64,000 nucleotides of DNA, from the NCBI GenBank assembly GCA_025611195.1, contig GCA_025611195.1_4718.2; one strand, 5' to 3'. Position numbers and translations under genes: made by a program. Position 1 is the stretch's first letter. The number at the start of each line of letters is the position of its first letter. Under the pieces are notes generated by a model. That model did no database searches and had not been told where the DNA came from. It saw only the letters and a list, made by a program, of their open reading frames with translations. This stretch comes from a phage. This document shows positions 1 through 64,000 of this stretch, piece after piece.

Positions 1-196
1 TTCCATACACGCTCGCCACGTAAATTCGAAGTTCTTTTAAACGATCAAGTAACAACTGTGCGATTTCCAGAGCTTCTTCTGTGGCGGTCTGTGTGTTGCA
101 ACCACGTAACTTGTGCTCTAACAGCGAAGTCGCGGCATCGAGCATGGATGTGTATTTACGATAGTTATAAATATCAATTATAGCTGTCTGATTCAT
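1..196 (-). CDS. hypothetical protein, partial (C-terminus beyond window edge)
   Basis: ATG at 196-194 (minus); frame open to position 1 with no stop; no clear RBS seen. Confidence 0.3.
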   Translation of the reverse strand, partial: MNQTAIIDIYNYRKYTSMLDAATSLLEHKLRGCNTQTATEEALEIAQLLLDRLKELRIYVASVYG

Positions 197-207
197 ATAC
201 ACGTTGT

Positions 208-900
208 TTATTTGTTAGGGTCAGGTAATACTAGGTATTGCCGGTAAAGAGAGTCGATCGCTTTCCTAATATGGCTTGCTTGAAGACGACGCCCGAGAAA
301 AGTCTTATAAAAGGGGTTACGGTCCATGTACAGATCATAATTCCATCTCATCACGACTATGACGTTTTTTATAAACAAACGACATTGCATAATGACTGGA
401 TCGTTATCTTGAGTGTACTTACTCGCGCTACCGATACCACACCTCTTATTAACTTCCCTTAACCGTATTATCACTTTCACGAATTTAATCAGTTCAACCA
501 ATTGGCGTAAATTACGTCGAAACCAATATTGTCGCCAACCTCTCAATGTTTTATGAAAAGGGCCGAAGAGAGTTCTATACCCACACGCATAAAAACTTAA
601 TGTAGATTTCGTATAGCTTGTATATACCCTCAGGCTCTTTTTGGCGCTCTCTTTGTCGTAGTAAACAACACGACCAGGTTTATAATTACGGTTATATAAC
701 TGATCAACACATTCGCCGATTAGACCCACGGTCGACAAACAATCGGTCATGGCTTTAACGGTTTCCGTGTCGTTATACAGTTCTCCTAGCCAGCGAAGCT
801 GTTCTGCTTTTTCCCGTAAACGACGAATACGTTGCTGCCACCAAAACCATCGAATATCCCGAATAGGTTTCTCTGTCCCTGTATTAGAGTTTGTCGTCAT
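208..900 (-). CDS. hypothetical protein (230 aa)
   Basis: ORF track; part of compact minus-strand gene tiling; basic, W/R-rich. Confidence 0.5.
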   Translation of the reverse strand: MTTNSNTGTEKPIRDIRWFWWQQRIRRLREKAEQLRWLGELYNDTETVKAMTDCLSTVGLIGECVDQLYNRNYKPGRVVYYDKESAKKSLRVYTSYTKSTLSFYACGYRTLFGPFHKTLRGWRQYWFRRNLRQLVELIKFVKVIIRLREVNKRCGIGSASKYTQDNDPVIMQCRLFIKNVIVVMRWNYDLYMDRNPFYKTFLGRRLQASHIRKAIDSLYRQYLVLPDPNK

Positions 901-1531
901 TAATACCCTCTATTAGTTGTACGGCAACTTCTCTTTCGGTGTTATAAAAGAACTTACGGTGAAACTGAACAAGAAGTTTTTCGAATTTATGTTGAACGAT
1001 CTTTTTGCGTTCAATATGACCCAGGGAGAGCAAAGCGCCCATGCAACGTACCGCTTGTTCGAGAACTTGTTTCGCGGTATCGTGATCGTCCGGCAACGGT
1101 AAATCTTCCTCGTCATCTTTCGCGATAAGGCGTCTGATGATGTTATCAATACGTATCTCATCACCGTTAATGAAAGCGCCTTTCTCCCATTCATCAAATC
1201 GTTGATGGATTCGACGTTGTAAGTTGGCCCTGTCTTCCATTAACTCTTTCAACTGTTTTTCTAAGTGGGATACGGTACGGCGGTCGGTATCAGTGAAGTT
1301 TTCCGATTCTTTATACCACCAATCATTACGCGCTTGTAGGTCATTGATGCGAGATATTATCCGACGACACTCGTTAACAAACGCATCACCGTTCGATAGC
1401 TCCGTACCGAAATAGCATTTGTATTTATAACGCATAACACGGATTAAACGTTTCGCTAGAAAACCTTGTTTCTCCAGTTTCTTCTTCAGTTGTGCGTATT
1501 TCTCTTCTTTTGTTTCCGCGATATCTTTCAT
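884..1531 (-). CDS. hypothetical protein (215 aa)
   Basis: ORF track; charged, helical-looking sequence; small overlap with neighbours. Confidence 0.5.
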   Translation of the reverse strand: MKDIAETKEEKYAQLKKKLEKQGFLAKRLIRVMRYKYKCYFGTELSNGDAFVNECRRIISRINDLQARNDWWYKESENFTDTDRRTVSHLEKQLKELMEDRANLQRRIHQRFDEWEKGAFINGDEIRIDNIIRRLIAKDDEEDLPLPDDHDTAKQVLEQAVRCMGALLSLGHIERKKIVQHKFEKLLVQFHRKFFYNTEREVAVQLIEGINDDKL

Positions 1532-1878
1532 GTCATATTCTCCGCTATATGCTTTAAACTGTTGCGTATACTTTTCAATCGATGGTTAAATCCGGAACGA
1601 TAACATTTCCGTACAACCCTTGGCGCTCGCGCTTTATTCGCCTGATGAAGCTGTTCATTCACCTGCGACGCTATACGTAAACGTTCTAATAAAGACCTCA
1701 ACCGAACGACAACCAACGGTTGTTCTTTCACCTTCTCTAGTTTGAGTAAAGAGTCAATACGAAACTTTATATCGATAATCTGATTCCTGTTTTTGCGGTA
1801 CTGATGAATATACCAGCATCGACGAAAATAGGTGATGCTAAGCATAGGGTAGATCCTCTTCAACGCTATCTCCAACAA
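1528..1878 (-). CDS. hypothetical protein (116 aa)
   Basis: ORF track; 4-nt overlap with downstream gene start (ATGA-type coupling). Confidence 0.45.
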   Translation of the reverse strand: MLEIALKRIYPMLSITYFRRCWYIHQYRKNRNQIIDIKFRIDSLLKLEKVKEQPLVVVRLRSLLERLRIASQVNEQLHQANKARAPRVVRKCYRSGFNHRLKSIRNSLKHIAENMT

Positions 1879-2081
1879 TACATCGGATTAGGTGCTTTAT
1901 GGCATTTATAAATACCTACTTTCTTCTGTCTACCTTTACCTGGGCCTCGTTTAACGCGTTTGTTATAAACACGACCAAAATATCGTGTGGCGATAAATCG
2001 GGATGTATACATCGGGTCGATATATTCTAGCGTACCTGCTTCTGTCACTTCGAGACATTGCATGCGTAACCTCTCTTTCAT
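1866..2081 (-). CDS. hypothetical small protein (71 aa)
   Basis: ORF track only; short. Confidence 0.3.
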   Translation of the reverse strand: MKERLRMQCLEVTEAGTLEYIDPMYTSRFIATRYFGRVYNKRVKRGPGKGRQKKVGIYKCHKAPNPMYCWR

Positions 2082-2088
2082 CTAAAAG

Positions 2089-2295
2089 TCAGTCCAACAT
2101 AAGCCATGGCATCGCTTTCGCGATAGAATCCACCGCAGCATTTGCGATCCTTCGTTCAGTCGTTGGTACCACGTGCGCCACGAACCGTTTCCCTTTATTG
2201 CAACCTTTCTTGTGTTTTCCTTTGACTAAACGAACACCAATCATGTCGTTGATAACATGATTTAGTATGTGGCGCTGTAGAGAATTAATCATCAC
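2089..2295 (-). CDS. hypothetical small protein (68 aa)
   Basis: ORF track only; short. Confidence 0.3.
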   Translation of the reverse strand: MMINSLQRHILNHVINDMIGVRLVKGKHKKGCNKGKRFVAHVVPTTERRIANAAVDSIAKAMPWLMLD

Positions 2296-2461
2296 TTTTA
2301 CTCCAGGCAGAGAAGATTCTCGGTTTTAGTTCTATCTGTCCGCAAATCCAGGTGTATCGCCATTTACCTTTACGAGGACCTTTCTTATTTTTAACGCCTA
2401 TCAGAATACGATAGGGGTATGACCAAGCCATTCTAAACTCCTAAAATAAATCTCGATATTC

Positions 2462-2788
2462 TTAATGCAATTGCTTCTTAAAACCTAATTTAAGAAGCGT
2501 CATTCTCTTGTCGATGGTATCCAAGGCTTCCAGCAAGGATTTACGCTGCTCCTTTGTAAGCATATCGACGCGTAGACGTTCGTTAATTTCTGCTTTAAGC
2601 TGTATAGGAAGGGTTTGTGTAAGTATGCTATCAGCCTCCATCTCGTAACTATTTTTCGGTATGGGTAATGCTTCAGTAACACCAGTGAGATAAAAACCGA
2701 TAGTGGTTACTCGCTCATCCATTGCTTCTAACAGTTCAGAACTTACTTCATCCACGATAGTTCTCCGTATTAGGGTGGGCGTACCCAC
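2462..2788 (-). CDS. hypothetical protein (108 aa)
   Basis: ORF track; acidic protein. Confidence 0.45.
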   Translation of the reverse strand: MGTPTLIRRTIVDEVSSELLEAMDERVTTIGFYLTGVTEALPIPKNSYEMEADSILTQTLPIQLKAEINERLRVDMLTKEQRKSLLEALDTIDKRMTLLKLGFKKQLH

Positions 2789-2802
2789 CCCCAGTTGTTA
2801 AT

Positions 2803-3822
2803 TTACACCGCCACCTTAGCCTTGATAGCCGGATGTGATTGATATCCGACGAACACAAAGTCTTCGTAACGGTAATCCGTAATACTTTCCGGTTTACGTA
2901 CGATTGTTAGCTTCGGTAATGGATACGGCTCACGGCTGAGCTGCTCTTTAACCTGTTCGAAGTGGTTGTGATAGATGTGGCAATCTCCACCCGTCCACAC
3001 GAACTCACCAACGTCCATATTCAGCTGTTGGGCAAGCATATGCGTCAGCAACGAATATGATGCGATGTTGAACGGTTTCCCGAGCACTGCGTCGCACGAA
3101 CGCTGGTAAAGCTGACAGGATAAGGCACGTGTTGGTACGTTATGCGCATTCAACCAAAGTTCTGTTTCACTGTGTCGTACATCATCCGTAACCCACTGGG
3201 TTCTTAATACGTCATTGCGTTGAACATAACCAACGCGTTCATCGATGGTGAGCTCGTGGGTATAGAACTGATAAAATGAATGGCACGGAGCGAGATGCAT
3301 ATCGTCTAAATCACCTACGTTCCACGCGCTAACGATGATCCGTCGAGAATCGGGGTCTTCTTTAAGCTGGCGCATCACGTTTGCAATCTGATCGTGATGT
3401 CTAACATACACGAGGTGTTTTAGCATACCGTCATTAAGAATGCCGCAATACTCATAGCCGCGTTGCATCAACTCACGAGTACGTTCTGTATCGTGCGGAA
3501 CAACCACTTTGTAGTCGATCCATTCCCGCCATTGTTTGCCGTAAATCGGTCCTAGATTCCCTTCTTCGTCAGCCCACTCATTCCAAATACGAACACCGTT
3601 ATCTTGAAGATAAGCAACGTTTGTGTCGCCGTTAAGAAACCAGAGCAGTTCGTGGATAACGCTCTTAAGGTGAATCTTCTTGGTGGTTACCAGCGGGAAC
3701 CCTTTCTTCAAGTCAAAACGCATCTGACGTCCGAATACAGAACGGGTCCCGGTGCCTGTACGATCGGCTTTATCACGGCCGTTATCCATGATGTCTTGCA
3801 AAAGGTCCAAATACTGTTTCAT
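2803..3822 (-). CDS. thyA: thymidylate synthase (ThyA family) with two insertions relative to E. coli ThyA
   Basis: Translation has the ThyA signature: [53 protein letters not shown], catalytic [22 protein letters not shown]; ATG at 3822. Confidence 0.9.
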
Positions 3823-4178
3823 TTTAATCCTCTAAGTGTTTCAAGTAGTTCCTGAAATTTGTAACGATATTTAGAATCACTTAACGTGTAACAGCAACCA
3901 CGTAACACGTTATGCGCGTAATCAGCTTGTAAACCACGAACCTTCGGATCCAGTGATAGATTCAATGACGCGTCATCAAAAATCCACGCTTCAATGTTCT
4001 TCTTAGATTCCTTCGTTAACATCGTTTTCACCTCGTAGTAAAAGTAAATAGAGTTTTGTCGAGACGCCCTAATTACATACAACGTAGGTTCTCCTGGCTT
4101 CAGAGAATTCTTAAAATCCGTTAGTTTTGATGGACAGGATAAGACAGCATAAAAGCCTCCCATTACGGGAGGCTTCAT
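3819..4178 (-). CDS. hypothetical protein (119 aa)
   Basis: ORF track; stop overlaps thyA start (ATGA at 3819-3822). Confidence 0.5.
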
Positions 4179-4186
4179 TAATCAGC

Positions 4187-4735
4187 TTATTTCACAAGAA
4201 CAGCGAATTCGAGAACGTAAATAGCTTCATCGTCCATCGGATTTGTTGTGGTATAGCCAACGAAGCAATAACCCATATCCACGATAAACTCGCTAAGTTT
4301 ATCGATGACTGATGCCTCGATGCGATCATCAACAGACAGACGACATTTACGGGTTATGTTTTGCCCGCGAGGAACACCAGCCAACACGGATAGAAAATGT
4401 ACGATCCGATTATTGGTTGTGAACTGCACGTAATCATCGTAGTGCTTAAGGTCTTTCATCGCAGACTCTACCGTCATCCGGCGACCAGGTGATACATACT
4501 CAGAATAAGAATAAGCTGCAATCGTGCGGCGGTCTTCAGTGAGGTAAGTATTCCCTTCGGGATGATAGCTCTCGATTGTTCCGTCTTCATAGGCGACGGT
4601 TACAACAGGTGCGCCGTACTCGTCGCGACCGAAATCAATCTTACATTTATTCGAAAGCGGTAGAACTGTACAAGGCTTTGCATTGTTCTCATCGGGGAGA
4701 TCGTAACCACTCATCATTTTCAAGAACATAGACAT
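4187..4735 (-). CDS. hypothetical protein, paralog of 4822..5355
   Basis: Shares M..NNAKP.T..F.RD..G.P...G..P.GN.Y..D..TIA.Y.YS pattern with the adjacent gene. Confidence 0.55.
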   Translation of the reverse strand: MSMFLKMMSGYDLPDENNAKPCTVLPLSNKCKIDFGRDEYGAPVVTVAYEDGTIESYHPEGNTYLTEDRRTIAAYSYSEYVSPGRRMTVESAMKDLKHYDDYVQFTTNNRIVHFLSVLAGVPRGQNITRKCRLSVDDRIEASVIDKLSEFIVDMGYCFVGYTTTNPMDDEAIYVLEFAVLVK

Positions 4736-4787
4736 AATAGAACCTCATGATAATAGATAATAGAAATGATAGATAGTACAACAAATT

Positions 4788-4811
4788 GAGGGGGTATTAT
4801 CCCACCCCCTC
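4788..4811 (-). terminator. GC-rich hairpin (GAGGGGG / CCCCCTC) after gene 4822..5355
   Basis: 7-bp inverted repeat with 10-nt loop just downstream of the minus-strand stop. Confidence 0.5.
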
Positions 4812-4821
4812 GCAGGGATTA

Positions 4822-5355
4822 CTACTTAACGATCGCGATGATTTTGCCGCTCGCACCGGCGTAATATGCTGTTAATTCACCAGTAAACAACTCTTGTAAA
4901 AGACGATTTACGTGACTAACAAAGTTAGGATTGTCTGATTTTACAAACTCGATATTGCGCGTTTGTTTTATATCACGATCGATTAAACGGATTTCCAACA
5001 ACGCACAAATAAGGCGATCGTCGAGTTCACCACTCGCATCCAGCACTTCCCCATACTTCGTAGCACGGACGTCCGCATACATACGGTCAACATCATCCTT
5101 CCCAAAACCACAGGAATAGGCATACGTTGCGATGGTGTTACCATTGTCCATCACATAAACGTTACCACCTGGGTAATCGATAAATCGTTGATCCTTATCA
5201 CCATGAGCGACGAACTCCAGTGTCGGTCTACCCATCGAATCACGGTTGAATTCAATTGTGGTCAAGCGATCTGGTACCACATGCAACGTAAATGGTTTCG
5301 CATTGTTACGATCGCTAGTATCGCAGTTGCCCATTACTTTTACAATAACACTCAT
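4822..5355 (-). CDS. hypothetical protein, paralog of 4187..4735
   Basis: Tandem paralogy visible in translation (see 4187..4735). Confidence 0.55.
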   Translation of the reverse strand: MSVIVKVMGNCDTSDRNNAKPFTLHVVPDRLTTIEFNRDSMGRPTLEFVAHGDKDQRFIDYPGGNVYVMDNGNTIATYAYSCGFGKDDVDRMYADVRATKYGEVLDASGELDDRLICALLEIRLIDRDIKQTRNIEFVKSDNPNFVSHVNRLLQELFTGELTAYYAGASGKIIAIVK

Positions 5356-5429
5356 GTTTTATTCCTTAGTAGTCCTAGTAGTAGTATTGAGGAATAGCAC
5401 CTCATTAGATAGTCTATTTTGGTAATGAT

Positions 5430-5729
5430 TTACTGAAACAGGACATTAAACTCGACGAGATACCCATCGGATCTATCACCACGATATCTGTTGCAGAAAA
5501 CACCGAATTTCATCAAGAACTCACATAACTCTTCGGCTTTGTATAACGGAATACGATTTTCGTCGAGCAGAGGACACATATGGCTAACCAGCTCCGACGA
5601 ATCAACGCAACACAAATAAAGAAGGAACCGAACAATAGCTCGGTTCTTAGTGAAGCTCTCGAATTCACCTGCGGTTCTGAACTCATCGAGGAGCTTTGTC
5701 GTTTTCTTCAATCGTTCACGATCAAGCAT
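5430..5729 (-). CDS. hypothetical protein (99 aa)
   Basis: ORF track; ATG at 5729. Confidence 0.45.
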   Translation of the reverse strand: MLDRERLKKTTKLLDEFRTAGEFESFTKNRAIVRFLLYLCCVDSSELVSHMCPLLDENRIPLYKAEELCEFLMKFGVFCNRYRGDRSDGYLVEFNVLFQ

Positions 5730-5751
5730 GTTAACCTCAATACGAACATAA

Positions 5752-5783
5752 CCCTCCTCCGACCCATCAGGGAAGGAGGAGGG
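5752..5783 (-). terminator. CCCTCCTCC / GGAGGAGGG hairpin between minus genes
   Basis: 9-bp inverted repeat 5752-5760 / 5775-5783 just downstream of the stop at 5793. Confidence 0.5.
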
Positions 5784-5792
5784 AATATGCTG

Positions 5793-6107
5793 TTATTTTG
5801 TTTTAGGTGTTGAACCGTTCTTCTTGAAGTCGGATTCGTATTTCACGTTAGAATCGAGAACCTCACGAACGGTTTTATCCGTACAGCCACGAGCGATGTA
5901 TGCATTAAGATCATCACGTAATTTACGCATTGTTGTTTTATCCGCATCAGAAATATCTGACTTGGTAAGACGGAATGCAATTGCGTCACGGATTTTATTC
6001 AGCGTCGCTGGGTTAATACGCTGTTCTGCAAATACCGCTTTGATGAACTTATCGCTATCTTTCGAAGCGACGGCAGCATCAAGAATCTCAATATGCTTTT
6101 CAGACAT
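5793..6107 (-). CDS. hypothetical protein (104 aa)
   Basis: ORF track; basic/acidic mixed small protein. Confidence 0.45.
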   Translation of the reverse strand: MSEKHIEILDAAVASKDSDKFIKAVFAEQRINPATLNKIRDAIAFRLTKSDISDADKTTMRKLRDDLNAYIARGCTDKTVREVLDSNVKYESDFKKNGSTPKTK

Positions 6108-6163
6108 CTTCTTTCCTTTAATAAACGATCATCGTCATATTCATTGCGCAGGGTACTATCACT

Positions 6164-7387
6164 TCAGTAGCTTAGACATCCCGTGCTACGCGCCAACGCA
6201 ACGTCATATGCATCCATGATCGCATCACCGATAGCGGTATGACGAATCAACGGAATACCCATGTCTGGATACTCTTTGGTACCTAAGATGGATACCGGTT
6301 TGTCTTGATACGCGGCAATCATCGAACGGATATCCTGAACCTGGTTATAACGACAAACTGGCTTAAAGCCTGCTTTACGGAACCAATGTTCTAATTGAGG
6401 CCAATCTGTTTCACCGCGAGCAAGATAATAGAAGGTATCCTTACCGTAGTATTCGGTCATCTCATCACGGATATTGTTAACAAATGCATTTACTGTAGCA
6501 ATGGCTTCTTTATAGTCCATCACTCCGACATGCTGAAAACAATAGTCGCGCGCTTCCTTCGGTGCTTTGGTTTGCCACCATTCTACCGTGGACTTACTAA
6601 TATCACCGCCATCAGCGATTTGACCGTAAACGTCAGGGAAGATATCTATACGTGGACCGTTAATAACAGATTCTGGATTAGCTAGATCAAAGAACAAGAT
6701 GCCGATTTCCAGCAGTACCCCGTTCTTTTCCAGACTGAGATTCTCCACATCCAGGCAAAACGCAGGTTTCTCTACCGCTGAAAAATCAAAATATTCTTCG
6801 AGGCGCGGCGTTGGTTCGGCGGCGAAAAACGTCTCATGAATGAACTGGGCGAATGTCTTATTCTCTGCTACTAAGTCAATACCCAATTTACTTAGCAGAG
6901 GTATAATTGCACGGTCGTTGTACTCCATTACCACCAACTCTTGGCTTTTGATAGAACGACCAATTGAGTAAAAAAGATGAACGATATCTAACGGTTTGTA
7001 CGGAGCCTCAAAAGTTGTTCCCTGGAACGACTCAGCCAGCGCCTTATGCGTTTCTTCACGATGATTCATCAGTTGGAAAATAGCACAGCGCAGATAATGC
7101 CGTAATGTTATCTCGTGAAGGTGTGATGTATCTTCCTGAAATAACGTCATGAAACCGTGATATGTATAATACTCGCCTCTTTGAATTTCTTCGAGGAGTT
7201 CTTTGTCCCCATTTATTTCCTCTGGTGTTATCGGTTCGATTTGATCATGGATAATATTGAGCAGGTCACTGCCGTGTACCTTAAACAGTTTTTCAACGCT
7301 AAAATCGGGTAATGTCGCAATTGCTGCGTACATTAATGTTTCTGCGGGATTAAGTTCTTTATTGTCAATTGTGATGGTTAAAGCCAT
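6164..7387 (-). CDS. putative DEDDh (DnaQ-like) 3'-5' exonuclease domain protein
   Basis: C-terminal part has FCLDVENLSL (D.E) and HTAIGDAIMDAYDV (H.A..DA) motifs; start moved to ATG at 7387 (MALTITID) with GAGGT RBS. Confidence 0.55.
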   Translation of the reverse strand: MALTITIDNKELNPAETLMYAAIATLPDFSVEKLFKVHGSDLLNIIHDQIEPITPEEINGDKELLEEIQRGEYYTYHGFMTLFQEDTSHLHEITLRHYLRCAIFQLMNHREETHKALAESFQGTTFEAPYKPLDIVHLFYSIGRSIKSQELVVMEYNDRAIIPLLSKLGIDLVAENKTFAQFIHETFFAAEPTPRLEEYFDFSAVEKPAFCLDVENLSLEKNGVLLEIGILFFDLANPESVINGPRIDIFPDVYGQIADGGDISKSTVEWWQTKAPKEARDYCFQHVGVMDYKEAIATVNAFVNNIRDEMTEYYGKDTFYYLARGETDWPQLEHWFRKAGFKPVCRYNQVQDIRSMIAAYQDKPVSILGTKEYPDMGIPLIRHTAIGDAIMDAYDVALARSTGCLSY

Positions 7388-7412
7388 TTTATTATACCTC
7401 ATCGAAATCAAA

Positions 7413-7754
7413 TTAGTTAAATTCAGGTTTATCAGCAGCCAGACCAAGTCCAGCCAGTATTACGTAATCATACCAAGCTTTTACTTTTGCTTTCGCTTCA
7501 TCTAAACTATCTGCGTTGATGTGCGGAAACTCATCGTTGACTGGGAAAGGTAAATCGCAGTCGTAGCTTGTATAGTCTTTCCAACCTTTCCATTCGATAG
7601 TTAGAGAACCAAAAACGGTCTCAGCAACAACGTGGTTATAGCGACATTCTTCACATGGCGTACGCTCTTCCGACCAAACAAGCTCGTGCTGTGCTAAAAG
7701 TTGTTGTACGACCGATAATGGTTGCTCTTCATTAAGTTCGATACTGTCTATCAC
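7413..7754 (-). CDS. hypothetical protein (113 aa)
   Basis: ORF track. Confidence 0.45.
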   Translation of the reverse strand: MIDSIELNEEQPLSVVQQLLAQHELVWSEERTPCEECRYNHVVAETVFGSLTIEWKGWKDYTSYDCDLPFPVNDEFPHINADSLDEAKAKVKAWYDYVILAGLGLAADKPEFN

Positions 7755-8347
7755 TGTATACCCTCCTTTTCCTTATCGTAATTACTACACATATTGACAA
7801 ACGCAGTATTATCAGACAGCATGCTAACCATCTGACGGATTGCGTCCAACGGTTCAAGTTTAGGATTGATTGATTCACCGGTCAACGCGCTTATTGCTCG
7901 TGTGATCTCAGCCAAATCAACGTTCGGGTCTTTATCATCAATGATGAGCAGACTCTTCGCCGGTTTCTGACGACGTTTGATGATTAACAAATACGTGACA
8001 AGGTTCTCACGCCAAGCGTCAGAATCCAGATTGCGTATCAGGGTTAACGCACGACGTTCTTCCGCCCATGATGGTTTCTCACGGATAACGGGCATGTAAG
8101 ATAATTGCTCAGCAAGCCCTTTCAAACTGACACGGTTGGTGCCACCAGGATGCTCACTAATCCGCAACATCTCGGTTAACAGACGGACATATGCGGTTGT
8201 TGTAGAAACACCCCGCAGCGGCAGGAACAAATTATGTCCCGGAACCCCATCATGACTCAGCGGTGCGATATACGCCATGAATTGACGGATATCGTCATCG
8301 GTCTGTTCTCCAGCAACGAACTTAAACGCTTCACGTAGAACGCTCAC
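7751..8347 (-). CDS. hypothetical protein (198 aa)
   Basis: ORF track; 4-nt overlap with downstream gene. Confidence 0.5.
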   Translation of the reverse strand: MSVLREAFKFVAGEQTDDDIRQFMAYIAPLSHDGVPGHNLFLPLRGVSTTTAYVRLLTEMLRISEHPGGTNRVSLKGLAEQLSYMPVIREKPSWAEERRALTLIRNLDSDAWRENLVTYLLIIKRRQKPAKSLLIIDDKDPNVDLAEITRAISALTGESINPKLEPLDAIRQMVSMLSDNTAFVNMCSNYDKEKEGIQ

Positions 8348-8633
8348 TACGAAGTCTCCTTAATGTTTCTTTTATATGCAATCTCTTCGGCAAGTACAGA
8401 CGTTTGTACAGATCAACTAACAGATAACGCATAACGGAAGCAACCACCAGGTATTCGCCTTCAGCTTCCGAATAGCGTATCATGTTAATCGGGTAATTCA
8501 AATAAGAATAAGAAAAGAGATCATCATTGGTGAGGCGATGATCTTCAAGATACTGACGAAACAATTCTGCTAAGGCATCGTACTCCATTCCGTAGTAACA
8601 CAACGATACCTGTCTTACCGACAGTCGTTTCAT
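8331..8633 (-). CDS. hypothetical protein (100 aa)
   Basis: ORF track. Confidence 0.4.
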   Translation of the reverse strand: MKRLSVRQVSLCYYGMEYDALAELFRQYLEDHRLTNDDLFSYSYLNYPINMIRYSEAEGEYLVVASVMRYLLVDLYKRLYLPKRLHIKETLRRLRSERST

Positions 8634-9472
8634 GCTGAGTTACCTTTTAGTTTTCCGCGTATCATGTCAACAACGCGTGAGGGATCAGAAATAACATTAG
8701 CGATAAGATGATCGATAGGTAGGTCGAGAACGATTTTCTTCAGCTGGAAAGTCGTATCTTTACGACGCACGCCGTAGAACACACCATCTTTAAACACAAC
8801 CTCGTACGAAATTGGTAGCTGACTGATAATCGTGTTAGCGTAATCACCCAACCACATCGACCCCGCCATCAAATGCGCACAAACCGCATGACTAATACGC
8901 ACATCTTTGTTCTTCTGGCTAACGTCTTTGATTTTCGACATGGTGACCAGAAGTTCACCGATCTTACTGAGCATATCGTCGTATACCCCAAAGAACTTAA
9001 TCAGTTGTCGGGCACCTAACGATATATATGTTTCTCGCGGTAAGACACAACACACCTGCGGTAACGTCCCAACCCCATAGACACAACTGTGGGGTGACAA
9101 TGGGAGCAAATCAGCAACCGCGTTCTTGATGTTGTTATACTCAACGATATCGTTGAACGGCGAAAGCCCTTTCGTAATCGGTTTATCAATCGCCACATCA
9201 AACTCCGCGAACGTCCATGCTGCTTTACGGGGTTCCCCTTTCTTGTACGGTGGGGCCAGTATCGCAACAACACGAAGTCGATACTCATGTGTATCGCGTA
9301 GCTTAAGTTGGATACCATCATCATCGCCTTCACGCACAAGTGAGTAGCGGCTCGCGCAACCATCACAGACCACCGTTGGTTCGTGTTGACCGTATGCTGC
9401 AAGCATCGGTTTACTAAGATCTTTATCACAGTGTTTACAATGATGATCCTGTTCCTGATAACTGATTTTCAC
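8630..9472 (-). CDS. hypothetical protein with N-terminal Cys-rich (zinc-ribbon-like) segment
   Basis: N-terminus HHCKHCDK...VVCDGCASRY suggests CxxC..CxxC metal binding. Confidence 0.5.
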   Translation of the reverse strand: MKISYQEQDHHCKHCDKDLSKPMLAAYGQHEPTVVCDGCASRYSLVREGDDDGIQLKLRDTHEYRLRVVAILAPPYKKGEPRKAAWTFAEFDVAIDKPITKGLSPFNDIVEYNNIKNAVADLLPLSPHSCVYGVGTLPQVCCVLPRETYISLGARQLIKFFGVYDDMLSKIGELLVTMSKIKDVSQKNKDVRISHAVCAHLMAGSMWLGDYANTIISQLPISYEVVFKDGVFYGVRRKDTTFQLKKIVLDLPIDHLIANVISDPSRVVDMIRGKLKGNSA

Positions 9473-9487
9473 ATCAGGGCTCCTTTG

Positions 9488-10444
9488 TTAATGTAATACG
9501 CGATCTACTGGAATTGTCGACGCGTTGCTGGCGGACAGATTCGTTGCTTTACGATCAGGACTGAATCGACGAGCGTTCTCTTCATGGTAGTTAACCGGGT
9601 TATCCTGTTTCAGCAATTCTATTGCTTCATCAAACGCTAATTCCCTATAACCCTTTGGATATAGGAACAGGGGTTCGTCAATATCCAACCCTTTAACAAA
9701 CTCATGCGACAACCAAACGCTACCATCAGCACTGTAAAGAACAGGCTCAACATCATAATCCAAAACGTATTGATACCAGTAATTAAACAGTTGGGCGATC
9801 CATCGATTACGTAATAAATAATCGATTACAACCGCACTACGCACGCTATGGCACCAGCCGATCTTACCGTCAACTCTCTGCAACAACGTACCGTCATTTG
9901 CTTGGTGGATGACAGCATTAAATAACCAGGCAAGATCGGTTGCGAAAAGTGCCGCTTCTTGAATATCGCTAATGTAGCGCACAGGTATCGTCAGATGAGT
10001 GCGGTAATGCGCCATCGCTTCTTCGTAGTTGTCTCCTTCGATACAGAGAATACCATTTGACGACAGATGCCCCTGATTCAATGACTGACTGATATAAAGA
10101 TCAGCGATCGCGTTAATATGTTCGACGGTACCCAAGGTTAATTCAGACATAAAACGATCAACGTCAACGGACATCGATGTACCGGAAATGAACGGATTGG
10201 CTGGGCGAGCCGTATTAGAGAAAATAATCGACCAGATCGCTTCGTGTTTTTCATCCGATGGGACAAACGAAATATGGCGTTCTGCACTATTAGCATCAAC
10301 AGATACTTCTACTGTTTTCAAGCAGCTAGTACAAACATAACACGTGTTCGGCAACGGCATATCCGAAAACATATCGTAACGAATTGTCGCAATTGAAATA
10401 TCATGTCCGCAGTGAGGGCATGTGGTATCAATAAGTGTTCTCAT
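9488..10444 (-). CDS. hypothetical protein with N-terminal zinc-ribbon-like motif
   Basis: TCPHCGH ... CYVCTSC at N-terminus. Confidence 0.5.
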   Translation of the reverse strand: MRTLIDTTCPHCGHDISIATIRYDMFSDMPLPNTCYVCTSCLKTVEVSVDANSAERHISFVPSDEKHEAIWSIIFSNTARPANPFISGTSMSVDVDRFMSELTLGTVEHINAIADLYISQSLNQGHLSSNGILCIEGDNYEEAMAHYRTHLTIPVRYISDIQEAALFATDLAWLFNAVIHQANDGTLLQRVDGKIGWCHSVRSAVVIDYLLRNRWIAQLFNYWYQYVLDYDVEPVLYSADGSVWLSHEFVKGLDIDEPLFLYPKGYRELAFDEAIELLKQDNPVNYHEENARRFSPDRKATNLSASNASTIPVDRVLH

Positions 10445-10710
10445 TGTTGAATTCCTTTTGATAAGAATAACTGTATATCGGTAAACTGTTCTTTAGGAAC
10501 ATCGTCGGCAGCCGTTAGAACCTCAGGACCGTGTTCGTTGAGGTAAGCTTCTCGTTGAAGATGATAAAGTCGATTGGCTTCTTGGAACTCAGTGTCCGTC
10601 ATGTAAACCAACTTAAACTTCGAACGTTTATTCGGATTATATCTCTTATTACGTTTCTTTGGTTTCTTCGCCATAATAGCCTCGTGAAGGTGGATGGTAC
10701 ACCCATCCAC
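10441..10710 (-). CDS. hypothetical small basic protein (89 aa)
   Basis: ORF track; 4-nt overlap with downstream gene. Confidence 0.4.
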   Translation of the reverse strand: MDGCTIHLHEAIMAKKPKKRNKRYNPNKRSKFKLVYMTDTEFQEANRLYHLQREAYLNEHGPEVLTAADDVPKEQFTDIQLFLSKGIQQ

Positions 10711-10721
10711 CTTCCTCCATG

Positions 10722-11243
10722 TTAAAGTGCGTTCATTTCTTCAGGTGTGCGTACAGTGCGCGTGTTGGGATCGACCATTGCTGGTACGCCCGCAGGACAT
10801 TTACGGACATCAATCCGCATCTCAGGCTCGATCGGACGAACGCGATACGTTTTACCGTCGTCGGTTAACACCGAAATGGTCAACGCTTGGTTCAATTCAT
10901 TAACGAAGTTCACCAAACGCTGCTGCCCGCCTGCCGACCAGAAGTTGAGATCGGTTTCTCCGCTGAAATAACTGATTCCTTCGGCGGTCCCAATCGTGAT
11001 TTTAACGATGCCCGGATAGTCACGAAGAAGGGGTGCCTGATAACCTTCATCTTCCGTATCCAATTTTACCCACGCGCCTCCCGTAGACAAGCAGTTAACT
11101 TCCAAGGCGGTTGGCGCACTGACTTCTGCCGATGACCAGGTATACATCGTGCCTAGTTTAGCGTGTCCGGTTTCCAGCTCGCTGTAATCCCAAGCGTGTG
11201 CTGATGCCGTAATAAAGAGGGCTGCAAGAAACAACTTTTTCAT
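10722..11243 (-). CDS. putative secreted/periplasmic protein with Sec-type signal peptide
   Basis: N-terminus MKKLFLAALFITASAHA-WDY (n-h-c regions, AHA cleavage site); ATG at 11243 with AGGAAT RBS. Confidence 0.55.
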   Translation of the reverse strand: MKKLFLAALFITASAHAWDYSELETGHAKLGTMYTWSSAEVSAPTALEVNCLSTGGAWVKLDTEDEGYQAPLLRDYPGIVKITIGTAEGISYFSGETDLNFWSAGGQQRLVNFVNELNQALTISVLTDDGKTYRVRPIEPEMRIDVRKCPAGVPAMVDPNTRTVRTPEEMNAL

Positions 11244-11298
11244 TCTTTTCGATTCCTATTAAAAGTGACCGATTTCTGTGGTCAGGATTGCTAATACA

Positions 11299-11760
11299 TT
11301 AAATCTGGTTTTGTTTCCGTATTGCACGGTTACGTTTACGTTCTTGGTCTTTGACAGTACCAAGAAACTTCCTTAATTCTGACGGTTCGAGCGTACCCTC
11401 ACGTACCACGCCGTTTTGTTCGATATGGTACGACCAATAACCAACTTCAGCTGTTAAAGATAACGTTGTTGGTTGCGCATCAGGCAACGATCGGGGTGAG
11501 AAAATAAAGAGTAATTCAAAAGGCGTTTCTCGGCTGATGGTGGGACGGATACTAACGTCAAGCCCCTCCCATCGCTGCGGCTTAAATATTCCTCCGGCGG
11601 CGACGATTGTCTCCGAGCGTTGGTCTACAAGCTCAGCTAATTCACGATCGTCATTGAAATAAATATCGTGAAGGATATCTGTGTCGATAAAAAACCCGCG
11701 CTCCAAATCGTGACGAACAATTGAATTCTTCATTCTAACGCCTTTGTTGTTTGTTTTCAT
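11299..11760 (-). CDS. hypothetical protein (153 aa)
   Basis: ORF track. Confidence 0.45.
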   Translation of the reverse strand: MKTNNKGVRMKNSIVRHDLERGFFIDTDILHDIYFNDDRELAELVDQRSETIVAAGGIFKPQRWEGLDVSIRPTISRETPFELLFIFSPRSLPDAQPTTLSLTAEVGYWSYHIEQNGVVREGTLEPSELRKFLGTVKDQERKRNRAIRKQNQI

Positions 11761-11807
11761 GTCCTATACGAACACGAAAAACCGTTAATTTTTACCTTGA
11801 TTGCGTG

Positions 11808-12095
11808 TTAAAATTCCACACCGCGACCGGTCATCGACGAAGGAACCGTGCGATAATAGAAGTAGATGTAATGGTCACGATGGCTAAAATAGTTTTTGCA
11901 AGCATAGAACTCTCCAGATCCAATGAATGATTTAATACGTGTAACTTGAGGGTGTCGTTCGATTAGCGCTCGTAGGACGATTTCCATTTGGTGTGCGCTC
12001 AAGCCTGGTCGAGCTGCGACATGATAATGAAGCTCCTTAAGAAATCGTTTCCAGGGTTCGGGTTGTGTCGACGATCGAGACATCGTTATCTCCAT
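11808..12095 (-). CDS. hypothetical protein (95 aa)
   Basis: ORF track. Confidence 0.4.
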   Translation of the reverse strand: MEITMSRSSTQPEPWKRFLKELHYHVAARPGLSAHQMEIVLRALIERHPQVTRIKSFIGSGEFYACKNYFSHRDHYIYFYYRTVPSSMTGRGVEF

Positions 12096-12121
12096 AGCAG
12101 GTACCGGTAACGCGGCATAAA

Positions 12122-12139
12122 CCCTCCCCGAAGGGAGGG
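12122..12139 (-). terminator. CCCTCCC-CGAA-GGGAGGG hairpin
   Basis: 7-bp perfect stem, 4-nt loop, immediately downstream of the stop at 12150. Confidence 0.5.
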
Positions 12140-12149
12140 CGGTTAATGA

Positions 12150-12707
12150 TTACTCCATCCATACTTCTTCGTCGTAATGATTTTCTATCGCATTACGCCA
12201 AAAACGTACGGTGTCCAAACTAATCGGTGCGTAAAAATGTTGGTCAACGCCTACATTAAGTCCGTTGGCCTTCGCTAACATACAGCGATGAATATGCCCG
12301 AATAGATTGAAGTAGCCCGGGTTTCTTTCGCTGGGTTTATGGCATAGCCAGTAGGATTCGTCATTGCTAATCGGCAATACCAACGGATGTTCATAAACAG
12401 CAGCAAACCCCATACCGAGCAGTTTATCACGCCACGCGTCGAAGCTTAATCCTGTCGCTTTGTATGCGTCTTCGTCCCAATTCCCCATTACCAATTGAAC
12501 CTGGATATCAGAACGAATGGCTTCCACGAACTCGAACTTACCCCAATCACCTAAATGCCACAACACACTGTTCTTTGGAAGATTGTTGATGGCTTTCAGC
12601 ATATGTTGGTTCATATCGGCGACGCTTGCGAACGGACGGCGTGAATACGTCCATGTACGCTCGCTATCGAAATGGGTATCCGATGTAAAGAAGATGGGTG
12701 GGGTCAT
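12150..12707 (-). CDS. calcineurin-like metallophosphoesterase
   Basis: SDTHF, GDWG, GNWD and GHIH motifs in order. Confidence 0.65.
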   Translation of the reverse strand: MTPPIFFTSDTHFDSERTWTYSRRPFASVADMNQHMLKAINNLPKNSVLWHLGDWGKFEFVEAIRSDIQVQLVMGNWDEDAYKATGLSFDAWRDKLLGMGFAAVYEHPLVLPISNDESYWLCHKPSERNPGYFNLFGHIHRCMLAKANGLNVGVDQHFYAPISLDTVRFWRNAIENHYDEEVWME

Positions 12708-13186
12708 TGATCTAATTGCTCCAGAAATGCGCGACCCGATTTACTTGCTTTTAAATGCTGTTCTGCGGAAGTAAGCAGAAGATCGGTTGGTGTGAATGCA
12801 GCGCTACCTTTCCACGCCGTTTTCAGTTTACCCTTTTCGATACTGAACTGAATCAGTTGTTGGGTACCGAAGTTAAGCGTGTTCGTCGCGGCGCTAAATA
12901 CACCACCCATCATGCTGTAACCAAAGACTTTCACATTTTCCGTGTAGAAGTCATTGTCGATCAATTTGTTCTGGAGCTCGAGTTGATCGGACGGCAGCAA
13001 TCCCCCATCAAAGACACTTAAAATACCAGCCAGGCGATACATACTCACCTTCCCTGCAACGCCCACCACGTAATTGCCATACACGGTTTCTTCCAGTTTA
13101 GCAACAACGGTGCGATCGTCGGAGGTTTTCATCGAAACCTCAATACCATCACCAACTTCTGTCAACGTTAAATCAACGATACTCAT
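12704..13186 (-). CDS. hypothetical protein (160 aa)
   Basis: ORF track; ATGA overlap with 12150..12707. Confidence 0.45.
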   Translation of the reverse strand: MSIVDLTLTEVGDGIEVSMKTSDDRTVVAKLEETVYGNYVVGVAGKVSMYRLAGILSVFDGGLLPSDQLELQNKLIDNDFYTENVKVFGYSMMGGVFSAATNTLNFGTQQLIQFSIEKGKLKTAWKGSAAFTPTDLLLTSAEQHLKASKSGRAFLEQLDQ

Positions 13187-13208
13187 TCATCATTCTCCGC
13201 TTTCATGT

Positions 13209-13895
13209 TTAACACATGATTTCACCATGTTTCTTTTCAACATACGTATAAACATCATCCAAATAAGCAATGAGTTTATCCCGATTTGCACAAAGCGATT
13301 TAATCACCGCAATCTCTTTCATATAAAGCTGCTGACCTAACGCCGGATAAGTAATCCAAGCATAGCCGTCAGGCGCAAATTTAGAAATAAGATAATCGGC
13401 GGTTTCCTGTAGTGCGAACTCTTTACTCATCTGACCGTAACGATGTTCGATTGCACGGATACCAAAACGTTCGCTATCCAGACGACCCATATCCGCCAAA
13501 CGAAGCACCTGAGAAGCAACCGAGCTACGTGGACCGGAGTATGAGGCGCGGTGTTCAGCAATAAGTACACGTATCTCCTCGATGTCTTCTGGTGTGAAAA
13601 TATGTTGCTCGTTACGAAGCAGGATAACCGATGCACGAATACCTCCGATAAGGTGGTGGTACGTTCTGTTTTCGTGGCATGCAATATCATGCATAAAAGC
13701 GGCAGTTAATAGACGACGACGTTCCGTGGGTCTGATGATGCCAACCACATCGGCAAGTTCATTTGCCAATTCGACAACAGCAAGCACGTGTTCTTCTTGA
13801 TGAGCAAGATCATTTTTACGAATATTATCAATTACTTCAGTGCGTGTTTCCTGAGATAAGAAATTTAGACAATCCAACGAATATAAAGATTTCAT
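13209..13895 (-). CDS. putative HD-domain phosphohydrolase
   Basis: H..H ... FMHDI motif pattern; ATG at 13895 with AAGAGGT RBS; TATATTAC promoter motif upstream. Confidence 0.5.
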   Translation of the reverse strand: MKSLYSLDCLNFLSQETRTEVIDNIRKNDLAHQEEHVLAVVELANELADVVGIIRPTERRRLLTAAFMHDIACHENRTYHHLIGGIRASVILLRNEQHIFTPEDIEEIRVLIAEHRASYSGPRSSVASQVLRLADMGRLDSERFGIRAIEHRYGQMSKEFALQETADYLISKFAPDGYAWITYPALGQQLYMKEIAVIKSLCANRDKLIAYLDDVYTYVEKKHGEIMC

Positions 13896-13943
13896 CGCAC
13901 GTACCTCTTTGAATCGGTAGATAGATTAATAGATATTGATTAC

Positions 13944-13968
13944 TCACGTAAGTAATATAGCCGTGAAA
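13944..13968 (-). promoter_or_regulatory. candidate phage early promoter (minus-strand TTTCACGGCTATATTACTTACGTGA)
   Basis: One of four near-identical 25-nt motifs with invariant TATATTAC, 50-70 nt upstream of the minus-strand ATG at 13895. Confidence 0.5.
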
Positions 13969-14048
13969 GGATTTGTGTTGGTCCGTTTCGATGCCCATCG
14001 TATTTTATGGATTGTCGAATGACGTCATTTTTAAGGGACATCCCCGAC

Positions 14049-14077
14049 CTCCTCCCCACACCTTTCCTGGGGAGGAG
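14049..14077 (+). terminator. 10-bp hairpin (CTCCTCCCCA / TGGGGAGGAG) followed by TTTTAT, in the 5' leader of the helicase gene
   Basis: Perfect inverted repeat with 9-nt loop then T-run on plus strand; no plus-strand gene upstream. Confidence 0.4.
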
Positions 14078-14111
14078 TTTTATCATACTTTCTATTAATT
14101 CGAGCGCGATT

Positions 14112-16193
14112 ATGTTGGATAGAATCAATCGTTTAATGAACCGAATGACGGTTAAAAATCAGAGTAACAATACCGTGCATATCGGGGGTATCGATGCGTG
14201 GCGTCTTTCAGATGACATTCAGCGTATATGGGGTACCTCCCGATTTATGAAACACATGTTTCGTAATTTCTCTTCTAGTGGACTCAGTCTCCACAACTTT
14301 TACCTTCCCGATTTCGTTTATATTCTCGAAACGATCATCGAAGCAAAGAATACCCGTAGTAACAAACGCATGCTGAAACACCTTATCGAGATACTACTGC
14401 AGGAAACATGGTTGCAAAATACCACCATCGAGCAGCCTGCAATCCTCGATAAAGCACGCATGAACAAAATGCTAACGCTCTCTTTGTTCGATTATCAAGA
14501 TGAGTTCATCGACATCTATAACCGTAATGTACCTAAGTATCGACTGAAAGGATACGTGTGTGCGATGGGTGCTGGTGCTGGTAAAACGATCACAGCATTG
14601 GCATTAAGCGCCGCAATGAACGTCGATGTATTTGTGGTCTGCTGCCCTAAGAACACCATGCGTTCAGCATGGCAATCCGATGTAAACAAAGCCATCGTTG
14701 ATCCTGCAACAGAAACCGCGTTCTGGTCGGATACAATGCCACCATCACAGCTGCAGAAAAGCGATAAATACTATTTTTTACATTACGAATCGATGGGCTT
14801 ATTAAACGATGTGATGATCAAGCATAAACGCACAGCGAAGCGCGTTCTTATTGTTGTTGACGAAAGCCATAACTTCAACGACAAGAACAGCCAACGTTCC
14901 CAGCGACTGGTTGATCTTGTACAGACAATGCGTCAAACCATGAATGCGGATGTGCACGTCTTGTTTATGTCGGGTACGCCTGTTAAACAGATGGGTTCTG
15001 AGATGATCCCATGTTTAGGTTGTATCGATCCGATGTTCCAAGGACAGGTGGTCGATAGCTTCAAAGCAATTTACGGTTTAACCAGCAGCCGTGCTAACGA
15101 TATCCTCAGACATCGTCTTGGGTTCATGATGCATGTCGTACCTAAAGAGGCTTACCGTAAAACCCGTCCGGAAGTTCAGGACGTTTACGTGAAGCTCCCT
15201 AACGGTAGCGATTATACCATCTCGAGCATTCGTGACGACATGGCGATATTTGTACGCGATCGGGCGAAGTATTACAAGGATAACTGGGGACATTACCGAA
15301 AGATTTTTGATGATGCCTTGGACTACTATCGTAAGACTATTCGTACCGACGGAGAACGTAAAGAGCTATCTCGATACGAATCGATTGTTGCGCGTTTCCA
15401 GAAAGGTTACGATCCCGTCAGAGACAAAGAAGATGCGATGTTCTGCAACGCGTTTGAAAAACGTTCCATCATGCCAGTTCTTCCTTCTGATTTAAGGGTT
15501 GCTTTCAAAGACGCCAAGAGCGTCATCAAGTACGTTGGGTTGAAAATTCAGGGTGAAGCGTTGGCGCGTGTTCTGGGCGCAGCGCGCATTCGGTGTCATG
15601 TCGACATGGTGGAATACATCGACTTCGAAGAGTACATCAATAACGCCGAAGCCAAAGTGTTGATCTTCACATCGTACGTTCAGGTGGTTGAACGCGTCGA
15701 TAACATGCTTCGTGATGCGGGCTTCTTACCGGAACCCATTTACGGGAAGACCAACAAAAACATCAACCAAATACTTGCCCGTCTACGCGACGATCCTGAC
15801 AGCGGTCCCGCTATCGCAACATTTGATAGCTTAGCTGAAGGGGTTCCGATGCTGATGTGTAATGTGGGTCTTTTCCTGAACAACCCGTGGCGCTCATCCG
15901 ATGAAATCCAAGCCATCAGCCGTCTCGATCGTGTAGGGCAAACGCAACCTGTTCGGATTTATCGTTTCATGTTAGATACAGGAAGCGAAGGTAACGTTTC
16001 TACACGTAGCCACGAAATCATGGAGTTAAGTCGGCAGCTTGTTGAAGAAATCACGGGCGTCAAATACGTGGTGAACAAGCAAGATGATGTTAACTTGCAG
16101 GAAACGTTAGCGATGGAAGGATACGATCAATACGTTACCGTAAACACCTCGGAATACGATATTAAACCACGACCTGCGTTCTTGGAATGGTAA
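14112..16193 (+). CDS. SF2 helicase / SNF2-like ATPase
   Basis: Walker A GAGAGKT, DESH (motif II), SGTP (motif III), C-terminal helicase domain; start set to first ATG after the leader hairpin (ORF track 14007 is probably too long). Confidence 0.65.
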   Translation: MLDRINRLMNRMTVKNQSNNTVHIGGIDAWRLSDDIQRIWGTSRFMKHMFRNFSSSGLSLHNFYLPDFVYILETIIEAKNTRSNKRMLKHLIEILLQETWLQNTTIEQPAILDKARMNKMLTLSLFDYQDEFIDIYNRNVPKYRLKGYVCAMGAGAGKTITALALSAAMNVDVFVVCCPKNTMRSAWQSDVNKAIVDPATETAFWSDTMPPSQLQKSDKYYFLHYESMGLLNDVMIKHKRTAKRVLIVVDESHNFNDKNSQRSQRLVDLVQTMRQTMNADVHVLFMSGTPVKQMGSEMIPCLGCIDPMFQGQVVDSFKAIYGLTSSRANDILRHRLGFMMHVVPKEAYRKTRPEVQDVYVKLPNGSDYTISSIRDDMAIFVRDRAKYYKDNWGHYRKIFDDALDYYRKTIRTDGERKELSRYESIVARFQKGYDPVRDKEDAMFCNAFEKRSIMPVLPSDLRVAFKDAKSVIKYVGLKIQGEALARVLGAARIRCHVDMVEYIDFEEYINNAEAKVLIFTSYVQVVERVDNMLRDAGFLPEPIYGKTNKNINQILARLRDDPDSGPAIATFDSLAEGVPMLMCNVGLFLNNPWRSSDEIQAISRLDRVGQTQPVRIYRFMLDTGSEGNVSTRSHEIMELSRQLVEEITGVKYVVNKQDDVNLQETLAMEGYDQYVTVNTSEYDIKPRPAFLEW

Positions 16194-16198
16194 TTAAG

Positions 16199-16227
16199 AA
16201 GCTCTGCCTGATGTCAGGCAGAGCTTT
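16199..16227 (+). terminator. rho-independent terminator after helicase gene
   Basis: AAGCTCTGCCTGA-TG-TCAGGCAGAGCTTT: about 12-bp stem followed by T-run, 6 nt after the stop. Confidence 0.6.
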
Positions 16228-16292
16228 ATGCTGCGTTCGCTGCAAAATCGTATGACGTATATGCGTTGTACTTATTAAATAGGACTGAATAC

Positions 16293-17744
16293 ATGAAACT
16301 CAAACAAAGCTGGAAAGACGAACTTCTTGCGTTAGTAAATAGCAAAAACAGTTTACAGCTGACATTAGACGACGTAAAATTTGAACTAACTGAACCGGTA
16401 AGCGAAGTGCCCGGAACGGTTACTGTCACGATCAAACCGAACGATGATAGCCGTTACTTTAACGAGCAGTCTCTGACCTACGTTCGTCGAGACATCGCTA
16501 AAAACTTCACCGGGATCCCGTTACGGGTTATCGTTAAAAATGATACCGCCGTAAAGGATATCATCAACACGATCGCTGAACGTTACGGATTGGTATTTGA
16601 CACAACCGTCGACTTCCTCGAATCCGAGCTGAATAAACAAATTACGTTCGCAGACACCGGTATTAAAGACATCACGGTTCCGGTTGCAAACACGTCTTAT
16701 GTTTGGGCTGGTAATCTTCAGTTCAACATTGCTAACGATACGTTAAGCTTGATTACGATCATCAAGAAAACCGATCTTACGAATCTGGTTTATCTGGATG
16801 GTGTTGAAGCTGATACAACGGGATCGTTACTATTAGCAACGACCTCGGTTATCGACGAAAACGGAAATACCGAAACAACTGAAGGTGTCCTTGACGCCGC
16901 GCACTTCCAGAATGTCCTGAACGTCATGGTTCGTTATGGTGATATTACCAACGAACAAATGCAACAAGCAATGCAGACAATTAACCAAAGCGAAGACGTT
17001 CGTAGAGTAGAGGTGAGATCATACGGTGACGCCGAATTACTGGTAACCACCAAGAAAGATTGGGCTATCGGTAGCCTTAAGGGTGCTATGGCTGTTGGAC
17101 GCGCTTCACCTAAACCGATCCAATACGTTCTTAAAACAAAAGGCGGCAGCATTATATTATCATTAAATGGTTGGACAAATGTTTCCATCGATTGGGGTGA
17201 TGGGAATAAGACGACGGAGGACTCAGTCGATAATGAATATCGGCACAATTATACGGACACTACAGAACGTACGATCGTCGCTACGGGTACCCCTACCAAC
17301 GTTGAAGATACAGAGGTACAGCAAAGCTTCACCGGTGGTAACATTACAGAAATCGTTGACTGGAACAACGGATTACCTAAGGCCCCATCATTACTTGCGG
17401 CGAACAGTTTAACTAAGGTTCCTAATTATATCCCGGCATACTGGACATCGTTAGAAGGTATGTTTACGAGATGTAGCGTTATTAACGACGTGAACATCAC
17501 CAAATGGAACACCCGCAACATTACTTCAATGAAGGACCTCTTCTACGGTTGCGCTGCGTTCAACCAACCGATCGGTTCGTGGGATGTTTCGTCTGTTAAG
17601 AATATCGACAATATGTTGTCTGGATGCTTCGCGTTCAATCAGGATCTGAGTGGTTGGACATTCCCGGCAGGCACTTCACACATTAACTACGACGCCATGA
17701 CCGCCGTGTGGAGTACTGAACACAAACCACACTTCACCGAGTAA
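16293..17744 (+). CDS. putative virion/surface protein with C-terminal DUF285 (BspA-like) repeats
   Basis: C-terminal repeats of the form MF..C..FNQ.I..WDVS.V.N...M; ATG at 16293 with AGGA RBS (ORF track start 16266 is a TTG). Confidence 0.55.
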   Translation: MKLKQSWKDELLALVNSKNSLQLTLDDVKFELTEPVSEVPGTVTVTIKPNDDSRYFNEQSLTYVRRDIAKNFTGIPLRVIVKNDTAVKDIINTIAERYGLVFDTTVDFLESELNKQITFADTGIKDITVPVANTSYVWAGNLQFNIANDTLSLITIIKKTDLTNLVYLDGVEADTTGSLLLATTSVIDENGNTETTEGVLDAAHFQNVLNVMVRYGDITNEQMQQAMQTINQSEDVRRVEVRSYGDAELLVTTKKDWAIGSLKGAMAVGRASPKPIQYVLKTKGGSIILSLNGWTNVSIDWGDGNKTTEDSVDNEYRHNYTDTTERTIVATGTPTNVEDTEVQQSFTGGNITEIVDWNNGLPKAPSLLAANSLTKVPNYIPAYWTSLEGMFTRCSVINDVNITKWNTRNITSMKDLFYGCAAFNQPIGSWDVSSVKNIDNMLSGCFAFNQDLSGWTFPAGTSHINYDAMTAVWSTEHKPHFTE

Positions 17745-17762
17745 AAAAAATAGTTAGCATAT

Positions 17763-17795
17763 CTTCCTCCCTACCCATAACGGGCGGGGAGGAAG
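17763..17795. terminator. bidirectional hairpin (CTTCCTCCC / GGGAGGAAG) between convergent genes
   Basis: 9-bp inverted repeat between the plus-gene stop (17744) and minus-gene stop (17813). Confidence 0.55.
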
Positions 17796-17812
17796 GTTTA
17801 TGTGGCTATGAC

Positions 17813-18151
17813 TTAGAACCAGAGTTCTTTCATGAGGTAGGCTTCCATATCGTAGATAAGCCACTCGTCAGGAATTTCTAAAGGATCGTCTTCGGTTAAG
17901 GTCAGCATGTGCAGGGCGAACGCACGCTTAATATCGTTCAGCAGTTTCTCGTCGTCGTAACCTTCAGGTAACTTACGGTCTACCAGTTGGGTTTGTTTAT
18001 AGACAGCACAGAACGCTTCTGGGCTGTGTTTGTCCATCGGAAATTGTTCAGCAGCCTGAACCATCGTCAACGTCCAGCTTACAACATTGTAGCGCTCACC
18101 GTTAATTTCACTGAACTGATCATCGATTAAACAGATTTGTTGTACGTTCAT
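17813..18151 (-). CDS. hypothetical protein (112 aa)
   Basis: ORF track; ATGA overlap with upstream gene. Confidence 0.45.
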   Translation of the reverse strand: MNVQQICLIDDQFSEINGERYNVVSWTLTMVQAAEQFPMDKHSPEAFCAVYKQTQLVDRKLPEGYDDEKLLNDIKRAFALHMLTLTEDDPLEIPDEWLIYDMEAYLMKELWF

Positions 18152-19041
18152 TCATTTTCTCCATTCTTATCTTGGTCGCAATCACACTCTTCGACGTCTT
18201 TCTTACTTAAACGCAAGACACCAAGTGCGGCATGCTTGAGTTCTTGCAACGCGCTTTTCAGCTGACCTTCTTCATCGAAATCAAAATACTTCTCGTTGTA
18301 GCTTAATGCTGGAATCATATTTACGAGAGGCTCGATGGCAGGCATCAACATTTCAATAACAACCTTAGGATCAACAAAGCGTTCAAACCCTTCAGGAAGT
18401 TTGCTCGCCACAACCTTATCGTTCTTGATGAAGAATTTGTTCTTGAATAAATCGTCAAGAATAGCGTTCTCTTCATCCGTACGTTTTGCGTGAGGACGAT
18501 CGATCATCTGCACAAACACATCACTCAACGCTTCAGGCAGGGTCGGATTTTCACGAAGAGAAGTTCCAGCCGGAATTTCAATATCGATCTTTGCCCACTC
18601 AACAACCTGGTGATCTCGTGTGTAGATAACATCGACTTCCCACGCCAGGCCGTCCGGACTTTCCACAGTGTAACGTGTTTTCGCTTGACCTTCCGGAGCC
18701 ATACGCTCAATGGCATCAAACATCTCGACTGGGATTTCGACTTCGCTTTCCGTTGCATCGCCTGGACCACGATACACCTTCGTGGTCATGATGTATTTCG
18801 GTTCTTCGTTATCGATCTGTATCGCACGTGCGCGTACCTGACCTTTCACACCACCAACGGCCGTGTTATCAAACAACCATTGATGTTGCACCATATGTTC
18901 GATTTTTGATGCGACTTGACGAAGACGTTCAACACCGTCCTCAGCCAGTTTACCAAAGAAGACCAGCTCACGTTCCTGCTGTGTCTCACCACTTAACATC
19001 ATTAAATTGGCGATTTGTTTCACGCCTCTTACTTTTGACAT
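18148..19041 (-). CDS. hypothetical protein (297 aa)
   Basis: ORF track; acidic C-terminus. Confidence 0.5.
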   Translation of the reverse strand: MSKVRGVKQIANLMMLSGETQQERELVFFGKLAEDGVERLRQVASKIEHMVQHQWLFDNTAVGGVKGQVRARAIQIDNEEPKYIMTTKVYRGPGDATESEVEIPVEMFDAIERMAPEGQAKTRYTVESPDGLAWEVDVIYTRDHQVVEWAKIDIEIPAGTSLRENPTLPEALSDVFVQMIDRPHAKRTDEENAILDDLFKNKFFIKNDKVVASKLPEGFERFVDPKVVIEMLMPAIEPLVNMIPALSYNEKYFDFDEEGQLKSALQELKHAALGVLRLSKKDVEECDCDQDKNGENE

Positions 19042-19056
19042 ACATGCTCCGGTTAT

Positions 19057-19078
19057 AAGGGCCTGCTTCGAGGCCCTT
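19057..19078. terminator. hairpin AAGGGCC / GGCCCTT with T-run on plus side
   Basis: 7-bp inverted repeat, 8-nt loop, followed by TTGATTTTTTGATT. Confidence 0.4.
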
Positions 19079-19110
19079 CATTGATTTTTTGATTCCACCA
19101 AACGCTATCG

Positions 19111-20685
19111 TTACAATTCAAAATCTTCATCGATAACGCGCTGGGTAAGCACTTTGTCGCTGAAGAACTCCACCTTGCGCTGATGGTATTTACGATGCGC
19201 TTCGATAGAAGTACATACCAGATACCAGAAGGTTGGCGTCATTCCTTCAAACTTCCCTTTCAGCTGACGCAGTCGCCCCAACACCTGAATGTTACCGGTT
19301 CGTGACCCCATCGCTAACGTCATGAACGCCATCACCAAGTCAGGAAGGTCGATACCCGTACCTGCCGATTTCACCGTCGTAACGCTAATATCGTTATCCA
19401 ACAAGACCATGAAATCTTCTTCAGCCGTATAAGGACCGATCTCTAACTCAGGAATACGTTCACTAAGGTAATGCGACAACGACTTACACATATCGACGGT
19501 TGCACAATACACCAGCATCTTCATACCTTCCTGATACTGGTTCATGAAACCTTTGATGATAACCGTATAGATGAAGTTAAAATACGCGAGTTTGAGTTGC
19601 TTGTTCTTCATGATAGACTGTTCGAATATCGTGTGAGAATAAGAACCCCCAAACCCTTTATATCTGACTTTATCTGTACTGCGTAGTCGATACGTCACGG
19701 CATTTACCGCAATGTATTTCTTGTATTCGCCTTTCGCATAACGGGCTTCTTTCGGATACATCAAATACAACATCCGCTCGATGAACGGATCATCGGACAC
19801 CGCCGTTGCTGACAGATAGATGATTTCCGGAATACTAGCGTAACACTTGACCTTAAACAAGAAATGCAATGCTTCATGGCACTCGTCATGAATCAGAAGG
19901 CCTATGCCGGTCTTTTCCCAAAACTCAGCGGGATGGAAGGCATATGGCGCAACGCAGTTATTCTTCTCGTAGTCCGCAATATAACGTTGGAACATGTTCA
20001 AGGAGAACAATGCGATTTTGAAGTCGAGTTCGCCTTGTTCAACCAAGGTTTGAAACTCCAACATACTGTAACGAGGAATGTCAGGATGCGGTGGATCCTC
20101 CTTAGCGTTCCCGCGTATCTCGATAACATCCCCTGGTTCCATCCCGAAGAAGTTCAGTAGTGAGCTTCGCCAACCTGGCATGTATCTCGGCGACAGAATG
20201 ATACCCGTCCGCACACCGCGTCGGAAGGTAATCTCCTGCGACATGGCCGTTTTTCCCGACCCCGTTTGAGCGGTGTTTAGGCTCATTCTGAAGGGGGTAT
20301 CCTTACCCCCGTCCATGTACTCCAACCATTCTTGCTGATCTTCACGCCATGGGAACTTCCATTTCTTTACGAACTCCACTTCTTTACCTGGTGCCGGATC
20401 GTGGTAAACGATTTCCAACCACTCTTTTCGTATCCCTCGGGAAAAGATAAAATCCAAAAACGATTTCAACTGTTCGCGGAGTAAGTATACCTCACTATAA
20501 TCGCTTCTTGCCGCGGCATACGTGTTTATGGTATCGGTAACCATTCTCCGTGTACGAGGGTCGCGCCGTTTCCTCAGATGCAAACAACGGTCTCGAAGGT
20601 AATGGCCGATAAGATGGGCAAATCGAAGTCCGTATCCGCTCAGCCTCATGCCGTGCGAGAAGACATCGATACGAGCTAACTTCAT
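19111..20685 (-). CDS. DExH-box SF2 helicase
   Basis: Motif I AQTGSGKT, motif II LLIHDECHEA, motif III LSATAV, motif V TVKSAGTGIDLPD, motif VI QVLGRLRQ; start overlaps stop of beta-prime-like gene (ATGA). Confidence 0.7.
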   Translation of the reverse strand: MKLARIDVFSHGMRLSGYGLRFAHLIGHYLRDRCLHLRKRRDPRTRRMVTDTINTYAAARSDYSEVYLLREQLKSFLDFIFSRGIRKEWLEIVYHDPAPGKEVEFVKKWKFPWREDQQEWLEYMDGGKDTPFRMSLNTAQTGSGKTAMSQEITFRRGVRTGIILSPRYMPGWRSSLLNFFGMEPGDVIEIRGNAKEDPPHPDIPRYSMLEFQTLVEQGELDFKIALFSLNMFQRYIADYEKNNCVAPYAFHPAEFWEKTGIGLLIHDECHEALHFLFKVKCYASIPEIIYLSATAVSDDPFIERMLYLMYPKEARYAKGEYKKYIAVNAVTYRLRSTDKVRYKGFGGSYSHTIFEQSIMKNKQLKLAYFNFIYTVIIKGFMNQYQEGMKMLVYCATVDMCKSLSHYLSERIPELEIGPYTAEEDFMVLLDNDISVTTVKSAGTGIDLPDLVMAFMTLAMGSRTGNIQVLGRLRQLKGKFEGMTPTFWYLVCTSIEAHRKYHQRKVEFFSDKVLTQRVIDEDFEL

Positions 20686-22688
20686 AACGTGAATACATCC
20701 TCCGGTTTAGGTTCTTTGCGCGGTAAAAGCATGTAGTCGATCGGATGATCCGGCTTCATGGTTGGGATATAACTGTTCGGGTTTTGGAACGCATCCAGTT
20801 GCTCTTGGTGAGCGAACTTCATACTCAAGGAGCGCATGTTCATGTTCTTCTTGAAGGTGCTGAAGTATCGTGTTGTTCCCTGTTTCGGCATGCGATAATC
20901 TTTCGTGTGTGGCGAACGAATCATGCTGGCGTAGAGAATAACATCGAGATGCGAAAGGTTCATTCGCAGACGCTGTGCGCACAAGCGATGCCAATAGTAC
21001 AGCACGTTTGCAACTTCTTCCGGTGTTGCTTCGTCTTCCGAGAGGAACCCGGCACTGAAAGAACCTTTCCCGAATTTGAACTCACGTTCGATTTCTTTTG
21101 CGTATTCCATCATGTTTTTGTGGATTAACGGCATCTGGAATAACGTACGTGAATTGTCCCAATGTTTCAAGTCGAAAATCACAATCCCGTCAGACGTCAC
21201 TTCCCAGCTATGGCGTTTAAGATAACGGATAAACGCTTTACTCGGTACAACAGGACGTCCGCAGAAATCGAAATTGACTTTGAGCTTACGATAGCTTTCA
21301 TCTTTCCTGTCGTAAATCTCCATATCGCAAAGCGTCATGTTAAACAGACGCTGTGGTATCAGCGAACTGATTTCTTCCGCTTCGGCTACATCGTACAACA
21401 TGTTCGCAAGACCTAACTTCATCTTAATCAGCACGTGTTTACCTTTCAGCTCACGTGCGAGTTTGATGTCGTTCATGTTCTGGCTGTAACGAAGGATATG
21501 TTGATATTCCGGTGGGATTGGTGCTGTAGAGACCGTTGACGAACCGTCGTGGTGTTTGGTAGAAAGAATGTTCTGCGTTACCTGTTGCGAGCAGGTACGC
21601 GCTGCGCCATCGCCGACATTATCGGTTAATGCGAAGTTATGACTTAATTCACCATAACACGTTGTGCATACCCCAGCAGGATCGGGATGATGACAATAGT
21701 TAACGGAGCGCATACGCACTGTGGTGCCGATCAATTCTTTCATATGTGGTTGTATCGCTACCAACGAACCGTCATCACGAATAATGAATCGGCCGTGGAA
21801 GCCACGCAGGTCGGTCTCATCACGGATTGGCATCGGGATGGTCTCTCTACTACCACAATCACCAGGATGTAGTCGTTGCACAACCGCTGTCGCTATCTGA
21901 AGTTCACGACCGAAATATTCAGACTTTTTAATCTGCTCTTTGTTGAACAGCAACGATTTCGCCGCAGAACGACTTTCTTTCAAGCTGTCGGGAAGAGAGA
22001 TCAAACCTGACGCGTACGACCGCATTACTGGATCACGGAATATCTCGGAGTTAATATCGGTCAAGAATCCACGCATCCCAATACACTGCAGCACCTGCCC
22101 AATCGAAACGTGTTCGGTTCTTACCGCACGTGCAATAGGGTTTGCATGTAATGTTTTATCGGTGCTCAGTACCTTTGTCAGTTTCTTGTATGCGCTTTCG
22201 ATACCTTCGCGGGTGGGTTCCGCTTCAGCGATGATTTTCTTAACTTCGGGGTGTACGGTAATCTGATAAAAATCATCCGCACAAATAGTTGTTACGTATT
22301 CCTCCAACGCATACGTAAAGAAGTTATACACGTTGTTAAACATATCGAACAGTGCTTTCCAGAGAACCTCACGATTCTCTTGTGGGTAAGCATACATGCA
22401 TTGACGATACGCTGCGCTTTGCAACGCTACCGATGAACCCGCTGTAAACTTACGTTTATCAACCAGGTTCTCTTTTGTCAATGGTGTCTCAGGATACATG
22501 CGATGTACAGACCAGTGCATGTAACTAAAGAAAATGCGTCGCGCACGTAATTCATGAACGCCATCGTCCATCTCGATATATACACGGTCATTAGGCTGTG
22601 CCCACTCGAATACCTCATCAACCGGCCAGTGCATAAGCTCGCGTGCCCTCACACGACGTTTCGTGGTGGTCGTCTGTGTTGTAGTCAT
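20682..22688 (-). CDS. RNA polymerase beta-prime subunit, C-terminal portion (split multisubunit RNAP)
   Basis: QVLQCIGMRGF aligns with beta-prime AGMRGLMA region; VRMRSVNYCHHPDPAGVCTTCYG...TQNILSTKHHDG aligns with E. coli [21 protein letters not shown]...TQLTMRTFHIGG. Confidence 0.65.
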   Translation of the reverse strand: MTTTQTTTTKRRVRARELMHWPVDEVFEWAQPNDRVYIEMDDGVHELRARRIFFSYMHWSVHRMYPETPLTKENLVDKRKFTAGSSVALQSAAYRQCMYAYPQENREVLWKALFDMFNNVYNFFTYALEEYVTTICADDFYQITVHPEVKKIIAEAEPTREGIESAYKKLTKVLSTDKTLHANPIARAVRTEHVSIGQVLQCIGMRGFLTDINSEIFRDPVMRSYASGLISLPDSLKESRSAAKSLLFNKEQIKKSEYFGRELQIATAVVQRLHPGDCGSRETIPMPIRDETDLRGFHGRFIIRDDGSLVAIQPHMKELIGTTVRMRSVNYCHHPDPAGVCTTCYGELSHNFALTDNVGDGAARTCSQQVTQNILSTKHHDGSSTVSTAPIPPEYQHILRYSQNMNDIKLARELKGKHVLIKMKLGLANMLYDVAEAEEISSLIPQRLFNMTLCDMEIYDRKDESYRKLKVNFDFCGRPVVPSKAFIRYLKRHSWEVTSDGIVIFDLKHWDNSRTLFQMPLIHKNMMEYAKEIEREFKFGKGSFSAGFLSEDEATPEEVANVLYYWHRLCAQRLRMNLSHLDVILYASMIRSPHTKDYRMPKQGTTRYFSTFKKNMNMRSLSMKFAHQEQLDAFQNPNSYIPTMKPDHPIDYMLLPRKEPKPEDVFTL

Positions 22689-22833
22689 TATTGCTTTCCG
22701 ATTTAAATGGTTTTATCATACGGTTTACCAAATCCGTTGGACTTTACTATCGTTGTGATAGCATCGGGAATCCCTTCCCTTAGGTTATGTAGGTGTTAAT
22801 ATATCTCCACTGCTGTCGTAAAGGTCAGCAGCA

Positions 22834-23319
22834 TTATCCAGCTTCCTGTTGTATAGCGTATGGATCCATAGCGTCTGACATATTCGCAAAAACGGTGAGA
22901 ATAAACCCCTTTATCTGTCTCACCTCGGTTACACGAAGCCCTTTATCATTACGGTATACGTTTTCTTCACCAACCAACTTCGGCCTGATAGCATAAACCC
23001 CATCAACAAACGGGAATGTCGGATACGGATAAATACCGATACGAATGATGTTTGGATGATCGCCTAGAAGGTCACGCCCAAATGTATCTACTCTACCGTA
23101 AACCGTTCCATCCACACCCTCCACTTCAATGAGATCATTTCGAATATCCTGAAATAGCTGCTCTAATGTGTCGGCGGGGTACGTATATGCGACACCTAAC
23201 GCTGGGTCCTCAATGGTTTTGACACTGAATCCGTTAAGCCAAACAATCTGTTCATCCGCCCATGTTTCTTCATATACCGTTAATCCATCGCCGTATATGT
23301 TGGCGCGTGCTATCTCCAT
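22834..23319 (-). CDS. hypothetical protein (161 aa)
   Basis: ORF track; ATG at 23319 with AAGAGGAAA RBS. Confidence 0.5.
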   Translation of the reverse strand: MEIARANIYGDGLTVYEETWADEQIVWLNGFSVKTIEDPALGVAYTYPADTLEQLFQDIRNDLIEVEGVDGTVYGRVDTFGRDLLGDHPNIIRIGIYPYPTFPFVDGVYAIRPKLVGEENVYRNDKGLRVTEVRQIKGFILTVFANMSDAMDPYAIQQEAG

Positions 23320-23433
23320 AATCTCATTTCCTCTTATACGTTCGGATAGATGACATGTTGGATATACGTTGCCTTTGCATATATTGCTTTATTTCCGTCA
23401 GAAATAACGGAAAATAAAAACAACGACATAGTT

Positions 23434-23463
23434 CCCTCCCACCTCCACATGGGAGAGGGAGGG
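23434..23463 (-). terminator. CCCTCCC / GGGAGGG hairpin
   Basis: 7-bp stem (extendable with mismatches), downstream of the stop at 23477. Confidence 0.5.
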
Positions 23464-23476
23464 CTATTCGTGTTTA

Positions 23477-23842
23477 TTACTCTATGCTGTCTTCTTCAAC
23501 ACAATCCTCTTCGGAACCGTCGAACGTTTTCTGCACCGCAGTGGTATCCCAGTTGGCAGCGTAATCAGCCATCGCTTCGCGCAACGCTTCTTCACCAGCA
23601 TCGCCAGCCAGATCAAGCACAACCAAACCTTGCGCGACGTTTTGAGCGACAGTATCAATAACGGTTGCATCTTCTTCAAAACTACGTACCGGTTCAATGG
23701 TGCCTACATCAACAGCATAGTTCGTGGTCGCTGTAAGCACGGCGACTTGTAGTGCATCGCTATTATCATCATCATGCAGTGCTGCTTCAATACCGATTGG
23801 ACGGGCCAGTTCTTGCAGTGTTAATTTGCGAATTAAGTTCAT
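23477..23842 (-). CDS. small acidic protein (121 aa), member of a local 3-gene family
   Basis: Shares LTLQELAR and VLDL.G..G segments with 23866..24216 and 24335..24748. Confidence 0.45.
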   Translation of the reverse strand: MNLIRKLTLQELARPIGIEAALHDDDNSDALQVAVLTATTNYAVDVGTIEPVRSFEEDATVIDTVAQNVAQGLVVLDLAGDAGEEALREAMADYAANWDTTAVQKTFDGSEEDCVEEDSIE

Positions 23843-23865
23843 TATGTTTTTTCCTCAGGTGAATG

Positions 23866-24216
23866 TTAGCAATCGTTTAAAACTTTTTCGATACGATGGT
23901 TGACGAGTTCATTGAACGACTCTTCAACTTGTTCGATAATTTCATCAACGTCGATATCTAATTGTTGGGGTTGGATAACATGCTCTTTCATGGTTTCTAA
24001 CCAGTATTCGGCTTTAACCATAACGTTAGCTACTTGTTCGACCTGGCTGCGTATGTCGACGATCTGGCAGTCAGGATTTTTAATATCGATGATGTGTCCG
24101 TGCTGATTGATAAAGCCTAGTTTATTCGACGCCTTTACCGCATCGCGGGCAAGTTCTTGCAAGATTAAATTATTTACGTAGTTCACTGCTACGGAACGAT
24201 TTTCTTTATCACTCAT
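23866..24216 (-). CDS. small acidic protein (117 aa), member of a local 3-gene family
   Basis: Start moved from 24381 to ATG at 24216 (MSDKENR) with AAGAGGA RBS; the longer ORF would read through the hairpin at 24295-24323. Confidence 0.45.
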   Translation of the reverse strand: MSDKENRSVAVNYVNNLILQELARDAVKASNKLGFINQHGHIIDIKNPDCQIVDIRSQVEQVANVMVKAEYWLETMKEHVIQPQQLDIDVDEIIEQVEESFNELVNHRIEKVLNDC

Positions 24217-24294
24217 ACCAGGGATCCTCTTTAAGTCTTCACATTCTAGTGTTAAGCAGTTAAAATAAACCGTCCCTTTAATCAGCATAAACAT

Positions 24295-24323
24295 CCTCCT
24301 CCTACCATGCGGGCAGGAGGAGG
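24295..24323 (-). terminator. CCTCCTCC / GGAGGAGG hairpin
   Basis: 8-bp inverted repeat between stop of 24335..24748 and start of 23866..24216. Confidence 0.5.
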
Positions 24324-24334
24324 CGTAATATGCA

Positions 24335-24748
24335 TCAGAAAGGTGTGCGATTCTTATATTCGAATAATGTCTGAAGGACACATCGTGTTAACGAGTTTTG
24401 TAATTCGATACGTCCTTGTTCTCCGAACAGATCCAACACCATCATCCCTTTTGCTGTTTTCTCTGCCACTTCTTCACAAATCTGTAAATTGTACATGTCG
24501 TCATTGCCGAGTTCCTTTCGACCGATCGAACTGACACGCATCAACTCACCTTTACTATCGCGAACATCGGAGAATGCATCATAGACCGCATCGATGTTCG
24601 CAGAACGCGTCAAACCCTCCGCTTCGCGCCACTCTCGATATGTACCATCAAGCGTTTGTTCCTCGCCCGAGGTTGTTGATTCGCTGTTGGTGGTTGGGCG
24701 AATTAAATGGGGTGTTATCATCGCGATCACGCTGTCGTAATGGTCCAT
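24335..24748 (-). CDS. small acidic protein (137 aa), member of a local 3-gene family
   Basis: MMVLDLFGEQGRIEL resembles GLVVLDLAGDAGEEAL of 23477..23842. Confidence 0.45.
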   Translation of the reverse strand: MDHYDSVIAMITPHLIRPTTNSESTTSGEEQTLDGTYREWREAEGLTRSANIDAVYDAFSDVRDSKGELMRVSSIGRKELGNDDMYNLQICEEVAEKTAKGMMVLDLFGEQGRIELQNSLTRCVLQTLFEYKNRTPF

Positions 24749-24759
24749 CGTTTACCTCG

Positions 24760-26928
24760 TTAGCTTTCGCAGTCATCTGCGTCGATGATTTGTCCGCCAG
24801 CAACGTTCAGTTGATGATACAGAATCCTCAACGCACGGTTGCCACCAATGGGATACTTCTCGAAGTTGGTCGCAATAGGAATCGCTGACGGCTTATCGGT
24901 CGCATAGATGCTTTCAGTGATGCTATCCACCTGTTTTGGATTGTTCGCATAGTCCATAAAGACGCTCGCAAACCATCCGCCAGCGAAGGCGGTAACTTCG
25001 CGATGTTCAGATTCGCCACAGTAACGAGTCGGTTGCTCTTTACCGGGAGAACTGTATTTATCGCTATTACTGAGTTTCGACGGTAATCCATGCGCTTGCA
25101 ATTTAGGGATACCCACAGCCGACCAATCGTTCGCCGTCTTCTCCAACATCATGATGTACGTGTCACCGATCGCAATATCGTTCTTGGTTGTCCGCCACTG
25201 TCCAGAACGCCCGCGGTACCGTACAGGACCTTTCTTCAACGGGAACTCACGAATCAGATTCTCCATACGTTCTGAACCTGCTGCGATACTGTCCGTCGGG
25301 ATATAAACTTCCGTACCGTGGCGCTGTACGTACCGTAAATGATCCCATTTATCCTCATTCGTGATACAGTATTTTTCAACAACCTGTTCCACGAACTCAG
25401 GACTGACGATATAGTAATAGCGCATCAGTGTGTTCCAGGCGGTCTCCAGATCGCCTGCATCCATCACTGGTTTCAGTTCACGCATGATCTGATCACCAAC
25501 GCCGTTGATGTATGGCGCATTAACACGACTTAAACTCATCCTTTTAATTACCGTGCTATCGTCAAACATAAAGTCCGCAACGTTACCCCATTGGTCAACC
25601 GGCATTTCATCGTCTTCCATGATGTCGGTTACGACGAATTTATCGCCTGCCATACCGGTGAATTTAAACCCGATGCCTGGAACAACGTCATACGTGTATG
25701 TGATGGTCACACGCCAATCATCAAGATTCTCTTTACGGTAATCGCGGGTCGGTAACACATGGCGTAGCTGTCCGTTAGGATTGCGGATATCAATACCGTG
25801 TTCAGCGTCAGCCAGGTTCAACCACCACATCACCGTTTGATGATGACGTATCGGCGTACCAACGCGTTCACGTTCGTACTTACGAACAGCATCCTGAATT
25901 CGGGTGTAAAGCAAACCGATTGCGTTCTCGTATTTCAGGAATTGACGATACGGAGGACGCATCTTCTCTTCCATCATAATCGCGCGCTCGCGGGCTTGAC
26001 GTCCAGAACGACGATGTCGATCGCTGACAACATCGATATCCGTTACACGCGCATTCGGTTCAGCGTAAGTGAGATCATCGTAAACATAATCCACACGCTG
26101 AAGATTACACGTCATCATGTCAACAACGCTGAGGATAGGATCTATTTCGCGTGTTGCTGCAAGTAACCCATCCTTACGAATACGCTCACCGTTCTCGGGT
26201 ATCGCTTGATATACCTCATCATCGCCGTAGAGATTAATTGGATATCGTGATTTACCTGATGTGATCGTTCGCTTCTCAATGCCGGTACTGGTGAAATGCT
26301 TCAATACACCACGACGGGCAACGCCACCATCTTCAATACACTGGTAGAAGCTACCGAAACACACCTTGCAATCGCGACCGTAACCCCACTCACGTGTTTC
26401 TTGATTGATCGCTGGGCTTTCCATCAAACGAGAATATCGCGGTACGATCTGGCCTCGACGAAGGGAATGGAACAAGTTGGTTGGTCGAAAACGGAAACCG
26501 TACTGCTGATGCATGATGTGATGCTCAGGCACTTCAAGCAAGCGTAGCTCGTGACGGTTACCATCCTCTTGGTTTTCGTACAGCACGTAATGCATCGTGT
26601 TTGTTTTGATGCTGTTTGCTGTATGTCCTGGTTGAAACCGTGGAATGATATCTATGATGCGAGATTCAACTGGAAACTCTACTGACCAAGTGTTCTGTCC
26701 GTACTGGTATTCAATCCCCGTCGTTAGTCGGGACGGCTTCGCATCTTTGATAACCAACGCTTGGCTAAGATGTCCACCAAACATCGCAGCGCGCTGTGCT
26801 GAGTTATAATGCAATAGCCCGTTAAGTCCAGTCCCTACGCCAGTATACTCCTGTTTAATGGGAATGATTTTACCTTCAGCGATTGCCTGCTTCACAGATT
26901 CATAAAGAGGTTTTTCTTTATAATGCAT
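24760..26928 (-). CDS. RNA polymerase beta-subunit-like protein (C-terminal catalytic region)
   Basis: GDKFVVTDIMEDDEMPVDQWGNVADFMFDDSTVIKRMSL resembles the beta GDK..RHGNKGV..EDMP..DG.P.D..NP..VPSRM region; start moved to ATG at 26928 (MHYKEKP), since the track ORF overlaps the divergent plus gene. Confidence 0.5.
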   Translation of the reverse strand: MHYKEKPLYESVKQAIAEGKIIPIKQEYTGVGTGLNGLLHYNSAQRAAMFGGHLSQALVIKDAKPSRLTTGIEYQYGQNTWSVEFPVESRIIDIIPRFQPGHTANSIKTNTMHYVLYENQEDGNRHELRLLEVPEHHIMHQQYGFRFRPTNLFHSLRRGQIVPRYSRLMESPAINQETREWGYGRDCKVCFGSFYQCIEDGGVARRGVLKHFTSTGIEKRTITSGKSRYPINLYGDDEVYQAIPENGERIRKDGLLAATREIDPILSVVDMMTCNLQRVDYVYDDLTYAEPNARVTDIDVVSDRHRRSGRQARERAIMMEEKMRPPYRQFLKYENAIGLLYTRIQDAVRKYERERVGTPIRHHQTVMWWLNLADAEHGIDIRNPNGQLRHVLPTRDYRKENLDDWRVTITYTYDVVPGIGFKFTGMAGDKFVVTDIMEDDEMPVDQWGNVADFMFDDSTVIKRMSLSRVNAPYINGVGDQIMRELKPVMDAGDLETAWNTLMRYYYIVSPEFVEQVVEKYCITNEDKWDHLRYVQRHGTEVYIPTDSIAAGSERMENLIREFPLKKGPVRYRGRSGQWRTTKNDIAIGDTYIMMLEKTANDWSAVGIPKLQAHGLPSKLSNSDKYSSPGKEQPTRYCGESEHREVTAFAGGWFASVFMDYANNPKQVDSITESIYATDKPSAIPIATNFEKYPIGGNRALRILYHQLNVAGGQIIDADDCES

Positions 26929-26959
26929 AGGACTTCCTATTATCGAATTGAGGTACGTC

Positions 26960-27313
26960 ATGTCTAACACGCCCCTGAACGACTTTCTTAAGACAAACCC
27001 CGATGACCTCATCCACGATCTTGATTTCAGGAACGTTGTTGAGATGCATCTGGAATATTTCAAAAATGCCGGACTGGTCTCTACGATAGACATACCACCC
27101 GAACGCGCCTACGAATTCGATGGTAACTTTTATGGATTGTGTCGTGTTCTGCTCGGCGAGGGCAGTGAATCAATGCACTGGATCACCATGAGACTCAATG
27201 GTTATCGCGACCCTACGGAATACACGGCCGATGTTCTAACCATGAAGATTGTCGATACAAGCGCAATCAACACATTAAAACAGCAGTACCGCACAATCCA
27301 CTACAGCGCTTAA
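26960..27313 (+). CDS. hypothetical protein (117 aa)
   Basis: ATG at 26960 preceded by GAGGT; followed by a bidirectional hairpin. Confidence 0.4.
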   Translation: MSNTPLNDFLKTNPDDLIHDLDFRNVVEMHLEYFKNAGLVSTIDIPPERAYEFDGNFYGLCRVLLGEGSESMHWITMRLNGYRDPTEYTADVLTMKIVDTSAINTLKQQYRTIHYSA

Positions 27314-27318
27314 GATAA

Positions 27319-27347
27319 CCCTCCCACAGCGTAAAGCGTAGGGAGGG
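27319..27347. terminator. CCCTCCC / GGGAGGG hairpin between convergent genes
   Basis: 7-bp stem with 15-nt loop between plus stop 27313 and minus stop 27379. Confidence 0.55.
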
Positions 27348-27378
27348 CATTTATGCCGTCGTTCGTTGGCTTAGCACA

Positions 27379-28659
27379 TCAGAAACGATTTACAGTACGT
27401 CCTGTCCACGCACTCAGGATGTTGTTACGTTCCATCTCAGCCCGACGACGTAAACCGTTTGGCGACTGCGGTGCTGGCGGCATCCCCCACCCAGCAGGCT
27501 GCATACCCATACCAGGCCAAGCGGTATTATTGAACATCGTGCCGTTACGTTCCGCGACACGATTCATCAACGCATCAAACGTGCTATTACCTGCCGGTTG
27601 GTTACCACCACTTTCCCACTGATTAGGTTGAACAGGTGCGGTTTTACCTAACAGGTTATCAATCACGTTACTTGTTGCAGCAGGACGCGGTTGCATACCT
27701 TCATGTGCAGCTGCTGATGGATTTGGCTTAACCGTCGGCTGCGGACGACTGTTCAGCGTTACACCCATGTTGTATTTCGCTGGTGGAATCTGACCACGAT
27801 GTTGGGTAATCGGCTCAAAATCCTCGACCCAGGTAACATCGCAATAACCGTTCTCTTTACCGTCGTACTTATCACCAAACAGTTTGATGAGATTGTTCAG
27901 CGGTTCCATCAGCTTCGCGAAGCTGTGGATAAGACAATCGAAATAGGGAGCATGAGGATCGCTTGACCCAGCATTATACGTTTCACTTACTTCACCGGAG
28001 TGAGGGATAACGTACTCAACCAGGTTTCTCAGCATGTTAAGATCTTTCTTGGAAATCTCAACACCACACCAGTACGTTTTCTTATCTTTCGTGCTGATGT
28101 GTTCCTCTTCCATGAACGGGAAAGTAACTACCGCAACACGGGTCATCTTCTTACCCATGTAGGTTGCGCCGGTACGACGAAGATAAATTTTAGACAGCGT
28201 ATACGGTGTGTCGCGTTTCAACCAAACGGTAACCAGTTTGCCCAGGGTCGTTAATGTTTTATCGCTGGCGTCCGCAAGGATGTTGAAGAACTCTTTTTGC
28301 TTCGGTCCGAAACGTTTTGCTTCTTTAGGGTTGATTGCGGTTTCAACCATCCAAATCAGCATAGAACACAGCGTGGCGTTAAAACGAACAACCATCGCGC
28401 GACGCAGGAACTGAAGTACTTCCGATTCGCCGTTCATCACGTCTTCACTTAACGGATGGAACAACACGCGTTCAGCTAACTGGTTTCCGGTACGAACTTC
28501 GGGAACCGGCATCAGCAACGGCATGCTTTCCACGGTAGCGGCAACTGCAACAACTTTACCATCCCCATCCGTAAAACGATATTCTAATTCGTGGGCATCA
28601 TTCTCAAAATAGTTAACGCTTTGCAGCGCTTTGCGATAAGCTTCAATAAGCTTCGACAT
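27379..28659 (-). CDS. hypothetical protein (426 aa) with Pro/Gly/Met-rich low-complexity C-terminus
   Basis: ORF track; C-terminal GMGMQPAGWGMPPAPQ low-complexity tail. Confidence 0.5.
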   Translation of the reverse strand: MSKLIEAYRKALQSVNYFENDAHELEYRFTDGDGKVVAVAATVESMPLLMPVPEVRTGNQLAERVLFHPLSEDVMNGESEVLQFLRRAMVVRFNATLCSMLIWMVETAINPKEAKRFGPKQKEFFNILADASDKTLTTLGKLVTVWLKRDTPYTLSKIYLRRTGATYMGKKMTRVAVVTFPFMEEEHISTKDKKTYWCGVEISKKDLNMLRNLVEYVIPHSGEVSETYNAGSSDPHAPYFDCLIHSFAKLMEPLNNLIKLFGDKYDGKENGYCDVTWVEDFEPITQHRGQIPPAKYNMGVTLNSRPQPTVKPNPSAAAHEGMQPRPAATSNVIDNLLGKTAPVQPNQWESGGNQPAGNSTFDALMNRVAERNGTMFNNTAWPGMGMQPAGWGMPPAPQSPNGLRRRAEMERNNILSAWTGRTVNRF

Positions 28660-28687
28660 ATTACGTTTCCTTTTCTTTTACGTCAAC

Positions 28688-28708
28688 GGTCCCCCACAAC
28701 AGGGGACC
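28688..28708 (-). terminator. GGTCCCC-CACAACA-GGGGACC hairpin
   Basis: 7-bp perfect stem, 7-nt loop, just downstream of the stop at 28715. Confidence 0.55.
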
Positions 28709-28714
28709 TATGGA

Positions 28715-30301
28715 TTAGAAGTTGCCTTTGGTAGTTACCGCATCCACCAGGTTAAACAAATCAACACTCAGCTTGTAAACCTCCTGCTGGCTACGGTTGA
28801 GCAGTGGGCTGTACGCGGACGGGTTGATGTTCGGCATGGTGTACGGAATCGGTGAAGAGCCGTCAACGCTGATCTTGAACTGGCTGTCCAGGAACAGGTT
28901 GATTGCGCCACTCACCATAACCGCGTTCGGGTTGTTACCCAACATGGAGGGCAGGATATTGGTAATCATGTCAGAGCGCATCTGTTCAGCAGCGCGGTTA
29001 CAATCATACCCTTTAATGAACGGTACAGCGTCAGTAACCGCAACCGCCCATTGCCCAGGCATGATACCTAGTTCTGGATGGCCGTGGTTATCAGCAATGA
29101 AACGGAACGATTCCAACATGCGATACGTCATCGCAGCAGGCATCATCGCAGCAAGCGACGAACAGTACAATGTTGGGTAATCGATAACGTCCCAGCTCTG
29201 GCTATCGGTCGGCATCCAGCCAAACTCAGTGGTTGCTGATGTACCGCGACGAGCTTCCACATACGGGAATAACGTTAATACGTCACGGATATGTTCGCCG
29301 AACATCCGTTTCATGTCTACCCAACTCATGCTACCGCTGAAGGCGAATCCCTCATCACGCATGATCGCACCGAATACCGGATGTGCAACCAACGGTTCTT
29401 CACGAACAGCTTGAGCTGCTTCTACGTAAATATCCTCATTCTCTGCGCTACCTGGATGAGACCCGCTTTCGTACGTCTGACGAATAGCCCCGACGTTATC
29501 GAAGGCTTTTCTTAGATAGATGGTTGGGATGTTCGTATCAGCACTCGCTGGTTTGATTTTCTCCGTTGCGAAACACATTGCTGCTTCCACACCACGAAAA
29601 ACCGGTTCCGGTTGCGATTGATAGGAAGAGCGATGGACCACATCAGCGTAGGCTGGATCGAACTGCTGCATCACGTTCTGCATGGCTGGGTCCATGAACT
29701 GGTTATCAAAACCACCATTGCCTACCCAACGTGCTGTCGACGCATAAGTCAGCGTATCCTGAACACGAGTACTGAACTGAACATCACGATTAACAGGGTC
29801 GTATGCGCCAGTCAAAAGGTTCGTTGCGTCCATCGGGGTCGCGCGAACGATTTGCTTACCGAACATATCCGTTGTGGTTGTTTCGGTTACCTGGATTACA
29901 TTCGTGAAGAAGAACACCAGTTCGTTCGGTAGATCGATAGAACGCGTTGTAAACGCATCGAGGCTTACCGAATGGTCGGTGTATCCAGAAATGTAATGGA
30001 CGCGCTTGGTTCCTGGTGCAAGGGCCAAGGATTCTTCCACAGCCATCATGAAATGGAAACGACGTGTGCCCCAACCATTCGCAATCTCCGAAACCCCCTC
30101 AGGTTCTGCAGACTGCTGTAACAAACCGGTTGCAAGCTTATTGATTGCTGATGGGGTTGTTGCCGTACCGAACTTCGTCGTGTTAATAAAGTCTTCGATG
30201 CTACGCATGCTATCTGCATGGAATCGTAGTGGACGACGTTGTACGTTGTTGTACGGTGCGGTTTCAACCATCAGTATTTCACGAACATTCATCGGGATCA
30301 T
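28715..30301 (-). CDS. hypothetical protein (528 aa), possibly virion structural
   Basis: ORF track; followed by a terminator hairpin; no recognisable enzymatic motif. Confidence 0.55.
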   Translation of the reverse strand: MIPMNVREILMVETAPYNNVQRRPLRFHADSMRSIEDFINTTKFGTATTPSAINKLATGLLQQSAEPEGVSEIANGWGTRRFHFMMAVEESLALAPGTKRVHYISGYTDHSVSLDAFTTRSIDLPNELVFFFTNVIQVTETTTTDMFGKQIVRATPMDATNLLTGAYDPVNRDVQFSTRVQDTLTYASTARWVGNGGFDNQFMDPAMQNVMQQFDPAYADVVHRSSYQSQPEPVFRGVEAAMCFATEKIKPASADTNIPTIYLRKAFDNVGAIRQTYESGSHPGSAENEDIYVEAAQAVREEPLVAHPVFGAIMRDEGFAFSGSMSWVDMKRMFGEHIRDVLTLFPYVEARRGTSATTEFGWMPTDSQSWDVIDYPTLYCSSLAAMMPAAMTYRMLESFRFIADNHGHPELGIMPGQWAVAVTDAVPFIKGYDCNRAAEQMRSDMITNILPSMLGNNPNAVMVSGAINLFLDSQFKISVDGSSPIPYTMPNINPSAYSPLLNRSQQEVYKLSVDLFNLVDAVTTKGNF

Positions 30302-30302
30302 T

Positions 30303-31889
30303 TTATTTTTTTCCTCTTAAATTTACTACATGTTCATTTAATCGAACAACTAATTGCACAAGCTGCTGACGGATATCTGCTGGACAAAGCATCAATCCTT
30401 TACGATCAGCTGGGACTTTCTCAAGGATTTCCGGACCTGCTGCGGAAACATCCCAATCCCATTCACAAAACGCATCAGCCACCATGTTAATACCGACAAC
30501 CGGTAAAGTTGTACGTTCATCTTCATACATGGCATGCGGATACAATTTATTGACGGTAATGACCTCCTGTGGTTTTAACTGATGGATAATCTGGTAAACG
30601 TCGTCGCGTTTAACCTGGATACCTACGGTCAGCGCAGCCAGTTGAGGAAAACCCCAATGGTCTAATAAACACGCTGCGATCGCTAACGCTTTTGCCTGAT
30701 GTACGGCTTCAATCGGTGATAGACTTCTCGCTGGAAGATGGCTATCAAGCAACCATTGTGCCAATGCTCGGCATCCACGGTTGATTGGTTTTAACTCAAC
30801 GCTGTCATCATGTTTAGCGTAGGTGTATCCGTCGTAACGTTTTGCGATACGCGCATACATGTCTTCAACTTTACCGTAAGGTGCCGTTTCATCGATGTCG
30901 TGCAGCACCCGTTCCATCTGGGTAAGATACGCGATGTCGAGAATGAGTACGCGCGGTGAACGTTTATCTTTCACCATCAACGCATCGATCACGCCTTGGC
31001 TATCTTCGTCTTGCGCGTTCCCTCGCGGGGTTTTCTCGCGAATCGGTCCGCTGAAACGTCGTTCCGTACAAAGGTTATTCACATAGCTAAAGATCAACGT
31101 TACCAGGTGCGTACAACTTACCAACACCCCATCTTTAACGACAGGCTGTACGGCTTGGTCCAAATCGCGTACTGCGAGACGGCGAACGATGGCTTGTGAA
31201 CGCAACCAACCGGGTACTTTCTCCGTCGACATGTAATCCACTGTCATCGACAGCGTGATCTTTTTATCACCTGTCTGCGCACGGATATAATCTTCCAGTC
31301 GGTCGTAAGCAGCGATATCATGAATGCGTGTTTTATACATTAACGACATAGCTACTTCTTCTTTACGTACCGTCCCGTACGTTTTCCCTGCGTCAATCAG
31401 AAACTCCGCCCAAATCGGCACCATCAGACGGACGTAGATCGCTAACGCCGTTAACTCAACGTAATCATTTCGTAAATAGGTTTTCTCGGGTATATCATCC
31501 TCACCTAATGTTGTTTTCATGTCCGGCGGTAATTTTACCCAACCTGGGGTATTACACAACGCCAGAATCTCTTCATACACAACCGGTTTGTAAATTTCAC
31601 CAACAGCGCGGCTCAACTCCTCCATTTGTTGTTGTGGAGCAATGTAGTTATCCATCGCTTCACGTGCTTTAACGAACCCTTCGAAGATGTCGTCGATTCG
31701 ACGTGGGTTCTTTTGTTCTATCCAGGCGAGATACTTGTTAATCTCCCGCATCTGATTGCTAGCCATATCCCCATCAATCTTGATGTAACCCTGGCCTGAA
31801 AATTCCACGGTACGTCCGTCACGATGTTTGATGAGATAGTGATCCAGCTTTTCTTTGCCTTGCGTCGTAATGACGGGCACTATGTGCAT
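30303..31889 (-). CDS. hypothetical protein (528 aa)
   Basis: ATG at 31889 with AAGAGGTTG RBS; TATATTAC promoter motif about 90 nt upstream. Confidence 0.55.
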   Translation of the reverse strand: MHIVPVITTQGKEKLDHYLIKHRDGRTVEFSGQGYIKIDGDMASNQMREINKYLAWIEQKNPRRIDDIFEGFVKAREAMDNYIAPQQQMEELSRAVGEIYKPVVYEEILALCNTPGWVKLPPDMKTTLGEDDIPEKTYLRNDYVELTALAIYVRLMVPIWAEFLIDAGKTYGTVRKEEVAMSLMYKTRIHDIAAYDRLEDYIRAQTGDKKITLSMTVDYMSTEKVPGWLRSQAIVRRLAVRDLDQAVQPVVKDGVLVSCTHLVTLIFSYVNNLCTERRFSGPIREKTPRGNAQDEDSQGVIDALMVKDKRSPRVLILDIAYLTQMERVLHDIDETAPYGKVEDMYARIAKRYDGYTYAKHDDSVELKPINRGCRALAQWLLDSHLPARSLSPIEAVHQAKALAIAACLLDHWGFPQLAALTVGIQVKRDDVYQIIHQLKPQEVITVNKLYPHAMYEDERTTLPVVGINMVADAFCEWDWDVSAAGPEILEKVPADRKGLMLCPADIRQQLVQLVVRLNEHVVNLRGKK

Positions 31890-31976
31890 AACAACCTCTT
31901 TTCGCGGTTCCCTGTTAAAACGTCTTCGGCGACGTCTACCACAAAGGTAACATTTATGTCGCCTCTATGACTTTGT

Positions 31977-32001
31977 TCATAGAGGTAATATAAGCGTGAA
32001 T
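31977..32001 (-). promoter_or_regulatory. candidate phage early promoter (minus-strand ATTCACGCTTATATTACCTCTATGA)
   Basis: Fourth instance of the TATATTAC-core motif, upstream of the minus gene starting at 31889. Confidence 0.45.
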
Positions 32002-32131
32002 AATTTTGGATTCCGGCTGAGTTATCGCTCAGCATGCAAGGCATCCCGCCGAAGCGAGACACCTTGCACTAACGGAAGATATTCGCGTTACCTTCTGAGT
32101 CTTCGATTCAGAATGCGAAGCTGAAGCATTA

Positions 32132-32920
32132 TTAGAACGCTAAGCCATCAAAGGCTACCGACGGATCATCGTCGTCATTTGCGCTTGGTGCATCCCAACG
32201 GGTATCTGGGGCTGCTGGAGCCGAACGCGATGCGTTAGAGTTACCGTTGTACTGGCCGTTACCAGCATTACGGTTACCGCCGCCGTTATTGTTGTTACGA
32301 TTATAGCTATTATTGCCATTGCTTACGCTACGGCTTTCACCATCGAAATTGGTCGCGAGGATGCTTGGCAACACCGCACGATGAATACGTACGAATTCCA
32401 GCGCGCAAAGCGGTGAAACAACCCCGATCTGTAAAGGTTGTCCAGACTCATCAACCAAAGAGTGGAAACGTGGCGGCTTGAATACGAACTGGATGTTCGG
32501 TTTTTGGTACGCAGTTACGGCGATATATACCGAACCATCATCATTCTTACCAACCCATGTTGTACTTTCGGTAATCTGTTTCTTCTTACCTGGGTTATTG
32601 CGATCATCAATAACCTTTTCGTTCTTCATCGCAAAGCGTTGACCTGGTTTACCCTTAGCAACCTGCTCGAGGATCGCAAGCAGGTTATAGAACGCATATG
32701 AACTCATGCGTGCCCAAATGCTTTCAGCGCGACCCTGCTGGTCCTTACGACCTGTATAAACCGTGATACGCGGTTGATTCTTAGCAACGCTAATTTTCAA
32801 TGAGGGGACTGAATTGCCGCCCTCAACTTTTTCGTCCGCCCACAGTTTCCAGTTGTTGTCGTCGTAAGCCGTAGGAATAATGTTTCCTTGTGGTTTACTG
32901 CCCGAATTCCAATTGCTCAT
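32132..32920 (-). CDS. putative ssDNA-binding-like protein with disordered Asn/Gly-rich linker and acidic C-terminal tip
   Basis: C-terminus ...NNNNGGGNRNAGNGQYNGN...SANDDDDPSVAFDGLAF resembles the SSB-type acidic tail ending in F; N-terminal fold not recognisable by eye. Confidence 0.35.
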   Translation of the reverse strand: MSNWNSGSKPQGNIIPTAYDDNNWKLWADEKVEGGNSVPSLKISVAKNQPRITVYTGRKDQQGRAESIWARMSSYAFYNLLAILEQVAKGKPGQRFAMKNEKVIDDRNNPGKKKQITESTTWVGKNDDGSVYIAVTAYQKPNIQFVFKPPRFHSLVDESGQPLQIGVVSPLCALEFVRIHRAVLPSILATNFDGESRSVSNGNNSYNRNNNNGGGNRNAGNGQYNGNSNASRSAPAAPDTRWDAPSANDDDDPSVAFDGLAF

Positions 32921-32993
32921 TTTCAGCCTCGTTACGTAGTGTGAATCAATTTCTGGTTCAGATGATAGTTAATATTAGTTAAAAATTACAGCC

Positions 32994-33827
32994 TCAGCGG
33001 AACATGTCCAACAGAAAACGTTTTGCGAAGGGGTCGCGTAACTGGTTGACGCCAAAGCGTGTACGGTCTTCCGTTGTTAACGGATTCCACTGACTCTGTT
33101 TCGCAAGATCTAACAGCATCCTTTTTATTTTCACCGGCCCGCTGTTAAACTGTACGGCTTGGTCGCCGAACGTTCCCAATGTCATCTTTGTAAATGGGAG
33201 GTTCGCAACCTCTGGACGATCTCCACCAGTAAGTTTGGTCGACCACTGATGTTTTCGTTTCAAAGTTCCGGTATGACTCTCTACCAAAATAAGTTCACCA
33301 AAACCGGTTCTTGCCAACAAGTCAGAAACATAGTGCGTAGTGATATACGACGTTTTGGTTATCGTGGGTAATTTACAATCCATCGATTCGATATTGGGGA
33401 GTCGATCTACAGACGCCATCAACCCACGATAAAGTGTGGCGAGTCCTTTTTGTTTTTCGGTGTGTGGCTCCTTGTGTATAGCGTGCGGATAAACACGCTT
33501 TATTGACGCATAGGTTGGCGCATATATCCGCAAACGAATATGGGGAACGAGTTCATTCACCAACTGCCTTAGCTGCAGCAACTCGTTTTGAAAATCCCCC
33601 GTTATCATCGATAATGGTAATTTATGCTGTTCGACGTCTTCAAAGCTTTCAACAAAATTGCGCGCTAAAGTACGCAGGTTGAACAACCAATCCATCGGCG
33701 TTTCTGGCTGTTGCTGCACGGCTGATAATGTTGCTGACGTCCCCACCGATAAAGGATAATCACCTAACGTGCGGGCGTACATATCGCTCATACCCCACAA
33801 CTCCTTCTTATCATGGCAACGTATCAA
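32994..33827 (-). CDS. hypothetical protein (277 aa)
   Basis: ORF track. Confidence 0.5.
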   Translation of the reverse strand: MIRCHDKKELWGMSDMYARTLGDYPLSVGTSATLSAVQQQPETPMDWLFNLRTLARNFVESFEDVEQHKLPLSMITGDFQNELLQLRQLVNELVPHIRLRIYAPTYASIKRVYPHAIHKEPHTEKQKGLATLYRGLMASVDRLPNIESMDCKLPTITKTSYITTHYVSDLLARTGFGELILVESHTGTLKRKHQWSTKLTGGDRPEVANLPFTKMTLGTFGDQAVQFNSGPVKIKRMLLDLAKQSQWNPLTTEDRTRFGVNQLRDPFAKRFLLDMFR

Positions 33828-34953
33828 GCCAAGCAGAAACCTTTAAGGCATCAACGTTCGGGTATTTATTACGGATGCGTTCGACCAGCAAACGCTTAAC
33901 GTTGTCCTTTGTCAAGTCCCCGCCTTTCTCGATAACGTTATTGACAAAACTGTTCTTTAATAACGACTGGTTGTTCTTGGCGTCCGTTTTAATTGTCCAG
34001 ATAAAACCTGGATACAAAGAAGGGATAGAACGAAACGTTTTCGCTGCGTCGTCTTCCTTATCACAACGTATTCGGATGTGATCGCCCTTCTTCAATGAAG
34101 CCAATTCCCGTTCCAATACACGAATGATTTCATCTCCAACAAGACCGTGCAGTTTTATCGTCTTGTAGACATCTGCTTTCTTGTTCTCAACAAATTCCCA
34201 TTGGTCGTTAAACGATTCTGTTAACGTATAACGGAGGTACCCCTTTGGACCTTCTTCGCCATGCGACAAGCGACCGAACGAACCGCCAACCATGATACGT
34301 CCTTTCTGGGATTGTAAGTGGATATGCCCACTCACGACCCACCCTTGGGTCTTCTCTACCATTGCGTTATACGCATCGCTGCTATGAACACATGTCGCTT
34401 TTAACGCTTCTGGTGGAAGCTGATATTCAAACGCGCCGTGCATCAGAATGAAGTCCGGCGATCCCTTCTCATCAATAAGTCGGTTCACAGCCGACAACGT
34501 CACATCCGGATCGTGGCTGTAGTTATCTGGAAGATAGAGCACTTTTAAACCAAAGTCTTCATCAACCATGCAGAGATCATCGTAATAACGAACTTTCGCT
34601 CCTATCTCCATGACCTCGTTCTGTTCAACGAACCACTGGCTTTGCTTCTGGTCATGTAAATTGGTACCTTCAAGAAAGATCAACGTAATATCGTGTTTTC
34701 TCGCATACCGTAACAACCAGGTACCCCAGGCACGAACAGCAACCACGTCACTCGTTACAAATGTCGTAATACGATCGAAGACATCACCACTGAATGTAAT
34801 CACGTCAAGCAGCGCAGGATCTTCTTTTGTGATATAATAACGTAGCTGGCTAATCAGATTCACTGTCGGTGTTTGACGATGGATAAAGTGAATATCCGAC
34901 AAGTTGATTCCTCGTAATACCCCAGGCGTTTTATTTCGACTGAAGTCTCGCAT
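33811..34953 (-). CDS. Mre11/SbcD-like metallophosphoesterase nuclease
   Basis: Calcineurin-like motifs: FSGDVFD, EGTNLHD, ILMHGAFE, SGHIH. Confidence 0.55.
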   Translation of the reverse strand: MRDFSRNKTPGVLRGINLSDIHFIHRQTPTVNLISQLRYYITKEDPALLDVITFSGDVFDRITTFVTSDVVAVRAWGTWLLRYARKHDITLIFLEGTNLHDQKQSQWFVEQNEVMEIGAKVRYYDDLCMVDEDFGLKVLYLPDNYSHDPDVTLSAVNRLIDEKGSPDFILMHGAFEYQLPPEALKATCVHSSDAYNAMVEKTQGWVVSGHIHLQSQKGRIMVGGSFGRLSHGEEGPKGYLRYTLTESFNDQWEFVENKKADVYKTIKLHGLVGDEIIRVLERELASLKKGDHIRIRCDKEDDAAKTFRSIPSLYPGFIWTIKTDAKNNQSLLKNSFVNNVIEKGGDLTKDNVKRLLVERIRNKYPNVDALKVSAWLDTLP

Positions 34954-35735
34954 CAGAATTCCTCTAAGTTACTGCTGCTAATAGCCCCCGTCGTAGACGA
35001 CACGTTTTTACTGCTCGCCGACGCTGTTGTTGAAGAAGTTCTGGCTAGATTCAATCCGTTTAATAACCCACGCTCTTTTACCGTACGACGCGAACCATCA
35101 CGAACGTCGTAAAGGGGTACGTTATAATGGTCAAAAATCCGAAGCCATTGCACGTAATCAGCAACAACATGGTCTTTGCTTTCATTCGGAGCAAAGCGAT
35201 CAAGCTGATGGTCAACGTAAGCTTTAGCGCTTTCAGGATTGAAGTTATACTGTCGACGTGCTTTATCCACCATCGCGAGGAAACACGTGTTGGGGTCACG
35301 ATTGATGTATGAACGCGTCCGGATAAAGATAGCCGGTACCGTAAACAGAACCTTGTTGTTATTCCCGTCAGTGACAATATTAACGGCACGATGTGGTTGA
35401 CCTGCTATCTTACACCAATCGTGAACAATGGTACTGTTACTCAGCATCTCCGCGTATTCAGGATCCTGAGAAAACATACCCGCGAACGGATACAAGAAAT
35501 GTTTAACAAACAGCGATTCGGGCAGGATGTTGGGACGCGTCATCTCCTGTAAACCTTTTCGTAGAAGCTCGCTGTTGTCTACCAGCTCCTGCCACATGTC
35601 CGGTCGTGTTTTCGGGATGGACGGATCCTGAGCGCGACGAATGCGTTCTTCCTCATTTACAACCACTACCCCAGCCGGATACCCCAATAAATCCGTTCCT
35701 TCGCTAACGTTGCTGTTAGTTTGGCGCGCCTTCAT
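34953..35735 (-). CDS. hypothetical protein (260 aa)
   Basis: ORF track. Confidence 0.5.
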   Translation of the reverse strand: MKARQTNSNVSEGTDLLGYPAGVVVVNEEERIRRAQDPSIPKTRPDMWQELVDNSELLRKGLQEMTRPNILPESLFVKHFLYPFAGMFSQDPEYAEMLSNSTIVHDWCKIAGQPHRAVNIVTDGNNNKVLFTVPAIFIRTRSYINRDPNTCFLAMVDKARRQYNFNPESAKAYVDHQLDRFAPNESKDHVVADYVQWLRIFDHYNVPLYDVRDGSRRTVKERGLLNGLNLARTSSTTASASSKNVSSTTGAISSSNLEEF

Positions 35736-36123
35736 TTACTTCCTCCTGCCACTTGACAAAATTACCACGCTCGGATCGCAGAACACCACCCAGATCGTAC
35801 GATATACCTTTCTCTGTGACAATCCCACCAATCTGGAGATCGACACGTTCCGTCGTCGGATCGATATACTTGACACGGACTTTCAATTCCACACGATCGT
35901 AATAACGCATTAAATAATCATACAACATCCGGTATGTCGCATCTTCCAATTTGGGTGCGCTATACTGCGATGTTGCAATGAGGTACGGTAGTGAAACGAT
36001 GGAACCTTGATAGCAATACGACTGGGAATAATTCGATATTGCGAAATTGGTCATTAACCCATCCAGCTTTTTTCCCGACGCGGTTAAAAAGCTCGACAGC
36101 CCAGGTAACGGATTCGATGCCAT
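35716..36123 (-). CDS. hypothetical protein (135 aa)
   Basis: ORF track. Confidence 0.45.
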   Translation of the reverse strand: MASNPLPGLSSFLTASGKKLDGLMTNFAISNYSQSYCYQGSIVSLPYLIATSQYSAPKLEDATYRMLYDYLMRYYDRVELKVRVKYIDPTTERVDLQIGGIVTEKGISYDLGGVLRSERGNFVKWQEEVNEGAPN

Positions 36124-36136
36124 GAGGAACTCCTCT

Positions 36137-36586
36137 TTAAGCGTAATTCATTCCAACCAATCTATCGTAGTTAGGCATATGCCCTAACTTCAGTTCGACA
36201 GGCACGGATACATTGGTACGCGGTGCGTAAAATGTTCGCGTATGCATATCGATATACCCACAGTCCAAATAAACAATATCAGACAACTCTGCCGGATGTT
36301 TAGGTGTGGGAATCTTTAGTCGATTATAACACTCAAGCTGCCACCAGGCATGAAAAAAGTTATTGTAGGCGTACGATTTACTGTTGGCAACTTTAAGTCC
36401 GTAGACAACCCATAACGTCGCCATGAAGTTGGTTGCGTTAATTCGCATCGGTTGTTCATTATTGAGCATGTGCGTGTAGGTAAACAGCGGTGTGTTACCA
36501 TCGCCGAAACGTCCGACCAGGGTATTGTTCGTACGTTCGACCTCAAAGGAAAAATGCTGGCTGCTATTGCCATCAAAATGGATCAT
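36137..36586 (-). CDS. hypothetical protein (149 aa)
   Basis: ORF track. Confidence 0.45.
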   Translation of the reverse strand: MIHFDGNSSQHFSFEVERTNNTLVGRFGDGNTPLFTYTHMLNNEQPMRINATNFMATLWVVYGLKVANSKSYAYNNFFHAWWQLECYNRLKIPTPKHPAELSDIVYLDCGYIDMHTRTFYAPRTNVSVPVELKLGHMPNYDRLVGMNYA

Positions 36587-36662
36587 TCTGTTCTCCTCAA
36601 GCTTTTCATTTCATAGAGTGGTGGAAATTCGTAGAAAGTTACAAAAATAAAAAGAATGGGTA

Positions 36663-36692
36663 GTCCCTCCCCACCCGAAGGTAGGGAGGGAC
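36663..36692 (-). terminator. GTCCCTCCC / GGGAGGGAC hairpin
   Basis: 9-bp stem, 12-nt loop, downstream of the stop at 36704. Confidence 0.55.
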
Positions 36693-36703
36693 CACAGATG
36701 TAT

Positions 36704-37168
36704 TTAAACCAATGCCGCGATAACGTCGTTAACATTACGACCGCGCAACTCTGCCGCCAAACGAATAACTTCATCCAGGGAACGGTTTGTACGAATCTTA
36801 GCTACTTTCCAATTTTCAGGATACTGTTCGAAGTTAAGTAACCAAGTCATTACCTTTGCTTGTTCCACACCGTTGAGTTTGATTGTCGTGCGCGGATTGG
36901 CTTTGAACCACTTCTTGCTCAGCTGTGCCATACGGCGAACAGGGTAAGCGTAAGCGCGAGTCCAATCTTTGGACAGATTGTCGAGTAACTCACGGTAGCT
37001 GCTATCGTAGTCTTTGTTGATACGACGTAATAACCAGTTGGCGGTCATCTGATAGAGTTTATCATCTTCACGTAACCGCATCCCTGCTACTGCTAAATAA
37101 ACGATAAGACCTGCACCCATGATGAGAGACAGGATAAACAGAACTTGGGTTTCTTGTGCTAAAGTCAT
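36704..37168 (-). CDS. putative membrane protein with one N-terminal transmembrane helix
   Basis: N-terminal VLFILSLIMGAGLIVYLAVAG hydrophobic segment; TATATTAC promoter motif upstream. Confidence 0.5.
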   Translation of the reverse strand: MTLAQETQVLFILSLIMGAGLIVYLAVAGMRLREDDKLYQMTANWLLRRINKDYDSSYRELLDNLSKDWTRAYAYPVRRMAQLSKKWFKANPRTTIKLNGVEQAKVMTWLLNFEQYPENWKVAKIRTNRSLDEVIRLAAELRGRNVNDVIAALV

Positions 37169-37254
37169 TTTTACTATCCTCGGATTTCGTTAGGATTTGA
37201 TTTCCAATATAAGGACAATGTGATATGCCTTATACAGTCGATTGATGTTGTACA

Positions 37255-37279
37255 TCACTTAAGTAATATAGCCGTGAAA
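37255..37279 (-). promoter_or_regulatory. candidate phage early promoter (minus-strand TTTCACGGCTATATTACTTAAGTGA)
   Basis: Near-identical to the motif at 13944..13968; 90-110 nt upstream of the minus ATG at 37168. Confidence 0.5.
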
Positions 37280-37288
37280 AATGTTGGA

Positions 37289-38104
37289 TTAACGTGTTCT
37301 CCTATCACGATGCGTATACGACTGAAGACCGATGTCCATATGCGGTAACGTCAGCGTCTGCCAGATCTGTCGTGCGTAGCGATCGAGTGTATGGTCGTCA
37401 GTAACACAATCGACTGGTTCGATGAGGTGAGTCGTATACTGGCTTTTCTCGGAGAAAGGTTCGATGTTAGCGGTGTCCCCTAATCCGCTTTTCACCGTGA
37501 AGACGAGACGGGTAATTATCATCGCCTTATGCTGCTGTTCATTATAGCGAAGGCTACGATATACAGCATAGCTCCCCCCTTTTAGGCTTCGGGTATAACG
37601 AAGGTCGGAGGTCGTCTCGGAAATCTGATACAACATCCAATCCAACGTATCACGCCAGTACGCATCATCCACATCAGGAACCGTGATGCCATAACGCGTA
37701 GGCAGCAGTTCTAAAAGCAGTTTATAAAGTCCACGACGCAGACCATGCTCTTCTGTTTCAGACAAACCGTTTCCAACGTAACGTGAGATACGCGTACGTA
37801 AATACGTACGGATGAACATATTTGTCATCAGTGATTTCGCGCTACTACTGTTATCCTCAAAGCGATCAACACTGAAACTCGTTTCAATCAGCTGCCCATT
37901 AAAGTACAATGCGGCAACATACATCGCATTACTGCTATCTCGTTCAATGTTTAAACGCCCGCAGATATTGGCTGCGTCGTTCATGGTAAATTCTAACTTA
38001 TCGTGTTCGATACGGTAAATAATATCCTCTTGGGTTGCTAAGCTCGCAATGCGACGATAACCCGGAGAAGTGCGTTTTACACCCATGATTGTCCTCGTTT
38101 TCAA
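37289..38104 (-). CDS. hypothetical protein (271 aa)
   Basis: ORF track. Confidence 0.5.
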   Translation of the reverse strand: MKTRTIMGVKRTSPGYRRIASLATQEDIIYRIEHDKLEFTMNDAANICGRLNIERDSSNAMYVAALYFNGQLIETSFSVDRFEDNSSSAKSLMTNMFIRTYLRTRISRYVGNGLSETEEHGLRRGLYKLLLELLPTRYGITVPDVDDAYWRDTLDWMLYQISETTSDLRYTRSLKGGSYAVYRSLRYNEQQHKAMIITRLVFTVKSGLGDTANIEPFSEKSQYTTHLIEPVDCVTDDHTLDRYARQIWQTLTLPHMDIGLQSYTHRDRRTR

Positions 38105-38126
38105 TTTAAGATTGCGTGCGGCATAG

Positions 38127-38153
38127 ACCCTCCCCGCCTTATGCAGGGAGGGT
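38127..38153 (-). terminator. ACCCTCCC / GGGAGGGT hairpin
   Basis: 8-bp stem, 11-nt loop, downstream of the stop at 38168. Confidence 0.55.
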
Positions 38154-38167
38154 AGCCATTAAATGGA

Positions 38168-38806
38168 TTAACCTAATTTACCACCGGCGATATTGGTGAA
38201 ATCTTCGCCATCAGGAACTTGCAGTAGAATACGTGCCATGTCCCAGTTGGTTAATGTGATTGCTTTATCATCGATACTCAGTTCTGGTAGGTCGAGTTCA
38301 TGATCATCAAACTCGTAGGAAATACTCCACGTTTCATCTGTTTTAGGATCTGTCATCAATACACCGTCTGTCACACGCATGTAGTCCGGATGCAGTTCAT
38401 TACTGAACGTACTGAACGGATCGGTGTAACATTCAGCATACCCTTCGATCTGCTGACGCTGTGCCTTCGTACGTAATTCAGGGCATGCCATAATCAGTTG
38501 TCGAGATATGCCGTTTGCAGCACGGAAGTCTTCCACGGTGTTACATGGCATAACCACATCGTCATGGAAGATGTTCTCCGATTGTCTCAACAGCGTCTTA
38601 CGGAGTTCAGCATAGTTTATCTGATTGAACGCATCGAACGTTGCTAACGATTCAGCGTAAAAATGCTTTACGTGTTCGCTTGCGCCGCCGAGGCTATTCA
38701 TCAACTTGTGACCATACTCCATGAAGCTTTTATCGAGACCGGAGGACATTTCTCCGAACCTCAGTGCACGATAACTGTCTCGTCCACCTGTAAATATTTG
38801 CGCCAT
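38168..38806 (-). CDS. hypothetical protein (212 aa)
   Basis: ORF track. Confidence 0.5.
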   Translation of the reverse strand: MAQIFTGGRDSYRALRFGEMSSGLDKSFMEYGHKLMNSLGGASEHVKHFYAESLATFDAFNQINYAELRKTLLRQSENIFHDDVVMPCNTVEDFRAANGISRQLIMACPELRTKAQRQQIEGYAECYTDPFSTFSNELHPDYMRVTDGVLMTDPKTDETWSISYEFDDHELDLPELSIDDKAITLTNWDMARILLQVPDGEDFTNIAGGKLG

Positions 38807-38821
38807 TACAGGCGTCCTCCT

Positions 38822-39061
38822 TTAGCAATGGTTGTTAGTTGCTTCTATTTCATCAAGATACGGTTCTACGTCATCGCCCTCCACGAATTCGTTGAACCAA
38901 CAGTCAATGGTAGAAATAACCGGTGACTGGTGTTCACATTTCTTAGATACCTTAAAAGGTACGTTATTATCCATCATACCGAGTTCGGGTCGAAAACGCC
39001 CGAAATGTTTCGCAGTCCAAATGTCTGGGACGATATGGTTGTTCATCGTGGTGTTCAGCAT
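38822..39061 (-). CDS. small ORF immediately 3' of the intron region; possible downstream exon of the beta-prime-like gene
   Basis: ATG at 39061 with GAGGT RBS; MNNHIVP and LGMMDNNVPF weakly resemble the beta-prime segment following the catalytic loop (MAVHVP, LMMSTNNILSP). Confidence 0.35.
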   Translation of the reverse strand: MLNTTMNNHIVPDIWTAKHFGRFRPELGMMDNNVPFKVSKKCEHQSPVISTIDCWFNEFVEGDDVEPYLDEIEATNNHC

Positions 39062-39064
39062 GAG

Positions 39065-39740
39065 TCGCTACCTCATACCCGCAGCTTTACCTGCAGCTTC
39101 CGGTGTTACCGGAATGTCCAGAATACATCTTATCCATATTCCAAATGGAACGTAGGACTTCCGCGCTGGATCTCGCTTGAGACCACGTATTCGTTGAACG
39201 TTCTCCTGAACGGAGCTTCGCTGCTGATCGAACATTGTCGTGTACGGTAGGCATCCCCGAAGGGATTGTCATTGAAGCCGCGTACATCCGCTACCTTGTT
39301 TCTACCTTATCGGTTCCTCTTACGAGGCGTAGCGGCCTTAGCCCTTCCCAGCAATTCACGGAATCCAAGCTCTTCCTTTCGGAAGGCAGGGCCTATGATT
39401 AAGCATCCCCGTCGCTGTTATCGACTATATCTTCATCCTCGTTGCGAGGAGTCTCCCGTTTGGGTCTGTGTTTAACAGAGCCTACTCTACTCAACATCGC
39501 GTCTTTCGATAGTCTGTGAGCACACATCTTAACGAACATTCGTGGATTCCTAAACAGGTGAACGTTCTTGTTGAGATGCTTCGCTGCGGATTATTCCCGT
39601 CCTACCTCTTTTACCGTACCCAGTTCATTACGCTGGCCCTCATCTATGTCACCATGATGAGTTGGTGTGTAGTCCGATTACAGAAACTTCCCGTCAATTA
39701 GAGAGTTTTAACTACGTTCCTGTTACCAGAAACCAGATCC
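39065..39740 (-). ncRNA. group I intron-like element B (approximate boundaries)
   Basis: Minus strand carries Q-like AATCCGCAGCGAAG (39592-39579), R-like GCTCACAGACTATCG (39521-39507) and S-like GAAGATATAGTCG (39433-39423); no long ORF. Confidence 0.5.
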
Positions 39741-39814
39741 CGACGGTATCAATAAATCAACGTAAGTTATTGATTTAATTGAAAAACTGAAATCTGCATT
39801 ATCTAAATCTTCAG

Positions 39815-40185
39815 TATGGTTCGCTACTCCATACCCGTACCTCATGTACTGCTTACGTCTTTCACGTAAGGATAGACTATATCTTTCACCCTCAGCATTA
39901 TCTGGTCGGGGCTCCCATTTCGGCGGTCAGATGACCGGTGGTTTCCCACGCCGCTTGGCCCTAACGCCCGTAAGCGATAGTCGTTGAGCACATCTCCGTT
40001 CTGGAGACTTCGCTGCGGATTCCCCAATCCTTGCCGCTTTTACCGTACCTGAATGATTAGTTCAGCCCCACGCTCTGTTCCCAGGCATGGTTGGTGGACG
40101 AGGCTCTAAGTAGGTTCCCGCATTAGAGAGTTCCTCGTAACAACATTTCTGCGTTACTGGGCCTAACGACCCTTTCAAGATCATC
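39815..40185 (-). ncRNA. group I intron-like element A (approximate boundaries)
   Basis: Minus strand carries P/Q-like GGTAAAAGCGGCAAGG...AATCCGCAGCGAAG (40044-40008), R-like GCTCAACGACTATCG (39987-39975), S-like AAAGATATAGTC (39885-39875) and a P9-like hairpin CTTACG-TGAAAGA-CGTAAG. Confidence 0.55.
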
Positions 40186-41411
40186 ACGCTTAACCCGATG
40201 GTGTTATCCTGCGGATCGCGTTTAACCTTGGTGATTTCAAGACATTGGTTACTGCTTCGGTCAAGTGATGGGTTTCGAACAAAGCCGCACACAATCCCAT
40301 CGAACGGTGTATCAGCAATAAGCTCATCATGCAGCTCGCTCATCATCGGATGATAATTACGGACATGTTCCGCAACGAACGCACGTGCTGCTCTCGGTGA
40401 ATAACCGCGATGGAATAACTTGGATTGGATATGTTCTTTATTGGTTAAAGTAAATGGTGCGTATGGGAAATGCAGATGATAATAACGATGGTTCGCTGTT
40501 ATCGAACTGATTACGGTACGCGTGGTGAATGGATGTAATGTACCTAATATGTTTTTACGCGTGATACCTTTCTTCTTACCGATGAACTCATCGAAAATCG
40601 CCGCGTGGTATTGCAGCAGCTTCAATTGCACTTTCGCCATCCAGTTTTCTTTCTTTCTGGCGCTCAAAGGTGTTGTTGGATGATAGATACTATTCAGTGT
40701 ACCAATAGCATCGATCGCACCTTCCATTTTGCTATCTGCATAACGGCCGGTCGGTGTATTTTCGATAACGAACATCATGGCCGCAGGAAAGCTGATATAC
40801 TGACTGAAGAACTTATCACGATGGATACGGATGAATTCTCGTAGCGTGTCAACTTTCTCTGTGTTCTTCGGTCCACGTAATGTGGGTCCTTTATACAAGA
40901 TCTCCATGATGCGATCGAAGTTCTGTATAAAGCTATTTACACCACGCCGTATCCCGAATACATCAAATTGCTGCTCCAGATAGTTCTTGAGTTCAATGGG
41001 TCGTTTTACATTTGGACGGTAACTGGCATCAATGAGCCACGTCATCGTTTCGAAGCTTTTGATATTCAACTCGCTTGCCAGCACGAGATGGACCAACGGG
41101 TTAATGAACGCATCGATTCCTTCAGGGACACGCGCCCAGACCGTCGAACGAATCTCCTGTTCTGCTGGGTAGGTTACAACCGTTTTACAGTTTGGACACA
41201 CCGTGCCGAGCAACTCACCGCGATTGTAGAAACCACAACCACATTGTGGCGTGATATCCAACGTATCGCTGGAGTAAACACGGGTGATAAAACTGTTTAA
41301 TTTCTTCTTCTCTTCGACGACTTTTGTATCGTAATCGTTCAACAAAATCGGCGTAAAGGGAAGTTCTGCGAGCTGTCTATCGAAACTCACGATATCGAGC
41401 ATGATGGCCAT
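40062..41411 (-). CDS. RNA polymerase beta-prime subunit, N-terminal portion; 3' end of this ORF probably reads into intron A
   Basis: Zn-binding CGCGFYNRGELLGTVCPNC; GKKKGITRKNILGTLHPFTTRTVIS aligns with beta-prime [24 protein letters not shown]; ORF ends before any DFDGD catalytic loop. Confidence 0.6.
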   Translation of the reverse strand: MAIMLDIVSFDRQLAELPFTPILLNDYDTKVVEEKKKLNSFITRVYSSDTLDITPQCGCGFYNRGELLGTVCPNCKTVVTYPAEQEIRSTVWARVPEGIDAFINPLVHLVLASELNIKSFETMTWLIDASYRPNVKRPIELKNYLEQQFDVFGIRRGVNSFIQNFDRIMEILYKGPTLRGPKNTEKVDTLREFIRIHRDKFFSQYISFPAAMMFVIENTPTGRYADSKMEGAIDAIGTLNSIYHPTTPLSARKKENWMAKVQLKLLQYHAAIFDEFIGKKKGITRKNILGTLHPFTTRTVISSITANHRYYHLHFPYAPFTLTNKEHIQSKLFHRGYSPRAARAFVAEHVRNYHPMMSELHDELIADTPFDGIVCGFVRNPSLDRSSNQCLEITKVKRDPQDNTIGLSVMILKGSLGPVTQKCCYEELSNAGTYLEPRPPTMPGNRAWG

Positions 41412-41453
41412 GGGACATCTCCTACAAATGAAAAAGAACGTTAGGACGTATAA

Positions 41454-41477
41454 GGGAGGGAGGTTGCCCTCCCTCCC
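41454..41477 (-). terminator. GGGAGGGAGG-TTGC-CCTCCCTCCC hairpin
   Basis: 10-bp perfect GC-rich stem with 4-nt loop downstream of the stop at 41504. Confidence 0.6.
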
Positions 41478-41503
41478 GTCAGATTACATCGAACGTTCTT
41501 CCA

Positions 41504-43399
41504 TTAGAACAGGTTGAATGCTCCACCCATGTTGTTACCACCAACATTCGGACGATCGCTACGTGCATAGATGTTGCCGGAGATGTTACCCAGACCACGA
41601 GCACGTGCTGCTGTGTTACCACGAACGGCGGTACCTGCCAGATGCTGGATGTTCTCAGGACGGATGGTGAAGCCAGCTTCGGCAGCCGCTTCAATCAATG
41701 CCGCAAGCGCATTCGGTTCGAAATCGTAACGCATTGCCCAACCGGTTTGTTCCCAGCTACCAGACAGAACGCGATCGATGATTTCGTGACGAGCAACAAC
41801 ACGCTGAGACATCGACATATCGGTACGGTCGAAGCTGTCTTCCCAAGCTTCTACGGTATCCGGGTTAGTGATGTTCATCATGTACAGATCGTCCATATCA
41901 CGAATATCGTGACGGTTACCGTCCTGGTGGTTGTAGTGACCCAGCGGGATACGGTTACCAGTAGCGTAGACTAACGGTTGGCCGTATTGATATTTCTTGC
42001 TGAAGCAACCCAGGGTGGTATCATCGAATGCACGATAGAGTGCTTTATAGCCTTCGGAGATTTCTTGAACTTTACCGTCAACGTTGCCCGTAAAGATCTT
42101 CTCAGCTGCAGGGATCATACGCAGCAACCAGCTATATTCGCCTTCTTCCGGTACGTCGATAGAAATCAGCAGAGACGGATACAGTACCTGTTGCAGGAAC
42201 TTGTAAATCTGCTCGTTGGTTTGAGTAGACAGATCCAGCGGTGCAGTAACTTCCGGATCCAGTACCATCGCCAGAGCACCCGGGTTATGCGGACCAATAC
42301 CACGAGCAGCGTTGCTGATTAAAGACTGCGCCCACGCCATACCGCTGTTCAGCGTAGCGATGGTACCAATCAGACCCAGCACAAACGTGTTCGGAGTGAA
42401 CGCATCCAGCTCCAGCGGGTAGGCGCTGGTCATCACGTAACGCGGTTGGTACTGTACAGTCGGCGGTACCGGATAACCGTTAACCAGAACAGGACCTTGG
42501 TTGAAGGTCGGGTTCTGCGGGCTGTAGGTCAGGTCAATGTAACCAGTGGTTGCGACCAGGCGCTGTTGACTATCGTAATCGCTCATCGCTTGACGGATAC
42601 GGTTAGAGATAGTTACAGTGATGTCAGAACGCACTGGGTTACCGACGATATCGCTGTCCTGCATACCGCTGGTGTTGTACTGAACGCTGCTGATCGGCTG
42701 ATCGCTTGCCATCATGCCCAGGTTGAACTGCGGCAGACCCAGTTTATCGCCGAGACGGATTTCGATCGCGGTTTGGATTGCGTTATCTGCAGCAGACAGC
42801 AGGGTGGTTGCCAGATGCGCAGATTCAGCAGTGATTTCATTGGTCACCACAGCCAGACCGGCGATACGAACAGTACCGTTAGCCTTACCGCCAATAGCCG
42901 CATACATTGCCGCCATGACTTCGTTGATGAACGTGCCGTTCAGGTTATCAACCCAGGTACGCGGTACCAGAATGTTACCATGCGGACCTTGTTCTTCACG
43001 ACGCGGCAGCGGAGCCAAACCGGCAACCAGCGGAAGCACATAACCGAAGAAGTGGTTATGGTCACCAACTTTTGCACCGCTCATAACAACCAGGGTCGGA
43101 TACGGTACACTGTACTGGTTAGGATCGACGGTCACCATGATGAAGTCGTCTTTGAACCCTTTATCTTCCAGTTCTTTCTCCATCAGACGACGGAGATTCA
43201 GTACCTGCTCGGAGCCAGTATTACGGCTAATACGACGGCTCAGTGTACGGTTGATCGTACGCATCGTATGAGTTACTTTAGGCTGGCCAGCAAAATCTGC
43301 AGCGGTTTCCAGCGCCTCATCAGCACGTTGTGCGGTGCGGGTTTCAGCTGCACGAATTTCTACATTATCGTTACCGTTATTACGTACGTCTAAGCCCAT
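41504..43399 (-). CDS. candidate chimallin (ChmA) phage-nucleus shell protein; alternative: major virion structural protein
   Basis: 631 aa with low-complexity N- and C-terminal tails; AAGAGGAA RBS; TATATTAC early-promoter motif upstream; strong terminator downstream; PhuZ encoded 8 kb away. Identity not verifiable by eye. Confidence 0.4.
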   Translation of the reverse strand: MGLDVRNNGNDNVEIRAAETRTAQRADEALETAADFAGQPKVTHTMRTINRTLSRRISRNTGSEQVLNLRRLMEKELEDKGFKDDFIMVTVDPNQYSVPYPTLVVMSGAKVGDHNHFFGYVLPLVAGLAPLPRREEQGPHGNILVPRTWVDNLNGTFINEVMAAMYAAIGGKANGTVRIAGLAVVTNEITAESAHLATTLLSAADNAIQTAIEIRLGDKLGLPQFNLGMMASDQPISSVQYNTSGMQDSDIVGNPVRSDITVTISNRIRQAMSDYDSQQRLVATTGYIDLTYSPQNPTFNQGPVLVNGYPVPPTVQYQPRYVMTSAYPLELDAFTPNTFVLGLIGTIATLNSGMAWAQSLISNAARGIGPHNPGALAMVLDPEVTAPLDLSTQTNEQIYKFLQQVLYPSLLISIDVPEEGEYSWLLRMIPAAEKIFTGNVDGKVQEISEGYKALYRAFDDTTLGCFSKKYQYGQPLVYATGNRIPLGHYNHQDGNRHDIRDMDDLYMMNITNPDTVEAWEDSFDRTDMSMSQRVVARHEIIDRVLSGSWEQTGWAMRYDFEPNALAALIEAAAEAGFTIRPENIQHLAGTAVRGNTAARARGLGNISGNIYARSDRPNVGGNNMGGAFNLF

Positions 43400-43463
43400 T
43401 TGGGATTCCTCTTTTCTTAAACTTTATTAAATGACGTCATTGAATCAGCTTCTACTCGCTCAT

Positions 43464-43488
43464 TCACCTAGGTAATATAACCCTGAAA
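43464..43488 (-). promoter_or_regulatory. candidate phage early promoter (minus-strand TTTCAGGGTTATATTACCTAGGTGA)
   Basis: TATATTAC-core motif 65-90 nt upstream of the minus ATG at 43399. Confidence 0.5.
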
Positions 43489-43653
43489 TTTTTTTCAATA
43501 TTGGTGTAACCACATTGAACGATATAAACCCCTAGGCGAACGCTGCCGAGAAGCAACATTCTTTCTACATATAATCAGGATATGTCTGTAAACTTTTACT
43601 TCTCTTATTGAGAGTAATGTCATATCCGTTTACCATCTTCTTACGGAGTTCGT

Positions 43654-44748
43654 ATGTTTCGTGTTTTAAATAACCTCCCGCGAACATCATCGGGTGTGCA
43701 ACCCGTCCCTCAGAAAGACTATCTAATACGCGAAGTTCAAAGAAACCTACAGACAATCCAGAACCACTATCAGGGTTTTACCTTCGCGGTTCAGAGCGAT
43801 CACATCCTTGCGTTGCTGCTCGCACAGCTCCCTATGAGATACGACATCTCAGTACAAACTTACTACGACATGATTCTCGATCTCACTCCAGAATTGGGTA
43901 ATCGTGTTAAGTTGACAACATCAAGATACGCGGGTAAGTTATTCGACGGTGCTTTCTATCCAGGATTGCATGAAGCTATTATCGCAACCGGTGAAAGTCG
44001 TCTTATTTCACGTGACGTTCTTGACAACTGGCGTAATTGGTCACCAGTTAGAATCGTGACGCACCCATACGCAAATCTTCGTTACATTCCTCTTCACCAA
44101 AAGCAGGTTGAGGAAGGACGAGGTTTTGCGGTCATTATGGTTGATGTACCATTATTAGCACTACAGTATCGAATGTGGTCTTTGGTCATGGGTCATAACG
44201 TCGACGGTAAATGGGTGGTTAAAGAGCCGGTTACAAGCTTCCTTGCGAGTTTTCCGTTGGTTAACGCATTATACTCACACAACGATATTGTTATACGTAA
44301 CCGTTGTTTGTGGGTGTCTCCGGCTAAGAATCCACTCAAATCACCAATTTACGTTAACGACCTTGATAACGTATTCGACCAAGTCGTTCTGTCCGTACAG
44401 CATCATTTATTACGAAGAAGACGAAGCTACACCGACATGCTTAAACAGATACCGAGTTTATACGGAGATCAGTACCAAGCGACCCGAATGGGCTACACTG
44501 TCGATCTTCGACAAACGCGATGGGCAAGAGATCTGGGTTGTCTGTCATTATGGCAACAACTCGTCACATTGCAAAACGTATCCGAAAGCGTCGGGTTCAG
44601 CAGCCAAATCGATAACGACCTGTACCGTGCTGCCGACCGGAGTCTAAAAGAAGGTAACTGGGAATCTTCTCCGTTACCTGGCGATTTAAGACGTGAAGTT
44701 ATTGCACAGGTTGCCGACCTCTTAAAAATTCTTCCTGCTGGTGCATAA
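43654..44748 (+). CDS. hypothetical protein (364 aa)
   Basis: ATG at 43654 with GGAG RBS; divergent from the chimallin-candidate gene. Confidence 0.5.
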   Translation: MFRVLNNLPRTSSGVQPVPQKDYLIREVQRNLQTIQNHYQGFTFAVQSDHILALLLAQLPMRYDISVQTYYDMILDLTPELGNRVKLTTSRYAGKLFDGAFYPGLHEAIIATGESRLISRDVLDNWRNWSPVRIVTHPYANLRYIPLHQKQVEEGRGFAVIMVDVPLLALQYRMWSLVMGHNVDGKWVVKEPVTSFLASFPLVNALYSHNDIVIRNRCLWVSPAKNPLKSPIYVNDLDNVFDQVVLSVQHHLLRRRRSYTDMLKQIPSLYGDQYQATRMGYTVDLRQTRWARDLGCLSLWQQLVTLQNVSESVGFSSQIDNDLYRAADRSLKEGNWESSPLPGDLRREVIAQVADLLKILPAGA

Positions 44749-44767
44749 CCACCTCCTTCTTTCCACG

Positions 44768-44799
44768 CATCCTCCCAACCCGTAAGGGAAGGGAGGATG
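44768..44799. terminator. CATCCTCCC / GGGAGGATG hairpin between convergent genes
   Basis: 9-bp stem between plus stop 44748 and minus stop 44815. Confidence 0.55.
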
Positions 44800-44814
44800 G
44801 GGTGGTGGGTTATG

Positions 44815-46968
44815 TTATTCTGCAGTTTCTTGCTTCGGTAAATAACTTGCTGCGATGTCTTGGGCCAACAATGTATTGTTTTTATTCGAGATGAAAATAC
44901 CGTAACTTTCCATTAACGCATAATACGAACGAACGAGCGTAGAGATCAGTCGACGAATATCCATACCTTGAATAAAGATATCAGGAAGCCCGGAGGCTTC
45001 GATCACTGGTAATGGTATCGTTAAGTTGCTTATCGTTTTCTTATCGTTACGTACAATCCAATCACGGAAACGTTGTTGTAACCCTTTATCCTCCCAGGAA
45101 TCAATCCAATCATTAAGAAGCGTTTTGTTCTTCGTCGCCAACGGTACACGAACCCCAACATAAGGTGGTTCGGGGCAATGGCCGTACGATTGAGCAAACA
45201 CTTCTTCCCACATATCGTAAGACTGTTTCGTTACCGCAACATGTGGTTTCACTTTAACACGTGTTAAGAAATCCGGATCGCCACGTTTCATTGATTCAAC
45301 GATTTCGTTCTCTAGTGAGATAATATCGTCAAGAACCAATCGAATGCTGATCTTCTCATTACGTAACAGCTTATCCATTATACCACACATCATGCGTTCA
45401 ACACGTTGGACGATTATTTTTGGTGCTGACGCATCACGCATAACAGGACCTTTCAACTCCAGCTTCGGTGGGTTGATGGGAACCCCTTCACGCATGGTCA
45501 TGTATCCGTAATAGTTTTTACCCATCGAGGTTAACGACAGAATTAAGAACATATATTCGTTCTTCATTTCCATTACGTACATATGCTCTTTCGCTACACC
45601 GATATTACCAGAACACATCGCCATCAGATGAACCGTAATCTGCGTAACCAGATAGATAAGCGTGTTTGCTAAGCGCGTCGAAATCGGATTGATCTCCATA
45701 TTTCCAAATCGCCACTGAACCCACTCCTGGCAGGTAAACACCGTCGAGTCGGTATCAGACAACACACCCACTTCACGGATTGCTGACGGAAAAGCATAAA
45801 CACCAGCCGGTTGGTTCTCGGTACGCCAGAACGCCTTAATTAAATCAGCGTAGCTTTGGATGCGTTGCAACATTAATTTTGTCGTTGCTGCAGTAAGACG
45901 ATAACCAAGTTCATTTCCTTTTTCTAGCGCTACGTAAATCGCTTCCCCGTTCAAGAACTCCGTGCATTGTGCTGTAATCCAAGCGACCGTGTTGTTATCC
46001 ATGGAAGCAATAATGGCTTTAGCCTCTTCCATCGTTTCAACAGGCTCGGATGCCAGTTCACATAACGAGTCAAGAAAATCTCGAACAAATTCAGGATTAA
46101 GCTCACGTAACGAGTACAGGTTATTGCTGTACATGTAGCAGGCGCGTTCCAACGGCGTTAAACCGGTAATTAGCTCCCGGATGGTCAGTTCTTTCTCTGG
46201 GTCGAAAATATATCGATGCAAGCATTTCGATACGTTAGCCCAAACCTCTTCCGGTGTAGGGTAATGCAGTTTGTATTTTACCATTACCTGCTCAATGGCT
46301 TTACGATCGCTGTTACGGACAATGCTCACAATGTTTTCAATTGCGATATCGCAATCGTAATAATGGAAATTACCCGCAAGGAAGCGTTCGTTGTTCGCAT
46401 TGGCTGAACCTGAAGCACAGCGACATGTTGTCGTTAAACTTGGATGCGCGATCGGATTATAAAAAGGGTTAAACTTGGATGCCTGTGTTCCTGATAAACT
46501 GTTGTTGTCTAACTTGGTGTTGGTTTGTCGTTTATCGTGTAACTCAGCTTCGTCTTTACGTCCATGGGCTTGCGCTATCGACATTTGTTTCTTTTGTTTC
46601 TTACGCAACTTACCGTTTTCAACCGCAAAGTCGCTTAGCACACTGGAACGTGTTTCACGCGGATAACAGTTAGCCCATACCGGCGTGATAATTAAATTAT
46701 TTTCTTTAATATCATTGAAGTATTGGCTGAACTTGATGACTTCTTTTTCTCGGTTTCCTTCAGTACGCTGTGTTAGTACAAGGCAGTCGGGATCAACCAT
46801 CCCGTATTTTCCACCAGGACTAACCGTATCAAGAACAAACTGCAACGCTTCCCGCTGAGAAATCCCACGCATGCGCATTAAGAACAGGGTATAATCCTGT
46901 ACCGCTTCTTTGGTCATATCCAACGTACGACCATATCCGTTTTCATCGTAAAAGAACGGATTTTCCAT
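44815..46968 (-). CDS. hypothetical protein (717 aa)
   Basis: ORF track; contains an SDTDS segment but no other polymerase motifs could be confirmed by eye. Confidence 0.55.
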   Translation of the reverse strand: MENPFFYDENGYGRTLDMTKEAVQDYTLFLMRMRGISQREALQFVLDTVSPGGKYGMVDPDCLVLTQRTEGNREKEVIKFSQYFNDIKENNLIITPVWANCYPRETRSSVLSDFAVENGKLRKKQKKQMSIAQAHGRKDEAELHDKRQTNTKLDNNSLSGTQASKFNPFYNPIAHPSLTTTCRCASGSANANNERFLAGNFHYYDCDIAIENIVSIVRNSDRKAIEQVMVKYKLHYPTPEEVWANVSKCLHRYIFDPEKELTIRELITGLTPLERACYMYSNNLYSLRELNPEFVRDFLDSLCELASEPVETMEEAKAIIASMDNNTVAWITAQCTEFLNGEAIYVALEKGNELGYRLTAATTKLMLQRIQSYADLIKAFWRTENQPAGVYAFPSAIREVGVLSDTDSTVFTCQEWVQWRFGNMEINPISTRLANTLIYLVTQITVHLMAMCSGNIGVAKEHMYVMEMKNEYMFLILSLTSMGKNYYGYMTMREGVPINPPKLELKGPVMRDASAPKIIVQRVERMMCGIMDKLLRNEKISIRLVLDDIISLENEIVESMKRGDPDFLTRVKVKPHVAVTKQSYDMWEEVFAQSYGHCPEPPYVGVRVPLATKNKTLLNDWIDSWEDKGLQQRFRDWIVRNDKKTISNLTIPLPVIEASGLPDIFIQGMDIRRLISTLVRSYYALMESYGIFISNKNNTLLAQDIAASYLPKQETAE

Positions 46969-47042
46969 AAATCCTCCAAAAGTTATTTAGTCTGTCTACA
47001 TCATCTCGTATATCTGTTAAAAAAGAAGGACGGCATAAAAAG

Positions 47043-47070
47043 AACCGATCCAGCCGAAGCCAGATCGGTT
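47043..47070 (-). terminator. AACCGATC / GATCGGTT hairpin followed by U-tract on minus strand
   Basis: 8-bp stem, 12-nt loop; minus-strand downstream sequence CTTTTTATGCC...CTTCTTTTTT; lies about 195 nt beyond the stop at 47265. Confidence 0.45.
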
Positions 47071-47264
47071 TAAAGGATAATAACTGACAGAAAGATATCG
47101 ATGATGTTCGTGAAACAAGATCTTCTCTCGTGTACAATGATGCCAGATCAGAGGGAGGTTGTAACACGAGAGGTGGTTCGCCAAAGAAGGAATAAAAACA
47201 CGAACCTATCTTATTTCACTGATGGCACTAACCACTCAAAATATATAGTACTGTATGTAAAAGT

Positions 47265-47678
47265 TTACTGATTAATCAAGTCGTTAGCAACAATCTTGGT
47301 GTAACCTGCCTGATTAAGAATTTGATTAATTTTTGTCATGTCGGTTGCATCCTCGATAACGATGCTGGGTTTATAGATCAGCGTCTTGGTAACAACGATT
47401 GTACTCTCCTTAATCCAAGGAATCCCTAAAATTACATACTCGCCATCAGCTGTGATGACCTCGACGTAATTGTACTTCGTCGGATCGTTCGGTACACTCG
47501 ACGGGAGCCGGGAATAAATCTGTTGGTGAATGGCGTCCACATCACGGCCGTTACGTACAGCGGTACGATAATTGTACACCGCGCTAATTTCTACTCCGTT
47601 GAAGTTAACCCCAAGTTCTGGGGCGTACACATCAAAACTCACAACAGAGCCAATCTTTTCTAAATCAGAAGCTGGCAT
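47265..47678 (-). CDS. hypothetical protein (137 aa)
   Basis: ORF track. Confidence 0.45.
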   Translation of the reverse strand: MPASDLEKIGSVVSFDVYAPELGVNFNGVEISAVYNYRTAVRNGRDVDAIHQQIYSRLPSSVPNDPTKYNYVEVITADGEYVILGIPWIKESTIVVTKTLIYKPSIVIEDATDMTKINQILNQAGYTKIVANDLINQ

Positions 47679-47689
47679 AATAGCATCCT

Positions 47690-48211
47690 TTATTTAAAAA
47701 TGTATTCATACCCGAAAGTCGTCGCCGACCAGACCCGGATAGATGATAGTGTTCCACCACGATAAAACGTTTTTGTGAACTCCATATCCTGGACAACACG
47801 ATAATAAACACGTCCGATAATACGCACGATAAGATATCGTGATAACGATCTCTCCTCGCAGTACTCATCGATAAAGTCATCGTCGATATCTGATAAGACA
47901 ACGTCTGCGATTTCTTGCAGTAGATTCCTCATCAGCATCTGCCTTCCTTCGGTACCCCACCCAGACAAACAGTAGTCGTCTTCTGCTTGACTATAGATGT
48001 CGTTAACCGCCTGTTCGAGCAGTTGCTCAAGATAGTAGTCATCGCGCTTTATAACGTGGCGACGGCGCTCAGAGGCGTATTTTTCCATCCTGTGTTTCTC
48101 TTGTTCGGCGTATGTATTAACGACGCCACAGTCTTTTCTGGATCGTCCCACAATGCGCGACGAAAACTGGATACTACCATAACGGTAGGATAGATTTGTA
48201 CGACCTCCCAC
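47690..48211 (-). CDS. hypothetical protein (start uncertain)
   Basis: ORF track; N-terminal 40 aa overlap the upstream ORF in another frame, so the real start is probably internal. Confidence 0.4.
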   Translation of the reverse strand: MGGRTNLSYRYGSIQFSSRIVGRSRKDCGVVNTYAEQEKHRMEKYASERRRHVIKRDDYYLEQLLEQAVNDIYSQAEDDYCLSGWGTEGRQMLMRNLLQEIADVVLSDIDDDFIDEYCEERSLSRYLIVRIIGRVYYRVVQDMEFTKTFYRGGTLSSIRVWSATTFGYEYIFK

Positions 48212-48537
48212 CCGTAACGATGTGTGTTAGTCGTACGTCCGACATTGAACAGACATAACTGATTTAAGAAACAGAGCTGTATCTTTGTAAACAACACTGT
48301 GTCTTCACGTTTAACGTATCCGAGGATATAGGCATTCTCGAACGCCTCGCGTGACAAGACGGGGCGATTAAGGTACCGCAACGCTAATACCAGCAACGTT
48401 GTTATACGCAACGGATCTTCTGGGTCATTCATGGTGCTCAGCTCTGCTTGTAACCAGTCGGGGATAGTAACCGTCAGACGATAGGTATCTGTTCCACGAT
48501 CAACCACATTCAACGTTGAAAAAGGCAACATATCCAT
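48049..48537 (-). CDS. hypothetical protein
   Basis: ORF track; overlaps neighbours in different frames. Confidence 0.4.
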   Translation of the reverse strand: MDMLPFSTLNVVDRGTDTYRLTVTIPDWLQAELSTMNDPEDPLRITTLLVLALRYLNRPVLSREAFENAYILGYVKREDTVLFTKIQLCFLNQLCLFNVGRTTNTHRYGWEVVQIYPTVMVVSSFRRALWDDPEKTVASLIHTPNKRNTGWKNTPLSAVATL

Positions 48538-49075
48538 GAATTCCTTCTATCTCGAGGTTGTTCTCGCAGGTCTTGGGTAATAACCCACTGGCCGTTAACA
48601 TCTGTGTCATCGAGTAATCAAAGCACGGAAATATAAGGTTAACGGTTTCCTGGATCGCGTCAACATAACTATAAATGGCTTCATAATACTCACCATCATG
48701 ATCTACGCTAACCAGTTCCTGACACAGTTCTTCGCTTATCATTTCATATACCGGCGGATACCACGATTGAAATGGTCGCTGCATACGTAACGACCAGTAC
48801 TCGTACGTCGTATACTGAAGCACGTCATAAGCCGATACGTTAATGCGGTCGAAGAAAGCATACTTGTCCATATGCTGATACAACATCGCCAGTACGGTTT
48901 CCAAGCACACCGATATCCGCACGCCACCATCTTTCCCGTTAAGAAAATTAGGTTTCTGCCGATAACGCACAAATGCCGACGGCTTTGATTGTATTATTCC
49001 ACCACCAACCATAACGTCATACTCGTATCTAACGTAAAATTGAAATGCCACCAATCTTCTACACGTGGGATCCAC
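48500..49075 (-). CDS. hypothetical protein (start uncertain)
   Basis: ORF track. Confidence 0.4.
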   Translation of the reverse strand: MDPTCRRLVAFQFYVRYEYDVMVGGGIIQSKPSAFVRYRQKPNFLNGKDGGVRISVCLETVLAMLYQHMDKYAFFDRINVSAYDVLQYTTYEYWSLRMQRPFQSWYPPVYEMISEELCQELVSVDHDGEYYEAIYSYVDAIQETVNLIFPCFDYSMTQMLTASGLLPKTCENNLEIEGIHGYVAFFNVECG

Positions 49076-49479
49076 GTACGAAGAATCTGGTTAACTTCGC
49101 TTCGCATCACCGATAAACGACAACGAAAGTCGAACTTCTCATCATGACCGTAGTCTTCATGCATGAAAACTTCGTCCAAAACGAACTCAAGTTGCGTGTC
49201 TACATCACGACCGGAGATATTTCGTTTGTACAGATACAGTTCAATCGTGTCATAAAGCAACGTATGAATATCATAATTTCCGTTCGGCGAGAAATAAGGT
49301 AATCGCTCATCGAACATCGAAAACAGATATTCACTGTAGTTTAATAACGGGATGATGTACCGACGTCCGGTCTGTGGTGTGCGAATATGTATCGAAACCT
49401 GACTTGGACGCGGAATAGCCGACGGCTTAGAATCGTCTCTCTGAAATTGCTCTAAAGATCGCAACAAAGGTGGCCGCAT
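48994..49479 (-). CDS. hypothetical protein (start uncertain)
   Basis: ORF track. Confidence 0.4.
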   Translation of the reverse strand: MRPPLLRSLEQFQRDDSKPSAIPRPSQVSIHIRTPQTGRRYIIPLLNYSEYLFSMFDERLPYFSPNGNYDIHTLLYDTIELYLYKRNISGRDVDTQLEFVLDEVFMHEDYGHDEKFDFRCRLSVMRSEVNQILRTWIPRVEDWWHFNFTLDTSMTLWLVVE

Positions 49480-50056
49480 TGTAACTCTCCAACGCCCAAT
49501 TGTAAGGCCCTTCTAACATGTGTTCCCATACGTGAATAAACTCACTACCGAAGACAGGCTCCAGCGCCATGGTGAGATTCGTAAGTTCTGACGCGGCCGC
49601 ATGGTAAGCATCAACGTGTCTTTCCATTGACGGATCGTCTTCATTGAAAATACGTTCTGTGTCGCCAGCCCGTTCAATAAGTTCGGTAATGAGATCTGTC
49701 CATGTTTCGTGGCACGTCATCATTTCCTGTTCTCGACTTAGTATTCCGATGTCTGCGTGTACGCTGGACTCGAACCGGTCGAAAAGGACCCGAAGAACAT
49801 GCACCTTGTCGATGTATCTCACCGTTATCCAAGAAAGCGGTTGCCATCGACTCAGCGTCCATCCGGTACTCGGGAACCCCAAACTCATATAGTACGGGTT
49901 GCACGGGACCGAAGACGGAGCGACGCTGTTTAAATCGTTCCTTAATGGCAATGCCCTGTTTAATGTAAATGGGTTCATTGGCGAGTCGTTTCGCTTTTTG
50001 TTTTGCGTGAGCCAATCGAAGTTCTTCCAATTGCCCAAGCCATTCAAATTGTTCAT
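49427..50056 (-). CDS. hypothetical protein (start uncertain; 383-nt two-frame overlap with 49674..50651)
   Basis: ORF track; both frames are open across 49674-50056. Confidence 0.4.
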   Translation of the reverse strand: MNNLNGLGNWKNFDWLTQNKKRNDSPMNPFTLNRALPLRNDLNSVAPSSVPCNPYYMSLGFPSTGWTLSRWQPLSWITVRYIDKVHVLRVLFDRFESSVHADIGILSREQEMMTCHETWTDLITELIERAGDTERIFNEDDPSMERHVDAYHAAASELTNLTMALEPVFGSEFIHVWEHMLEGPYNWALESYNAATFVAIFRAISERRF

Positions 50057-50651
50057 CTGTTAGCTCCTGGGGACGTTCAACAATCGCGCCAGACGGGCAG
50101 ACATTGATCGTGATGTTAATTGATGGCATCGCCATCACTTGAGGGTTGCTATTACGTACGCGGACAACATGTTCGGTTGCTGATTTACGATCAACGCAAT
50201 ACTCTGTTTCTTGGAACTCAAATGCTTTTAACGGCGTTGGTTTTGTTTGACGTTTCTTAACACGACCAAGATCAACAATATAGGCATAATCACAAACACG
50301 TTCTATTCCGTAAATACGGTTATCCGACCAGTTCTTACCAAACAGCTTGTTGTGATGATAAGACAAATATTCGGTTACCATACCCTGAACAACATCGAAG
50401 TCTTCTCGAAAATCAGGTTGATACCAAATCGGACCGAGAATATCTGCGAACGATTCATGACGATATCGAGGATCATGTCGAGTCCAGGGCATTCTCTGAT
50501 TAAGATCGAAATCCACCAACAATTCCGTTAATTGCAGTTTTTCCTTCGGAGAAAGCTGGCGTTGATGATGCAAACTCAAGCAATCGATAAGTGGTAATGA
50601 AACCCACGATGCTAATGTGTACAAATCGATCCTGGCTAGTCTCTTGGTCAT
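49674..50651 (-). CDS. hypothetical protein (325 aa; C-terminal about 45 aa look non-coding-like)
   Basis: ORF track; Arg-rich low-complexity tail suggests read-through past a real stop or a frameshift. Confidence 0.45.
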   Translation of the reverse strand: MTKRLARIDLYTLASWVSLPLIDCLSLHHQRQLSPKEKLQLTELLVDFDLNQRMPWTRHDPRYRHESFADILGPIWYQPDFREDFDVVQGMVTEYLSYHHNKLFGKNWSDNRIYGIERVCDYAYIVDLGRVKKRQTKPTPLKAFEFQETEYCVDRKSATEHVVRVRNSNPQVMAMPSINITINVCPSGAIVERPQELTDEQFEWLGQLEELRLAHAKQKAKRLANEPIYIKQGIAIKERFKQRRSVFGPVQPVLYEFGVPEYRMDAESMATAFLDNGEIHRQGACSSGPFRPVRVQRTRRHRNTKSRTGNDDVPRNMDRSHYRTY

Positions 50652-50742
50652 ACTCTTTTCCTAAGTCCCCATTGTTTATACACACGATATCTGGGAATAG
50701 TTAAAATATACGGCGTAAAACGAAATAGGAGAGTTTCTGGCA

Positions 50743-51063
50743 TCATTTTCTCCCTCTTCGAATACCACCGATACCTCTTCGATCCAAGACGTCCCAAGCA
50801 CGCTTTATTTCCTCCTCCGTCGCTCTGGTATCTGGAGGAACAACCATAACACAATCGTGCAACGGCCAATGCGCGGGTCTGGGGTCAGCGAACAGATTAT
50901 CCCATTCAAGCGTCCATTCTTTCTTTGAACGATTATAGTAGAGCGTAAGATACGTGTTGGTATATGCTGGGTAACCACGCATAACTTCAATATTCTTACG
51001 ATCCTGGCGTTCCTGATTCCAGTCGTTAAATCGTTTTCTTATTTTATCCCACCACTCTCCCAT
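50743..51063 (-). CDS. hypothetical protein (106 aa)
   Basis: Start moved to ATG at 51063 (MGEWWDK) with AGGAGA RBS; the track ORF extends through the upstream terminator. Confidence 0.45.
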   Translation of the reverse strand: MGEWWDKIRKRFNDWNQERQDRKNIEVMRGYPAYTNTYLTLYYNRSKKEWTLEWDNLFADPRPAHWPLHDCVMVVPPDTRATEEEIKRAWDVLDRRGIGGIRRGRK

Positions 51064-51086
51064 GCTTTCTCCTACGCGGCATAAAA

Positions 51087-51106
51087 GCCTGCCCCGAAGG
51101 ACAGGC
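51087..51106 (-). terminator. rho-independent terminator (stem GCCTGTCC, UUCG loop, then UUUUAU on minus strand)
   Basis: Minus-strand GCCTGTCC-TTCG-GGGCAGGC-TTTTAT directly after the stop at 51117. Confidence 0.6.
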
Positions 51107-51116
51107 TCGATAGAAC

Positions 51117-51317
51117 TTAATAACCATCCAATTTCAATGAAGGATGGTTGACGATATGTGCGTGTTTTGCTGGGTCGTATGGCTGATATGGAAAATAGCC
51201 ATGCCACTGACGACCTTGGCATTTCGTACACAAGAACCGACCATCGCCACGCTGATTCTCGTAAGCGAGTTCAGTACTATCAACATGACCGCAACGTTCG
51301 CAGATAAACAGCGACAT
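51117..51317 (-). CDS. small zinc-ribbon protein (66 aa)
   Basis: CERCGH ... CTKCQG double CxxC. Confidence 0.45.
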   Translation of the reverse strand: MSLFICERCGHVDSTELAYENQRGDGRFLCTKCQGRQWHGYFPYQPYDPAKHAHIVNHPSLKLDGY

Positions 51318-51354
51318 AGCGCATCTCCATTCACTTGAACTTTTTGGTTCGGTG

Positions 51355-52335
51355 TTAGAAAAGCAAGAAACCGCTGTTCTTCGCTTCCGCTACAGTTTCG
51401 TCACCAACTTTCGGTGCCTGTTGACGCGCGTTACGATGTTCGATGTAACGTTTCGCTTCGTCAGCGATTTGTTTGATAATACCCCCTAAACGATCGGTAC
51501 TTAAAACAAACGACGTCGCTTCACGAATCGGGCTGCTTTCAGGCACAAAACCATCACAGCTGTAAATAGCGTTAACACCCATGACTTTAGTCGCGTCTTT
51601 CGGATAAAGCGTACAGAAAGCAATAGGACTATCGTTCTCTTTCGTCCAATCGTATCCCATGAACGTATTCAGTTCGGTGATCGTTGGTTCCAAACCGGTA
51701 ACACGCGGATGGTTTAAGAAGTTTTCCAGGTCGGCGCTGTCAAGACGACGGTTCTCGCCAGAAAACAGAACACAAAGCTGGCTAATAACAACCTGCACGT
51801 CCAGGTTGACATCCTGCTCCGATTTCCCATTTTCGCCATTCATGTGATAGCTAACAATCACCGGACGTTTCAATCCTTCTGCAGCTGCCATCAGTCCTTT
51901 AAAGGTACGATCGGCGTTGATCGTTTGACGCTCATCATCGAACGAGGCAACGATGCAACACACCACACGTTCACCGCGTTCCAGCAGGTTAGCAACCAGC
52001 GCAGGACCTGCAACAGAACCTGAACCACCGCTCAGACTAAAGACCACGATATTAAATTTACCTGGTGTATGCTTATTCAGAATACCTGGGATTTGTGAAC
52101 AGATCAGTTCAGCGTTCTCATCACGCTTCTTACCAGAACCGTCTAACTCACGACCCGCCGCATCTTTAAAGATGTAGATATGATCGTCGTCCAGTGCGCT
52201 ATCGCGTAGGTTAGCCCGGCTGGTATCAACATACGTCATGCTGTGTAATCCTTTCGCGACTTCGCCTTCAAACGCTGAGCCGATTTCGCCACCACAACCA
52301 CCAACAGCCCAAATATGTACTTGGTTCTCTTGCAT
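51355..52335 (-). CDS. phuZ: PhuZ-like phage tubulin/FtsZ-family GTPase
   Basis: N-terminal WAVGGCGGEIGSAF (tubulin T1-like GQCGNQIG) and FSLSGGSGSVAGP (T4 GGGTGSG-like) motifs; 326 aa; ATG at 52335 with AGGAG RBS. Confidence 0.75.
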   Translation of the reverse strand: MQENQVHIWAVGGCGGEIGSAFEGEVAKGLHSMTYVDTSRANLRDSALDDDHIYIFKDAAGRELDGSGKKRDENAELICSQIPGILNKHTPGKFNIVVFSLSGGSGSVAGPALVANLLERGERVVCCIVASFDDERQTINADRTFKGLMAAAEGLKRPVIVSYHMNGENGKSEQDVNLDVQVVISQLCVLFSGENRRLDSADLENFLNHPRVTGLEPTITELNTFMGYDWTKENDSPIAFCTLYPKDATKVMGVNAIYSCDGFVPESSPIREATSFVLSTDRLGGIIKQIADEAKRYIEHRNARQQAPKVGDETVAEAKNSGFLLF

Positions 52336-52399
52336 GTGAACTCCTAATTTAATATGTATTTAACGTACAATGAATCTTTCTTTGCTAAAGGGGTGACCC

Positions 52400-53242
52400 A
52401 TGGGTGCTATTGACCACAGTGTAGATCGTATCTGTCGTACAATACCGGCAGATATCCTACAGTATTGCTATATCGATCGTTACGACTGGCGTAATCGCTA
52501 TCCTCGTTCCGTAGAAGACATCATTACCGATTGGGTAATCCGTAAACGGGTTATCGGCGACATCGATATCTACGGGGGACTACAAACCGTTATTCCCCTT
52601 GATGATGCAGGTGTCACTATCGAAGAAGTCACCATTAACTGTTATGTTTTCCACATTCCGTTGGAAGCCACGCAGGGGCGTTATATCACGTCCGCATTAT
52701 CCATTATTTCAGGGAGCGTGAACAACTACGGAATAAACTATAACGGGCAATGGGGTGCTTTCAACCAAACCCAGTTTCAACGTCAGCTTTGTGGATGGAA
52801 CCCCGCAAGCAACGCGTTACAGCAAGGGATGAACGCTTTCGGTCCTATGAACGTTCTTAGTACAGCTAACGTTGATATCATCGCCCCTAACACCATCATG
52901 GTGAACAACGTCACGCCTGTACAATTTCCCCTGAGTCTACGTTGTTTCCTTGCCCACGATCCGGAACTTACTAACCTCAGCATGGAGGTTTGGAACGACT
53001 TCTACAAACTCTGTTTATATGCCACGCAAAGTGACATCTACAACAGAACCGTTATCCGTCTCGATAGAGGTGTTACAGCACAAGGACAAGAAGTCGGTGC
53101 ATTCAAGGAATACATCGATCGCTTTGCTGATGCTGAAAACACATATCAGGAATTCCTGAACGAAACGTGGGCAGGCGTTGCTGCGTGGAACGATCCGCAA
53201 ACTAAACGTCGCGCCATTCGACTACAAACCGGCTACTTCTGA
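52400..53242 (+). CDS. hypothetical protein (280 aa)
   Basis: ATG at 52400 with AAAGGGG RBS; divergent from phuZ. Confidence 0.5.
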   Translation: MGAIDHSVDRICRTIPADILQYCYIDRYDWRNRYPRSVEDIITDWVIRKRVIGDIDIYGGLQTVIPLDDAGVTIEEVTINCYVFHIPLEATQGRYITSALSIISGSVNNYGINYNGQWGAFNQTQFQRQLCGWNPASNALQQGMNAFGPMNVLSTANVDIIAPNTIMVNNVTPVQFPLSLRCFLAHDPELTNLSMEVWNDFYKLCLYATQSDIYNRTVIRLDRGVTAQGQEVGAFKEYIDRFADAENTYQEFLNETWAGVAAWNDPQTKRRAIRLQTGYF

Positions 53243-53769
53243 TTAACGACAGCTTCCTCCCTCGGTGTTTTCGAGGGAGGTATTTGCCGTTTGAACACTT
53301 TCAACACGTTCGCAAAATCAGCGGCAATAATACAGGCCGAGGTTGATAGCTTATTGCTGAAAATGAGATCGTCCGGTAAACAATCGAACTGAATACCATA
53401 TTGCGTCTTTGTCTCATCAACGATCAGTGACGGTGTCGATCCTGTCTTCGCAATATCGGTGATGTACAAACGTAAAAATAATTCACCATCTTCGCTATCG
53501 ATAAAACGATAAGCGTTACCGGAAAACGCAGCATACGGCGTAACGATAAATTGAACACGATCGTCGGTCGGGTGGATTTGTAACCAACGTGCGATATCAC
53601 CGTTACTCACATTTTGCATACGTAACACCGTGAATGCGAACAGTGTATCGTGATGCTTGGAATAATGCAGCACATACGCCGCATCTTTCTTTCTGTGAAT
53701 CCCTTCAATGTATTCTATTGTCGTGTAGCCTGATTTATATAGCTTTACTTGCGGTTTATCACTCATCAT
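53233..53769 (-). CDS. hypothetical protein (178 aa)
   Basis: Start moved to ATG at 53769 (ATGA coupling with upstream gene); 3' end overlaps the plus-gene end and contains the hairpin 53256-53280. Confidence 0.45.
   Translation of the reverse strand: MMSDKPQVKLYKSGYTTIEYIEGIHRKKDAAYVLHYSKHHDTLFAFTVLRMQNVSNGDIARWLQIHPTDDRVQFIVTPYAAFSGNAYRFIDSEDGELFLRLYITDIAKTGSTPSLIVDETKTQYGIQFDCLPDDLIFSNKLSTSACIIAADFANVLKVFKRQIPPSKTPREEAVVNQK
53256..53280. terminator. CCTCCCTCG / CGAGGGAGG hairpin at the overlap of convergent genes
   Basis: 9-bp stem, 7-nt loop, 14 nt after the plus-strand stop 53242. Confidence 0.45.
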
Positions 53770-54065
53770 AACAACCCTTCCCGTTTCATCGCGGCACGCA
53801 TGCTTGCGTAAAGCGCATTCTTCATTGCCCCTGGACGCAACGGATAACAAATCTCATACCGACGTCCTTGTTTTACAGCAATTTTCCTTCCGTTCAAAAA
53901 CAGTGTACCATTATCCAGCAGCAACTCACCTTGTAGTACCATGAGTCCTGCTTTAACATGACATCCTTCTTCTTTAGTTAAGACCTTATAGCCGTGTTTA
54001 TCCAATAACCACAATTCGTAGATACCATGCGCAGCCTTCGGCATTACTTTCTTCTTCGTCGTCAT
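53766..54065 (-). CDS. hypothetical protein (99 aa)
   Basis: ORF track. Confidence 0.45.
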   Translation of the reverse strand: MTTKKKVMPKAAHGIYELWLLDKHGYKVLTKEEGCHVKAGLMVLQGELLLDNGTLFLNGRKIAVKQGRRYEICYPLRPGAMKNALYASMRAAMKREGLL

Positions 54066-54077
54066 GGAAGATCCTCC

Positions 54078-54452
54078 TTAAACTCCTTGTCGGATCATCA
54101 CCAACCGGAGCATGTTGTATTCCAATGTAGCGCTTTCTAATTCGAATTCATATCGATACCAGAAATTCGGCTCTAATTGACCTACAACACATTTACGAAC
54201 GTCTGTCTGCACCTTCCTCGACAATCCCTGTAATAGTTGCGTTATCTCCGGCTTGAAGTAATACGCCAAACCTAACTGGTCAGAGTAAAACAGGCCACAA
54301 TCAAAGATGGCCTGTAAAATAACATATTCAACCATCAGGTGACGCGCATCAGGTTCAGGGAATGGCGAACGTAACGCGAGGTCTAACACATCGACGATTG
54401 GGCCGACATAAATGGCGGCACGGTACTCACGAATAACGCTGATGTTATCCAT
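54078..54452 (-). CDS. hypothetical protein (124 aa)
   Basis: ORF track. Confidence 0.45.
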   Translation of the reverse strand: MDNISVIREYRAAIYVGPIVDVLDLALRSPFPEPDARHLMVEYVILQAIFDCGLFYSDQLGLAYYFKPEITQLLQGLSRKVQTDVRKCVVGQLEPNFWYRYEFELESATLEYNMLRLVMIRQGV

Positions 54453-54465
54453 GATAACCTATTCG

Positions 54466-55290
54466 TTAACTATCGCTTTCTGATGTATCAACGTAGTTGA
54501 AAATACGATCCCGTAAACACTCGTAACGAGGCAATGCGCTAAGAATGATCATCTTCAGCTGCATCGCGATCGATACACGTTCTTCATCCGACGCGTCGTC
54601 TCCCCATTTACCTGGCTTAACCTGAATAGGTTCATGCGGATCCTGCGGAAATATGAAACTTAACAGCAGATAATCCGTACGGAACTCCCACACTTCTCGA
54701 CCGTCGTTATCGGTTTCTTTACGCAGCGTGAAGAGTTGACGTTCGGTGGTTGGATCCAACATCAGCGGTCGACCACGAACAATCTCCAGTTTACGTGGGC
54801 TGACGAACGTCGTACGTTCAGGAAGGTATTTTTCAACATCATCTGTATCCAACAAGAACAAAATGATATCGTCGAAATACTTCGGTGCGTACGTGTGTAT
54901 CGGTTCGCCATCGCTATACGAAGAGATCTCTTGGAGTATTGGCGTCTTAGACGAAAAGTTCTGGCATGAACCACGGGTGATCGGTAATGTGTCCCACTGA
55001 TGTTCTGTAGACAATTCGACAGGCACCAACGGATAATCATCGATGAAAACCACGCACGTTGTGTTGACGGGTATTCTTCCGTCATTGCCGGGTTCAAAAA
55101 CCAAACGTATTTTACCGGTAATCAGCGCCATCTCATCCGGCATTAAATGGCCTGCTGACCGAGCGAGTCTGAAACCGCTCGCCTGTTTATAAGGTTCGGG
55201 TTTATAGCCACGGACAATAAGAGAGATATCCGCAAGTTCAACGCTCACGAATGCATCTTTGGTGTCTTCATTGTTCGTCGTTAACGTCAT
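54466..55290 (-). CDS. hypothetical protein (274 aa)
   Basis: ORF track; ATG at 55290. Confidence 0.5.
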   Translation of the reverse strand: MTLTTNNEDTKDAFVSVELADISLIVRGYKPEPYKQASGFRLARSAGHLMPDEMALITGKIRLVFEPGNDGRIPVNTTCVVFIDDYPLVPVELSTEHQWDTLPITRGSCQNFSSKTPILQEISSYSDGEPIHTYAPKYFDDIILFLLDTDDVEKYLPERTTFVSPRKLEIVRGRPLMLDPTTERQLFTLRKETDNDGREVWEFRTDYLLLSFIFPQDPHEPIQVKPGKWGDDASDEERVSIAMQLKMIILSALPRYECLRDRIFNYVDTSESDS

Positions 55291-56305
55291 TGTTCATTTT
55301 CTCCGTTACAACAAATCGTTCAAGTTCACGTAATAAACGCTCTTTTAAAGCAGGATCAACTTCCGGAGCATGTTTATCGCGATACCATTCTGTCCCGTTG
55401 TATTGCAGGCTAACATGCCATGTTCCTAACGGGCTTTCCTCCGCAGCGGCGATGAAATTCTTAACGCCGGTTTTGGTAGGATACTCCATGATAGGAACAG
55501 CCTGCTTCGGATCCATTACGGTAAGATCCTGGAAGTTATAGTCCAGGAGCGTTAACGCGCGTTTGTCGCGTAGCAGTAATCCGCAATCCAAGATAGTGAA
55601 ATCGATACCCCAAAATTGTAGCTTACCGCCTGTACTGATAGGAATATGACCACGATAAACCGCGAGATAGATCTCCCCCTTATCGGTTTCTTTATTGTAC
55701 CCGGCAATGAATGCTGCGGTAATTAACGGCTGATCGCCTTTCGCAAAGAAAACAGGATGTGTACGATAAAGCCAATCATTACGGATTAAATCCGATACCT
55801 GGCCTAAACGTGCCGTGGGCACCATTGTCGATCCTAAGTCACTATTACTAACTTCGAATTGGTAATATTCAAACAGAACACCGTCGACTTCTTCTTTAGC
55901 GTATGGCTCACGAGCCGGATTAGCGAGTAAGTAACGTAACTTGCTATCGATTTCGGCTACGCGTTCCTCATGGGTATCCATACGACTAGCGACGACGAAA
56001 GCAGCCAGATTACGTACGCTAAGGAACACGTCGTCTTTCTCTTGGTCACTTAGTCCTTCTTCATCCGCTAACGTTGTCCAATGCAGTGGTCCCTCCACCA
56101 TCTTTAACCATTTGTCTTCACGCTCTGGGTAAACAAAGGGCTTGTGTACAGGAACGCTGGTATGCTGTACACGCAATAGTAACGAACAAGGGGATTGCGT
56201 TATCAACTCCCGCGGTACTATACCACTCGTGACAGCGATGACGTGACGATTAAGAACAAGAGAAGCTGAATAAGTGATATTATCTAATCCTGGTAATTGA
56301 TCCAT
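55268..56305 (-). CDS. hypothetical protein (345 aa)
   Basis: ATG at 56305 with AAGGA RBS; preceded by a 305-bp AT-rich intergenic region. Confidence 0.5.
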   Translation of the reverse strand: MDQLPGLDNITYSASLVLNRHVIAVTSGIVPRELITQSPCSLLLRVQHTSVPVHKPFVYPEREDKWLKMVEGPLHWTTLADEEGLSDQEKDDVFLSVRNLAAFVVASRMDTHEERVAEIDSKLRYLLANPAREPYAKEEVDGVLFEYYQFEVSNSDLGSTMVPTARLGQVSDLIRNDWLYRTHPVFFAKGDQPLITAAFIAGYNKETDKGEIYLAVYRGHIPISTGGKLQFWGIDFTILDCGLLLRDKRALTLLDYNFQDLTVMDPKQAVPIMEYPTKTGVKNFIAAAEESPLGTWHVSLQYNGTEWYRDKHAPEVDPALKERLLRELERFVVTEKMNNDVNDEQ

Positions 56306-56560
56306 GATAGAAATCCTTAGTATGTTTGATATGTTGTTTAATTGACATATTAAGTTTAAAAGAGGTTATGTTTTACGTATTGTTAATAACGTATTCTTAT
56401 CTCTATTAAGCTATGTTCTATCTAAAGATAGTAAACAGATATAATGCTCCCCACCTCCCCATTCTCCCAAGTAATACTGGCCTACCGGCCCTCTCCTTTT
56501 TAAGGGAGAGAGTAAGCATTCAGTATTGCTCAAATGAATAAGCAAAACAGTATAAACTTA

Positions 56561-56584
56561 CCGTCTCGAGACAACTCGAGACGG
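56561..56584. terminator. perfect 10-bp palindrome hairpin CCGTCTCGAG-ACAA-CTCGAGACGG with T-rich flanks on both strands
   Basis: Located 27 nt after the minus-strand stop at 56611. Confidence 0.6.
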
Positions 56585-56610
56585 CGTAGTGTCTGTTTAT
56601 CTCTTTTATG

Positions 56611-56949
56611 CTAACAACCTATTTCTGCATAAACCTTTAACGATTCGAATACATCTCCCTTCTTTATCATCGTCTTGTACAAACGTGATTGAGCAATGAT
56701 CTTTATCCATTGTTGCGGATCGTGTAAATTCACATTTTCAAAACGGGGTGGGGTATTATCTCCGTCGAGTCGGATATACCCTAAGAGCAATCCTTCATGG
56801 TGTCCTCGACGGATTTCGATATGTGGTTTGAGGGAGGTATGATTGTCTGGTGGATACCAGCTTACGGTGTAATAATGGTTTCCTGAAACAACGATTTCGT
56901 GAACGGTTTTTGTTTCATCGTCAATGATCGCGTTTACGCTGGGGATCAT
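56611..56949 (-). CDS. hypothetical protein (about 112 aa)
   Basis: Start moved to ATG at 56949 (MIPSVNA), overlapping the upstream stop (TAATG); the track ORF extends 100 nt into the upstream gene. Confidence 0.4.
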   Translation of the reverse strand: MIPSVNAIIDDETKTVHEIVVSGNHYYTVSWYPPDNHTSLKPHIEIRRGHHEGLLLGYIRLDGDNTPPRFENVNLHDPQQWIKIIAQSRLYKTMIKKGDVFESLKVYAEIGC

Positions 56950-57548
56950 TAATTTTTGAAGCATGGGACATAAACCTCCATCAACATCGCATAAAGCGCA
57001 CCAAGCCCATGCAGGACTCGGTCGGGTGCAAAGGTTGGTGTGTAACATACTTGTTCGGTTGGTGCTTGTTGACGTAAGTCTAACGGATCTCCGTTGATAA
57101 GCATCTGCAGGAGATCAACATCATCTTGCAATGTATCCTCATCGATGTATGCATCAACAAAAAGCAATCGGTGTAACTGTTCCGGTTTAATCGAAATACC
57201 TACAACCATGCAGTTGTTGTAGGTGGCGTTGTCCAGAAAGAAGTGAATGACGCCCGCTTGTGGATCGCCGTTGTAATGCAGCCATCGCGTAAAGCCAGCC
57301 GACATCATCCACAGTGGATTGTGTTGTAGCGCACTGACGACACGGGTCTCGAATTCCAAACCAAACTTCTGGAAGATTGCGCCCATCTGGAAACGATCTT
57401 CATCGAGACGGTAACGGAATATACAAGCATCCGATCCCGTTGAGTTGTCGTACACCGAAAGATACCCGCGATGGATTTCCACGGTAACATTGTTGTCGTC
57501 AAGCGTGGCGCTCGCAACGCCGTTAGAAAAGGTTGGAACAAAGCTCAT
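56949..57548 (-). CDS. hypothetical protein (199 aa)
   Basis: ORF track. Confidence 0.45.
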   Translation of the reverse strand: MSFVPTFSNGVASATLDDNNVTVEIHRGYLSVYDNSTGSDACIFRYRLDEDRFQMGAIFQKFGLEFETRVVSALQHNPLWMMSAGFTRWLHYNGDPQAGVIHFFLDNATYNNCMVVGISIKPEQLHRLLFVDAYIDEDTLQDDVDLLQMLINGDPLDLRQQAPTEQVCYTPTFAPDRVLHGLGALYAMLMEVYVPCFKN

Positions 57549-58096
57549 CTTGTAATCCTTAATTTACCTGAATGAATTATCGTTGATGGGTCCACGACGC
57601 GACCGTATTTCGCATTACGTAGTACACGATGCCCAAAGAAGTCAGCGGTTTCCAAAACAACTGTATAACAACCAAGCTGATGTTGGTGTCCCCAAAACCG
57701 TTCAATGGGAATCCAGCATGGCGTCATGCCTTTGTGTCGCCAATCCGTAACACAGCCGAATTCAGCAAACTGTTCAGTAAACCACTCATCAATGTCGGTA
57801 TCCGTAAAGAGAAACACGTGGTTTTTAACCAGATAAGCGAACCCTGGATAAAAAAGCTGAGGGTCATCTGGGTCACGTAGATAAACACGAAGTTTGTCTA
57901 GTGTGCCCTCGATAACGATTGTATCGGGTAATCCTGGTGGTGTGAACCGAAGTTGGAAGTTATCCTCGTTTGCCGAGGCGTTAACCAAATACCCCAATTG
58001 AAGGGGTCGATGCAATTCGAAAAGGTTGAACGTTAATGCATATTCGATATACTCTAATCCTATATTCATGTCTGACCTATGTGGTATGGATGACAA
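57545..58096 (-). CDS. hypothetical protein (start TTG at 58096 or ATG at 58069)
   Basis: ORF track; GGAAGG upstream of the TTG. Confidence 0.45.
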   Translation of the reverse strand: MSSIPHRSDMNIGLEYIEYALTFNLFELHRPLQLGYLVNASANEDNFQLRFTPPGLPDTIVIEGTLDKLRVYLRDPDDPQLFYPGFAYLVKNHVFLFTDTDIDEWFTEQFAEFGCVTDWRHKGMTPCWIPIERFWGHQHQLGCYTVVLETADFFGHRVLRNAKYGRVVDPSTIIHSGKLRITR

Positions 58097-58207
58097 CGCT
58101 TTGCCTTCCGCGAGTGTAATCAGGAAGGTAATGTAGGTTTATTTTAATCTCCATTTCGCGATGATATGACAGTCTTTATTACGTTTACCATCTGAGGGAG
58201 CATGCTC

Positions 58208-59446
58208 ATGTCTTCTATTTTACAGGTGTTTAATGCGCATGCGGAAGGCATTGACATCGACGAGTATTTTGTTAATCAGGTTATCCGTTACGCGACACGC
58301 TTCCGCACGCAAGACCAAGAACACATGCGTTTTTTCGGTGGGGTTCTGTTAGGCGTGCAGAAAATCCGATTCACAACAAGACATAACGATATGTGGTTTT
58401 CCGACGTCTTGATGATGGATGAAGAAAGCTTACGACGCGATTTGAGTAAACTGCCCTTTTACAATACGCAGACCAACCGTGTTGCCTCAAACGCATTTAA
58501 CCTAAGTTGCTGCTGGTTGCTTTATGCGATTTTCCATAGCAAACAAATCAAAAAAGAAAAGGTTCGTGAGGCCGGGATGCTTGCTGCAATGCAAGTCCTT
58601 CATTATAAATTCATTTGCGGTCTGGTAGCGCGGCGTTATCCTTATAACGCCGATCCGGCTATCGCCATTAAGGCGTACGATGAGTTAACGCTCAAATCAG
58701 GTATCAAACGCATGAATAGCTGGAATGAGTACATTGACGAACGCTGTAATGCCATCATTGCGCGTAATAGTACACATTTCAGTCGTTGGTCAACCCTGGA
58801 ACCAGATAGTGTCGCCGAACGTTTTGTACGTGATGTGAATACCGGAATTCGTAAAGTTATCAACCGTATCACCGATACGTACTACGCGATGTACGAAGAA
58901 GGTAAGAAGATCGGCACGTCCTCTCAAACTGTAGAATTAGACGACGGCCTCGCTGTCCGCGATATTAAACGCAACGAAACCACGTATCGTCAATATCTGT
59001 TCGAAATCGCTTATGACCGAACAAGTTTCGTTAAACGTGAACTCATGGTCGTCATCCTCGACGTGCATCATACTACCAATCTCCTATCCCTTGAGCGAGC
59101 GTTAAGTTATATCAGCGCTAACGTAGAGCGGCCAACAAAAGACGGAAAGCAGGTCTCTCAGATGTTGCGGCTTGTAATGGAACATGCTATCGAGTATATC
59201 ATCTTGAATAAGGTCGATATGCGCGATCTTACGTTCTTATTCTACATGCGTAACGTGTATACGTCTAACCGTACCAGCAACCCGAAACTGTTAGAACTGC
59301 GTAAACTTGGCTCTGAAGTCATTAAGAAAGCAACCAACGCGAGAAACGACGCTGAAGCTGCAGCGACACGCACAGGTGTCTTTCTGTATATCCTGCTTCG
59401 GGTGTTTAGTCGCAACTATTACGTTCGTCGCGCGATGTCTCGCTAA
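58208..59446 (+). CDS. hypothetical protein (412 aa)
   Basis: GAGGGAG RBS 7 nt upstream of ATG at 58208 (first ATG at 58202 is too close to the RBS). Confidence 0.5.
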   Translation: MSSILQVFNAHAEGIDIDEYFVNQVIRYATRFRTQDQEHMRFFGGVLLGVQKIRFTTRHNDMWFSDVLMMDEESLRRDLSKLPFYNTQTNRVASNAFNLSCCWLLYAIFHSKQIKKEKVREAGMLAAMQVLHYKFICGLVARRYPYNADPAIAIKAYDELTLKSGIKRMNSWNEYIDERCNAIIARNSTHFSRWSTLEPDSVAERFVRDVNTGIRKVINRITDTYYAMYEEGKKIGTSSQTVELDDGLAVRDIKRNETTYRQYLFEIAYDRTSFVKRELMVVILDVHHTTNLLSLERALSYISANVERPTKDGKQVSQMLRLVMEHAIEYIILNKVDMRDLTFLFYMRNVYTSNRTSNPKLLELRKLGSEVIKKATNARNDAEAAATRTGVFLYILLRVFSRNYYVRRAMSR

Positions 59447-59598
59447 CAATGTAACAGTAAAACTTTACTGATGTTGGTTATTATTTGAAGCATAGGGCTT
59501 CACCCAGGAGTACCATCCCTGTAAGTCGTTTGTCCTCTCCTGGTTAACTGTCGTTCTCTCACAGTGCTCGACAGACCAAAAATGCTCAAGCCTCATAG

Positions 59599-59627
59599 CC
59601 TCCTCTGGGAATGGAACCCAGAGGAGG
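59599..59627. terminator. 11-bp hairpin CCTCCTCTGGG-AATGGAA-CCCAGAGGAGG between convergent genes
   Basis: Perfect inverted repeat, 13 nt downstream of the minus stop 59640. Confidence 0.55.
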
Positions 59628-59639
59628 ACTATGTTTGCT

Positions 59640-59960
59640 TTAAAATTCAATGCGACCCTTAGTTGTAAACAATACACCTCTTTGCCAACAGAAAAGATCC
59701 TCCGATTGAGCGCAAACACGAATACCCGCATCGAATAGATGTTTTGTTCTGGCGCTTAAACAATCTGGATCTTCTACATACAACAGAAGACGTTGGCATT
59801 TATTTTGAATGCGCTCGACAAGGATGTTCTTATCGCTTAAAATAAAATGCGCGTTATCTGTTAAGTTATCGTCGGTTTCCAGCTGCCCGACAAGTTTGAT
59901 TAAAATACGTAATTGCTCAAGTGTGTCATGATCAAATGAATCGCCCATGGCGTACCTCAA
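59640..59960 (-). CDS. hypothetical protein (106 aa)
   Basis: ORF track. Confidence 0.4.
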   Translation of the reverse strand: MRYAMGDSFDHDTLEQLRILIKLVGQLETDDNLTDNAHFILSDKNILVERIQNKCQRLLLYVEDPDCLSARTKHLFDAGIRVCAQSEDLFCWQRGVLFTTKGRIEF

Positions 59961-59993
59961 CGTTATACGTCGTTAGTATTATAATACGTTATA

Positions 59994-60021
59994 GTCTCCC
60001 CGCCGGTATTAACGGGGAGTC
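59994..60021 (-). terminator. CTCCCCG / CGGGGAG hairpin after the terminase gene
   Basis: 7-bp core stem with flanking pairs, downstream of the stop at 60034. Confidence 0.45.
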
Positions 60022-60033
60022 TGCGGACTACTC

Positions 60034-62265
60034 TTAGAAAAAACCCCCTGGTCTGTATTGGCCCATCGTCATCCACGCGTTACGAGAAATATTCCGTTCG
60101 TTCGAAGAGCGACTTATTTGACGATACGTATTCGCTCGTTCCTCCCTTGCTTTCGTAATCATTGCGTCGATAGAGACAGACGCTGAATCCTCCCCACGTA
60201 TTTTTCCTTTATAGGTAAGAAGCTCCGCCTCCAACCGATCCAAGATAAGGCCATTGGTTTCGGTCTTAAGCAGCTCATAGATTTCAGCAACGCGTTGACG
60301 TAGCTTCGCCTGCTGTTGGTTAAGATAAGCTTCATACGGATCTATTTCACCCGTCACAGATGCCGGTAAACGACTCATGACTTTAAGCGGATCGATACCG
60401 TAATGAATCTGTTTCTTAGCGCGCTTGATAAACCACATCGCTAACATCCATGCGAACGTCATGTCATCGTGCATTCCATCCTGGTGGTCGACACGCCCAT
60501 CTTTGATAACCAACCCAAGAATCTCGGAACACAGCATCTTATCGCGTAACTGCCCGCGGGTTTCTACGATACCTTCCATCAAGATGTCGGAATACAACTC
60601 CATGCGTTTGCGTGCATCCGTCGTGAAGCCCAAATGCCGTTTACGCTGAGCGTACCAACTTTCATCACGCATGCTCAACGGCAGTTTCAGGTCTTCGAAC
60701 ATTGCTGGATTATCGGCATGTCTGTCCACAATCGTGTTGTATACACGTTTGAATACGTCGATGCCTGCTTGCCGCAAGAACTCTTCAATTGCGTCTAACA
60801 ACATGATCGCACTGCTCTTACGTTCGGGAATCAACGTAACGTTCTTATAACGCATCATGAAGTTGGCCATCCAACGAGCAAAAGAAAGCAGACTCAGTTT
60901 ATTAAAACGTCCTGTCGCAACAACTTCTGCTGTTTCCACATCCACCATCACCAAACCGATCGCGTCACGACCAATCGCGTCACTGGTATCTAAACCAGCA
61001 ACCACCTTATTGTTCTGCATGTATGTCTCGATTTGACCTCGAGGTATATACCAGTTAATGCAGTAGCCTTCAGGTGAGATCTCGATATGGTCGATTTCAC
61101 GTTGTCCTGCCATGATCATCTCAACCATCTCAGCGGTTAACGGGCTTTCTGCTGAACCGTTGGTCCAAATGTTCATGTAGTCACGGTCTTTCTGAAGTTT
61201 ATCACCTTCCGTTTCGTTCATGGTTTTTGCTAACCATTCGTCACTGAATCCCAATTGAGCATGGTTCCATTGTGCCCCGATCCTGACGGTCGCTTTGCTG
61301 AGCTCGCATGGTACGTTGTTCAATACCGTCTGATGCAGATGCTTTTCGTTACGGCAGTCAAAGAAACTTTCAGAAAACGGCGCGGAACGCATGAAAACTT
61401 CATAAGCCCATTTACCCTCGCGTTTATCCAATTCACCTGCTGTTGTCGTATAGATGATACTTGTCAGGTCGCCGTTGCTTAATGCTTCATCGCGTGCTGC
61501 ACCCATCGCACCGATACCAGCAGGGACAATGATTTCGATGTATTTCGTAAACGCGGTTTCGTCGCTATGGAATATCGGGGTTGTTAGACCACGACCGATG
61601 TTTGTTGCTTGTTTCTTATCCGAACGTGGAATCTTTACCGATAACTTGTTCTTGAAACGCGTGTAGGTTACGTTCTCTTTGTTCGATGAATCACGGCTAT
61701 CCAGCGTCCAGAGATACGCAGGCAGTAGATCGCGTATACTACGCACATCTTCTACTGTTTTCGTACGGGCGTCACCGTCTTTTGTTAACTGAATAACCTC
61801 GGTGTTTCGACTACGAACATAGGTTAGATAGCAGAACAATCCTAACATGGTCATGGATTTACCCGTCTGACGTATCTGTATCTGATACCAGTTCGTTCGG
61901 GTAAATATTCCCCAGAGCATCGGAATGTTACCGCGGTTAGCACGGAACGAGATCTTGTTATCACCCGCTTTAGCCGGAACACGCATCACTTCACGGAAGA
62001 AGTACCACGGATTAAGATAGCATTCCGCACTGATCATCTGAATCTGTTCTGACGTCAAATTCGGTGCGTGGGGGTCAACACCGATTAATCTTGGGTTTAA
62101 TAACGCCATGAAAAACGCAGAGTTTCGGACACCGAATTCACGACGATACAAGATCGCTAAATCACGCCAACTTGTGTTTGTTGTTTCCCAGTGTGGAACA
62201 GCTTGAGGAAAATAATCCCAATCTTCCTCAAACAAGATGATTTTCTTCGGATCGACAATCGACAT
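60034..62265 (-). CDS. terminase large subunit (ATPase + nuclease)
   Basis: Deviant Walker A IRQTGKS (compare T4 gp17 SRQLGKT); C-terminal GLDTSDAIGRDAIGLVMVD RNaseH-like nuclease motif; 743 aa; GGAGGAG RBS. Confidence 0.6.
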   Translation of the reverse strand: MSIVDPKKIILFEEDWDYFPQAVPHWETTNTSWRDLAILYRREFGVRNSAFFMALLNPRLIGVDPHAPNLTSEQIQMISAECYLNPWYFFREVMRVPAKAGDNKISFRANRGNIPMLWGIFTRTNWYQIQIRQTGKSMTMLGLFCYLTYVRSRNTEVIQLTKDGDARTKTVEDVRSIRDLLPAYLWTLDSRDSSNKENVTYTRFKNKLSVKIPRSDKKQATNIGRGLTTPIFHSDETAFTKYIEIIVPAGIGAMGAARDEALSNGDLTSIIYTTTAGELDKREGKWAYEVFMRSAPFSESFFDCRNEKHLHQTVLNNVPCELSKATVRIGAQWNHAQLGFSDEWLAKTMNETEGDKLQKDRDYMNIWTNGSAESPLTAEMVEMIMAGQREIDHIEISPEGYCINWYIPRGQIETYMQNNKVVAGLDTSDAIGRDAIGLVMVDVETAEVVATGRFNKLSLLSFARWMANFMMRYKNVTLIPERKSSAIMLLDAIEEFLRQAGIDVFKRVYNTIVDRHADNPAMFEDLKLPLSMRDESWYAQRKRHLGFTTDARKRMELYSDILMEGIVETRGQLRDKMLCSEILGLVIKDGRVDHQDGMHDDMTFAWMLAMWFIKRAKKQIHYGIDPLKVMSRLPASVTGEIDPYEAYLNQQQAKLRQRVAEIYELLKTETNGLILDRLEAELLTYKGKIRGEDSASVSIDAMITKAREERANTYRQISRSSNERNISRNAWMTMGQYRPGGFF

Positions 62266-62276
62266 ATAAACTCCTC

Positions 62277-62305
62277 CGATGGAGGGTGCCGAGCACCCTC
62301 CATCG
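62277..62305 (-). terminator. 13-bp perfect hairpin CGATGGAGGGTGC-CGA-GCACCCTCCATCG abutting the terminase RBS
   Basis: Between stop of 62316..64000 and the terminase start; its 3' side adjoins the GGAGGAG RBS. Confidence 0.55.
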
Positions 62306-62315
62306 TTGTATTACC

Positions 62316-64000
62316 TTATGCGACTTTACTAATAACGACTGCGGTGATACCAAGATGTAGGTCAACGCCATTCTGTACTTTAATCCAGCGGATATACAGG
62401 TTAGCGTTATCCTGTCCCGTACCACCTGGGACGTTATTGTTCTTATTCCATTGTGAGATTTCGAAACGTTTCTGCACGTTAGGACCAACCATGATTTCAA
62501 AATGGGTCGGTTCTGGCGCTTTCGATTCCGTCTTCTCAAGATAGAGTGGATGCGTCGCGTAGTAAAGCTGGTTCAACCATTCACCCAGATCTGAGTGTTT
62601 GTTCGTCAAGTCAACATACGCGTTACCAGCAACATCATAAGTAAACAACGCTTTCGTGTTACGGCCATACACGTCCGTTGTCGTCGGCGTTGTTTGCGAG
62701 CTGAACGTTACTGTCCAGTAATCACCGGATGTTGCCGAACCTGCTTGCAGCAACGTCATTCGAATAGTCTGCGTATGACGTACGCGCTTGTAAACGGTAG
62801 GATCGACTTCATCTAACCAGATGTTGTACGCAAATTCCTGAGGTTGTCCGTATTTCTTCGGATTAAACTCGGGACTGTTCAGTGCCAATTGTACTTTATC
62901 GGTTACGTTGTAGTATCGCTCACGGTCAACGTTGTACAACCAGAATACCAGCTCATACCCCACCGCATCAGATACCCATTGCGGATAGCAGAACAGTTTA
63001 ACACTGTATGCCCCTTTCGCTTCTTTAGAAACAACGGTATAAGGGACACTAATATGTTTCACTGCACCAGGTAACGCGTAGGATGTGTCCTCATCGTCGT
63101 CCAGGTAGTAGTGTAACGCCAGCGGATGTTTGCTGTTGATGACCTGGGACGTGAAGACGTTAAGACCATCCAATACAACCTTGTTACCAGTAACCGGCCA
63201 GTGTTTAATGGAGCCGTCACTGTAGGTGACTTCAGCCTGAAGGTCAACGGAGTCCAGGTTGACGTTGATCGGCAACTCAAGCAGTTTGGTATCGCTGCTG
63301 CTCAGCCACGTTGACTTCAGTCGTACCCCGTCTTCCAGAATATATTTAATACCCTGGTCTGGAGTGCGTACGTAGTCAGTGATACGAACGATCATGCGCT
63401 TCATGGATAGCGGCTGCGGACCGTCACCATAACCTACTACCATCACCTGCTCAAAATCTTCGACGGGCTTAATGCAGTAACCTTCGCGGGGTGCCCAGAT
63501 GGCTTTGTTCGTTCCGTCTTTGTAAGCGATAAGCTGACACGGAATGAAGTCACTGATCTTATTTCCGCTGTTGTCATACATCGCACTGATGATTTCGCCT
63601 TTGGCGCTAATATCAGAACCACGGAACACCGCGATACGTCGAATATCCGAACCATGTAGATGGAAACGACGATCGATATTCATCGTAGCTGGGATCGTGT
63701 TCGTATTAATCAATACACGCCACGTGTCGTACGACCACGTCGGATCGATACCTTCAAAGGTTGTCGTCCCATCGCCCTGACCGTCGAACGGAGCAGATAA
63801 TTGACCAATGAGTTTAAGGGTACTTAGTTTAGTGCGATCATCTACAGCGATAACACGGTATACCGCATTCGTATCCCAGTCTTCAACCTTATCATCCACG
63901 TTGGGAACATAAAGTTTCCAGTCTTCTTCAACGCCATTATAGATCTCTTTATACGCATAGGTGGTATAGCGTCTGTCGAGATCCTGAATAGCGAGTTTAT
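62316..64000 (-). CDS. hypothetical large protein, partial (N-terminus beyond window edge); possibly virion structural
   Basis: Frame stays open from 63899 to the window edge at 64000 (no stop in 33 codons); the track start at 63899 is an internal GTG. Confidence 0.5.
   Translation of the reverse strand, partial: KLAIQDLDRRYTTYAYKEIYNGVEEDWKLYVPNVDDKVEDWDTNAVYRVIAVDDRTKLSTLKLIGQLSAPFDGQGDGTTTFEGIDPTWSYDTWRVLINTNTIPATMNIDRRFHLHGSDIRRIAVFRGSDISAKGEIISAMYDNSGNKISDFIPCQLIAYKDGTNKAIWAPREGYCIKPVEDFEQVMVVGYGDGPQPLSMKRMIVRITDYVRTPDQGIKYILEDGVRLKSTWLSSSDTKLLELPINVNLDSVDLQAEVTYSDGSIKHWPVTGNKVVLDGLNVFTSQVINSKHPLALHYYLDDDEDTSYALPGAVKHISVPYTVVSKEAKGAYSVKLFCYPQWVSDAVGYELVFWLYNVDRERYYNVTDKVQLALNSPEFNPKKYGQPQEFAYNIWLDEVDPTVYKRVRHTQTIRMTLLQAGSATSGDYWTVTFSSQTTPTTTDVYGRNTKALFTYDVAGNAYVDLTNKHSDLGEWLNQLYYATHPLYLEKTESKAPEPTHFEIMVGPNVQKRFEISQWNKNNNVPGGTGQDNANLYIRWIKVQNGVDLHLGITAVVISKVA

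Follow-up and report, generated by a model that had tools for sequence, protein, structure and literature searches.

Of the five subunits that make up a jumbo phage's non-virion RNA polymerase (nvRNAP), four are very probably encoded in the interval described here, with the gene for the beta-prime N subunit predicted to consist of four exons that are spliced three times, and with a helicase gene co-transcribed downstream. The four products would be beta-prime N (phiKZ gp55-like), a sigma-position factor (gp68-like), beta C (gp71-73-like) and beta-prime C (gp74-like). The split polymerase genes are an ordinary, known system, with nothing new in the polymerase itself: the split nvRNAP is the defining transcription machinery of Chimalliviridae, has been solved structurally and is already annotated in the near-identical Escherichia phage Goslar. 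The noteworthy, fresh detail is that the catalytic-site gene appears to be interrupted by three introns in 26 coding bases, at a putative intron hotspot.

The locus lies in a 64-kb window (the whole stretch of DNA that was analysed), which shows 93.9-96.3% DNA identity to Goslar and 90-97% to 11 related loci, and is identical to none of these. All genes of the RNAP locus are on the minus strand, the region is flanked by the genes for chimallin and a divergent family B DNA polymerase, and the gene-by-gene synteny is with phiKZ gp50-gp75. Judging by these sequence comparisons, the locus is part of a Goslar-like, nucleus-forming (Chimalliviridae) jumbo phage of E. coli. The features of the locus are collected in the table.

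Table. Predicted features of the nvRNAP locus and the evidence for each
Feature	Coordinates	Strand	Evidence
SF2 DExH helicase (phiKZ gp75 / Goslar gp164 orthologue)	19111..20685	minus	motifs, tblastn
nvRNAP beta-prime C subunit (phiKZ gp74 / Goslar gp165 orthologue)	20682..22688	minus	PHROG, PDB, blastp
nvRNAP beta C subunit (phiKZ gp71-73 / Goslar gp171 orthologue), uninterrupted	24760..26928	minus	PHROG, PDB, motifs
nvRNAP fifth subunit, gp68-like (sigma-position, promoter-binding factor)	30303..31889	minus	tblastn, PDB, PHROG 3209
beta-prime N exon 4: MNNHIVPDIW... to stop codon	38822..39046	minus	spliced-product alignment
predicted group I intron C, 355 nt, no ORF	39047..39401	minus	partial Rfam core, covariation, absence
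beta-prime N exon 3, 13-nt micro-exon 'c gac ggg gat gct' (F-D-G-D-A)	39402..39414	minus	contiguity in relatives
predicted group I intron A, 375 nt, no ORF	39415..39789	minus	Rfam RF00028, P1/P10 covariation
beta-prime N exon 2, 13-nt micro-exon 'at aat gca gat tt' (Y-N-A-D-F)	39790..39802	minus	contiguity in relatives
predicted group I intron B, 366 nt, no ORF	39803..40168	minus	Rfam RF00028, absence in relatives
beta-prime N exon 1: zinc ribbon, clamp, DPBB-A start	40169..41411	minus	Goslar gp247 identity, 7ogp_A

The beta-prime C ORF (668 amino acids) matches PHROG 3015 ('RNA polymerase beta subunit') at 9e-170, PDB 7ogp_D (PHIKZ074) at 6.5e-87 and gp74 in a blastp comparison at 2e-96, with conservation of the bridge-helix stretch and of the CxHP...CxxC motif; residues ~733-976 of bacterial beta-prime chains are matched directly as well. 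This subunit contains the bridge helix, the trigger loop and a Zn site. The beta C ORF matches PHROG 3295 at 3.5e-180 and PDB 7ogp_C (PHIKZ071) at 6.9e-86, and its FKFTGMAGDKF stretch, which aligns with phiKZ K386 and the subsequent HGxK motif, includes both conserved lysines of the beta double-psi beta-barrel (DPBB). The beta C reading frame is open to 27093, so that 26928 is an inner start of ORF 24760-27093, but it is the likely start, being preceded by an AGGAAG Shine-Dalgarno sequence, agreeing with the Goslar annotation and lying ~25-30 residues upstream of the point where homology begins. The long start at 27093 has no Shine-Dalgarno sequence, would leave the initial ~80 residues without homology, and would overlap a plus-strand gene of the Goslar annotation. 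The gp68-like ORF is detected with phiKZ gp68 in a tblastn search (7e-36) and matches PDB 9rjs_B/7ogp_B (PHIKZ068) at 1.6e-28 over residues 23-518, that is, nearly the full length.

The preliminary description of this DNA had recognized three polymerase ORFs within 20682-41411, as the beta-prime trigger-loop/C-terminal region, the beta catalytic C-terminal region and beta-prime N, in a fragmented architecture of the phiKZ type. The three ORFs are indeed present at these coordinates, all on the minus strand; the first two identities are borne out by the PHROG and PDB matches together with the gp74 motifs and the DPBB lysines, respectively, and the architecture by these matches, the catalytic motifs and the synteny. 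As to the gene content, two amendments are needed: the fourth, gp68-like gene had been overlooked, and in the beta-prime N ORF (40062-41411), which matches 7ogp_A over residues 1-414, the last 35 codons are intron read-through. Pfam yields sub-threshold matches only for the ORFs and, for the polymerase, Rpb2_6 alone (16.3 bits), so that the subunit assignments are based on PHROG and PDB sequence searches. The failure of profile searches, which had been put forward as the refutation of these assignments, would be a misleading test if limited to Pfam, which is nearly blind here.

The start codon of the helicase gene overlaps the stop codon of the beta-prime C gene (ATGA, 20682-20685), an overlap shared by Goslar, and the GGAGGA Shine-Dalgarno sequence of the helicase is located inside the beta-prime C gene, so that the helicase gene is probably translationally coupled to beta-prime C; the overlap of the phiKZ counterparts is 17 nt. 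The protein carries GSGKT at residue 142, DECH at 267 and SAT at 292, is detected with gp75 in a tblastn search (3e-49), matches PHROG 16 at 9e-26 and has sub-threshold Pfam matches to ResIII, DEAD and Helicase_C. Among the five distant relatives in which the gene neighbourhood was checked, phages of Erwinia, Pseudomonas, Salmonella and Ralstonia likewise have beta C, beta-prime C and the helicase in this order, and in a Bacillus jumbo phage the helicase is one gene removed after the annotated RNAP beta-type gene; the helicase and the polymerase are also found in about the same set of phage records (309 and 289, respectively). The overlaps, the recurrent order and the similar record sets would all fit a dedicated accessory factor of the nvRNAP, for example, a transcription-coupled translocase or an RNA/R-loop helicase. 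Such a role is nonetheless unlikely: the purified and solved phiKZ nvRNAP consists of five subunits, gp75 not being among them (PMC8287921), gp75 has been regarded as a helicase of DNA replication (bioRxiv 10.1101/2024.03.24.586471), and genes of an early operon can keep their order without their products being physically associated. Thus, of the earlier suggestion of an RNAP-associated helicase, the ATGA overlap and the conserved neighbourhood stand, whereas the association itself is an over-reading.

The beta-prime N ORF encodes 449 amino acids and matches PHROG 2987 at 2e-113 and 7ogp_A (PHIKZ055) at 1.5e-59, but homology is confined to residues 1-414, and the final 35 codons are intron sequence. 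On sequence evidence, the gene runs on to 38822 through three group I introns, all within 26 coding bases of the Mg-binding loop (Y/NADF/DGDA/M). The predicted splicing yields 1494 nt in frame, encoding 497 amino acids with the NADFDGD motif restored; the zinc ribbon (CGCG...CPNC) is present in beta-prime N, and NADFDGD appears only in the spliced product. This product aligns with 7ogp_A residues 41-495 without gaps across all junctions (E 1.1e-74) and covers 1-474 of the 478 positions of PHROG 2987 (445.6 bits), and splicing in silico raises the score from 205 to 255 bits for PDB and from 381 to 446 bits for PHROG. The junction peptide predicted from the spliced gene is GYNADFDGDAMNNHIVPDIWTAK; the alleles do not differ in their mature sequence.

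Exon 1 ends in ...MILKG and the first base of the Tyr codon, its last base being U, and its protein is 100% identical to Goslar gp247 over residues 1-414. Exon 2, with partial codons at both ends, is joined to exon 1 in Goslar and runs straight into the DGDA codons in one of the related loci, L022. Exon 3, in which the first codon is partial, has only synonymous differences from Goslar (gac ggt gac gct); in L022 there is no interruption on either side of it, and in L018-L020 none between it and exon 4. The exon 4 counterpart in Goslar is annotated as a separate hypothetical protein, gp185. Across the 12 near-identical sequences that were compared (the window and the 11 related phage loci), the spacing equals 48 nt plus the summed intron lengths in 12 of 12 cases, and the intron boundaries are fixed by alleles that precisely lack B, A or C.

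The three elements are predicted to be group I self-splicing introns. Each 5' splice site is preceded by U and each intron ends in G (three of three). Intron A scores highest against Rfam RF00028 (46.9 bits, E 8.5e-9) and has a 7-bp P1 (CAGAUUU/GGAUCUG) adjacent to a 6-bp P10 (CGACGG/CCGUCG), with exon/guide covariation in the form of compensatory changes in Goslar (CCGACUU/GAGUCGG); it is missing from L008, L018-L020 and L022. Intron B is a full-length RF00028 match (29.6 bits, E 0.0013 in the whole-window search) with U at -1, a 3'-terminal G, P1 GGGUC/GGCCC and P10 UAAUG/CGUUA; it is precisely missing from Goslar, L008 and L018-L020, and its core resembles the sequence between the split-gene fragments in phages SIOphi (DNA polymerase gene) and Av-05. 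Intron C matches RF00028 partially, over the P3-P7 core (16.7 bits), shows compensatory change in 32 of the 101 consensus pairs of its family, and is precisely missing from L018-L020 and L022, where the coding sequence reads gcN/atg aac aac. In introns B and C, P1 is short (4-5 bp), and P10 is also shorter than in A. All three scores are below the RF00028 gathering score of 50, so that the introns are detected only in the E-value mode of Rfam, and at the gathering threshold there is no match anywhere in the window. The minimum free energy (MFE) z-scores are unremarkable for intron B (-1.46) and moderate for intron C (-2.80), and accordingly are not relied upon as evidence of structure.

Two alternative placements were rejected. 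The P1 that Rfam itself assigns to intron A (UAAAUCAAU/GUUGAUUUA) would shift the splice site downstream by 21 nt, with loss of the reading frame; because of its covariation, the exon/guide P1 is preferred. An alternative 3' splice site of intron C (DGDA-LNTTMNNH...) would keep the 'LN' of the homologues, but the L008 sequence there is unrelated and the alleles without C (L018-L020, L022) read directly from the gcN codon into atg aac aac. The 'MLNTT' start of ORF 38822-39061 falls in the conserved, covarying 3' hairpin of intron C.

The 449-amino acid ORF could also be taken at face value, as the complete beta-prime N, with the downstream 1.1 kb being spacer or decayed mobile DNA and 38822-39061 an unrelated gene. 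The ORF does read that way, the deposited Goslar annotation has a truncated CDS and a separate 79-aa ORF, labelled hypothetical protein, along with one Intron_gpI feature, and no intron is reported at the Rfam gathering threshold. This reading is nevertheless very improbable: the 449-aa product would lack the essential DFDGD, the NADF and DGDA codons are found in order between the ribozyme cores with synonymous variation only, the spliced sequence stays in frame and aligns without gaps with intron-less homologues as well as with the phiKZ chain, and the same 48 coding bases are contiguous in the relatives wherever an intron is missing. In a long-read transcriptome study (PMC10914365), no splicing of the corresponding introns predicted in phiKZ was detected under the conditions used; the solved phiKZ enzyme nevertheless uses the fused gp55/gp56.1 sequence.

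By sequence, all three of the originally noted ORFs belong to the nvRNAP and not to the virion enzyme. This assignment follows from the best matches, which are to chains of the solved phiKZ nvRNAP (A, B, C and D, with E from 1e-28 to 1e-87; the PHROG matches of the RNAP genes are from 1e-68 to 1e-180), and from the lack of any match to the phiKZ virion subunits gp80 and gp149 in the 64-kb window. A virion-packaged polymerase (vRNAP), or a mixture of the two, comes to mind because both sets are split beta/beta-prime homologues under the same generic label, 'RNA polymerase beta subunit', but is scarcely credible given that each ORF best matches its nvRNAP chain (1e-59 to 1e-87), that gp80 and gp149 have no match in the window, and that the neighbourhood is collinear with the phiKZ nvRNAP locus (gp54-gp55 and gp68-gp75). 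The phiKZ nvRNAP orthologues are absent from purified virions and present in the late-transcribing enzyme, which is expressed early, transcribes middle and late genes and is resistant to rifampicin (PMC4666361, PMC8287921). Sigma-70-like promoter sites are not enriched (26 compared with 31±5.5, and 11 compared with 17±3.4), in weak agreement with the nvRNAP assignment. A tblastn search with phiKZ gp123 found no beta N gene in the 64-kb window (best E 0.73); this gene is expected to lie outside the window, elsewhere in the genome, so that its absence is no argument against membership. One could also think of fragments or pseudogenes of bacterial rpoB/rpoC, carried by a chromosome or prophage and yielding no functional phage enzyme, given some direct, if weak, similarity to cellular beta-prime (E 4e-5 to 5e-3). 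This notion is for practical purposes refuted by the genome context, which is that of a complete Goslar-like jumbo phage including chimallin, phage DNA polymerase and terminase; it is also at odds with the exon 1 protein, whose 100% conservation among relatives with 90-97% DNA identity is a sign of purifying selection.

The closest solved system is the phiKZ nvRNAP (gp55/56.1, gp68, gp71-73, gp74, gp123; PDB 7OGP/7OGR/8QUE/9RJS), which has the same subunit split and catalytic motifs, the same gene order beside chimallin and the gp75 helicase, and 25-31% protein identity over the full length of the subunits. In phiKZ, too, the gp55 gene is broken at the DFDGD region, where gp56 (HNH) and then gp56.1 follow, but there the interruption is a single endonuclease-bearing element compared with three ORF-less introns in the window; conversely, beta C is uninterrupted in the window whereas phiKZ gp71/gp73 are split by the gp72 element. 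The window phage also differs from phiKZ in its host, E. coli. Goslar (vB_EcoM_Goslar, NC_048170; gp164, gp165, gp171, gp175, gp247/gp185) has the orthologous locus with 94-96% DNA identity, but lacks intron B, and its intron A, unlike the ORF-less copy in the window, is enlarged by an insert of 1065 nt that includes the gene for an HNH/NUMOD1 endonuclease; a 14-bp stem immediately ahead of the 3' splice site closes this insert. The codons flanking the splice sites differ synonymously between the two phages.

Bacillus phage AR9 has a different promoter-specificity subunit, and is not known to be a chimallin nucleus-former. Its nvRNAP (PDB 7S00/7S01/7UM0) belongs to the same split beta/beta-prime subunit family and is much more distant than that of phiKZ (chains C, D and d, with matches from 1e-14 to 2e-17). 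In cyanobacteria, beta-prime is split into rpoC1 and rpoC2 at the same position, after DPBB-A (review PMC7598289); cellular enzymes, however, keep alpha, omega and an unsplit beta, and the phage beta-prime genes here are 17 kb apart. Group I introns in essential phage genes are known from Twort orf142, from the DNA polymerase and terminase genes of Bastillevirinae and from PhiPA3 gp210, a vRNAP gene; multi-intron phage genes share the placement at conserved catalytic residues, small internal exons and HNH endonucleases in some copies (PMC11878797, PMC11620839). Unlike those, the window gene has three introns in 26 coding bases, 13-nt micro-exons and five allelic combinations.

These combinations occur at the site among the 12 sequences compared, with intron copies both endonuclease-bearing and endonuclease-free; the insertion sites number four in a stretch of 30 nt, and synonymous exon haplotypes go with the intron type. 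The allelic states include [B,A,C], as in the window, [A+endonuclease, C] in Goslar, [C'] and [B+endonuclease]. Additional intron sites in this gene, within the NADFDGD codons, are seen in phiKZ and in Vibrio phage pir03. Tentatively, the 30 bases of the catalytic loop (G-Y-N-A-D-F-D-G-D-A) might be a hotspot for at least four mobile group I introns at four sites. Goslar-like phages of ~96% identity would then carry at least five intron combinations, none having been seen intron-free, and the window allele would consist of three ORF-less ribozymes that excise around 13-nt micro-exons to produce an essential enzyme. By analogy with PhiPA3 gp210, for which such an effect has been demonstrated, the array may act as a determinant of incompatibility or competition between co-infecting phages. 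Nucleus-forming phages, in which transcription and splicing take place apart from translation, may for that reason be able to tolerate such an array. A search of the Goslar paper and of further papers and reviews turned up no description of the intron array.

We infer the splicing, subunit assembly and expression timing of this phage's nvRNAP from sequence and from the phiKZ precedent. As in phiKZ, the injected virion RNAP would transcribe the early nvRNAP genes, and the products would form a five-subunit enzyme without alpha or omega that is imported into the phage nucleus, where it would transcribe middle and late genes. Lying behind beta-prime C, the helicase gene would be co-transcribed. 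The beta-prime N mRNA would be spliced three times to give the 497-aa subunit with an intact NADFDGD, each 13-nt micro-exon serving as the P10 partner of the upstream intron and the P1 partner of the downstream one, whereas the unspliced message would give the 449-aa product without the catalytic aspartates.

For annotation, a model of the deposited kind, in which beta-prime N is cut short and a small ORF stands apart, conceals the catalytic site of the enzyme, and the correct form would be a four-exon join. With its five allelic states in a tractable E. coli jumbo phage, the putative hotspot would offer a natural system for the study of intron homing, endonuclease gene loss, co-conversion of flanking codons and competition between phages.

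Translated phiKZ genes gp50 to gp75 match the window in conserved order, on the minus strand throughout, and DNA identity with Escherichia phage vB_EcoM_Goslar reaches 93.9% across 20000-27500 and 96.3% across 37500-42000, with the two genomes collinear in local alignment over 17001-46000, except for a single rearranged 1.1-kb stretch (39416-40170). Together with the genes for chimallin and a DNA polymerase, this identity and gene order indicate that the window is part of the genome of a Goslar-like, nucleus-forming jumbo phage. The 11 related loci are 90-97% identical to the window, none of them fully. The 20-kb interval that holds the polymerase genes is a conserved early block of 'nucleus and transcription' genes. 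Three genes situated among those for the polymerase encode homologues of nuclear import factors of phiKZ (tblastn, listed by position: Imp1/gp69, 5e-8; Imp6/gp67, 3e-16; Imp3/gp59, 2e-10). Strong terminator-like hairpins bracket a block that extends from the DNA polymerase gene past chimallin to beta-prime N and the genes downstream, and the region has no more sigma-70-like promoter sites than shuffled sequence.

Features of the window and endonuclease genes of two related loci
Feature	Position	Strand	Evidence or remark
Palindromic hairpin after helicase gene	19057-19078		
Beta-prime C	20682-22688	minus	PHROG 3015, 9e-170; phiKZ nvRNAP chain D (PHIKZ074), 6.5e-87
Small overlapping ORFs	23866-24381, 24335-24748		no family matches
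GC-rich hairpin between beta C and beta-prime C	24295-24323	minus	12 bp, CCTCCTCCTGCC...GGTAGGAGGAGG
Beta C	24760-27093	minus	PHROG 3295, 3.5e-180; chain C (PHIKZ071), 6.9e-86
Nuclear import factor homologues	28715-30301, 32132-32920, 38168-38806	minus	
gp68 orthologue	30303-31889	minus	tblastn, 7e-36; PDB PHIKZ068, 1.6e-28, nearly full length
SbcD-like nuclease	33811-34953		
Terminator-like hairpin and T-run	36695-36660	minus	16-bp stem
Group I core, intron C	39159-39363	minus	Rfam 16.7 bits, core only
Intron A	39789..39415	minus	
Group I core, intron A	39415-39781	minus	Rfam 46.9 bits, E 8.5e-9 over whole window
Group I core, intron B	39853-40189	minus	Rfam 29.6 bits
Beta-prime N, first ORF	40062-41411	minus	PHROG 2987, 2e-113; chain A (PHIKZ055), 1.5e-59; both residues 1-414 only
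Beta-prime N, predicted exons	41411..40169, 39802..39790, 39414..39402, 39046..38822	minus	1494-nt in-frame mRNA, 497 aa
Chimallin (nuclear shell protein), phiKZ type	41504-43399		Pfam and PHROG
Family B DNA polymerase, divergent	44815-46968		Pfam and PHROG
Terminator-like hairpin and T-run	47070-47043	minus	16-bp stem
743-aa ORF	60034-62265	minus	terminase large-subunit family match in first ~200 residues only
324-aa HNH_3/I-HmuI-NUMOD ORF	L022 915-1886		near 5' end of intron B
336-aa HNH_3/NUMOD1 ORF	L001 (Goslar) 23236-24246		14-bp-stemmed loop, 3' end of intron A

PhiKZ-like phages possess two split polymerases. The three RNA polymerase ORFs of the preliminary description are present as described, and each matches its counterpart chain of the non-virion enzyme (nvRNAP), in a locus collinear with phiKZ gp54-gp55 and gp68-gp75; when the proposed comparison is extended to the virion enzyme, its subunits gp80 and gp149 have no match anywhere in the window. 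The assignment of beta-prime C to the trigger-loop and C-terminal region is borne out also by matches to bacterial beta-prime near the bridge helix and trigger loop, and by alignment with gp74 over the bridge-helix stretch and the CxHP...CxxC zinc site. In the beta C product, the sequence FKFTGMAGDKF preserves both lysines of the double-psi beta-barrel (DPBB) of the beta subunit, and because phiKZ gp71-73 contributes that DPBB together with the flap and a portion of the clamp (PMC8287921), the label 'beta catalytic C-terminal region' is right; the start at 26928 chosen there is better than the one at 27093. The list of three genes was correct as far as it went but left out the orthologue of gp68, the fifth nvRNAP subunit of phiKZ, which is essential, occupies the place of sigma and binds promoter DNA (PMC8287921). 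A gp123-like beta N subunit was not found within the 64-kb window, which thus carries four of the five nvRNAP genes. The GC-rich hairpin between the beta C and beta-prime C genes sits inside the two overlapping small ORFs.

The gene that follows beta-prime C does overlap it by ATGA, and its GSGKT, DECH and SAT motifs agree with the proposed DExH helicase. The same 4-nt overlap is found in Goslar, and phiKZ gp74 and gp75 overlap by 17 nt. The order beta C, beta-prime C, helicase is kept in Erwinia phage Special G, Pseudomonas phage 201phi2-1 and Salmonella phage SPN3US, and with one interposed gene in Ralstonia phage FLC4-11C; in a Bacillus Takahashivirus, with one gene in between, the helicase comes after a gene annotated as an RNAP beta-type subunit. 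Such a deep, conserved neighbourhood fits co-expression but does not imply physical association. The solved phiKZ nvRNAP has five subunits, and gp75 is not among them (PMC8287921). One study handles gp75 as a replicative DNA helicase with late entry into the nucleus (bioRxiv 10.1101/2024.03.24.586471).

The third ORF was correctly recognized as beta-prime N, but is incomplete: identity to the Goslar protein and all homologues ends at residue 414, directly ahead of the expected NADFDGD, which is absent. At this site, the intron-less homologue of 201phi2-1 reads ...LKAPNADFDGDQLNMTLLPDNY..., and other intron-less homologues are similar. An Rfam scan in E-value mode calls three group I intron cores here, between which 'at aat gca gat tt' and then 'c gac ggg gat gct' are found in the correct order and frame. 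Joining the four exons yields a predicted protein that reads ...MILKGYNADFDGDAMNNHIVPDIW... and aligns with the phiKZ gp55/gp56.1 chain without gaps across the three junctions, with a score of 255 bits (E 1.1e-74) against 205 bits for the first ORF; the PHROG match lengthens from positions 1-414 to 1-474 of 478, and cellular beta-prime chains appear among the matches solely when the spliced product is the query. Judging from the sequence, beta-prime N is a four-exon gene, whose three tandem introns and two micro-exons occupy 39047-40168.

All three introns have U directly before the 5' splice site and G as the last intron base. In intron A, the last seven exon bases, CAGAUUU, can pair with intron GGAUCUG (P1), and the six bases that open the next exon, CGACGG, with CCGUCG, which directly adjoins GGAUCUG (P10); this is the canonical P1/P10 arrangement. 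The Goslar counterparts are CCGACUU in the exon and GAGUCGG in the guide, so that synonymous exon changes are matched by compensatory guide changes. In introns B and C, both P1 and P10 are shorter (4-5 bp each); each 13-nt micro-exon is shared out between P10 of the preceding intron and P1 of the following one. Within the C family (window, Goslar, L009 and two divergent L008 copies), compensatory substitutions occur in 32 of the 101 consensus pairs. In L008 (5617-5624), the exon ahead of a C-type intron ends in gcc, so that C-G would take the place of the customary U-G wobble at the 5' splice site, and the pair formed by the first base of the intron is reversed, A-U in place of U-A.

Scans of viral and metagenome contigs provided 11 Goslar-like loci that, with the window, make 12 sequences with five intron configurations: B, A, C (window, L009, L016, L017, L021, L023); A with an HNH/NUMOD1 endonuclease gene, and C (Goslar); C' and C'' (L008); C' only (L018, L019, L020); and B alone, with an HNH endonuclease gene (L022). 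C' is 72% identical to C and occupies a fourth site, between the NADFDGD codons for Ala and Asp; all four insertion sites fall within 30 nt, and the three introns of the window interrupt a stretch of 26 coding bases. Alleles that lack a given intron have uninterrupted coding sequence at its site (L018-L020, gac ttt gac ggt gac gcg atg aac aac; L022, at aat gct gat ttc gac ggg gac gcg atg aac), and in all 12 sequences two exon anchors are separated by 48 nt plus the total length of the introns (window, 1144 = 48+366+375+355). No intron-free allele was seen among these 12 sequences.

Codons next to the splice sites vary at synonymous positions only, in step with intron type (for example, window 40169-40180 and 39790-39802, L001 24655-24680, L008 5230-5251): the sequence is ttg aaa ggg t in alleles with B, ctc aaa ggt t in Goslar and ctt aag gga t in alleles with C'. 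This pattern fits co-conversion or co-evolution with the guide sequences. The two HNH endonuclease genes are distinct and reside in different introns. The Goslar gene lies in a loop closed by its stem just ahead of the intron A 3' splice site, and this stem-loop is cleanly deleted from intron A of the window, where introns B, A and C all lack an ORF. The intron B core is similar to two phage sequences, one separating the pieces of the split DNA polymerase gene in Bacillus phage SIOphi and the other next to the terminase gene in coliphage Av-05, and part of intron A is similar to a PhiPA3 stretch annotated as a gp71-like RNAP beta gene fragment. In Vibrio phage pir03 (L006, 2456-5305), beta-prime N is annotated as two CDSs, the first ending ...GPNAD and the second containing ...FDGDMM..., which implies a further insertion site, within NADFDGD between D and F.

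For this phage family, a split polymerase is textbook knowledge, and RefSeq labels the Goslar orthologues as RNA polymerase subunits, so this part of the preliminary description was already known. The same is true of active-site interrupting elements in chimallivirus polymerase genes: phiKZ gp56, gp72 and gp179 were predicted as such in 2002, as cited in PMC10914365, and PhiPA3 gp210 has been shown to help competition (PMC11620839). It is likewise documented that a single phage gene can carry two or three group I introns with small exons between them (PMC11878797). The array at beta-prime N, with three introns in 26 coding bases, micro-exons of 13 nt, four insertion sites in a 30-nt stretch and five allelic states, was not found described in the Goslar paper, two recent reviews or the PhiPA3 paper, and this intron hotspot is the sole part worth following up.

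Gene identities, catalytic motifs and, at the DNA level, the exon-intron structure are shown by the analysis. By analogy with phiKZ (PMC4666361, PMC8287921, PMC7598289), the polymerase genes would be early genes read by the injected virion polymerase, and their five products would assemble without alpha or omega subunits into an enzyme that, once imported into the chimallin nucleus, would transcribe the middle and late genes. The beta-prime N message would have to self-splice three times; left unspliced, its translation would halt 35 codons into intron B, yielding a subunit without the Mg-binding aspartates. In phiKZ, the gp72 element interrupts the beta C gene precisely at the conserved HG(N/D)K lysine motif, whereas beta C of the window is unbroken; with beta-prime N interrupted at its DPBB, both catalytic barrels of this enzyme family are thus insertion targets.

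Follow-up and report, generated by a model that had tools for sequence, protein, structure and literature searches.

The window analysed here, a stretch of 64,000 nt of phage DNA, contains a group of small genes between two genes of an RNA polymerase. Their position raises the question whether their products belong to this polymerase, whether they share a common ancestry, and which function they have during infection. In a sequence-only reading, three of them had been regarded as tandem paralogues with strongly acidic products that could be transcription factors or DNA mimics. The main yield of the present analysis is that this claim of paralogy is corrected and that a set of hypothetical orphan genes from an already known phage is placed in an expression and evolutionary context.

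Gene content and evolution of the junction between β and β′

The flanks, both of which match phiKZ polymerase chains, bear out the proposed location between a β-like and a β′-like gene. On one side, the gene at 24760-26928 (minus strand) encodes the C-terminal half of β of the non-virion polymerase (nvRNAP). It is a homologue of phiKZ gp71-73 and corresponds to Goslar gp171 (7OGP_C, E 4.3e-86; phrog_3295), the subunit assignment being taken from work on phiKZ nvRNAP (PMC4666361). On the other side, the gene at 20682-22688 (minus strand) encodes a part of β′, is a homologue of phiKZ gp74, and corresponds to Goslar gp165 (7OGP_D, E 6.5e-87; phrog_3015).

Between both genes, the ORF list contains gene A (24335-24748; 137 aa, pI 4.68), gene B (23866-24216; 116 aa, pI 4.68), and gene C (23477-23842; 121 aa, pI 4.05), all of which are located on the minus strand. 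These coordinates agree with those of the sequence-only reading, except for its length range of 117-137 aa, which is one residue too long for B at the lower end. A fourth small acidic ORF of the same insertion, gene D (22834-23319, minus strand; 161 aa, pI 4.31), the orthologue of Goslar gp166, was overlooked in that reading.

Full-length identity to Goslar amounts to 54% for A (gp170, YP_009820855.1), 93% for B (gp169, YP_009820854.1), and 97.5% for C (gp168, YP_009820853.1), in case of A accompanied by synteny. All three Goslar genes occur in the same order and are annotated as hypothetical proteins. Judged by high identity and the same position between gp171 and gp165, A, B, and C are orthologues of gp170, gp169, and gp168. 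The source of the window is a nucleus-forming, Goslar-like jumbo phage (Chimalliviridae). Due to this orthology, the Goslar data on early transcription, peptides, and abundance in virion preparations can be transferred directly. The order of A, B, and C between β and β′ is identical across nine related genomes.

A, B, C, and D are genuine protein-coding genes, since peptides were detected and purifying selection acts on B, C, and D. The gp170 peptide DVNDDEVHDLR was detected by mass spectrometry, and the gp168 peptide ADYAANWDTTAVQK, which is also encoded by C of the window, was detected in purified Goslar preparations. The dN/dS ratios of B (0.06-0.14), C (0.03-0.08), and D (0.09-0.14) point to purifying selection on the encoded proteins. 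A Shine-Dalgarno-like sequence precedes each of A, B, and C, and the start of A is situated 11 nt past the stop codon of the β gene. For B, a longer form of 140-142 aa, which uses upstream in-frame ATGs in some metagenome gene calls, was rejected: a 1-nt indel occurs there in Goslar, and the upstream ATG of this form belongs to a generic terminator module. Since the upstream ATGs lie in another frame in Goslar, the start of B is placed at 24216.

A differs from its neighbours in its mode of divergence. Across the nine related genomes, it occurs in two allele classes with ~55% identity, flanked by near-identical sequence, and nucleotide identity falls to 53-69% over A between flanks of at least 90%. 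A dN of 0.40 with saturated dS was obtained for A, compared to a dS of ~0.17-0.29 for the flanks. The window carries the non-Goslar allele, and in phages that share 99-100% identity in β, A differs by ~45%. A gene with two alleles in a cassette is a typical signature of a host-interface gene.

The β and β′ genes lie side by side or overlap in Ea35-70, Eowyn, KTN4 (a phiKZ strain), RSF1, EL, and Vibrio phage 2 TSL-2019. A to D represent a lineage-specific accessory insertion of ~2.1 kb at the junction of the β C-terminal-half and β′ genes, and none of the other chimalliviruses examined has an interruption at this junction. The locus neatly illustrates, in a natural setting, how an accessory cassette can be inserted into a core operon that otherwise does not vary. 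For A, B, C, and D, tblastn against 50,697 phage records gave Goslar as the sole match, an exhaustive search of 1.84 billion representatives with the profile of C yielded 2 clusters only, and searches of viral and metagenome contigs returned close relatives only. In the databases searched, homologues are confined to Goslar-like phages, and among the other chimalliviruses sampled A, B, and C are not conserved as a part of the Chimalliviridae core gene block. Due to this restriction, to the abutting β and β′ genes of six other genera, and to the composition of the purified phiKZ non-virion polymerase, which consists of five large polypeptides and no small subunits (PMC4666361), A, B, and C are most likely not core polymerase subunits.

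Transcription and abundance in Goslar

In published RNA-seq data of Goslar, which compare a ChmA knockdown with a control at 30 min after infection only and from a library that may be unstranded, gp168 to gp170 show log2 fold changes of +0.6 to +1.1 in the knockdown. The fold changes of gp171 to gp175 and of chimallin match these values, and those of the late genes gp41, gp53, gp58, gp60, gp61, gp208, and gp209 range from -3 to -7. A, B, and C are assigned by these data to an early expression class that is independent of the phage nucleus.

From gp175 through gp168, the Goslar read density is flat (~1.4-1.75 reads/nt), as is the fold change. It then falls from ~1.6 reads/nt in gp168 to ~0.5 in gp167 and reaches ~1.1 in gp166. 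A, B, and C appear to act as the tail of an operon composed of a gp68-like, a gp69-like, and a gp70-like gene, β, A, B, and C, in which the upstream gene is a homologue of phiKZ gp68. The early-promoter-like motif TTCACGCTTATATTAC (31985-32000, minus strand) is situated upstream of the gp68-like gene, and we infer that it is the promoter of the operon running through β, A, B, and C. The motif TTCACGGnTATATTAC has 7 matches in the window compared to 2.2 expected; four matches have one mismatch or none, all on the coding strand. One match is located 88 nt before the chimallin start codon, at the mapped transcription start of chmA in Goslar. The operon is probably driven by such a virion-polymerase-type early promoter (TTCACGGnTATATTAC). 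A match of TATATTAAC at 22795-22803 upstream of β′ was rejected as a promoter, as it occurs without the upstream TTCACGG element. Upstream of B, the search for a dedicated promoter revealed neither an early-type motif within 3 mismatches nor an enriched 9-mer.

A terminator scan revealed a GC-rich hairpin directly after A (24295-24323, minus strand; folding energy -31.3 kcal/mol, z -6.0), followed by TTTATGCTG at 24283-24291. A hairpin is also present 3' of the A orthologue of a diverged relative, L003. Terminator-like modules composed of a hairpin and TTTATGCYG occur seven times in the window, one of them after A; the motif itself has 8 occurrences compared to 1.1 expected, and 7 out of 8 directly follow hairpins. 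We considered TTTATGCYG as a phiKZ-like ‘TATG’ late promoter of B and C and rejected it, since one of the post-hairpin sites is situated at a convergent junction with no gene downstream. Due to this site and to the location directly after hairpins, the motif is read as a part of the terminator module. Alternatively, the hairpin after A could indicate a separate promoter for B and C. A second GC-rich hairpin follows C (23434-23463, minus strand; -28.5 kcal/mol, z -4.6), succeeded by a T-rich tract, and likely marks the end of the transcription unit.

Mass spectrometry of Goslar virion preparations gave an estimate of ~219 copies of gp168 per virion (range 146-344; 8 peptides, 50% sequence coverage) and of ~92 copies of gp169. 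For gp170, gp174, and the nvRNAP subunits, ~2.8, ~1.6, and 0-0.6 copies were obtained, respectively. Thus gp168 and gp169 exceed the co-transcribed polymerase subunits more than 100-fold in this preparation, which likewise argues against core subunits. Chimallin (~126 copies) and PhuZ (~171 copies) are present in the same preparation, though both are non-virion proteins.

Possible roles of the small proteins

The attribute “strongly acidic” fits C, with its pI of 4.05 and a net charge of -21, but not A and B, which are only moderately acidic (pI 4.68; net charge -9 and -10, respectively). Among the 71 predicted proteins of the window, C ranks first in charge density, followed by A and B at the fifth to sixth position, and the C-terminal tail of C is acidic. 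AlphaFold2 models of B and C are of low confidence (pLDDT 50.3 and 42.9, respectively); in the model of C, two helices (H59-78 and H80-98) are predicted in the segment shared with A.

In Pfam, PHROGs, NCBIfam, PADLOC, and PDB sequences, the small proteins gave sub-threshold noise only, and the same scans revealed no catalytic or enzymatic motif and no family signature. PDB profile searches including the 7OGP chains, Pfam, and PHROGs gave no homology to β, β′, or phiKZ gp68. Likewise, Pfam, PHROGs, and PDB gave no resemblance to sigma factors, anti-sigma factors, or phage proteins known to bind polymerases, and Pfam, PHROGs, NCBIfam, and PDB sequences gave no match to known DNA-mimic families. 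The VLDLGxGxG-like segment resembles motif I of SAM-dependent methyltransferases, a candidate that was rejected because Pfam and NCBIfam gave no methyltransferase match; the likeness is superficial. Since the motif I-like site is situated 25-45 residues from the C-terminus in proteins of 121-137 aa, too little sequence is left for a Rossmann fold.

As small, acidic, and largely helical proteins with no catalytic motif, A, B, and C probably act by stoichiometric binding of other molecules. They are most likely non-enzymatic binding proteins that act early in infection and are not polymerase subunits. T7 Ocr, ArdA, and T4 Arn are small acidic phage proteins acting as DNA mimics or decoys. C resembles them in its small size, early timing, pI of 4.05, charge of -21 over 121 aa, lack of catalytic motifs, and lineage-restricted occurrence. 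In contrast to this resemblance, sequence similarity to these proteins is absent, and C is likened to them by charge, the pLDDT of 43 being too low for a comparison of geometry.

As a best guess, C, which together with B builds up to chimallin-like levels, would be an abundant early polyanionic decoy or shield. Its targets may be basic nucleic-acid-binding proteins, i.e., host nucleoid or defence factors or DNA-binding proteins of the phage, and it would act during the vesicle and early-nucleus stage. A, with its two alleles, its putative translational coupling to β, and a low abundance like that of the polymerase subunits, would be the likelier polymerase- or host-facing specificity factor. 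For the account as a whole, comprising an accessory insertion, an early operon tail, and abundant early decoy or shield proteins, we estimate a probability of roughly 45%. The decoy or binding mechanism taken as a whole is tentative and somewhat doubtful, as the idea of a decoy is drawn from charge, abundance, and timing. It is speculative, and quite improbable, that C and B represent a new class of abundant early polyanionic proteins on the capsid interior or on the chimallin shell or early vesicle, which serve as nucleic-acid-mimicking shields or decoys before the mature nucleus is formed, with A as an operon-tied paralogue whose two alleles set host or strain targeting. If the small proteins do act as decoys or as packaged effectors, the survival of nucleus-forming phages before the nucleus exists would have an additional, lineage-specific layer, and a part of the unassigned protein mass in Goslar virion preparations would be accounted for.

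The occurrence of gp168 and gp169 in virion preparations could also reflect true packaging and thus a different role. C and B would then be internal virion proteins, possibly injected with the DNA, which serve, e.g., as acidic counter-ions, as anti-defence factors delivered by injection, or as chaperones of basic internal proteins, in the capsid or the early vesicle. The copy numbers of gp168 and gp169 are in agreement with this assumption, and gp168 was listed by the Goslar authors among the virion-associated proteins with more than 200 copies per virion and unknown function, along with gp7, gp22, gp23, gp61, gp88, gp158, gp208, gp209, and gp214. Furthermore, the co-transcribed gp170, gp171, gp174, and gp175 reach at most 3 copies, so the mRNA level does not explain the enrichment of gp168 and gp169. 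However, the non-virion proteins chimallin and PhuZ are equally plentiful in the preparation, from which it follows that abundant early proteins do co-purify. The timing argues in the same direction: gp60, gp61, gp208, and gp209, for which packaging was validated, gp58, for which injection was reported, and the capsid protein gp41 belong without exception to the late, nucleus-dependent transcripts, whereas gp168 and gp169 belong to the early ones (+0.6 to +1.1), as do chimallin and PhuZ. Most proteins of the high-copy list are late as well, in contrast to gp168, gp169, gp158, gp162, and gp214, which are early like the contaminants chimallin and PhuZ. A small size and an acidic pI (4.05-4.8) are common to gp158, gp162, gp168, and gp169. 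We regard packaging as unlikely.

A role in transcription is suggested by the position of A, B, and C, which the polymerase operon carries between the genes of two subunits, and by the early timing that they share with the polymerase subunits and the gp69-like gene. They might be lineage-specific accessory factors of the nvRNAP, i.e., helpers of assembly or nuclear import or regulators of promoter choice, with A as the prime candidate. The distance of 11 nt from the β stop to the start of A suggests translational coupling, and gp170 occurs at trace level in the virion preparation, as do the polymerase subunits. In phiKZ, import of the nvRNAP was recently reported to require the dedicated extra factors Imp7 and Imp1, which makes small helper proteins plausible. 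With the phiKZ-type enzyme (gp55, gp68, gp71-73, gp74, and gp123), A, B, and C have the operon and the early timing in common, but none of them is a homologue of a subunit, and the five-subunit enzyme as purified contains nothing equivalent (PMC4666361). Also, homologues are absent from the other chimalliviruses sampled, the β and β′ genes are adjacent elsewhere, and the variability of A (~45%) next to an almost invariant β is unusual for a tight structural partner. In the single proteomic data set available, the amounts of gp168 and gp169 deviate widely from stoichiometry with the polymerase subunits, and the lacking likeness to sigma, anti-sigma, or polymerase-binding phage proteins adds to these objections. 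Accessory factors of the nvRNAP are therefore a rather unlikely explanation, and early binding proteins are preferred.

Relatedness among the four proteins

The short motifs on which the claim of three tandem paralogues was based do exist, with LILQELAR in B and LTLQELAR in C as well as VLDLFGEQG in A and VLDLAGDAG in C. The claim holds for the pair of A and C, based on BLASTP, hhalign, and shuffles, but not for B, which has no supported similarity to either of them. B and C match in 8 out of 14 residues (E 0.004), but the hhalign probability is 9%, the score is reached by 125 out of 3000 shuffles, and the motif is absent from the diverged orthologue of C in L003. Between A and B, no similarity was found by BLASTP (E 5.8) or hhalign (probability 0.2%), and D shows no significant sequence similarity to A, B, or C. 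Copies of the motif in the N-termini of B and C were considered and rejected, since an HMM of the 31-residue motif matches only A and C among the ORFs of the window. A further paralogue at 47690-48226 was rejected as well, due to an hhalign probability of 0.6% despite a weak HMM match.

In L003, the order of genes is β, a 62-aa ORF, A′, and C′, and B is missing. The GC content of B is lower (0.40). B is probably a later acquisition, unrelated to A and C.

A and C share a segment near the C-terminus, which comprises residues 85-123 of A (24380-24496, minus strand; ...VAxKTAxGxxVLDLFGEQGRIELQ...) and residues 56-94 of C (23561-23677, minus strand; ...VAQNVAQGLVVLDLAGDAGEEALR...). Both segments are delimited by BLASTP, hhalign, and HMMs, in case of A together with shuffles and in case of C with HMM shuffles. 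Pairwise BLASTP of A and C gives 27.7 bits (E 2e-5) over 31 residues, and hhalign of the family alignments gives E 1.2e-4 over 39 columns with a probability of 55%, which is borderline at the profile level. The signal varies with the allele, since BLASTP yields no alignment for the Goslar-type pair, whose A allele differs from that of the window, and the match is confined to 31-39 residues. From these comparisons, A and C emerge as distant paralogues through a single segment of ~35 residues. Neither this relationship nor the fact that the locus is an insertion is noted in the Goslar record or in the Goslar literature examined.

That the similarity arose by chance, with four unrelated orphan genes at a permissive intergenic site and no common function, is very improbable: it fits the unrelated B and D, the deviating GC content and missing copy of B, and the weak signals of the Goslar-type pair and of hhalign, but the HMM score of A and C is reached by 0 out of 5000 composition-matched shuffles in both directions and their Smith-Waterman score by 0 out of 3000, their family HMMs are mutual best non-self matches among the 492 six-frame ORFs of the window (E 3.5e-5 and 0.006), the match occupies the same relative position near the C-terminus in both proteins, and it is retained in the diverged pair of L003 (E 0.006), where A′ and C′ are located directly adjacent to each other.

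Genomic setting and relatedness of the acidic genes

The 8 kb around the three small acidic genes A, B, and C show 93.9% DNA identity to the nucleus-forming Escherichia jumbo phage vB_EcoM_Goslar (Chimalliviridae). The minus-strand genes A (24335-24748, 137 aa), B (23866-24216, 116 aa), and C (23477-23842, 121 aa) correspond to Goslar gp170, gp169, and gp168, respectively, and are already annotated in RefSeq as hypothetical proteins of this known phage; gene numbers hereafter are those of Goslar unless phiKZ is named. New are the relationship of A to C, the insertion, the two alleles of A, and the cross-reading of published data sets. The gene upstream of A (24760-26928, minus) matches phiKZ gp71-73 (PDB 7OGP chain C, E 4e-86), which corresponds to the β-like subunit's C-terminal half in the non-virion RNA polymerase (nvRNAP; PMC4666361), and the large downstream gene (20682-22688, minus), a part of β′, matches phiKZ gp74 (7OGP chain D, E 6.5e-87). 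Therefore, the sequence-only reading placed the genes correctly between β and β′ polymerase genes. A fourth acidic gene, D (22834-23319, 161 aa, pI 4.31; gp166), absent from that description, is situated between C and β′.

The acidity ascribed to A, B, and C is borne out by pI values of 4.68, 4.68, and 4.05 and net charges of -9, -10, and -21, respectively, at a median pI of 6.2 across the proteins of the window. In negative charge density, C, D, B, and A rank first, third, fifth, and sixth among its 71 predicted proteins.

The short motifs on which a paralogy of all three tandem genes had been proposed are found in the sequence, and the paralogy itself stands for A and C. In BLASTP, these two align over 31 residues (27.7 bits, E 2e-5), and profile-profile comparison of the family alignments pairs A residues 85-123 with C residues 56-94 (39 columns, E 1.2e-4, probability 55%). 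When all six-frame ORFs of the window with 50 aa or more (n = 492) are searched, C is the top non-self match of the A-family HMM (18.7 bits, E 3.5e-5) and A that of the C-family HMM (11.6 bits, E 0.006). Neither HMM score was attained by any of 5000 composition-matched shuffles, nor the Smith-Waterman score by any of 3000. The segment is retained in L003, a locus from a diverged relative, whose orthologues A′ and C′ are 32% and 50% identical to A and C, respectively (A′ with C′: E 0.006). The Goslar-type allele pair of A and C yields no BLASTP alignment, and therefore the relationship of these distant paralogues is weak and short, and real at the family level. In case of B, 8 of 14 residues match C (E 0.004), with an hhalign probability of 9% and a score attained by 125 of 3000 shuffles; the LQELAR motif is not kept in the L003 orthologue of C. 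Between A and B, neither pairwise nor profile comparison revealed similarity. Pairwise alignment, proposed earlier as a check, hence supports A-C and neither B-C nor A-B, and B is unrelated to the other two.

A lineage-specific block and two alleles of A

In the searches made, homologues of A, B, and C were restricted to Goslar-like phages. Word-indexed protein searches returned close relatives only, in addition to one 50%-identical C and one pair of 55%-identical A clusters, and an exhaustive C-family profile search returned two clusters among 1.84 billion representatives. Goslar was the only match in tblastn of A, B, C, and D against 50,697 phage records, and scans of viral and metagenome contigs added further close relatives only. 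The next nearest β genes have a protein identity of at most 33.5%. In six other genera, represented by Ea35-70, Eowyn, KTN4 (a phiKZ strain), RSF1, EL, and Vibrio phage 2 TSL-2019, β and β′ adjoin or overlap and a helicase gene is next; therefore, the block of approximately 2.1 kb with A, B, C, and D has been inserted, specifically in this lineage, into a conserved core block. The gene order of L003 is β, a 62-aa ORF, A′, and C′, with B missing, and the GC content of B is 0.40 compared to 0.47-0.48 for its neighbours, both of which fit an old A/C duplication and a later arrival of B.

Purifying selection was observed for B, C, and D (dN/dS 0.03-0.14). Precisely within the A ORF, identity to Goslar at the nucleotide level drops to 53-69%, compared to at least 90% in the flanks, with a dN of 0.40 and a saturation of dS that is restricted to this gene. 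Across nine related genomes, A occurs in two allele classes of approximately 55% protein identity, while the β proteins are 99.3-100% and the genes flanking A 92-100% identical. Invariant in A are the N-terminus, the segment common to C, and the terminal Pro-Phe. The two allele classes point to recombination having replaced one allele by another, or to balancing or diversifying selection over a long period. The C-terminus is Pro-Phe-COOH (TPF, PPF, or LPF; codons at 24338-24343) in every A-family member, down to those of 32% identity. In bacterial SSB, a ...DIPF tip docks partner proteins; the A-family end is loosely similar, except that the residues preceding Pro-Phe are not acidic in most alleles.

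The helicase gene downstream of β′ encodes 524 aa in the window (19111-20685) and 876 aa in L002, a locus from another relative (14057-16687, ERR5961608), where it has a faint LAGLIDADG match; the extra length probably stems from an inserted intein or homing endonuclease limited to some relatives. Group-I-intron-like elements, two or possibly three in tandem, are located on the minus strand (39415-39781, 39853-40189, and, weaker, 39159-39363) at the 3′ end of the nvRNAP β′ N-part gene (40062-41411), with scores of 46.9 and 29.6 bits that are below the Rfam gathering threshold of 50. Goslar carries the HNH endonuclease gene gp186 at this site, which in the window is replaced by approximately 370 nt of different sequence.

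Transcription signals and expression

Gene A starts 11 nt past the β stop codon and is followed by a hairpin at 24295-24323 (-31.3 kcal/mol, z -6.0); A′ of L003 also has a hairpin 3′ of the gene. A second hairpin, with a T-rich tract next to it, follows C at 23434-23463 (-28.5 kcal/mol, z -4.6). The hairpin after A is one copy of a recurrent module in which a GC-rich hairpin (often CCCTCCC...GGGAGGG) has TTTATGCYG immediately 3′. This word occurs eight times (1.1 expected), seven times directly behind hairpins, namely at 4145-4153, 12113-12121, 24283-24291, 47031-47039, and 51077-51085 on the minus strand and at 16225-16233 and 27350-27358 on the plus strand, and one copy is located at a convergent gene junction lacking a downstream gene. 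A phiKZ-type TATG promoter was therefore rejected, and the module looks like a phage-specific terminator element, whose embedded TATG may also serve as a late promoter.

The motif TTCACGGnTATATTAC is present in four copies with at most one mismatch (13952-13967, 31985-32000, 37263-37278, and 43472-43487, all minus), all of them intergenic, on the coding strand, and usually with ...TGA behind. One copy begins 88 nt upstream of the start codon of chimallin (ChmA), and the sequence published for the Goslar chmA transcription start is shown from position -91. The copy at 31985-32000 is situated upstream of a gene (30303-31889, minus) matching phiKZ gp68, the fifth nvRNAP subunit. Due to its resemblance to the phiKZ early-promoter core TATATTAC, the motif is probably a Goslar-type early (virion polymerase) promoter. 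Neither a motif of this type nor another enriched word was found in the stretch from the hairpin after A to the start of B.

In published Goslar RNA-seq at 30 min, ChmA knockdown, under which infection does not proceed past the early vesicle stage, left gp168, gp169, and gp170 steady or slightly up relative to the control (log2 fold change +0.6 to +1.1). The same response was given by gp171-175 and chimallin, and structural genes were down by 3-7 log2 units. Read density is even from gp175 to gp168 (approximately 1.4-1.75 reads per nt), decreases to approximately 0.5 over gp167, just past the hairpin after C, and is back to approximately 1.1 over gp166. We infer a single early operon from the gp68-like gene to C, with read-through at the hairpin after A and a stop after C. 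Genes A, B, and C are genuine, with expression in the early class. The equivalent of gp167 (23348-23450, minus), an annotated 31-aa ORF, starts within the terminator hairpin after C and reaches approximately one third of the read density of the adjacent genes; it is therefore probably not a gene.

Abundance in virion preparations and possible function

Published label-free mass spectrometry of purified Goslar virions gives estimates of approximately 219 copies per virion for gp168 (C; range 146-344, 8 peptides, 50% coverage), 92 for gp169 (B; 3 peptides), 2.8 for gp170 (A; 1 peptide), 1.6 for gp174, and 1 for gp166 (D), and of 0-0.6 for nvRNAP subunits. These data show that all three proteins A, B, and C are produced; in this preparation, the abundance of C and B exceeds that of their operon neighbours more than 100-fold. 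Despite these copy numbers, a true packaging of C and B in the capsid is unlikely. The same preparation contains approximately 126 copies of chimallin and 171 of PhuZ, neither of which is a virion protein. Moreover, cross-referencing RNA-seq and proteomics assigns the capsid protein, every protein with demonstrated packaging, and the remaining candidates for packaging to late transcription, and gp168, gp169, gp158, gp162, and gp214 to early transcription, like chimallin and PhuZ. Presence in the preparation thus does not prove packaging.

Sequence searches of Pfam, PHROGs, NCBIfam, PADLOC, and PDB gave only noise-level matches, and AlphaFold2 predicts mostly helices at low confidence (pLDDT 43 for C and 50 for B). 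VLDLxGxxG was considered as methyltransferase motif I and rejected, since it is too C-terminal, the proteins are too short for the fold, and profile support is absent. A, B, and C presumably act through binding rather than catalysis. With a probability of about 35-40%, C together with B would serve, early and in large amounts, as a polyanionic decoy or shield for basic nucleic-acid-binding proteins. For a specificity factor facing the polymerase or the host, A would be the better candidate, considering its likely translational coupling to β, low abundance, and two alleles. None of the three is a core polymerase subunit, and it is unlikely that they are, as their position might imply, lineage-specific polymerase accessory factors. 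That the genes are unrelated orphans without a common role is very unlikely. The sequence-only reading, which had considered transcription factors or DNA mimics, is confirmed in part as to its observation and partly supported in its interpretation.

The early genes gp158, gp162, gp168, and gp169 encode a set of small acidic proteins co-purifying with virions. Of the two located elsewhere, gp162 (17813-18151, minus; 112 aa, pI 4.3, early class) reaches approximately 127 copies in the Goslar virion preparation, and gp158 (about 12707-13186, minus; 160 aa, pI 4.5, early class) is on the published list of proteins with more than 200 copies.

Follow-up and report, generated by a model that had tools for sequence, protein, structure and literature searches.

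A predicted Whirly/PUR core and an SSB-like C-terminal tip in the ChmC/Imp6 family of nucleus-forming jumbo phages

The chmC locus and its neighbourhood

The window analysed here is a stretch of 64,000 nucleotides of phage DNA (GCA_025611195.1, contig GCA_025611195.1_4718.2) and carries, on the minus strand at 32132..32920, the chmC/imp6 open reading frame of 262 amino acids plus stop, with an ATG start codon and a stop codon at 32132-32134. A Shine-Dalgarno-like GAGG (32927..32930, minus strand) can be read directly 6 nt 5' of the ATG; the minus strand around both elements is ...CGTAACGAGGCTGAAAATG, and the translation ends in ...SNGNNSYNRNNNNGGGNRNAGNGQYNGNSNASRSAPAAPDTRWDAPSANDDDDPSVAFDGLAF. 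By tblastn against phage genomes, the protein is 98.5% identical over its full length to Goslar_00176 of Escherichia phage vB_EcoM_Goslar, the differences, V38I, S153A, R232S and P235S, being strain-level only, and about 32% identical over residues 22-199 to PHIKZ067 and to proteins of more than 60 phiKZ-like phages. BLASTP matched the core to phiKZ gp67 with 33% identity (E 4e-20) and PHROG 3284, annotated as 'unknown function', was matched at 1e-35, while sequence searches of Pfam and the PDB with the window protein gave nothing, Pfam having no match at E ≤ 10. A six-sequence alignment includes the orthologues Goslar gp176, phiKZ gp67, PhiPA3 gp61 and 201phi2-1 gp123.

Goslar gp176 has been described as ChmC, with an AlphaFold-predicted Whirly fold (Enustun et al. 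2024, PMC11077065), phiKZ gp67 as Imp6 (10.1101/2024.03.27.586873), and the double name ChmC/Imp6 is now used in reviews. The gene encodes the ChmC/Imp6 protein of a nucleus-forming jumbo phage of the Goslar type (Chimalliviridae), a protein that is already known and has been characterised experimentally in essentially the same phage, Goslar. Homology, a Whirly/PUR-type fold, gene position and a disordered tail that runs from Asn/Gly-rich to acidic all place it there, and the window protein and ChmC/Imp6 have in common the Whirly core, the Asn/Gly tail with its acidic end, the place in the genome and the basic residues of the Rmut set described below. It is very unlikely that a wrong sequence or fold assignment lies behind this identity.

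The neighbouring genes are on the same strand. Upstream lie an SbcD/Mre11-like nuclease gene at 33811..34953 (minus strand; Goslar gp178, phiKZ gp65; PHROG 100 at 3e-41 and the phiKZ annotation) and the orthologue of phiKZ gp66 and Goslar gp177 at 32994..33827 (minus strand; BLASTP 1e-24; PHROG 3229), the gp66-like protein being related to T4 RNase H, of the flap endonuclease type (PMC13648698). The start of gp177 in the Goslar annotation is the ATG equivalent to window position 33791. [quoted passage not shown] The order of the SbcD-like, gp66-like, ChmC, gp68-like nvRNAP and Imp1/PicA genes is kept in Goslar, phiKZ and Bacillus phage AgentSmith.

The chmC gene is separated from the nvRNAP-subunit gene by a structured 3' intergenic region (31890..32131, minus strand), a string of hairpins and inverted repeats that includes a 16-bp stem with a UUCG loop at about 32035-32068. 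Folded as RNA, it has a minimum free energy of -88.3 kcal/mol against -60.9 +/- 4.65 kcal/mol for shuffled sequences (z = -5.9). No Rfam family reached its threshold in this region, istR scoring 19.6 bits where the gathering score is 45, and a scan for sigma-70 promoters and intrinsic terminators gave none on the coding strand, as is expected because the phage uses its own RNA polymerases.

Fold of the core and its nucleic-acid face

In the AlphaFold2 model of the window protein, pLDDT exceeds 90 for residues ~17-195 and is below 50 for most of residues 198-262. The ordered part, a predicted Whirly/PUR-fold nucleic-acid-binding core (aa ~17-197; 32330..32872, minus strand), has the layout beta-beta-beta-alpha / beta-beta-beta-beta-alpha and includes, as in the Whirly superfamily, a predicted helical element for tetramer formation. 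Foldseek ranked MRP1 (probability 0.99) and human PURA at the top and plant Whirly proteins were the best fold matches, whereas a search of BFVD returned uncharacterised jumbo-phage orthologues only; neither of the two fold searches had an OB-fold protein among its structural matches. The preliminary description of this DNA had judged by eye that the N-terminal domain is not an OB-fold, and the structure prediction that it proposed as a check bears this out, AlphaFold2 and the fold searches giving Whirly/PUR and not OB. The fold is common to ChmC, T. brucei MRP1/MRP2, plant p24/PBF-2 (StWhy1) and StWhy2, and PUR-alpha, but ChmC has beta-beta-beta-alpha repeats where these proteins have the canonical beta-beta-beta-beta-alpha. 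Identity to the Whirly, MRP and PUR matches in the structural alignments is 8-14%, and no relationship to these families appeared at the sequence level in Pfam or the PDB. To our knowledge, Whirly, MRP and PUR-alpha proteins carry neither a Gly/Asn linker nor an SSB-type tip.

The most conserved motif of the core is NQPRITVYT (aa 48-56), which contains R51; an alignment of 118 sequences was built from a profile search. In PhiPA3 ChmC, nucleic-acid binding is lost in the mutants K30A/K48A/K59A (Kmut) and R35A/R44A/R63A (Rmut) (PMC11077065). According to the six-sequence alignment, the Rmut residues correspond to K42, R51 and R71 in the window protein, so that their basic character is kept, whereas the Kmut residues correspond to S37, Y55 and E66 and are not conserved, other basic residues being nearby. 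This pattern fits the fact that only the Rmut version was made for Goslar ChmC (PMC11077065).

A disordered Asn/Gly linker and an acidic tip

The disordered tail of the window protein comprises 65 residues (aa 198-262), which divide into an Asn/Gly-rich linker (aa 198-248; 32177..32329, minus strand), delimited by composition and a pLDDT of about 40, and the acidic C-terminal tip DDDDPSVAFDGLAF (aa 249-262; 32135..32176, minus strand), delimited by the tip tabulations given below. The linker is 29% Asn, 14% Gly, 14% Ser and 14% Ala and carries one YNR 'sticker' and a SAPAAP element. The densest 29-residue stretch of the tail holds 21 Asn and Gly residues, against at most 13 in the other ORFs of a comparison set of 79 window ORFs of at least 100 aa, and the composition of the tail is no chance feature. 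Net charge changes along the protein from about +7/+8 in the core to +2 in the linker and -5 in the last 14 residues. The likeness to the flexible linker and acidic tip of ssDNA-binding proteins, from which the preliminary description had started, and whose quoted C-terminal sequence the translation reproduces exactly, is thereby upheld by composition and pLDDT, the tail combining Gly/Asn disorder with an acidic end and a terminal aromatic residue.

Within the tip, an acidic run is followed by P-S-V-A-F and then D-G-L-A-F, and AlphaFold2 places a weak helix at residues 253-257 with a pLDDT of about 51. The acidic block and the terminal Phe are present but the Pro-Phe pair is absent, the protein ending in ...FDGLAF and not in ...IPF. 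The tips of its relatives in the Goslar clade read ...DDDDPSIAFDGLAF (P0001) and ...DDDDAAPAFQGLPL (P0002 and P0003), and more distant members of the clade end in ...AAPAFQGLPL; across the clade the acidic block and a hydrophobic or aromatic last residue are retained. At 70 aa, the tail in the Goslar clade is longer than in most of the ChmC family (median 53 aa) and, again unlike most of the family, contains more Asn than Gly.

The SAPAAP hexapeptide is also found in the linker of E. coli SSB. Of 262 family tails, 21 (8%) have an element of the form [SNT]AP[AP], which lies 11-28 residues and mostly 11-18 residues from the C-terminus. We considered and rejected a recent capture of a host SSB tail via this element; since it is rare in the family and no similarity was found at the DNA level, we treat the match as a curiosity.

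The family-wide tip and the bacterial SSB C-terminus

The layout of core, Gly/Asn linker and acidic tip recurs in 1240 cluster representatives (E ≤ 1e-3). Family tails have a median length of 53 aa and contain 28% Gly and 15% Asn. Tips were tabulated for 150 representatives from these 1240 clusters that are less than 50% identical to each other. The last position is Phe in 93, Trp in 20 and Met in 18 (131/150 together), it is preceded by Pro in 124/150, and position -3 is Ile, Leu, Phe, Met or Val in 135/150. Asp or Glu occupies position -4 in 119/150 and position -5 in 130/150, and further upstream Asp is found at -6 in 81/150 and Phe at -7 in 33/150. The pattern [DE][DE][ILMFV]P[FW]$ fits 69 of the 150, and the HMMER consensus of the tails is sddfdDDiPF, although the Gly/Asn linkers that precede the tip are unalignable across the family. 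The C-terminus of E. coli SSB is MDFDDDIPF, as checked in PDB 1EQQ/4MZ9; judged by sequence, the family-level tip F-D-D-D-[IL]-P-[FW] matches the bacterial SSB C-terminal tip.

Because a motif of this size is too short for E-value statistics, we relied on the position counts and on a genomic control, in which 103 of 111 ORFs ending in DDDIPF-stop in bacterial genomes matched Pfam SSB. The tails of these control SSBs resemble whole ChmC tails, as in Silanimonas (...GGGGGYGNRGGGSAPPAQSNDPFPDDDIPF). A 20-column profile of 142 ChmC tails had only non-significant matches in the PDB (E 1.1-6.7), and these three included a DnaG-SSB-Ct chimera, aligned at GSMDFDDDIPF.

The tips of the phages in which ChmC has been studied are all off-consensus: FDDEIPNF in PhiPA3, FDEDMPSF in phiKZ, ...TELASFDW in 201phi2-1 and ...VAFDGLAF in Goslar. 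The exact Pro-Phe ending must be dispensable in at least some lineages, and the Goslar-type tip, by comparison of the sequences, reads as a divergent, extended form of the F-D-D-D-[IL]-P-[FW] family tip. We found no paper in the searchable literature that links ChmC or the phage nucleus to SSB; in the ChmC paper the word SSB is absent and the acidic end is treated as a generic 'electronegative cluster' (PMC11077065). The off-consensus tips of the model phages are the likely reason why the likeness has gone unremarked. What is new here is the family-wide SSB-type tip, the ChmC gene itself having been described already.

The tail could alternatively be a generic low-complexity Asn/Gly condensate region with an electronegative cluster and no specific motif. 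In the reading of PMC11077065 the S/D/E-rich cluster limits non-specific RNA binding and the phenotypes of tail-less (delta-C) ChmC are attributed to lost condensation, and the model-phage tips do differ from one another. Electrostatics, however, would not hold Pro at -2, an aliphatic residue at -3 and an aromatic residue or Met at -1 across linkers that cannot be aligned, which makes a tail of this generic kind improbable. An element that acts by acidity alone would have no need to conserve a hydrophobic-Pro-aromatic ending, so that the tip appears to be an element distinct from the linker, and the pattern of conservation marks it as a short linear motif on which purifying selection is strong. 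The monomer models give no structural hint of a docking site, since pLDDT at the tip is around 50 both in the window protein and in the canonical-tip orthologue P0104 (48-57 over its tail, AlphaFold2 monomer).

Published function and a proposed mechanism

ChmC is made early and is very abundant, and it forms a homotetramer by SEC-MALS (PMC11077065). The PhiPA3 protein binds ssRNA with a Kd of 58 nM and ssDNA with a Kd of 184 nM, eCLIP finds ChmC on phage mRNAs, and RNA stimulates the formation of ChmC condensates that depend on the C-terminal 50-70 residues (PMC11077065). Knockdown of Goslar gp176 with dCas13d lowered plaquing to ~4% and gave smaller nuclei with less DNA, with mRNA trapped in the phage nucleus and phage protein levels down (PMC11077065). 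Tail-less Goslar ChmC supported nucleus growth and did not rescue titre, and it was still seen as puncta around the perimeter of the nucleus; PhiPA3 ChmC localises to the nuclear shell, and deletion of its tail abolishes this localisation while RNA binding and the tetramer are kept (PMC11077065). A role in mRNA export is graded as 'potential' or 'likely' in the literature. In phiKZ, no transposon insertions were recovered in orf67. The phiKZ gp67 protein forms a direct, SEC-stable complex with Imp1/PicA (gp69) at an Imp1:gp67 ratio of about 1:2, Imp1 itself being seen as puncta at the nuclear periphery (10.1101/2024.03.27.586873).

For bacterial SSB, a hydrophobic pocket on the partner protein takes up the Pro-Phe of the tip and Asp contacts Arg, and the linkers span 25 to 125 aa (PMC7145534). 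The linker of E. coli SSB also drives its phase separation.

Putting these observations together, we consider that ChmC works as a Whirly/PUR tetramer with a role in mRNA handling, a condensing linker and a docking tip, and we would put the probability of this mechanism as a whole at roughly 85%. Residues ~17-197 would constitute the Whirly/PUR domain which, as in the PhiPA3 orthologue, would assemble as a homotetramer and present a basic face to single strands, presumably with the preference of about three times for ssRNA over ssDNA seen in PhiPA3. Going by the literature on Goslar gp176, the protein would reside in or on the phage nucleus bound to phage mRNAs, and mRNA export from the nucleus, the making of phage proteins and the yield of virions would all depend on it; its phiKZ counterpart is reported to be additionally complexed with the import factor Imp1/PicA. 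The 65-residue disordered Asn/Gly tail, with the composition given here and a function taken from the literature, would drive condensates, the linker being the probable source of multivalent weak contacts. The tip would be a separate functional element, an acidic docking motif ending in an aromatic residue, and the Goslar lineage would carry a lengthened variant of it. By analogy with SSB it most likely tethers a partner to the nucleic-acid-bound tetramer, and the partner may receive it in a basic and hydrophobic pocket. When no partner is bound, the tip may also lie back against the basic face of the Whirly domain and so damp non-specific binding. The published delta-C proteins lack linker and tip together, so condensation and docking are inseparable in their phenotypes.

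A partner for such a tip is suggested by the phiKZ complex, and the role that it implies has the attraction that PicA is already known to bind ChmC directly: the tip would anchor ChmC/Imp6 to Imp1/PicA or to the ChmA shell, the protein would be part of the transport machinery, and its SSB likeness would be convergent. The stability of the gp67-Imp1 complex is consistent with this, as are the conserved position of imp1/picA two genes downstream of chmC, the loss of shell localisation from PhiPA3 ChmC without its tail although RNA binding and the tetramer survive, and the puncta that Imp1 forms at the nuclear periphery and Goslar ChmC forms as well. The Goslar and phiKZ PicA proteins, however, share only 22% identity (BLASTP), and a motif constrained only by such a fast-evolving partner would be expected to drift, whereas this one has stayed identical to the tip found universally in bacterial SSBs, in phages that infect many different hosts; Goslar delta-C, moreover, still forms puncta at the nuclear perimeter. 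On balance, a tip that serves this anchoring seems to us rather unlikely, and the mechanism with a docking tip on an mRNA-binding tetramer, as set out above, is retained.

ChmC and single-stranded DNA-binding proteins

ChmC resembles bacterial SSB (PF00436; E. coli, PDB 1EQQ/4MZ9) in combining an oligomeric core that binds single strands with a disordered linker and an acidic tip, but differs from it in that the core is Whirly and not OB and that RNA is preferred over ssDNA. The window protein itself has the Gly-rich disordered linker of a bacterial-type SSB and neither the OB fold nor the PF00436 profile, and the D-D-D-[IL]-P-F ending is found in the ChmC family but not in the window protein. 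T4 gp32 and T7 gp2.5 are OB-fold phage SSBs that act on ssDNA at replication forks, and their acidic tails regulate nucleic-acid binding and recruit replisome proteins, the C-terminal Phe of T7 gp2.5 being essential. ChmC is like both in its acidic C-terminal tail, and like T7 gp2.5 in its terminal aromatic residue.

The preliminary description had proposed a divergent jumbo-phage SSB. This holds for the architecture and for single-strand binding (ssDNA Kd of 184 nM in PhiPA3); it does not hold for an OB fold, the core being Whirly/PUR, nor for an uncharacterised protein, since this is ChmC/Imp6 and prefers ssRNA.

In its strong form the proposal would make ChmC the missing replicative and recombination SSB of the Chimalliviridae, with a tip that recruits replisome and repair enzymes and with RNA binding as a secondary or additional activity. 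The three-part architecture of bacterial SSB speaks for it, as does the fact that DDDIPF-stop marks SSBs in 103 of the 111 sampled bacterial ORFs. No SSB, gp32 or gp2.5-type family was among the Pfam matches listed for 72 window ORFs and the rest of Goslar, and a phmmer search of the window and the Goslar genome for an E. coli SSB homologue gave nothing, although the Pfam blank is no proof of absence, as phage SSBs are often too divergent. The replication-related families among these Pfam matches of the window and Goslar ORFs include a divergent PolB, a DnaB-like helicase, an NAD ligase, RNase H, RuvC and SbcC/D-like proteins. Iyer et al. place a classic OB-fold SSB among the hallmarks of group 2 and not of the phiKZ-like group 1 of jumbo phages, and the Rhc preprint describes chimalliviruses as lacking identifiable clamps and primases and does not mention SSB (PMC13648698). 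The plant Whirly proteins that gave the best fold matches are themselves true organellar ssDNA-binding proteins, PhiPA3 ChmC binds ssDNA with the affinity given above, and phase separation driven by a linker is found in E. coli SSB too. The early and abundant synthesis of ChmC and the adjoining flap-endonuclease-like and SbcD-like genes would suit a replication protein. So would the smaller nuclei with less DNA after knockdown, but this drop is explicable by a global loss of phage protein synthesis. ChmC was also pulled down with Rhc, a DNA-polymerase subunit with an RNase HI domain (PMC13648698); RNA polymerase, however, is in the same pulldown and the association may be bridged by nucleic acid.

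Against a replicative SSB stand the binding of ssRNA about three times better than ssDNA, the eCLIP signal on phage mRNAs, the position of PhiPA3 ChmC on the nuclear shell and not on the DNA mass, and the growth of nuclei, and hence DNA replication, with tail-less Goslar ChmC, from which it follows that the tip is not essential for replisome assembly. Because tail-less nuclei grow, RNA is preferred and eCLIP finds mRNA, the published account of ChmC is better supported than this strong form, which we regard as unlikely.

Implications for the phage nucleus

ChmC/Imp6 is a core, essential factor of the phage nucleus, and no SSB, sliding clamp or primase is recognisable in nucleus-forming phages. 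Judged by its sequence, the C-terminus of the ChmC family is the motif that recruits at least 17 partner proteins to bacterial SSBs. We put forward, as a tentative possibility, that ChmC is the functional counterpart of SSB in these phages, a Whirly tetramer with a genuine SSB tail, whether acquired or convergent, and with the tip as a recruitment hub. ChmC would then be a hub on nascent mRNA, R-loops and ssDNA inside the phage nucleus, the candidate clients would be the RNase HI domain of Rhc, the replisome, Imp1/PicA and imported host proteins, and the delta-C phenotypes would be due to loss of the motif rather than loss of condensation; alternatively, under the same reading, the tip might mimic host SSB. 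The likeness also raises the question of whether bacterial defence systems that sense SSB detect phages that bear ChmC. Should the tip prove to be a docking site, it would provide a direct handle on what ChmC brings to RNA and ssDNA at the nuclear shell, and the 'condensate' and 'adaptor' explanations of the tail deletions would become separable.

Genomic setting of chmC and relation to Goslar

Genes for the phage nucleus and for replication are densely packed in the 64-kb window; among them are a divergent family B DNA polymerase with an SH3 domain, several β-type subunits of the nvRNAP, a chimallin-family protein, the PhuZ tubulin, helicases, thymidylate synthase and an HD-domain protein; the minus strand carries 64 of the 72 ORFs. 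The database cluster closest to the window's ChmC is P0001 (263 aa, 145 member sequences), which lies on a 241-kb contig and bears the label of a Salmonella enterica serovar Schwarzengrund hypothetical protein. It follows that Salmonella assemblies include genomes of Goslar-like phages and that the window represents a relative of Goslar, not Goslar itself. Three members of the ChmC family, P0073 (480 aa), P0155 (466 aa) and P0216 (420 aa), are about twice as long as usual and carry the ChmC-like region in their C-terminal half (residues 184-420, for example); gene fusion, duplication or faulty gene calling may account for them.

Upstream of chmC, the start codon of the gp177/gp66 homologue (32994-33827) is ambiguous. 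Its longest ORF (277 aa) uses a TTG start and extends into the end of the SbcD-like gene that lies upstream (33811), whereas the Goslar annotation of gp177 starts at the ATG equivalent to window position 33791 and gives 265 aa; the ATG is favoured because residue 15 of the long form is the first that BLASTP aligns with phiKZ gp66. The homologue of Goslar gp179 (34953-35735, minus strand, 260 aa) is encoded three genes upstream of chmC, and the C-terminal tail of this protein is Ser/Thr-rich and of low complexity, with an acidic-aromatic tip at its end (...SSTTGAISSSNLEEF).

The GenBank locus tags of the Goslar record, MK327938, partly disagree with the gene numbers used in papers. The RNase HI protein of 508 aa is Goslar_00246 in this record (43088-44614 of locus L007), while the Rhc preprint (PMC13648698) refers to Rhc, the DNA-polymerase subunit with an RNase HI domain, as gp190, and the ChmC paper (PMC11077065) refers to ChmA as gp246. 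Tags and published numbers agree for gp68, gp171, gp175, gp176 and gp177; transfer of Goslar gp numbers between papers and GenBank needs care.

A structured intergenic region 3' of chmC

The region between chmC and the nvRNAP-subunit gene (31890-32131, minus strand) was compared with shuffled controls by RNA folding. Its minimum free energy was −88.3 kcal/mol, against −60.9 ± 4.65 kcal/mol for the shuffles (z = −5.9), and the predicted fold is a chain of hairpins, one of which, at about 32035-32068, has a 16-bp stem closed by a UUCG tetraloop. No Rfam family matched the region. The structure may serve as a terminator, a processing site or a stability element for the very highly expressed chmC.

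Sequence comparison with Goslar revealed differences here. One is a 38-nt insertion in the window at 31951-31988 that forms a hairpin by itself (CCUCUAUG...CAUAGAGG). Another lies at 32091-32111, a quasi-palindromic 21-nt hairpin whose minus strand reads TTCTGAATCGAAGACTCAGAA; Goslar has TTCTGAGTCTTCGATTCAGAA at this position, which is the exact reverse complement, as derived by hand. This difference is a hairpin 'flip', of the kind made by template switching at imperfect palindromes.

The ChmC linker and bacterial SSB tails

The linker of the window's ChmC contains the hexapeptide SAPAAP (window interval 32183-32200, residues 241-246, with SAPAAP placed at residues 233-238), and exactly the same hexapeptide is found in the linker of Escherichia coli SSB (...QQSAPAAPSNEPPMDFDDDIPF), where its spacing from the acidic run is similar; in Goslar proper the sequence is SASAAP. 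A related [SNT]AP[AP] element is present in 21 of 262 ChmC family tails, where its distance from the C-terminus is 11-28 residues, in most cases 11-18; it is absent from deeper parts of the linker. Many bacterial SSB tails among the loci with ORFs ending in DDDIPF (L010-L129), such as that of L012, resemble ChmC tails over their whole length, with Gly runs containing Tyr, Asn or Arg followed by a SAPPA-like element and then the acidic tip. In view of this likeness, the ChmC tail could either have been acquired from an ssb gene or have arisen by convergence.
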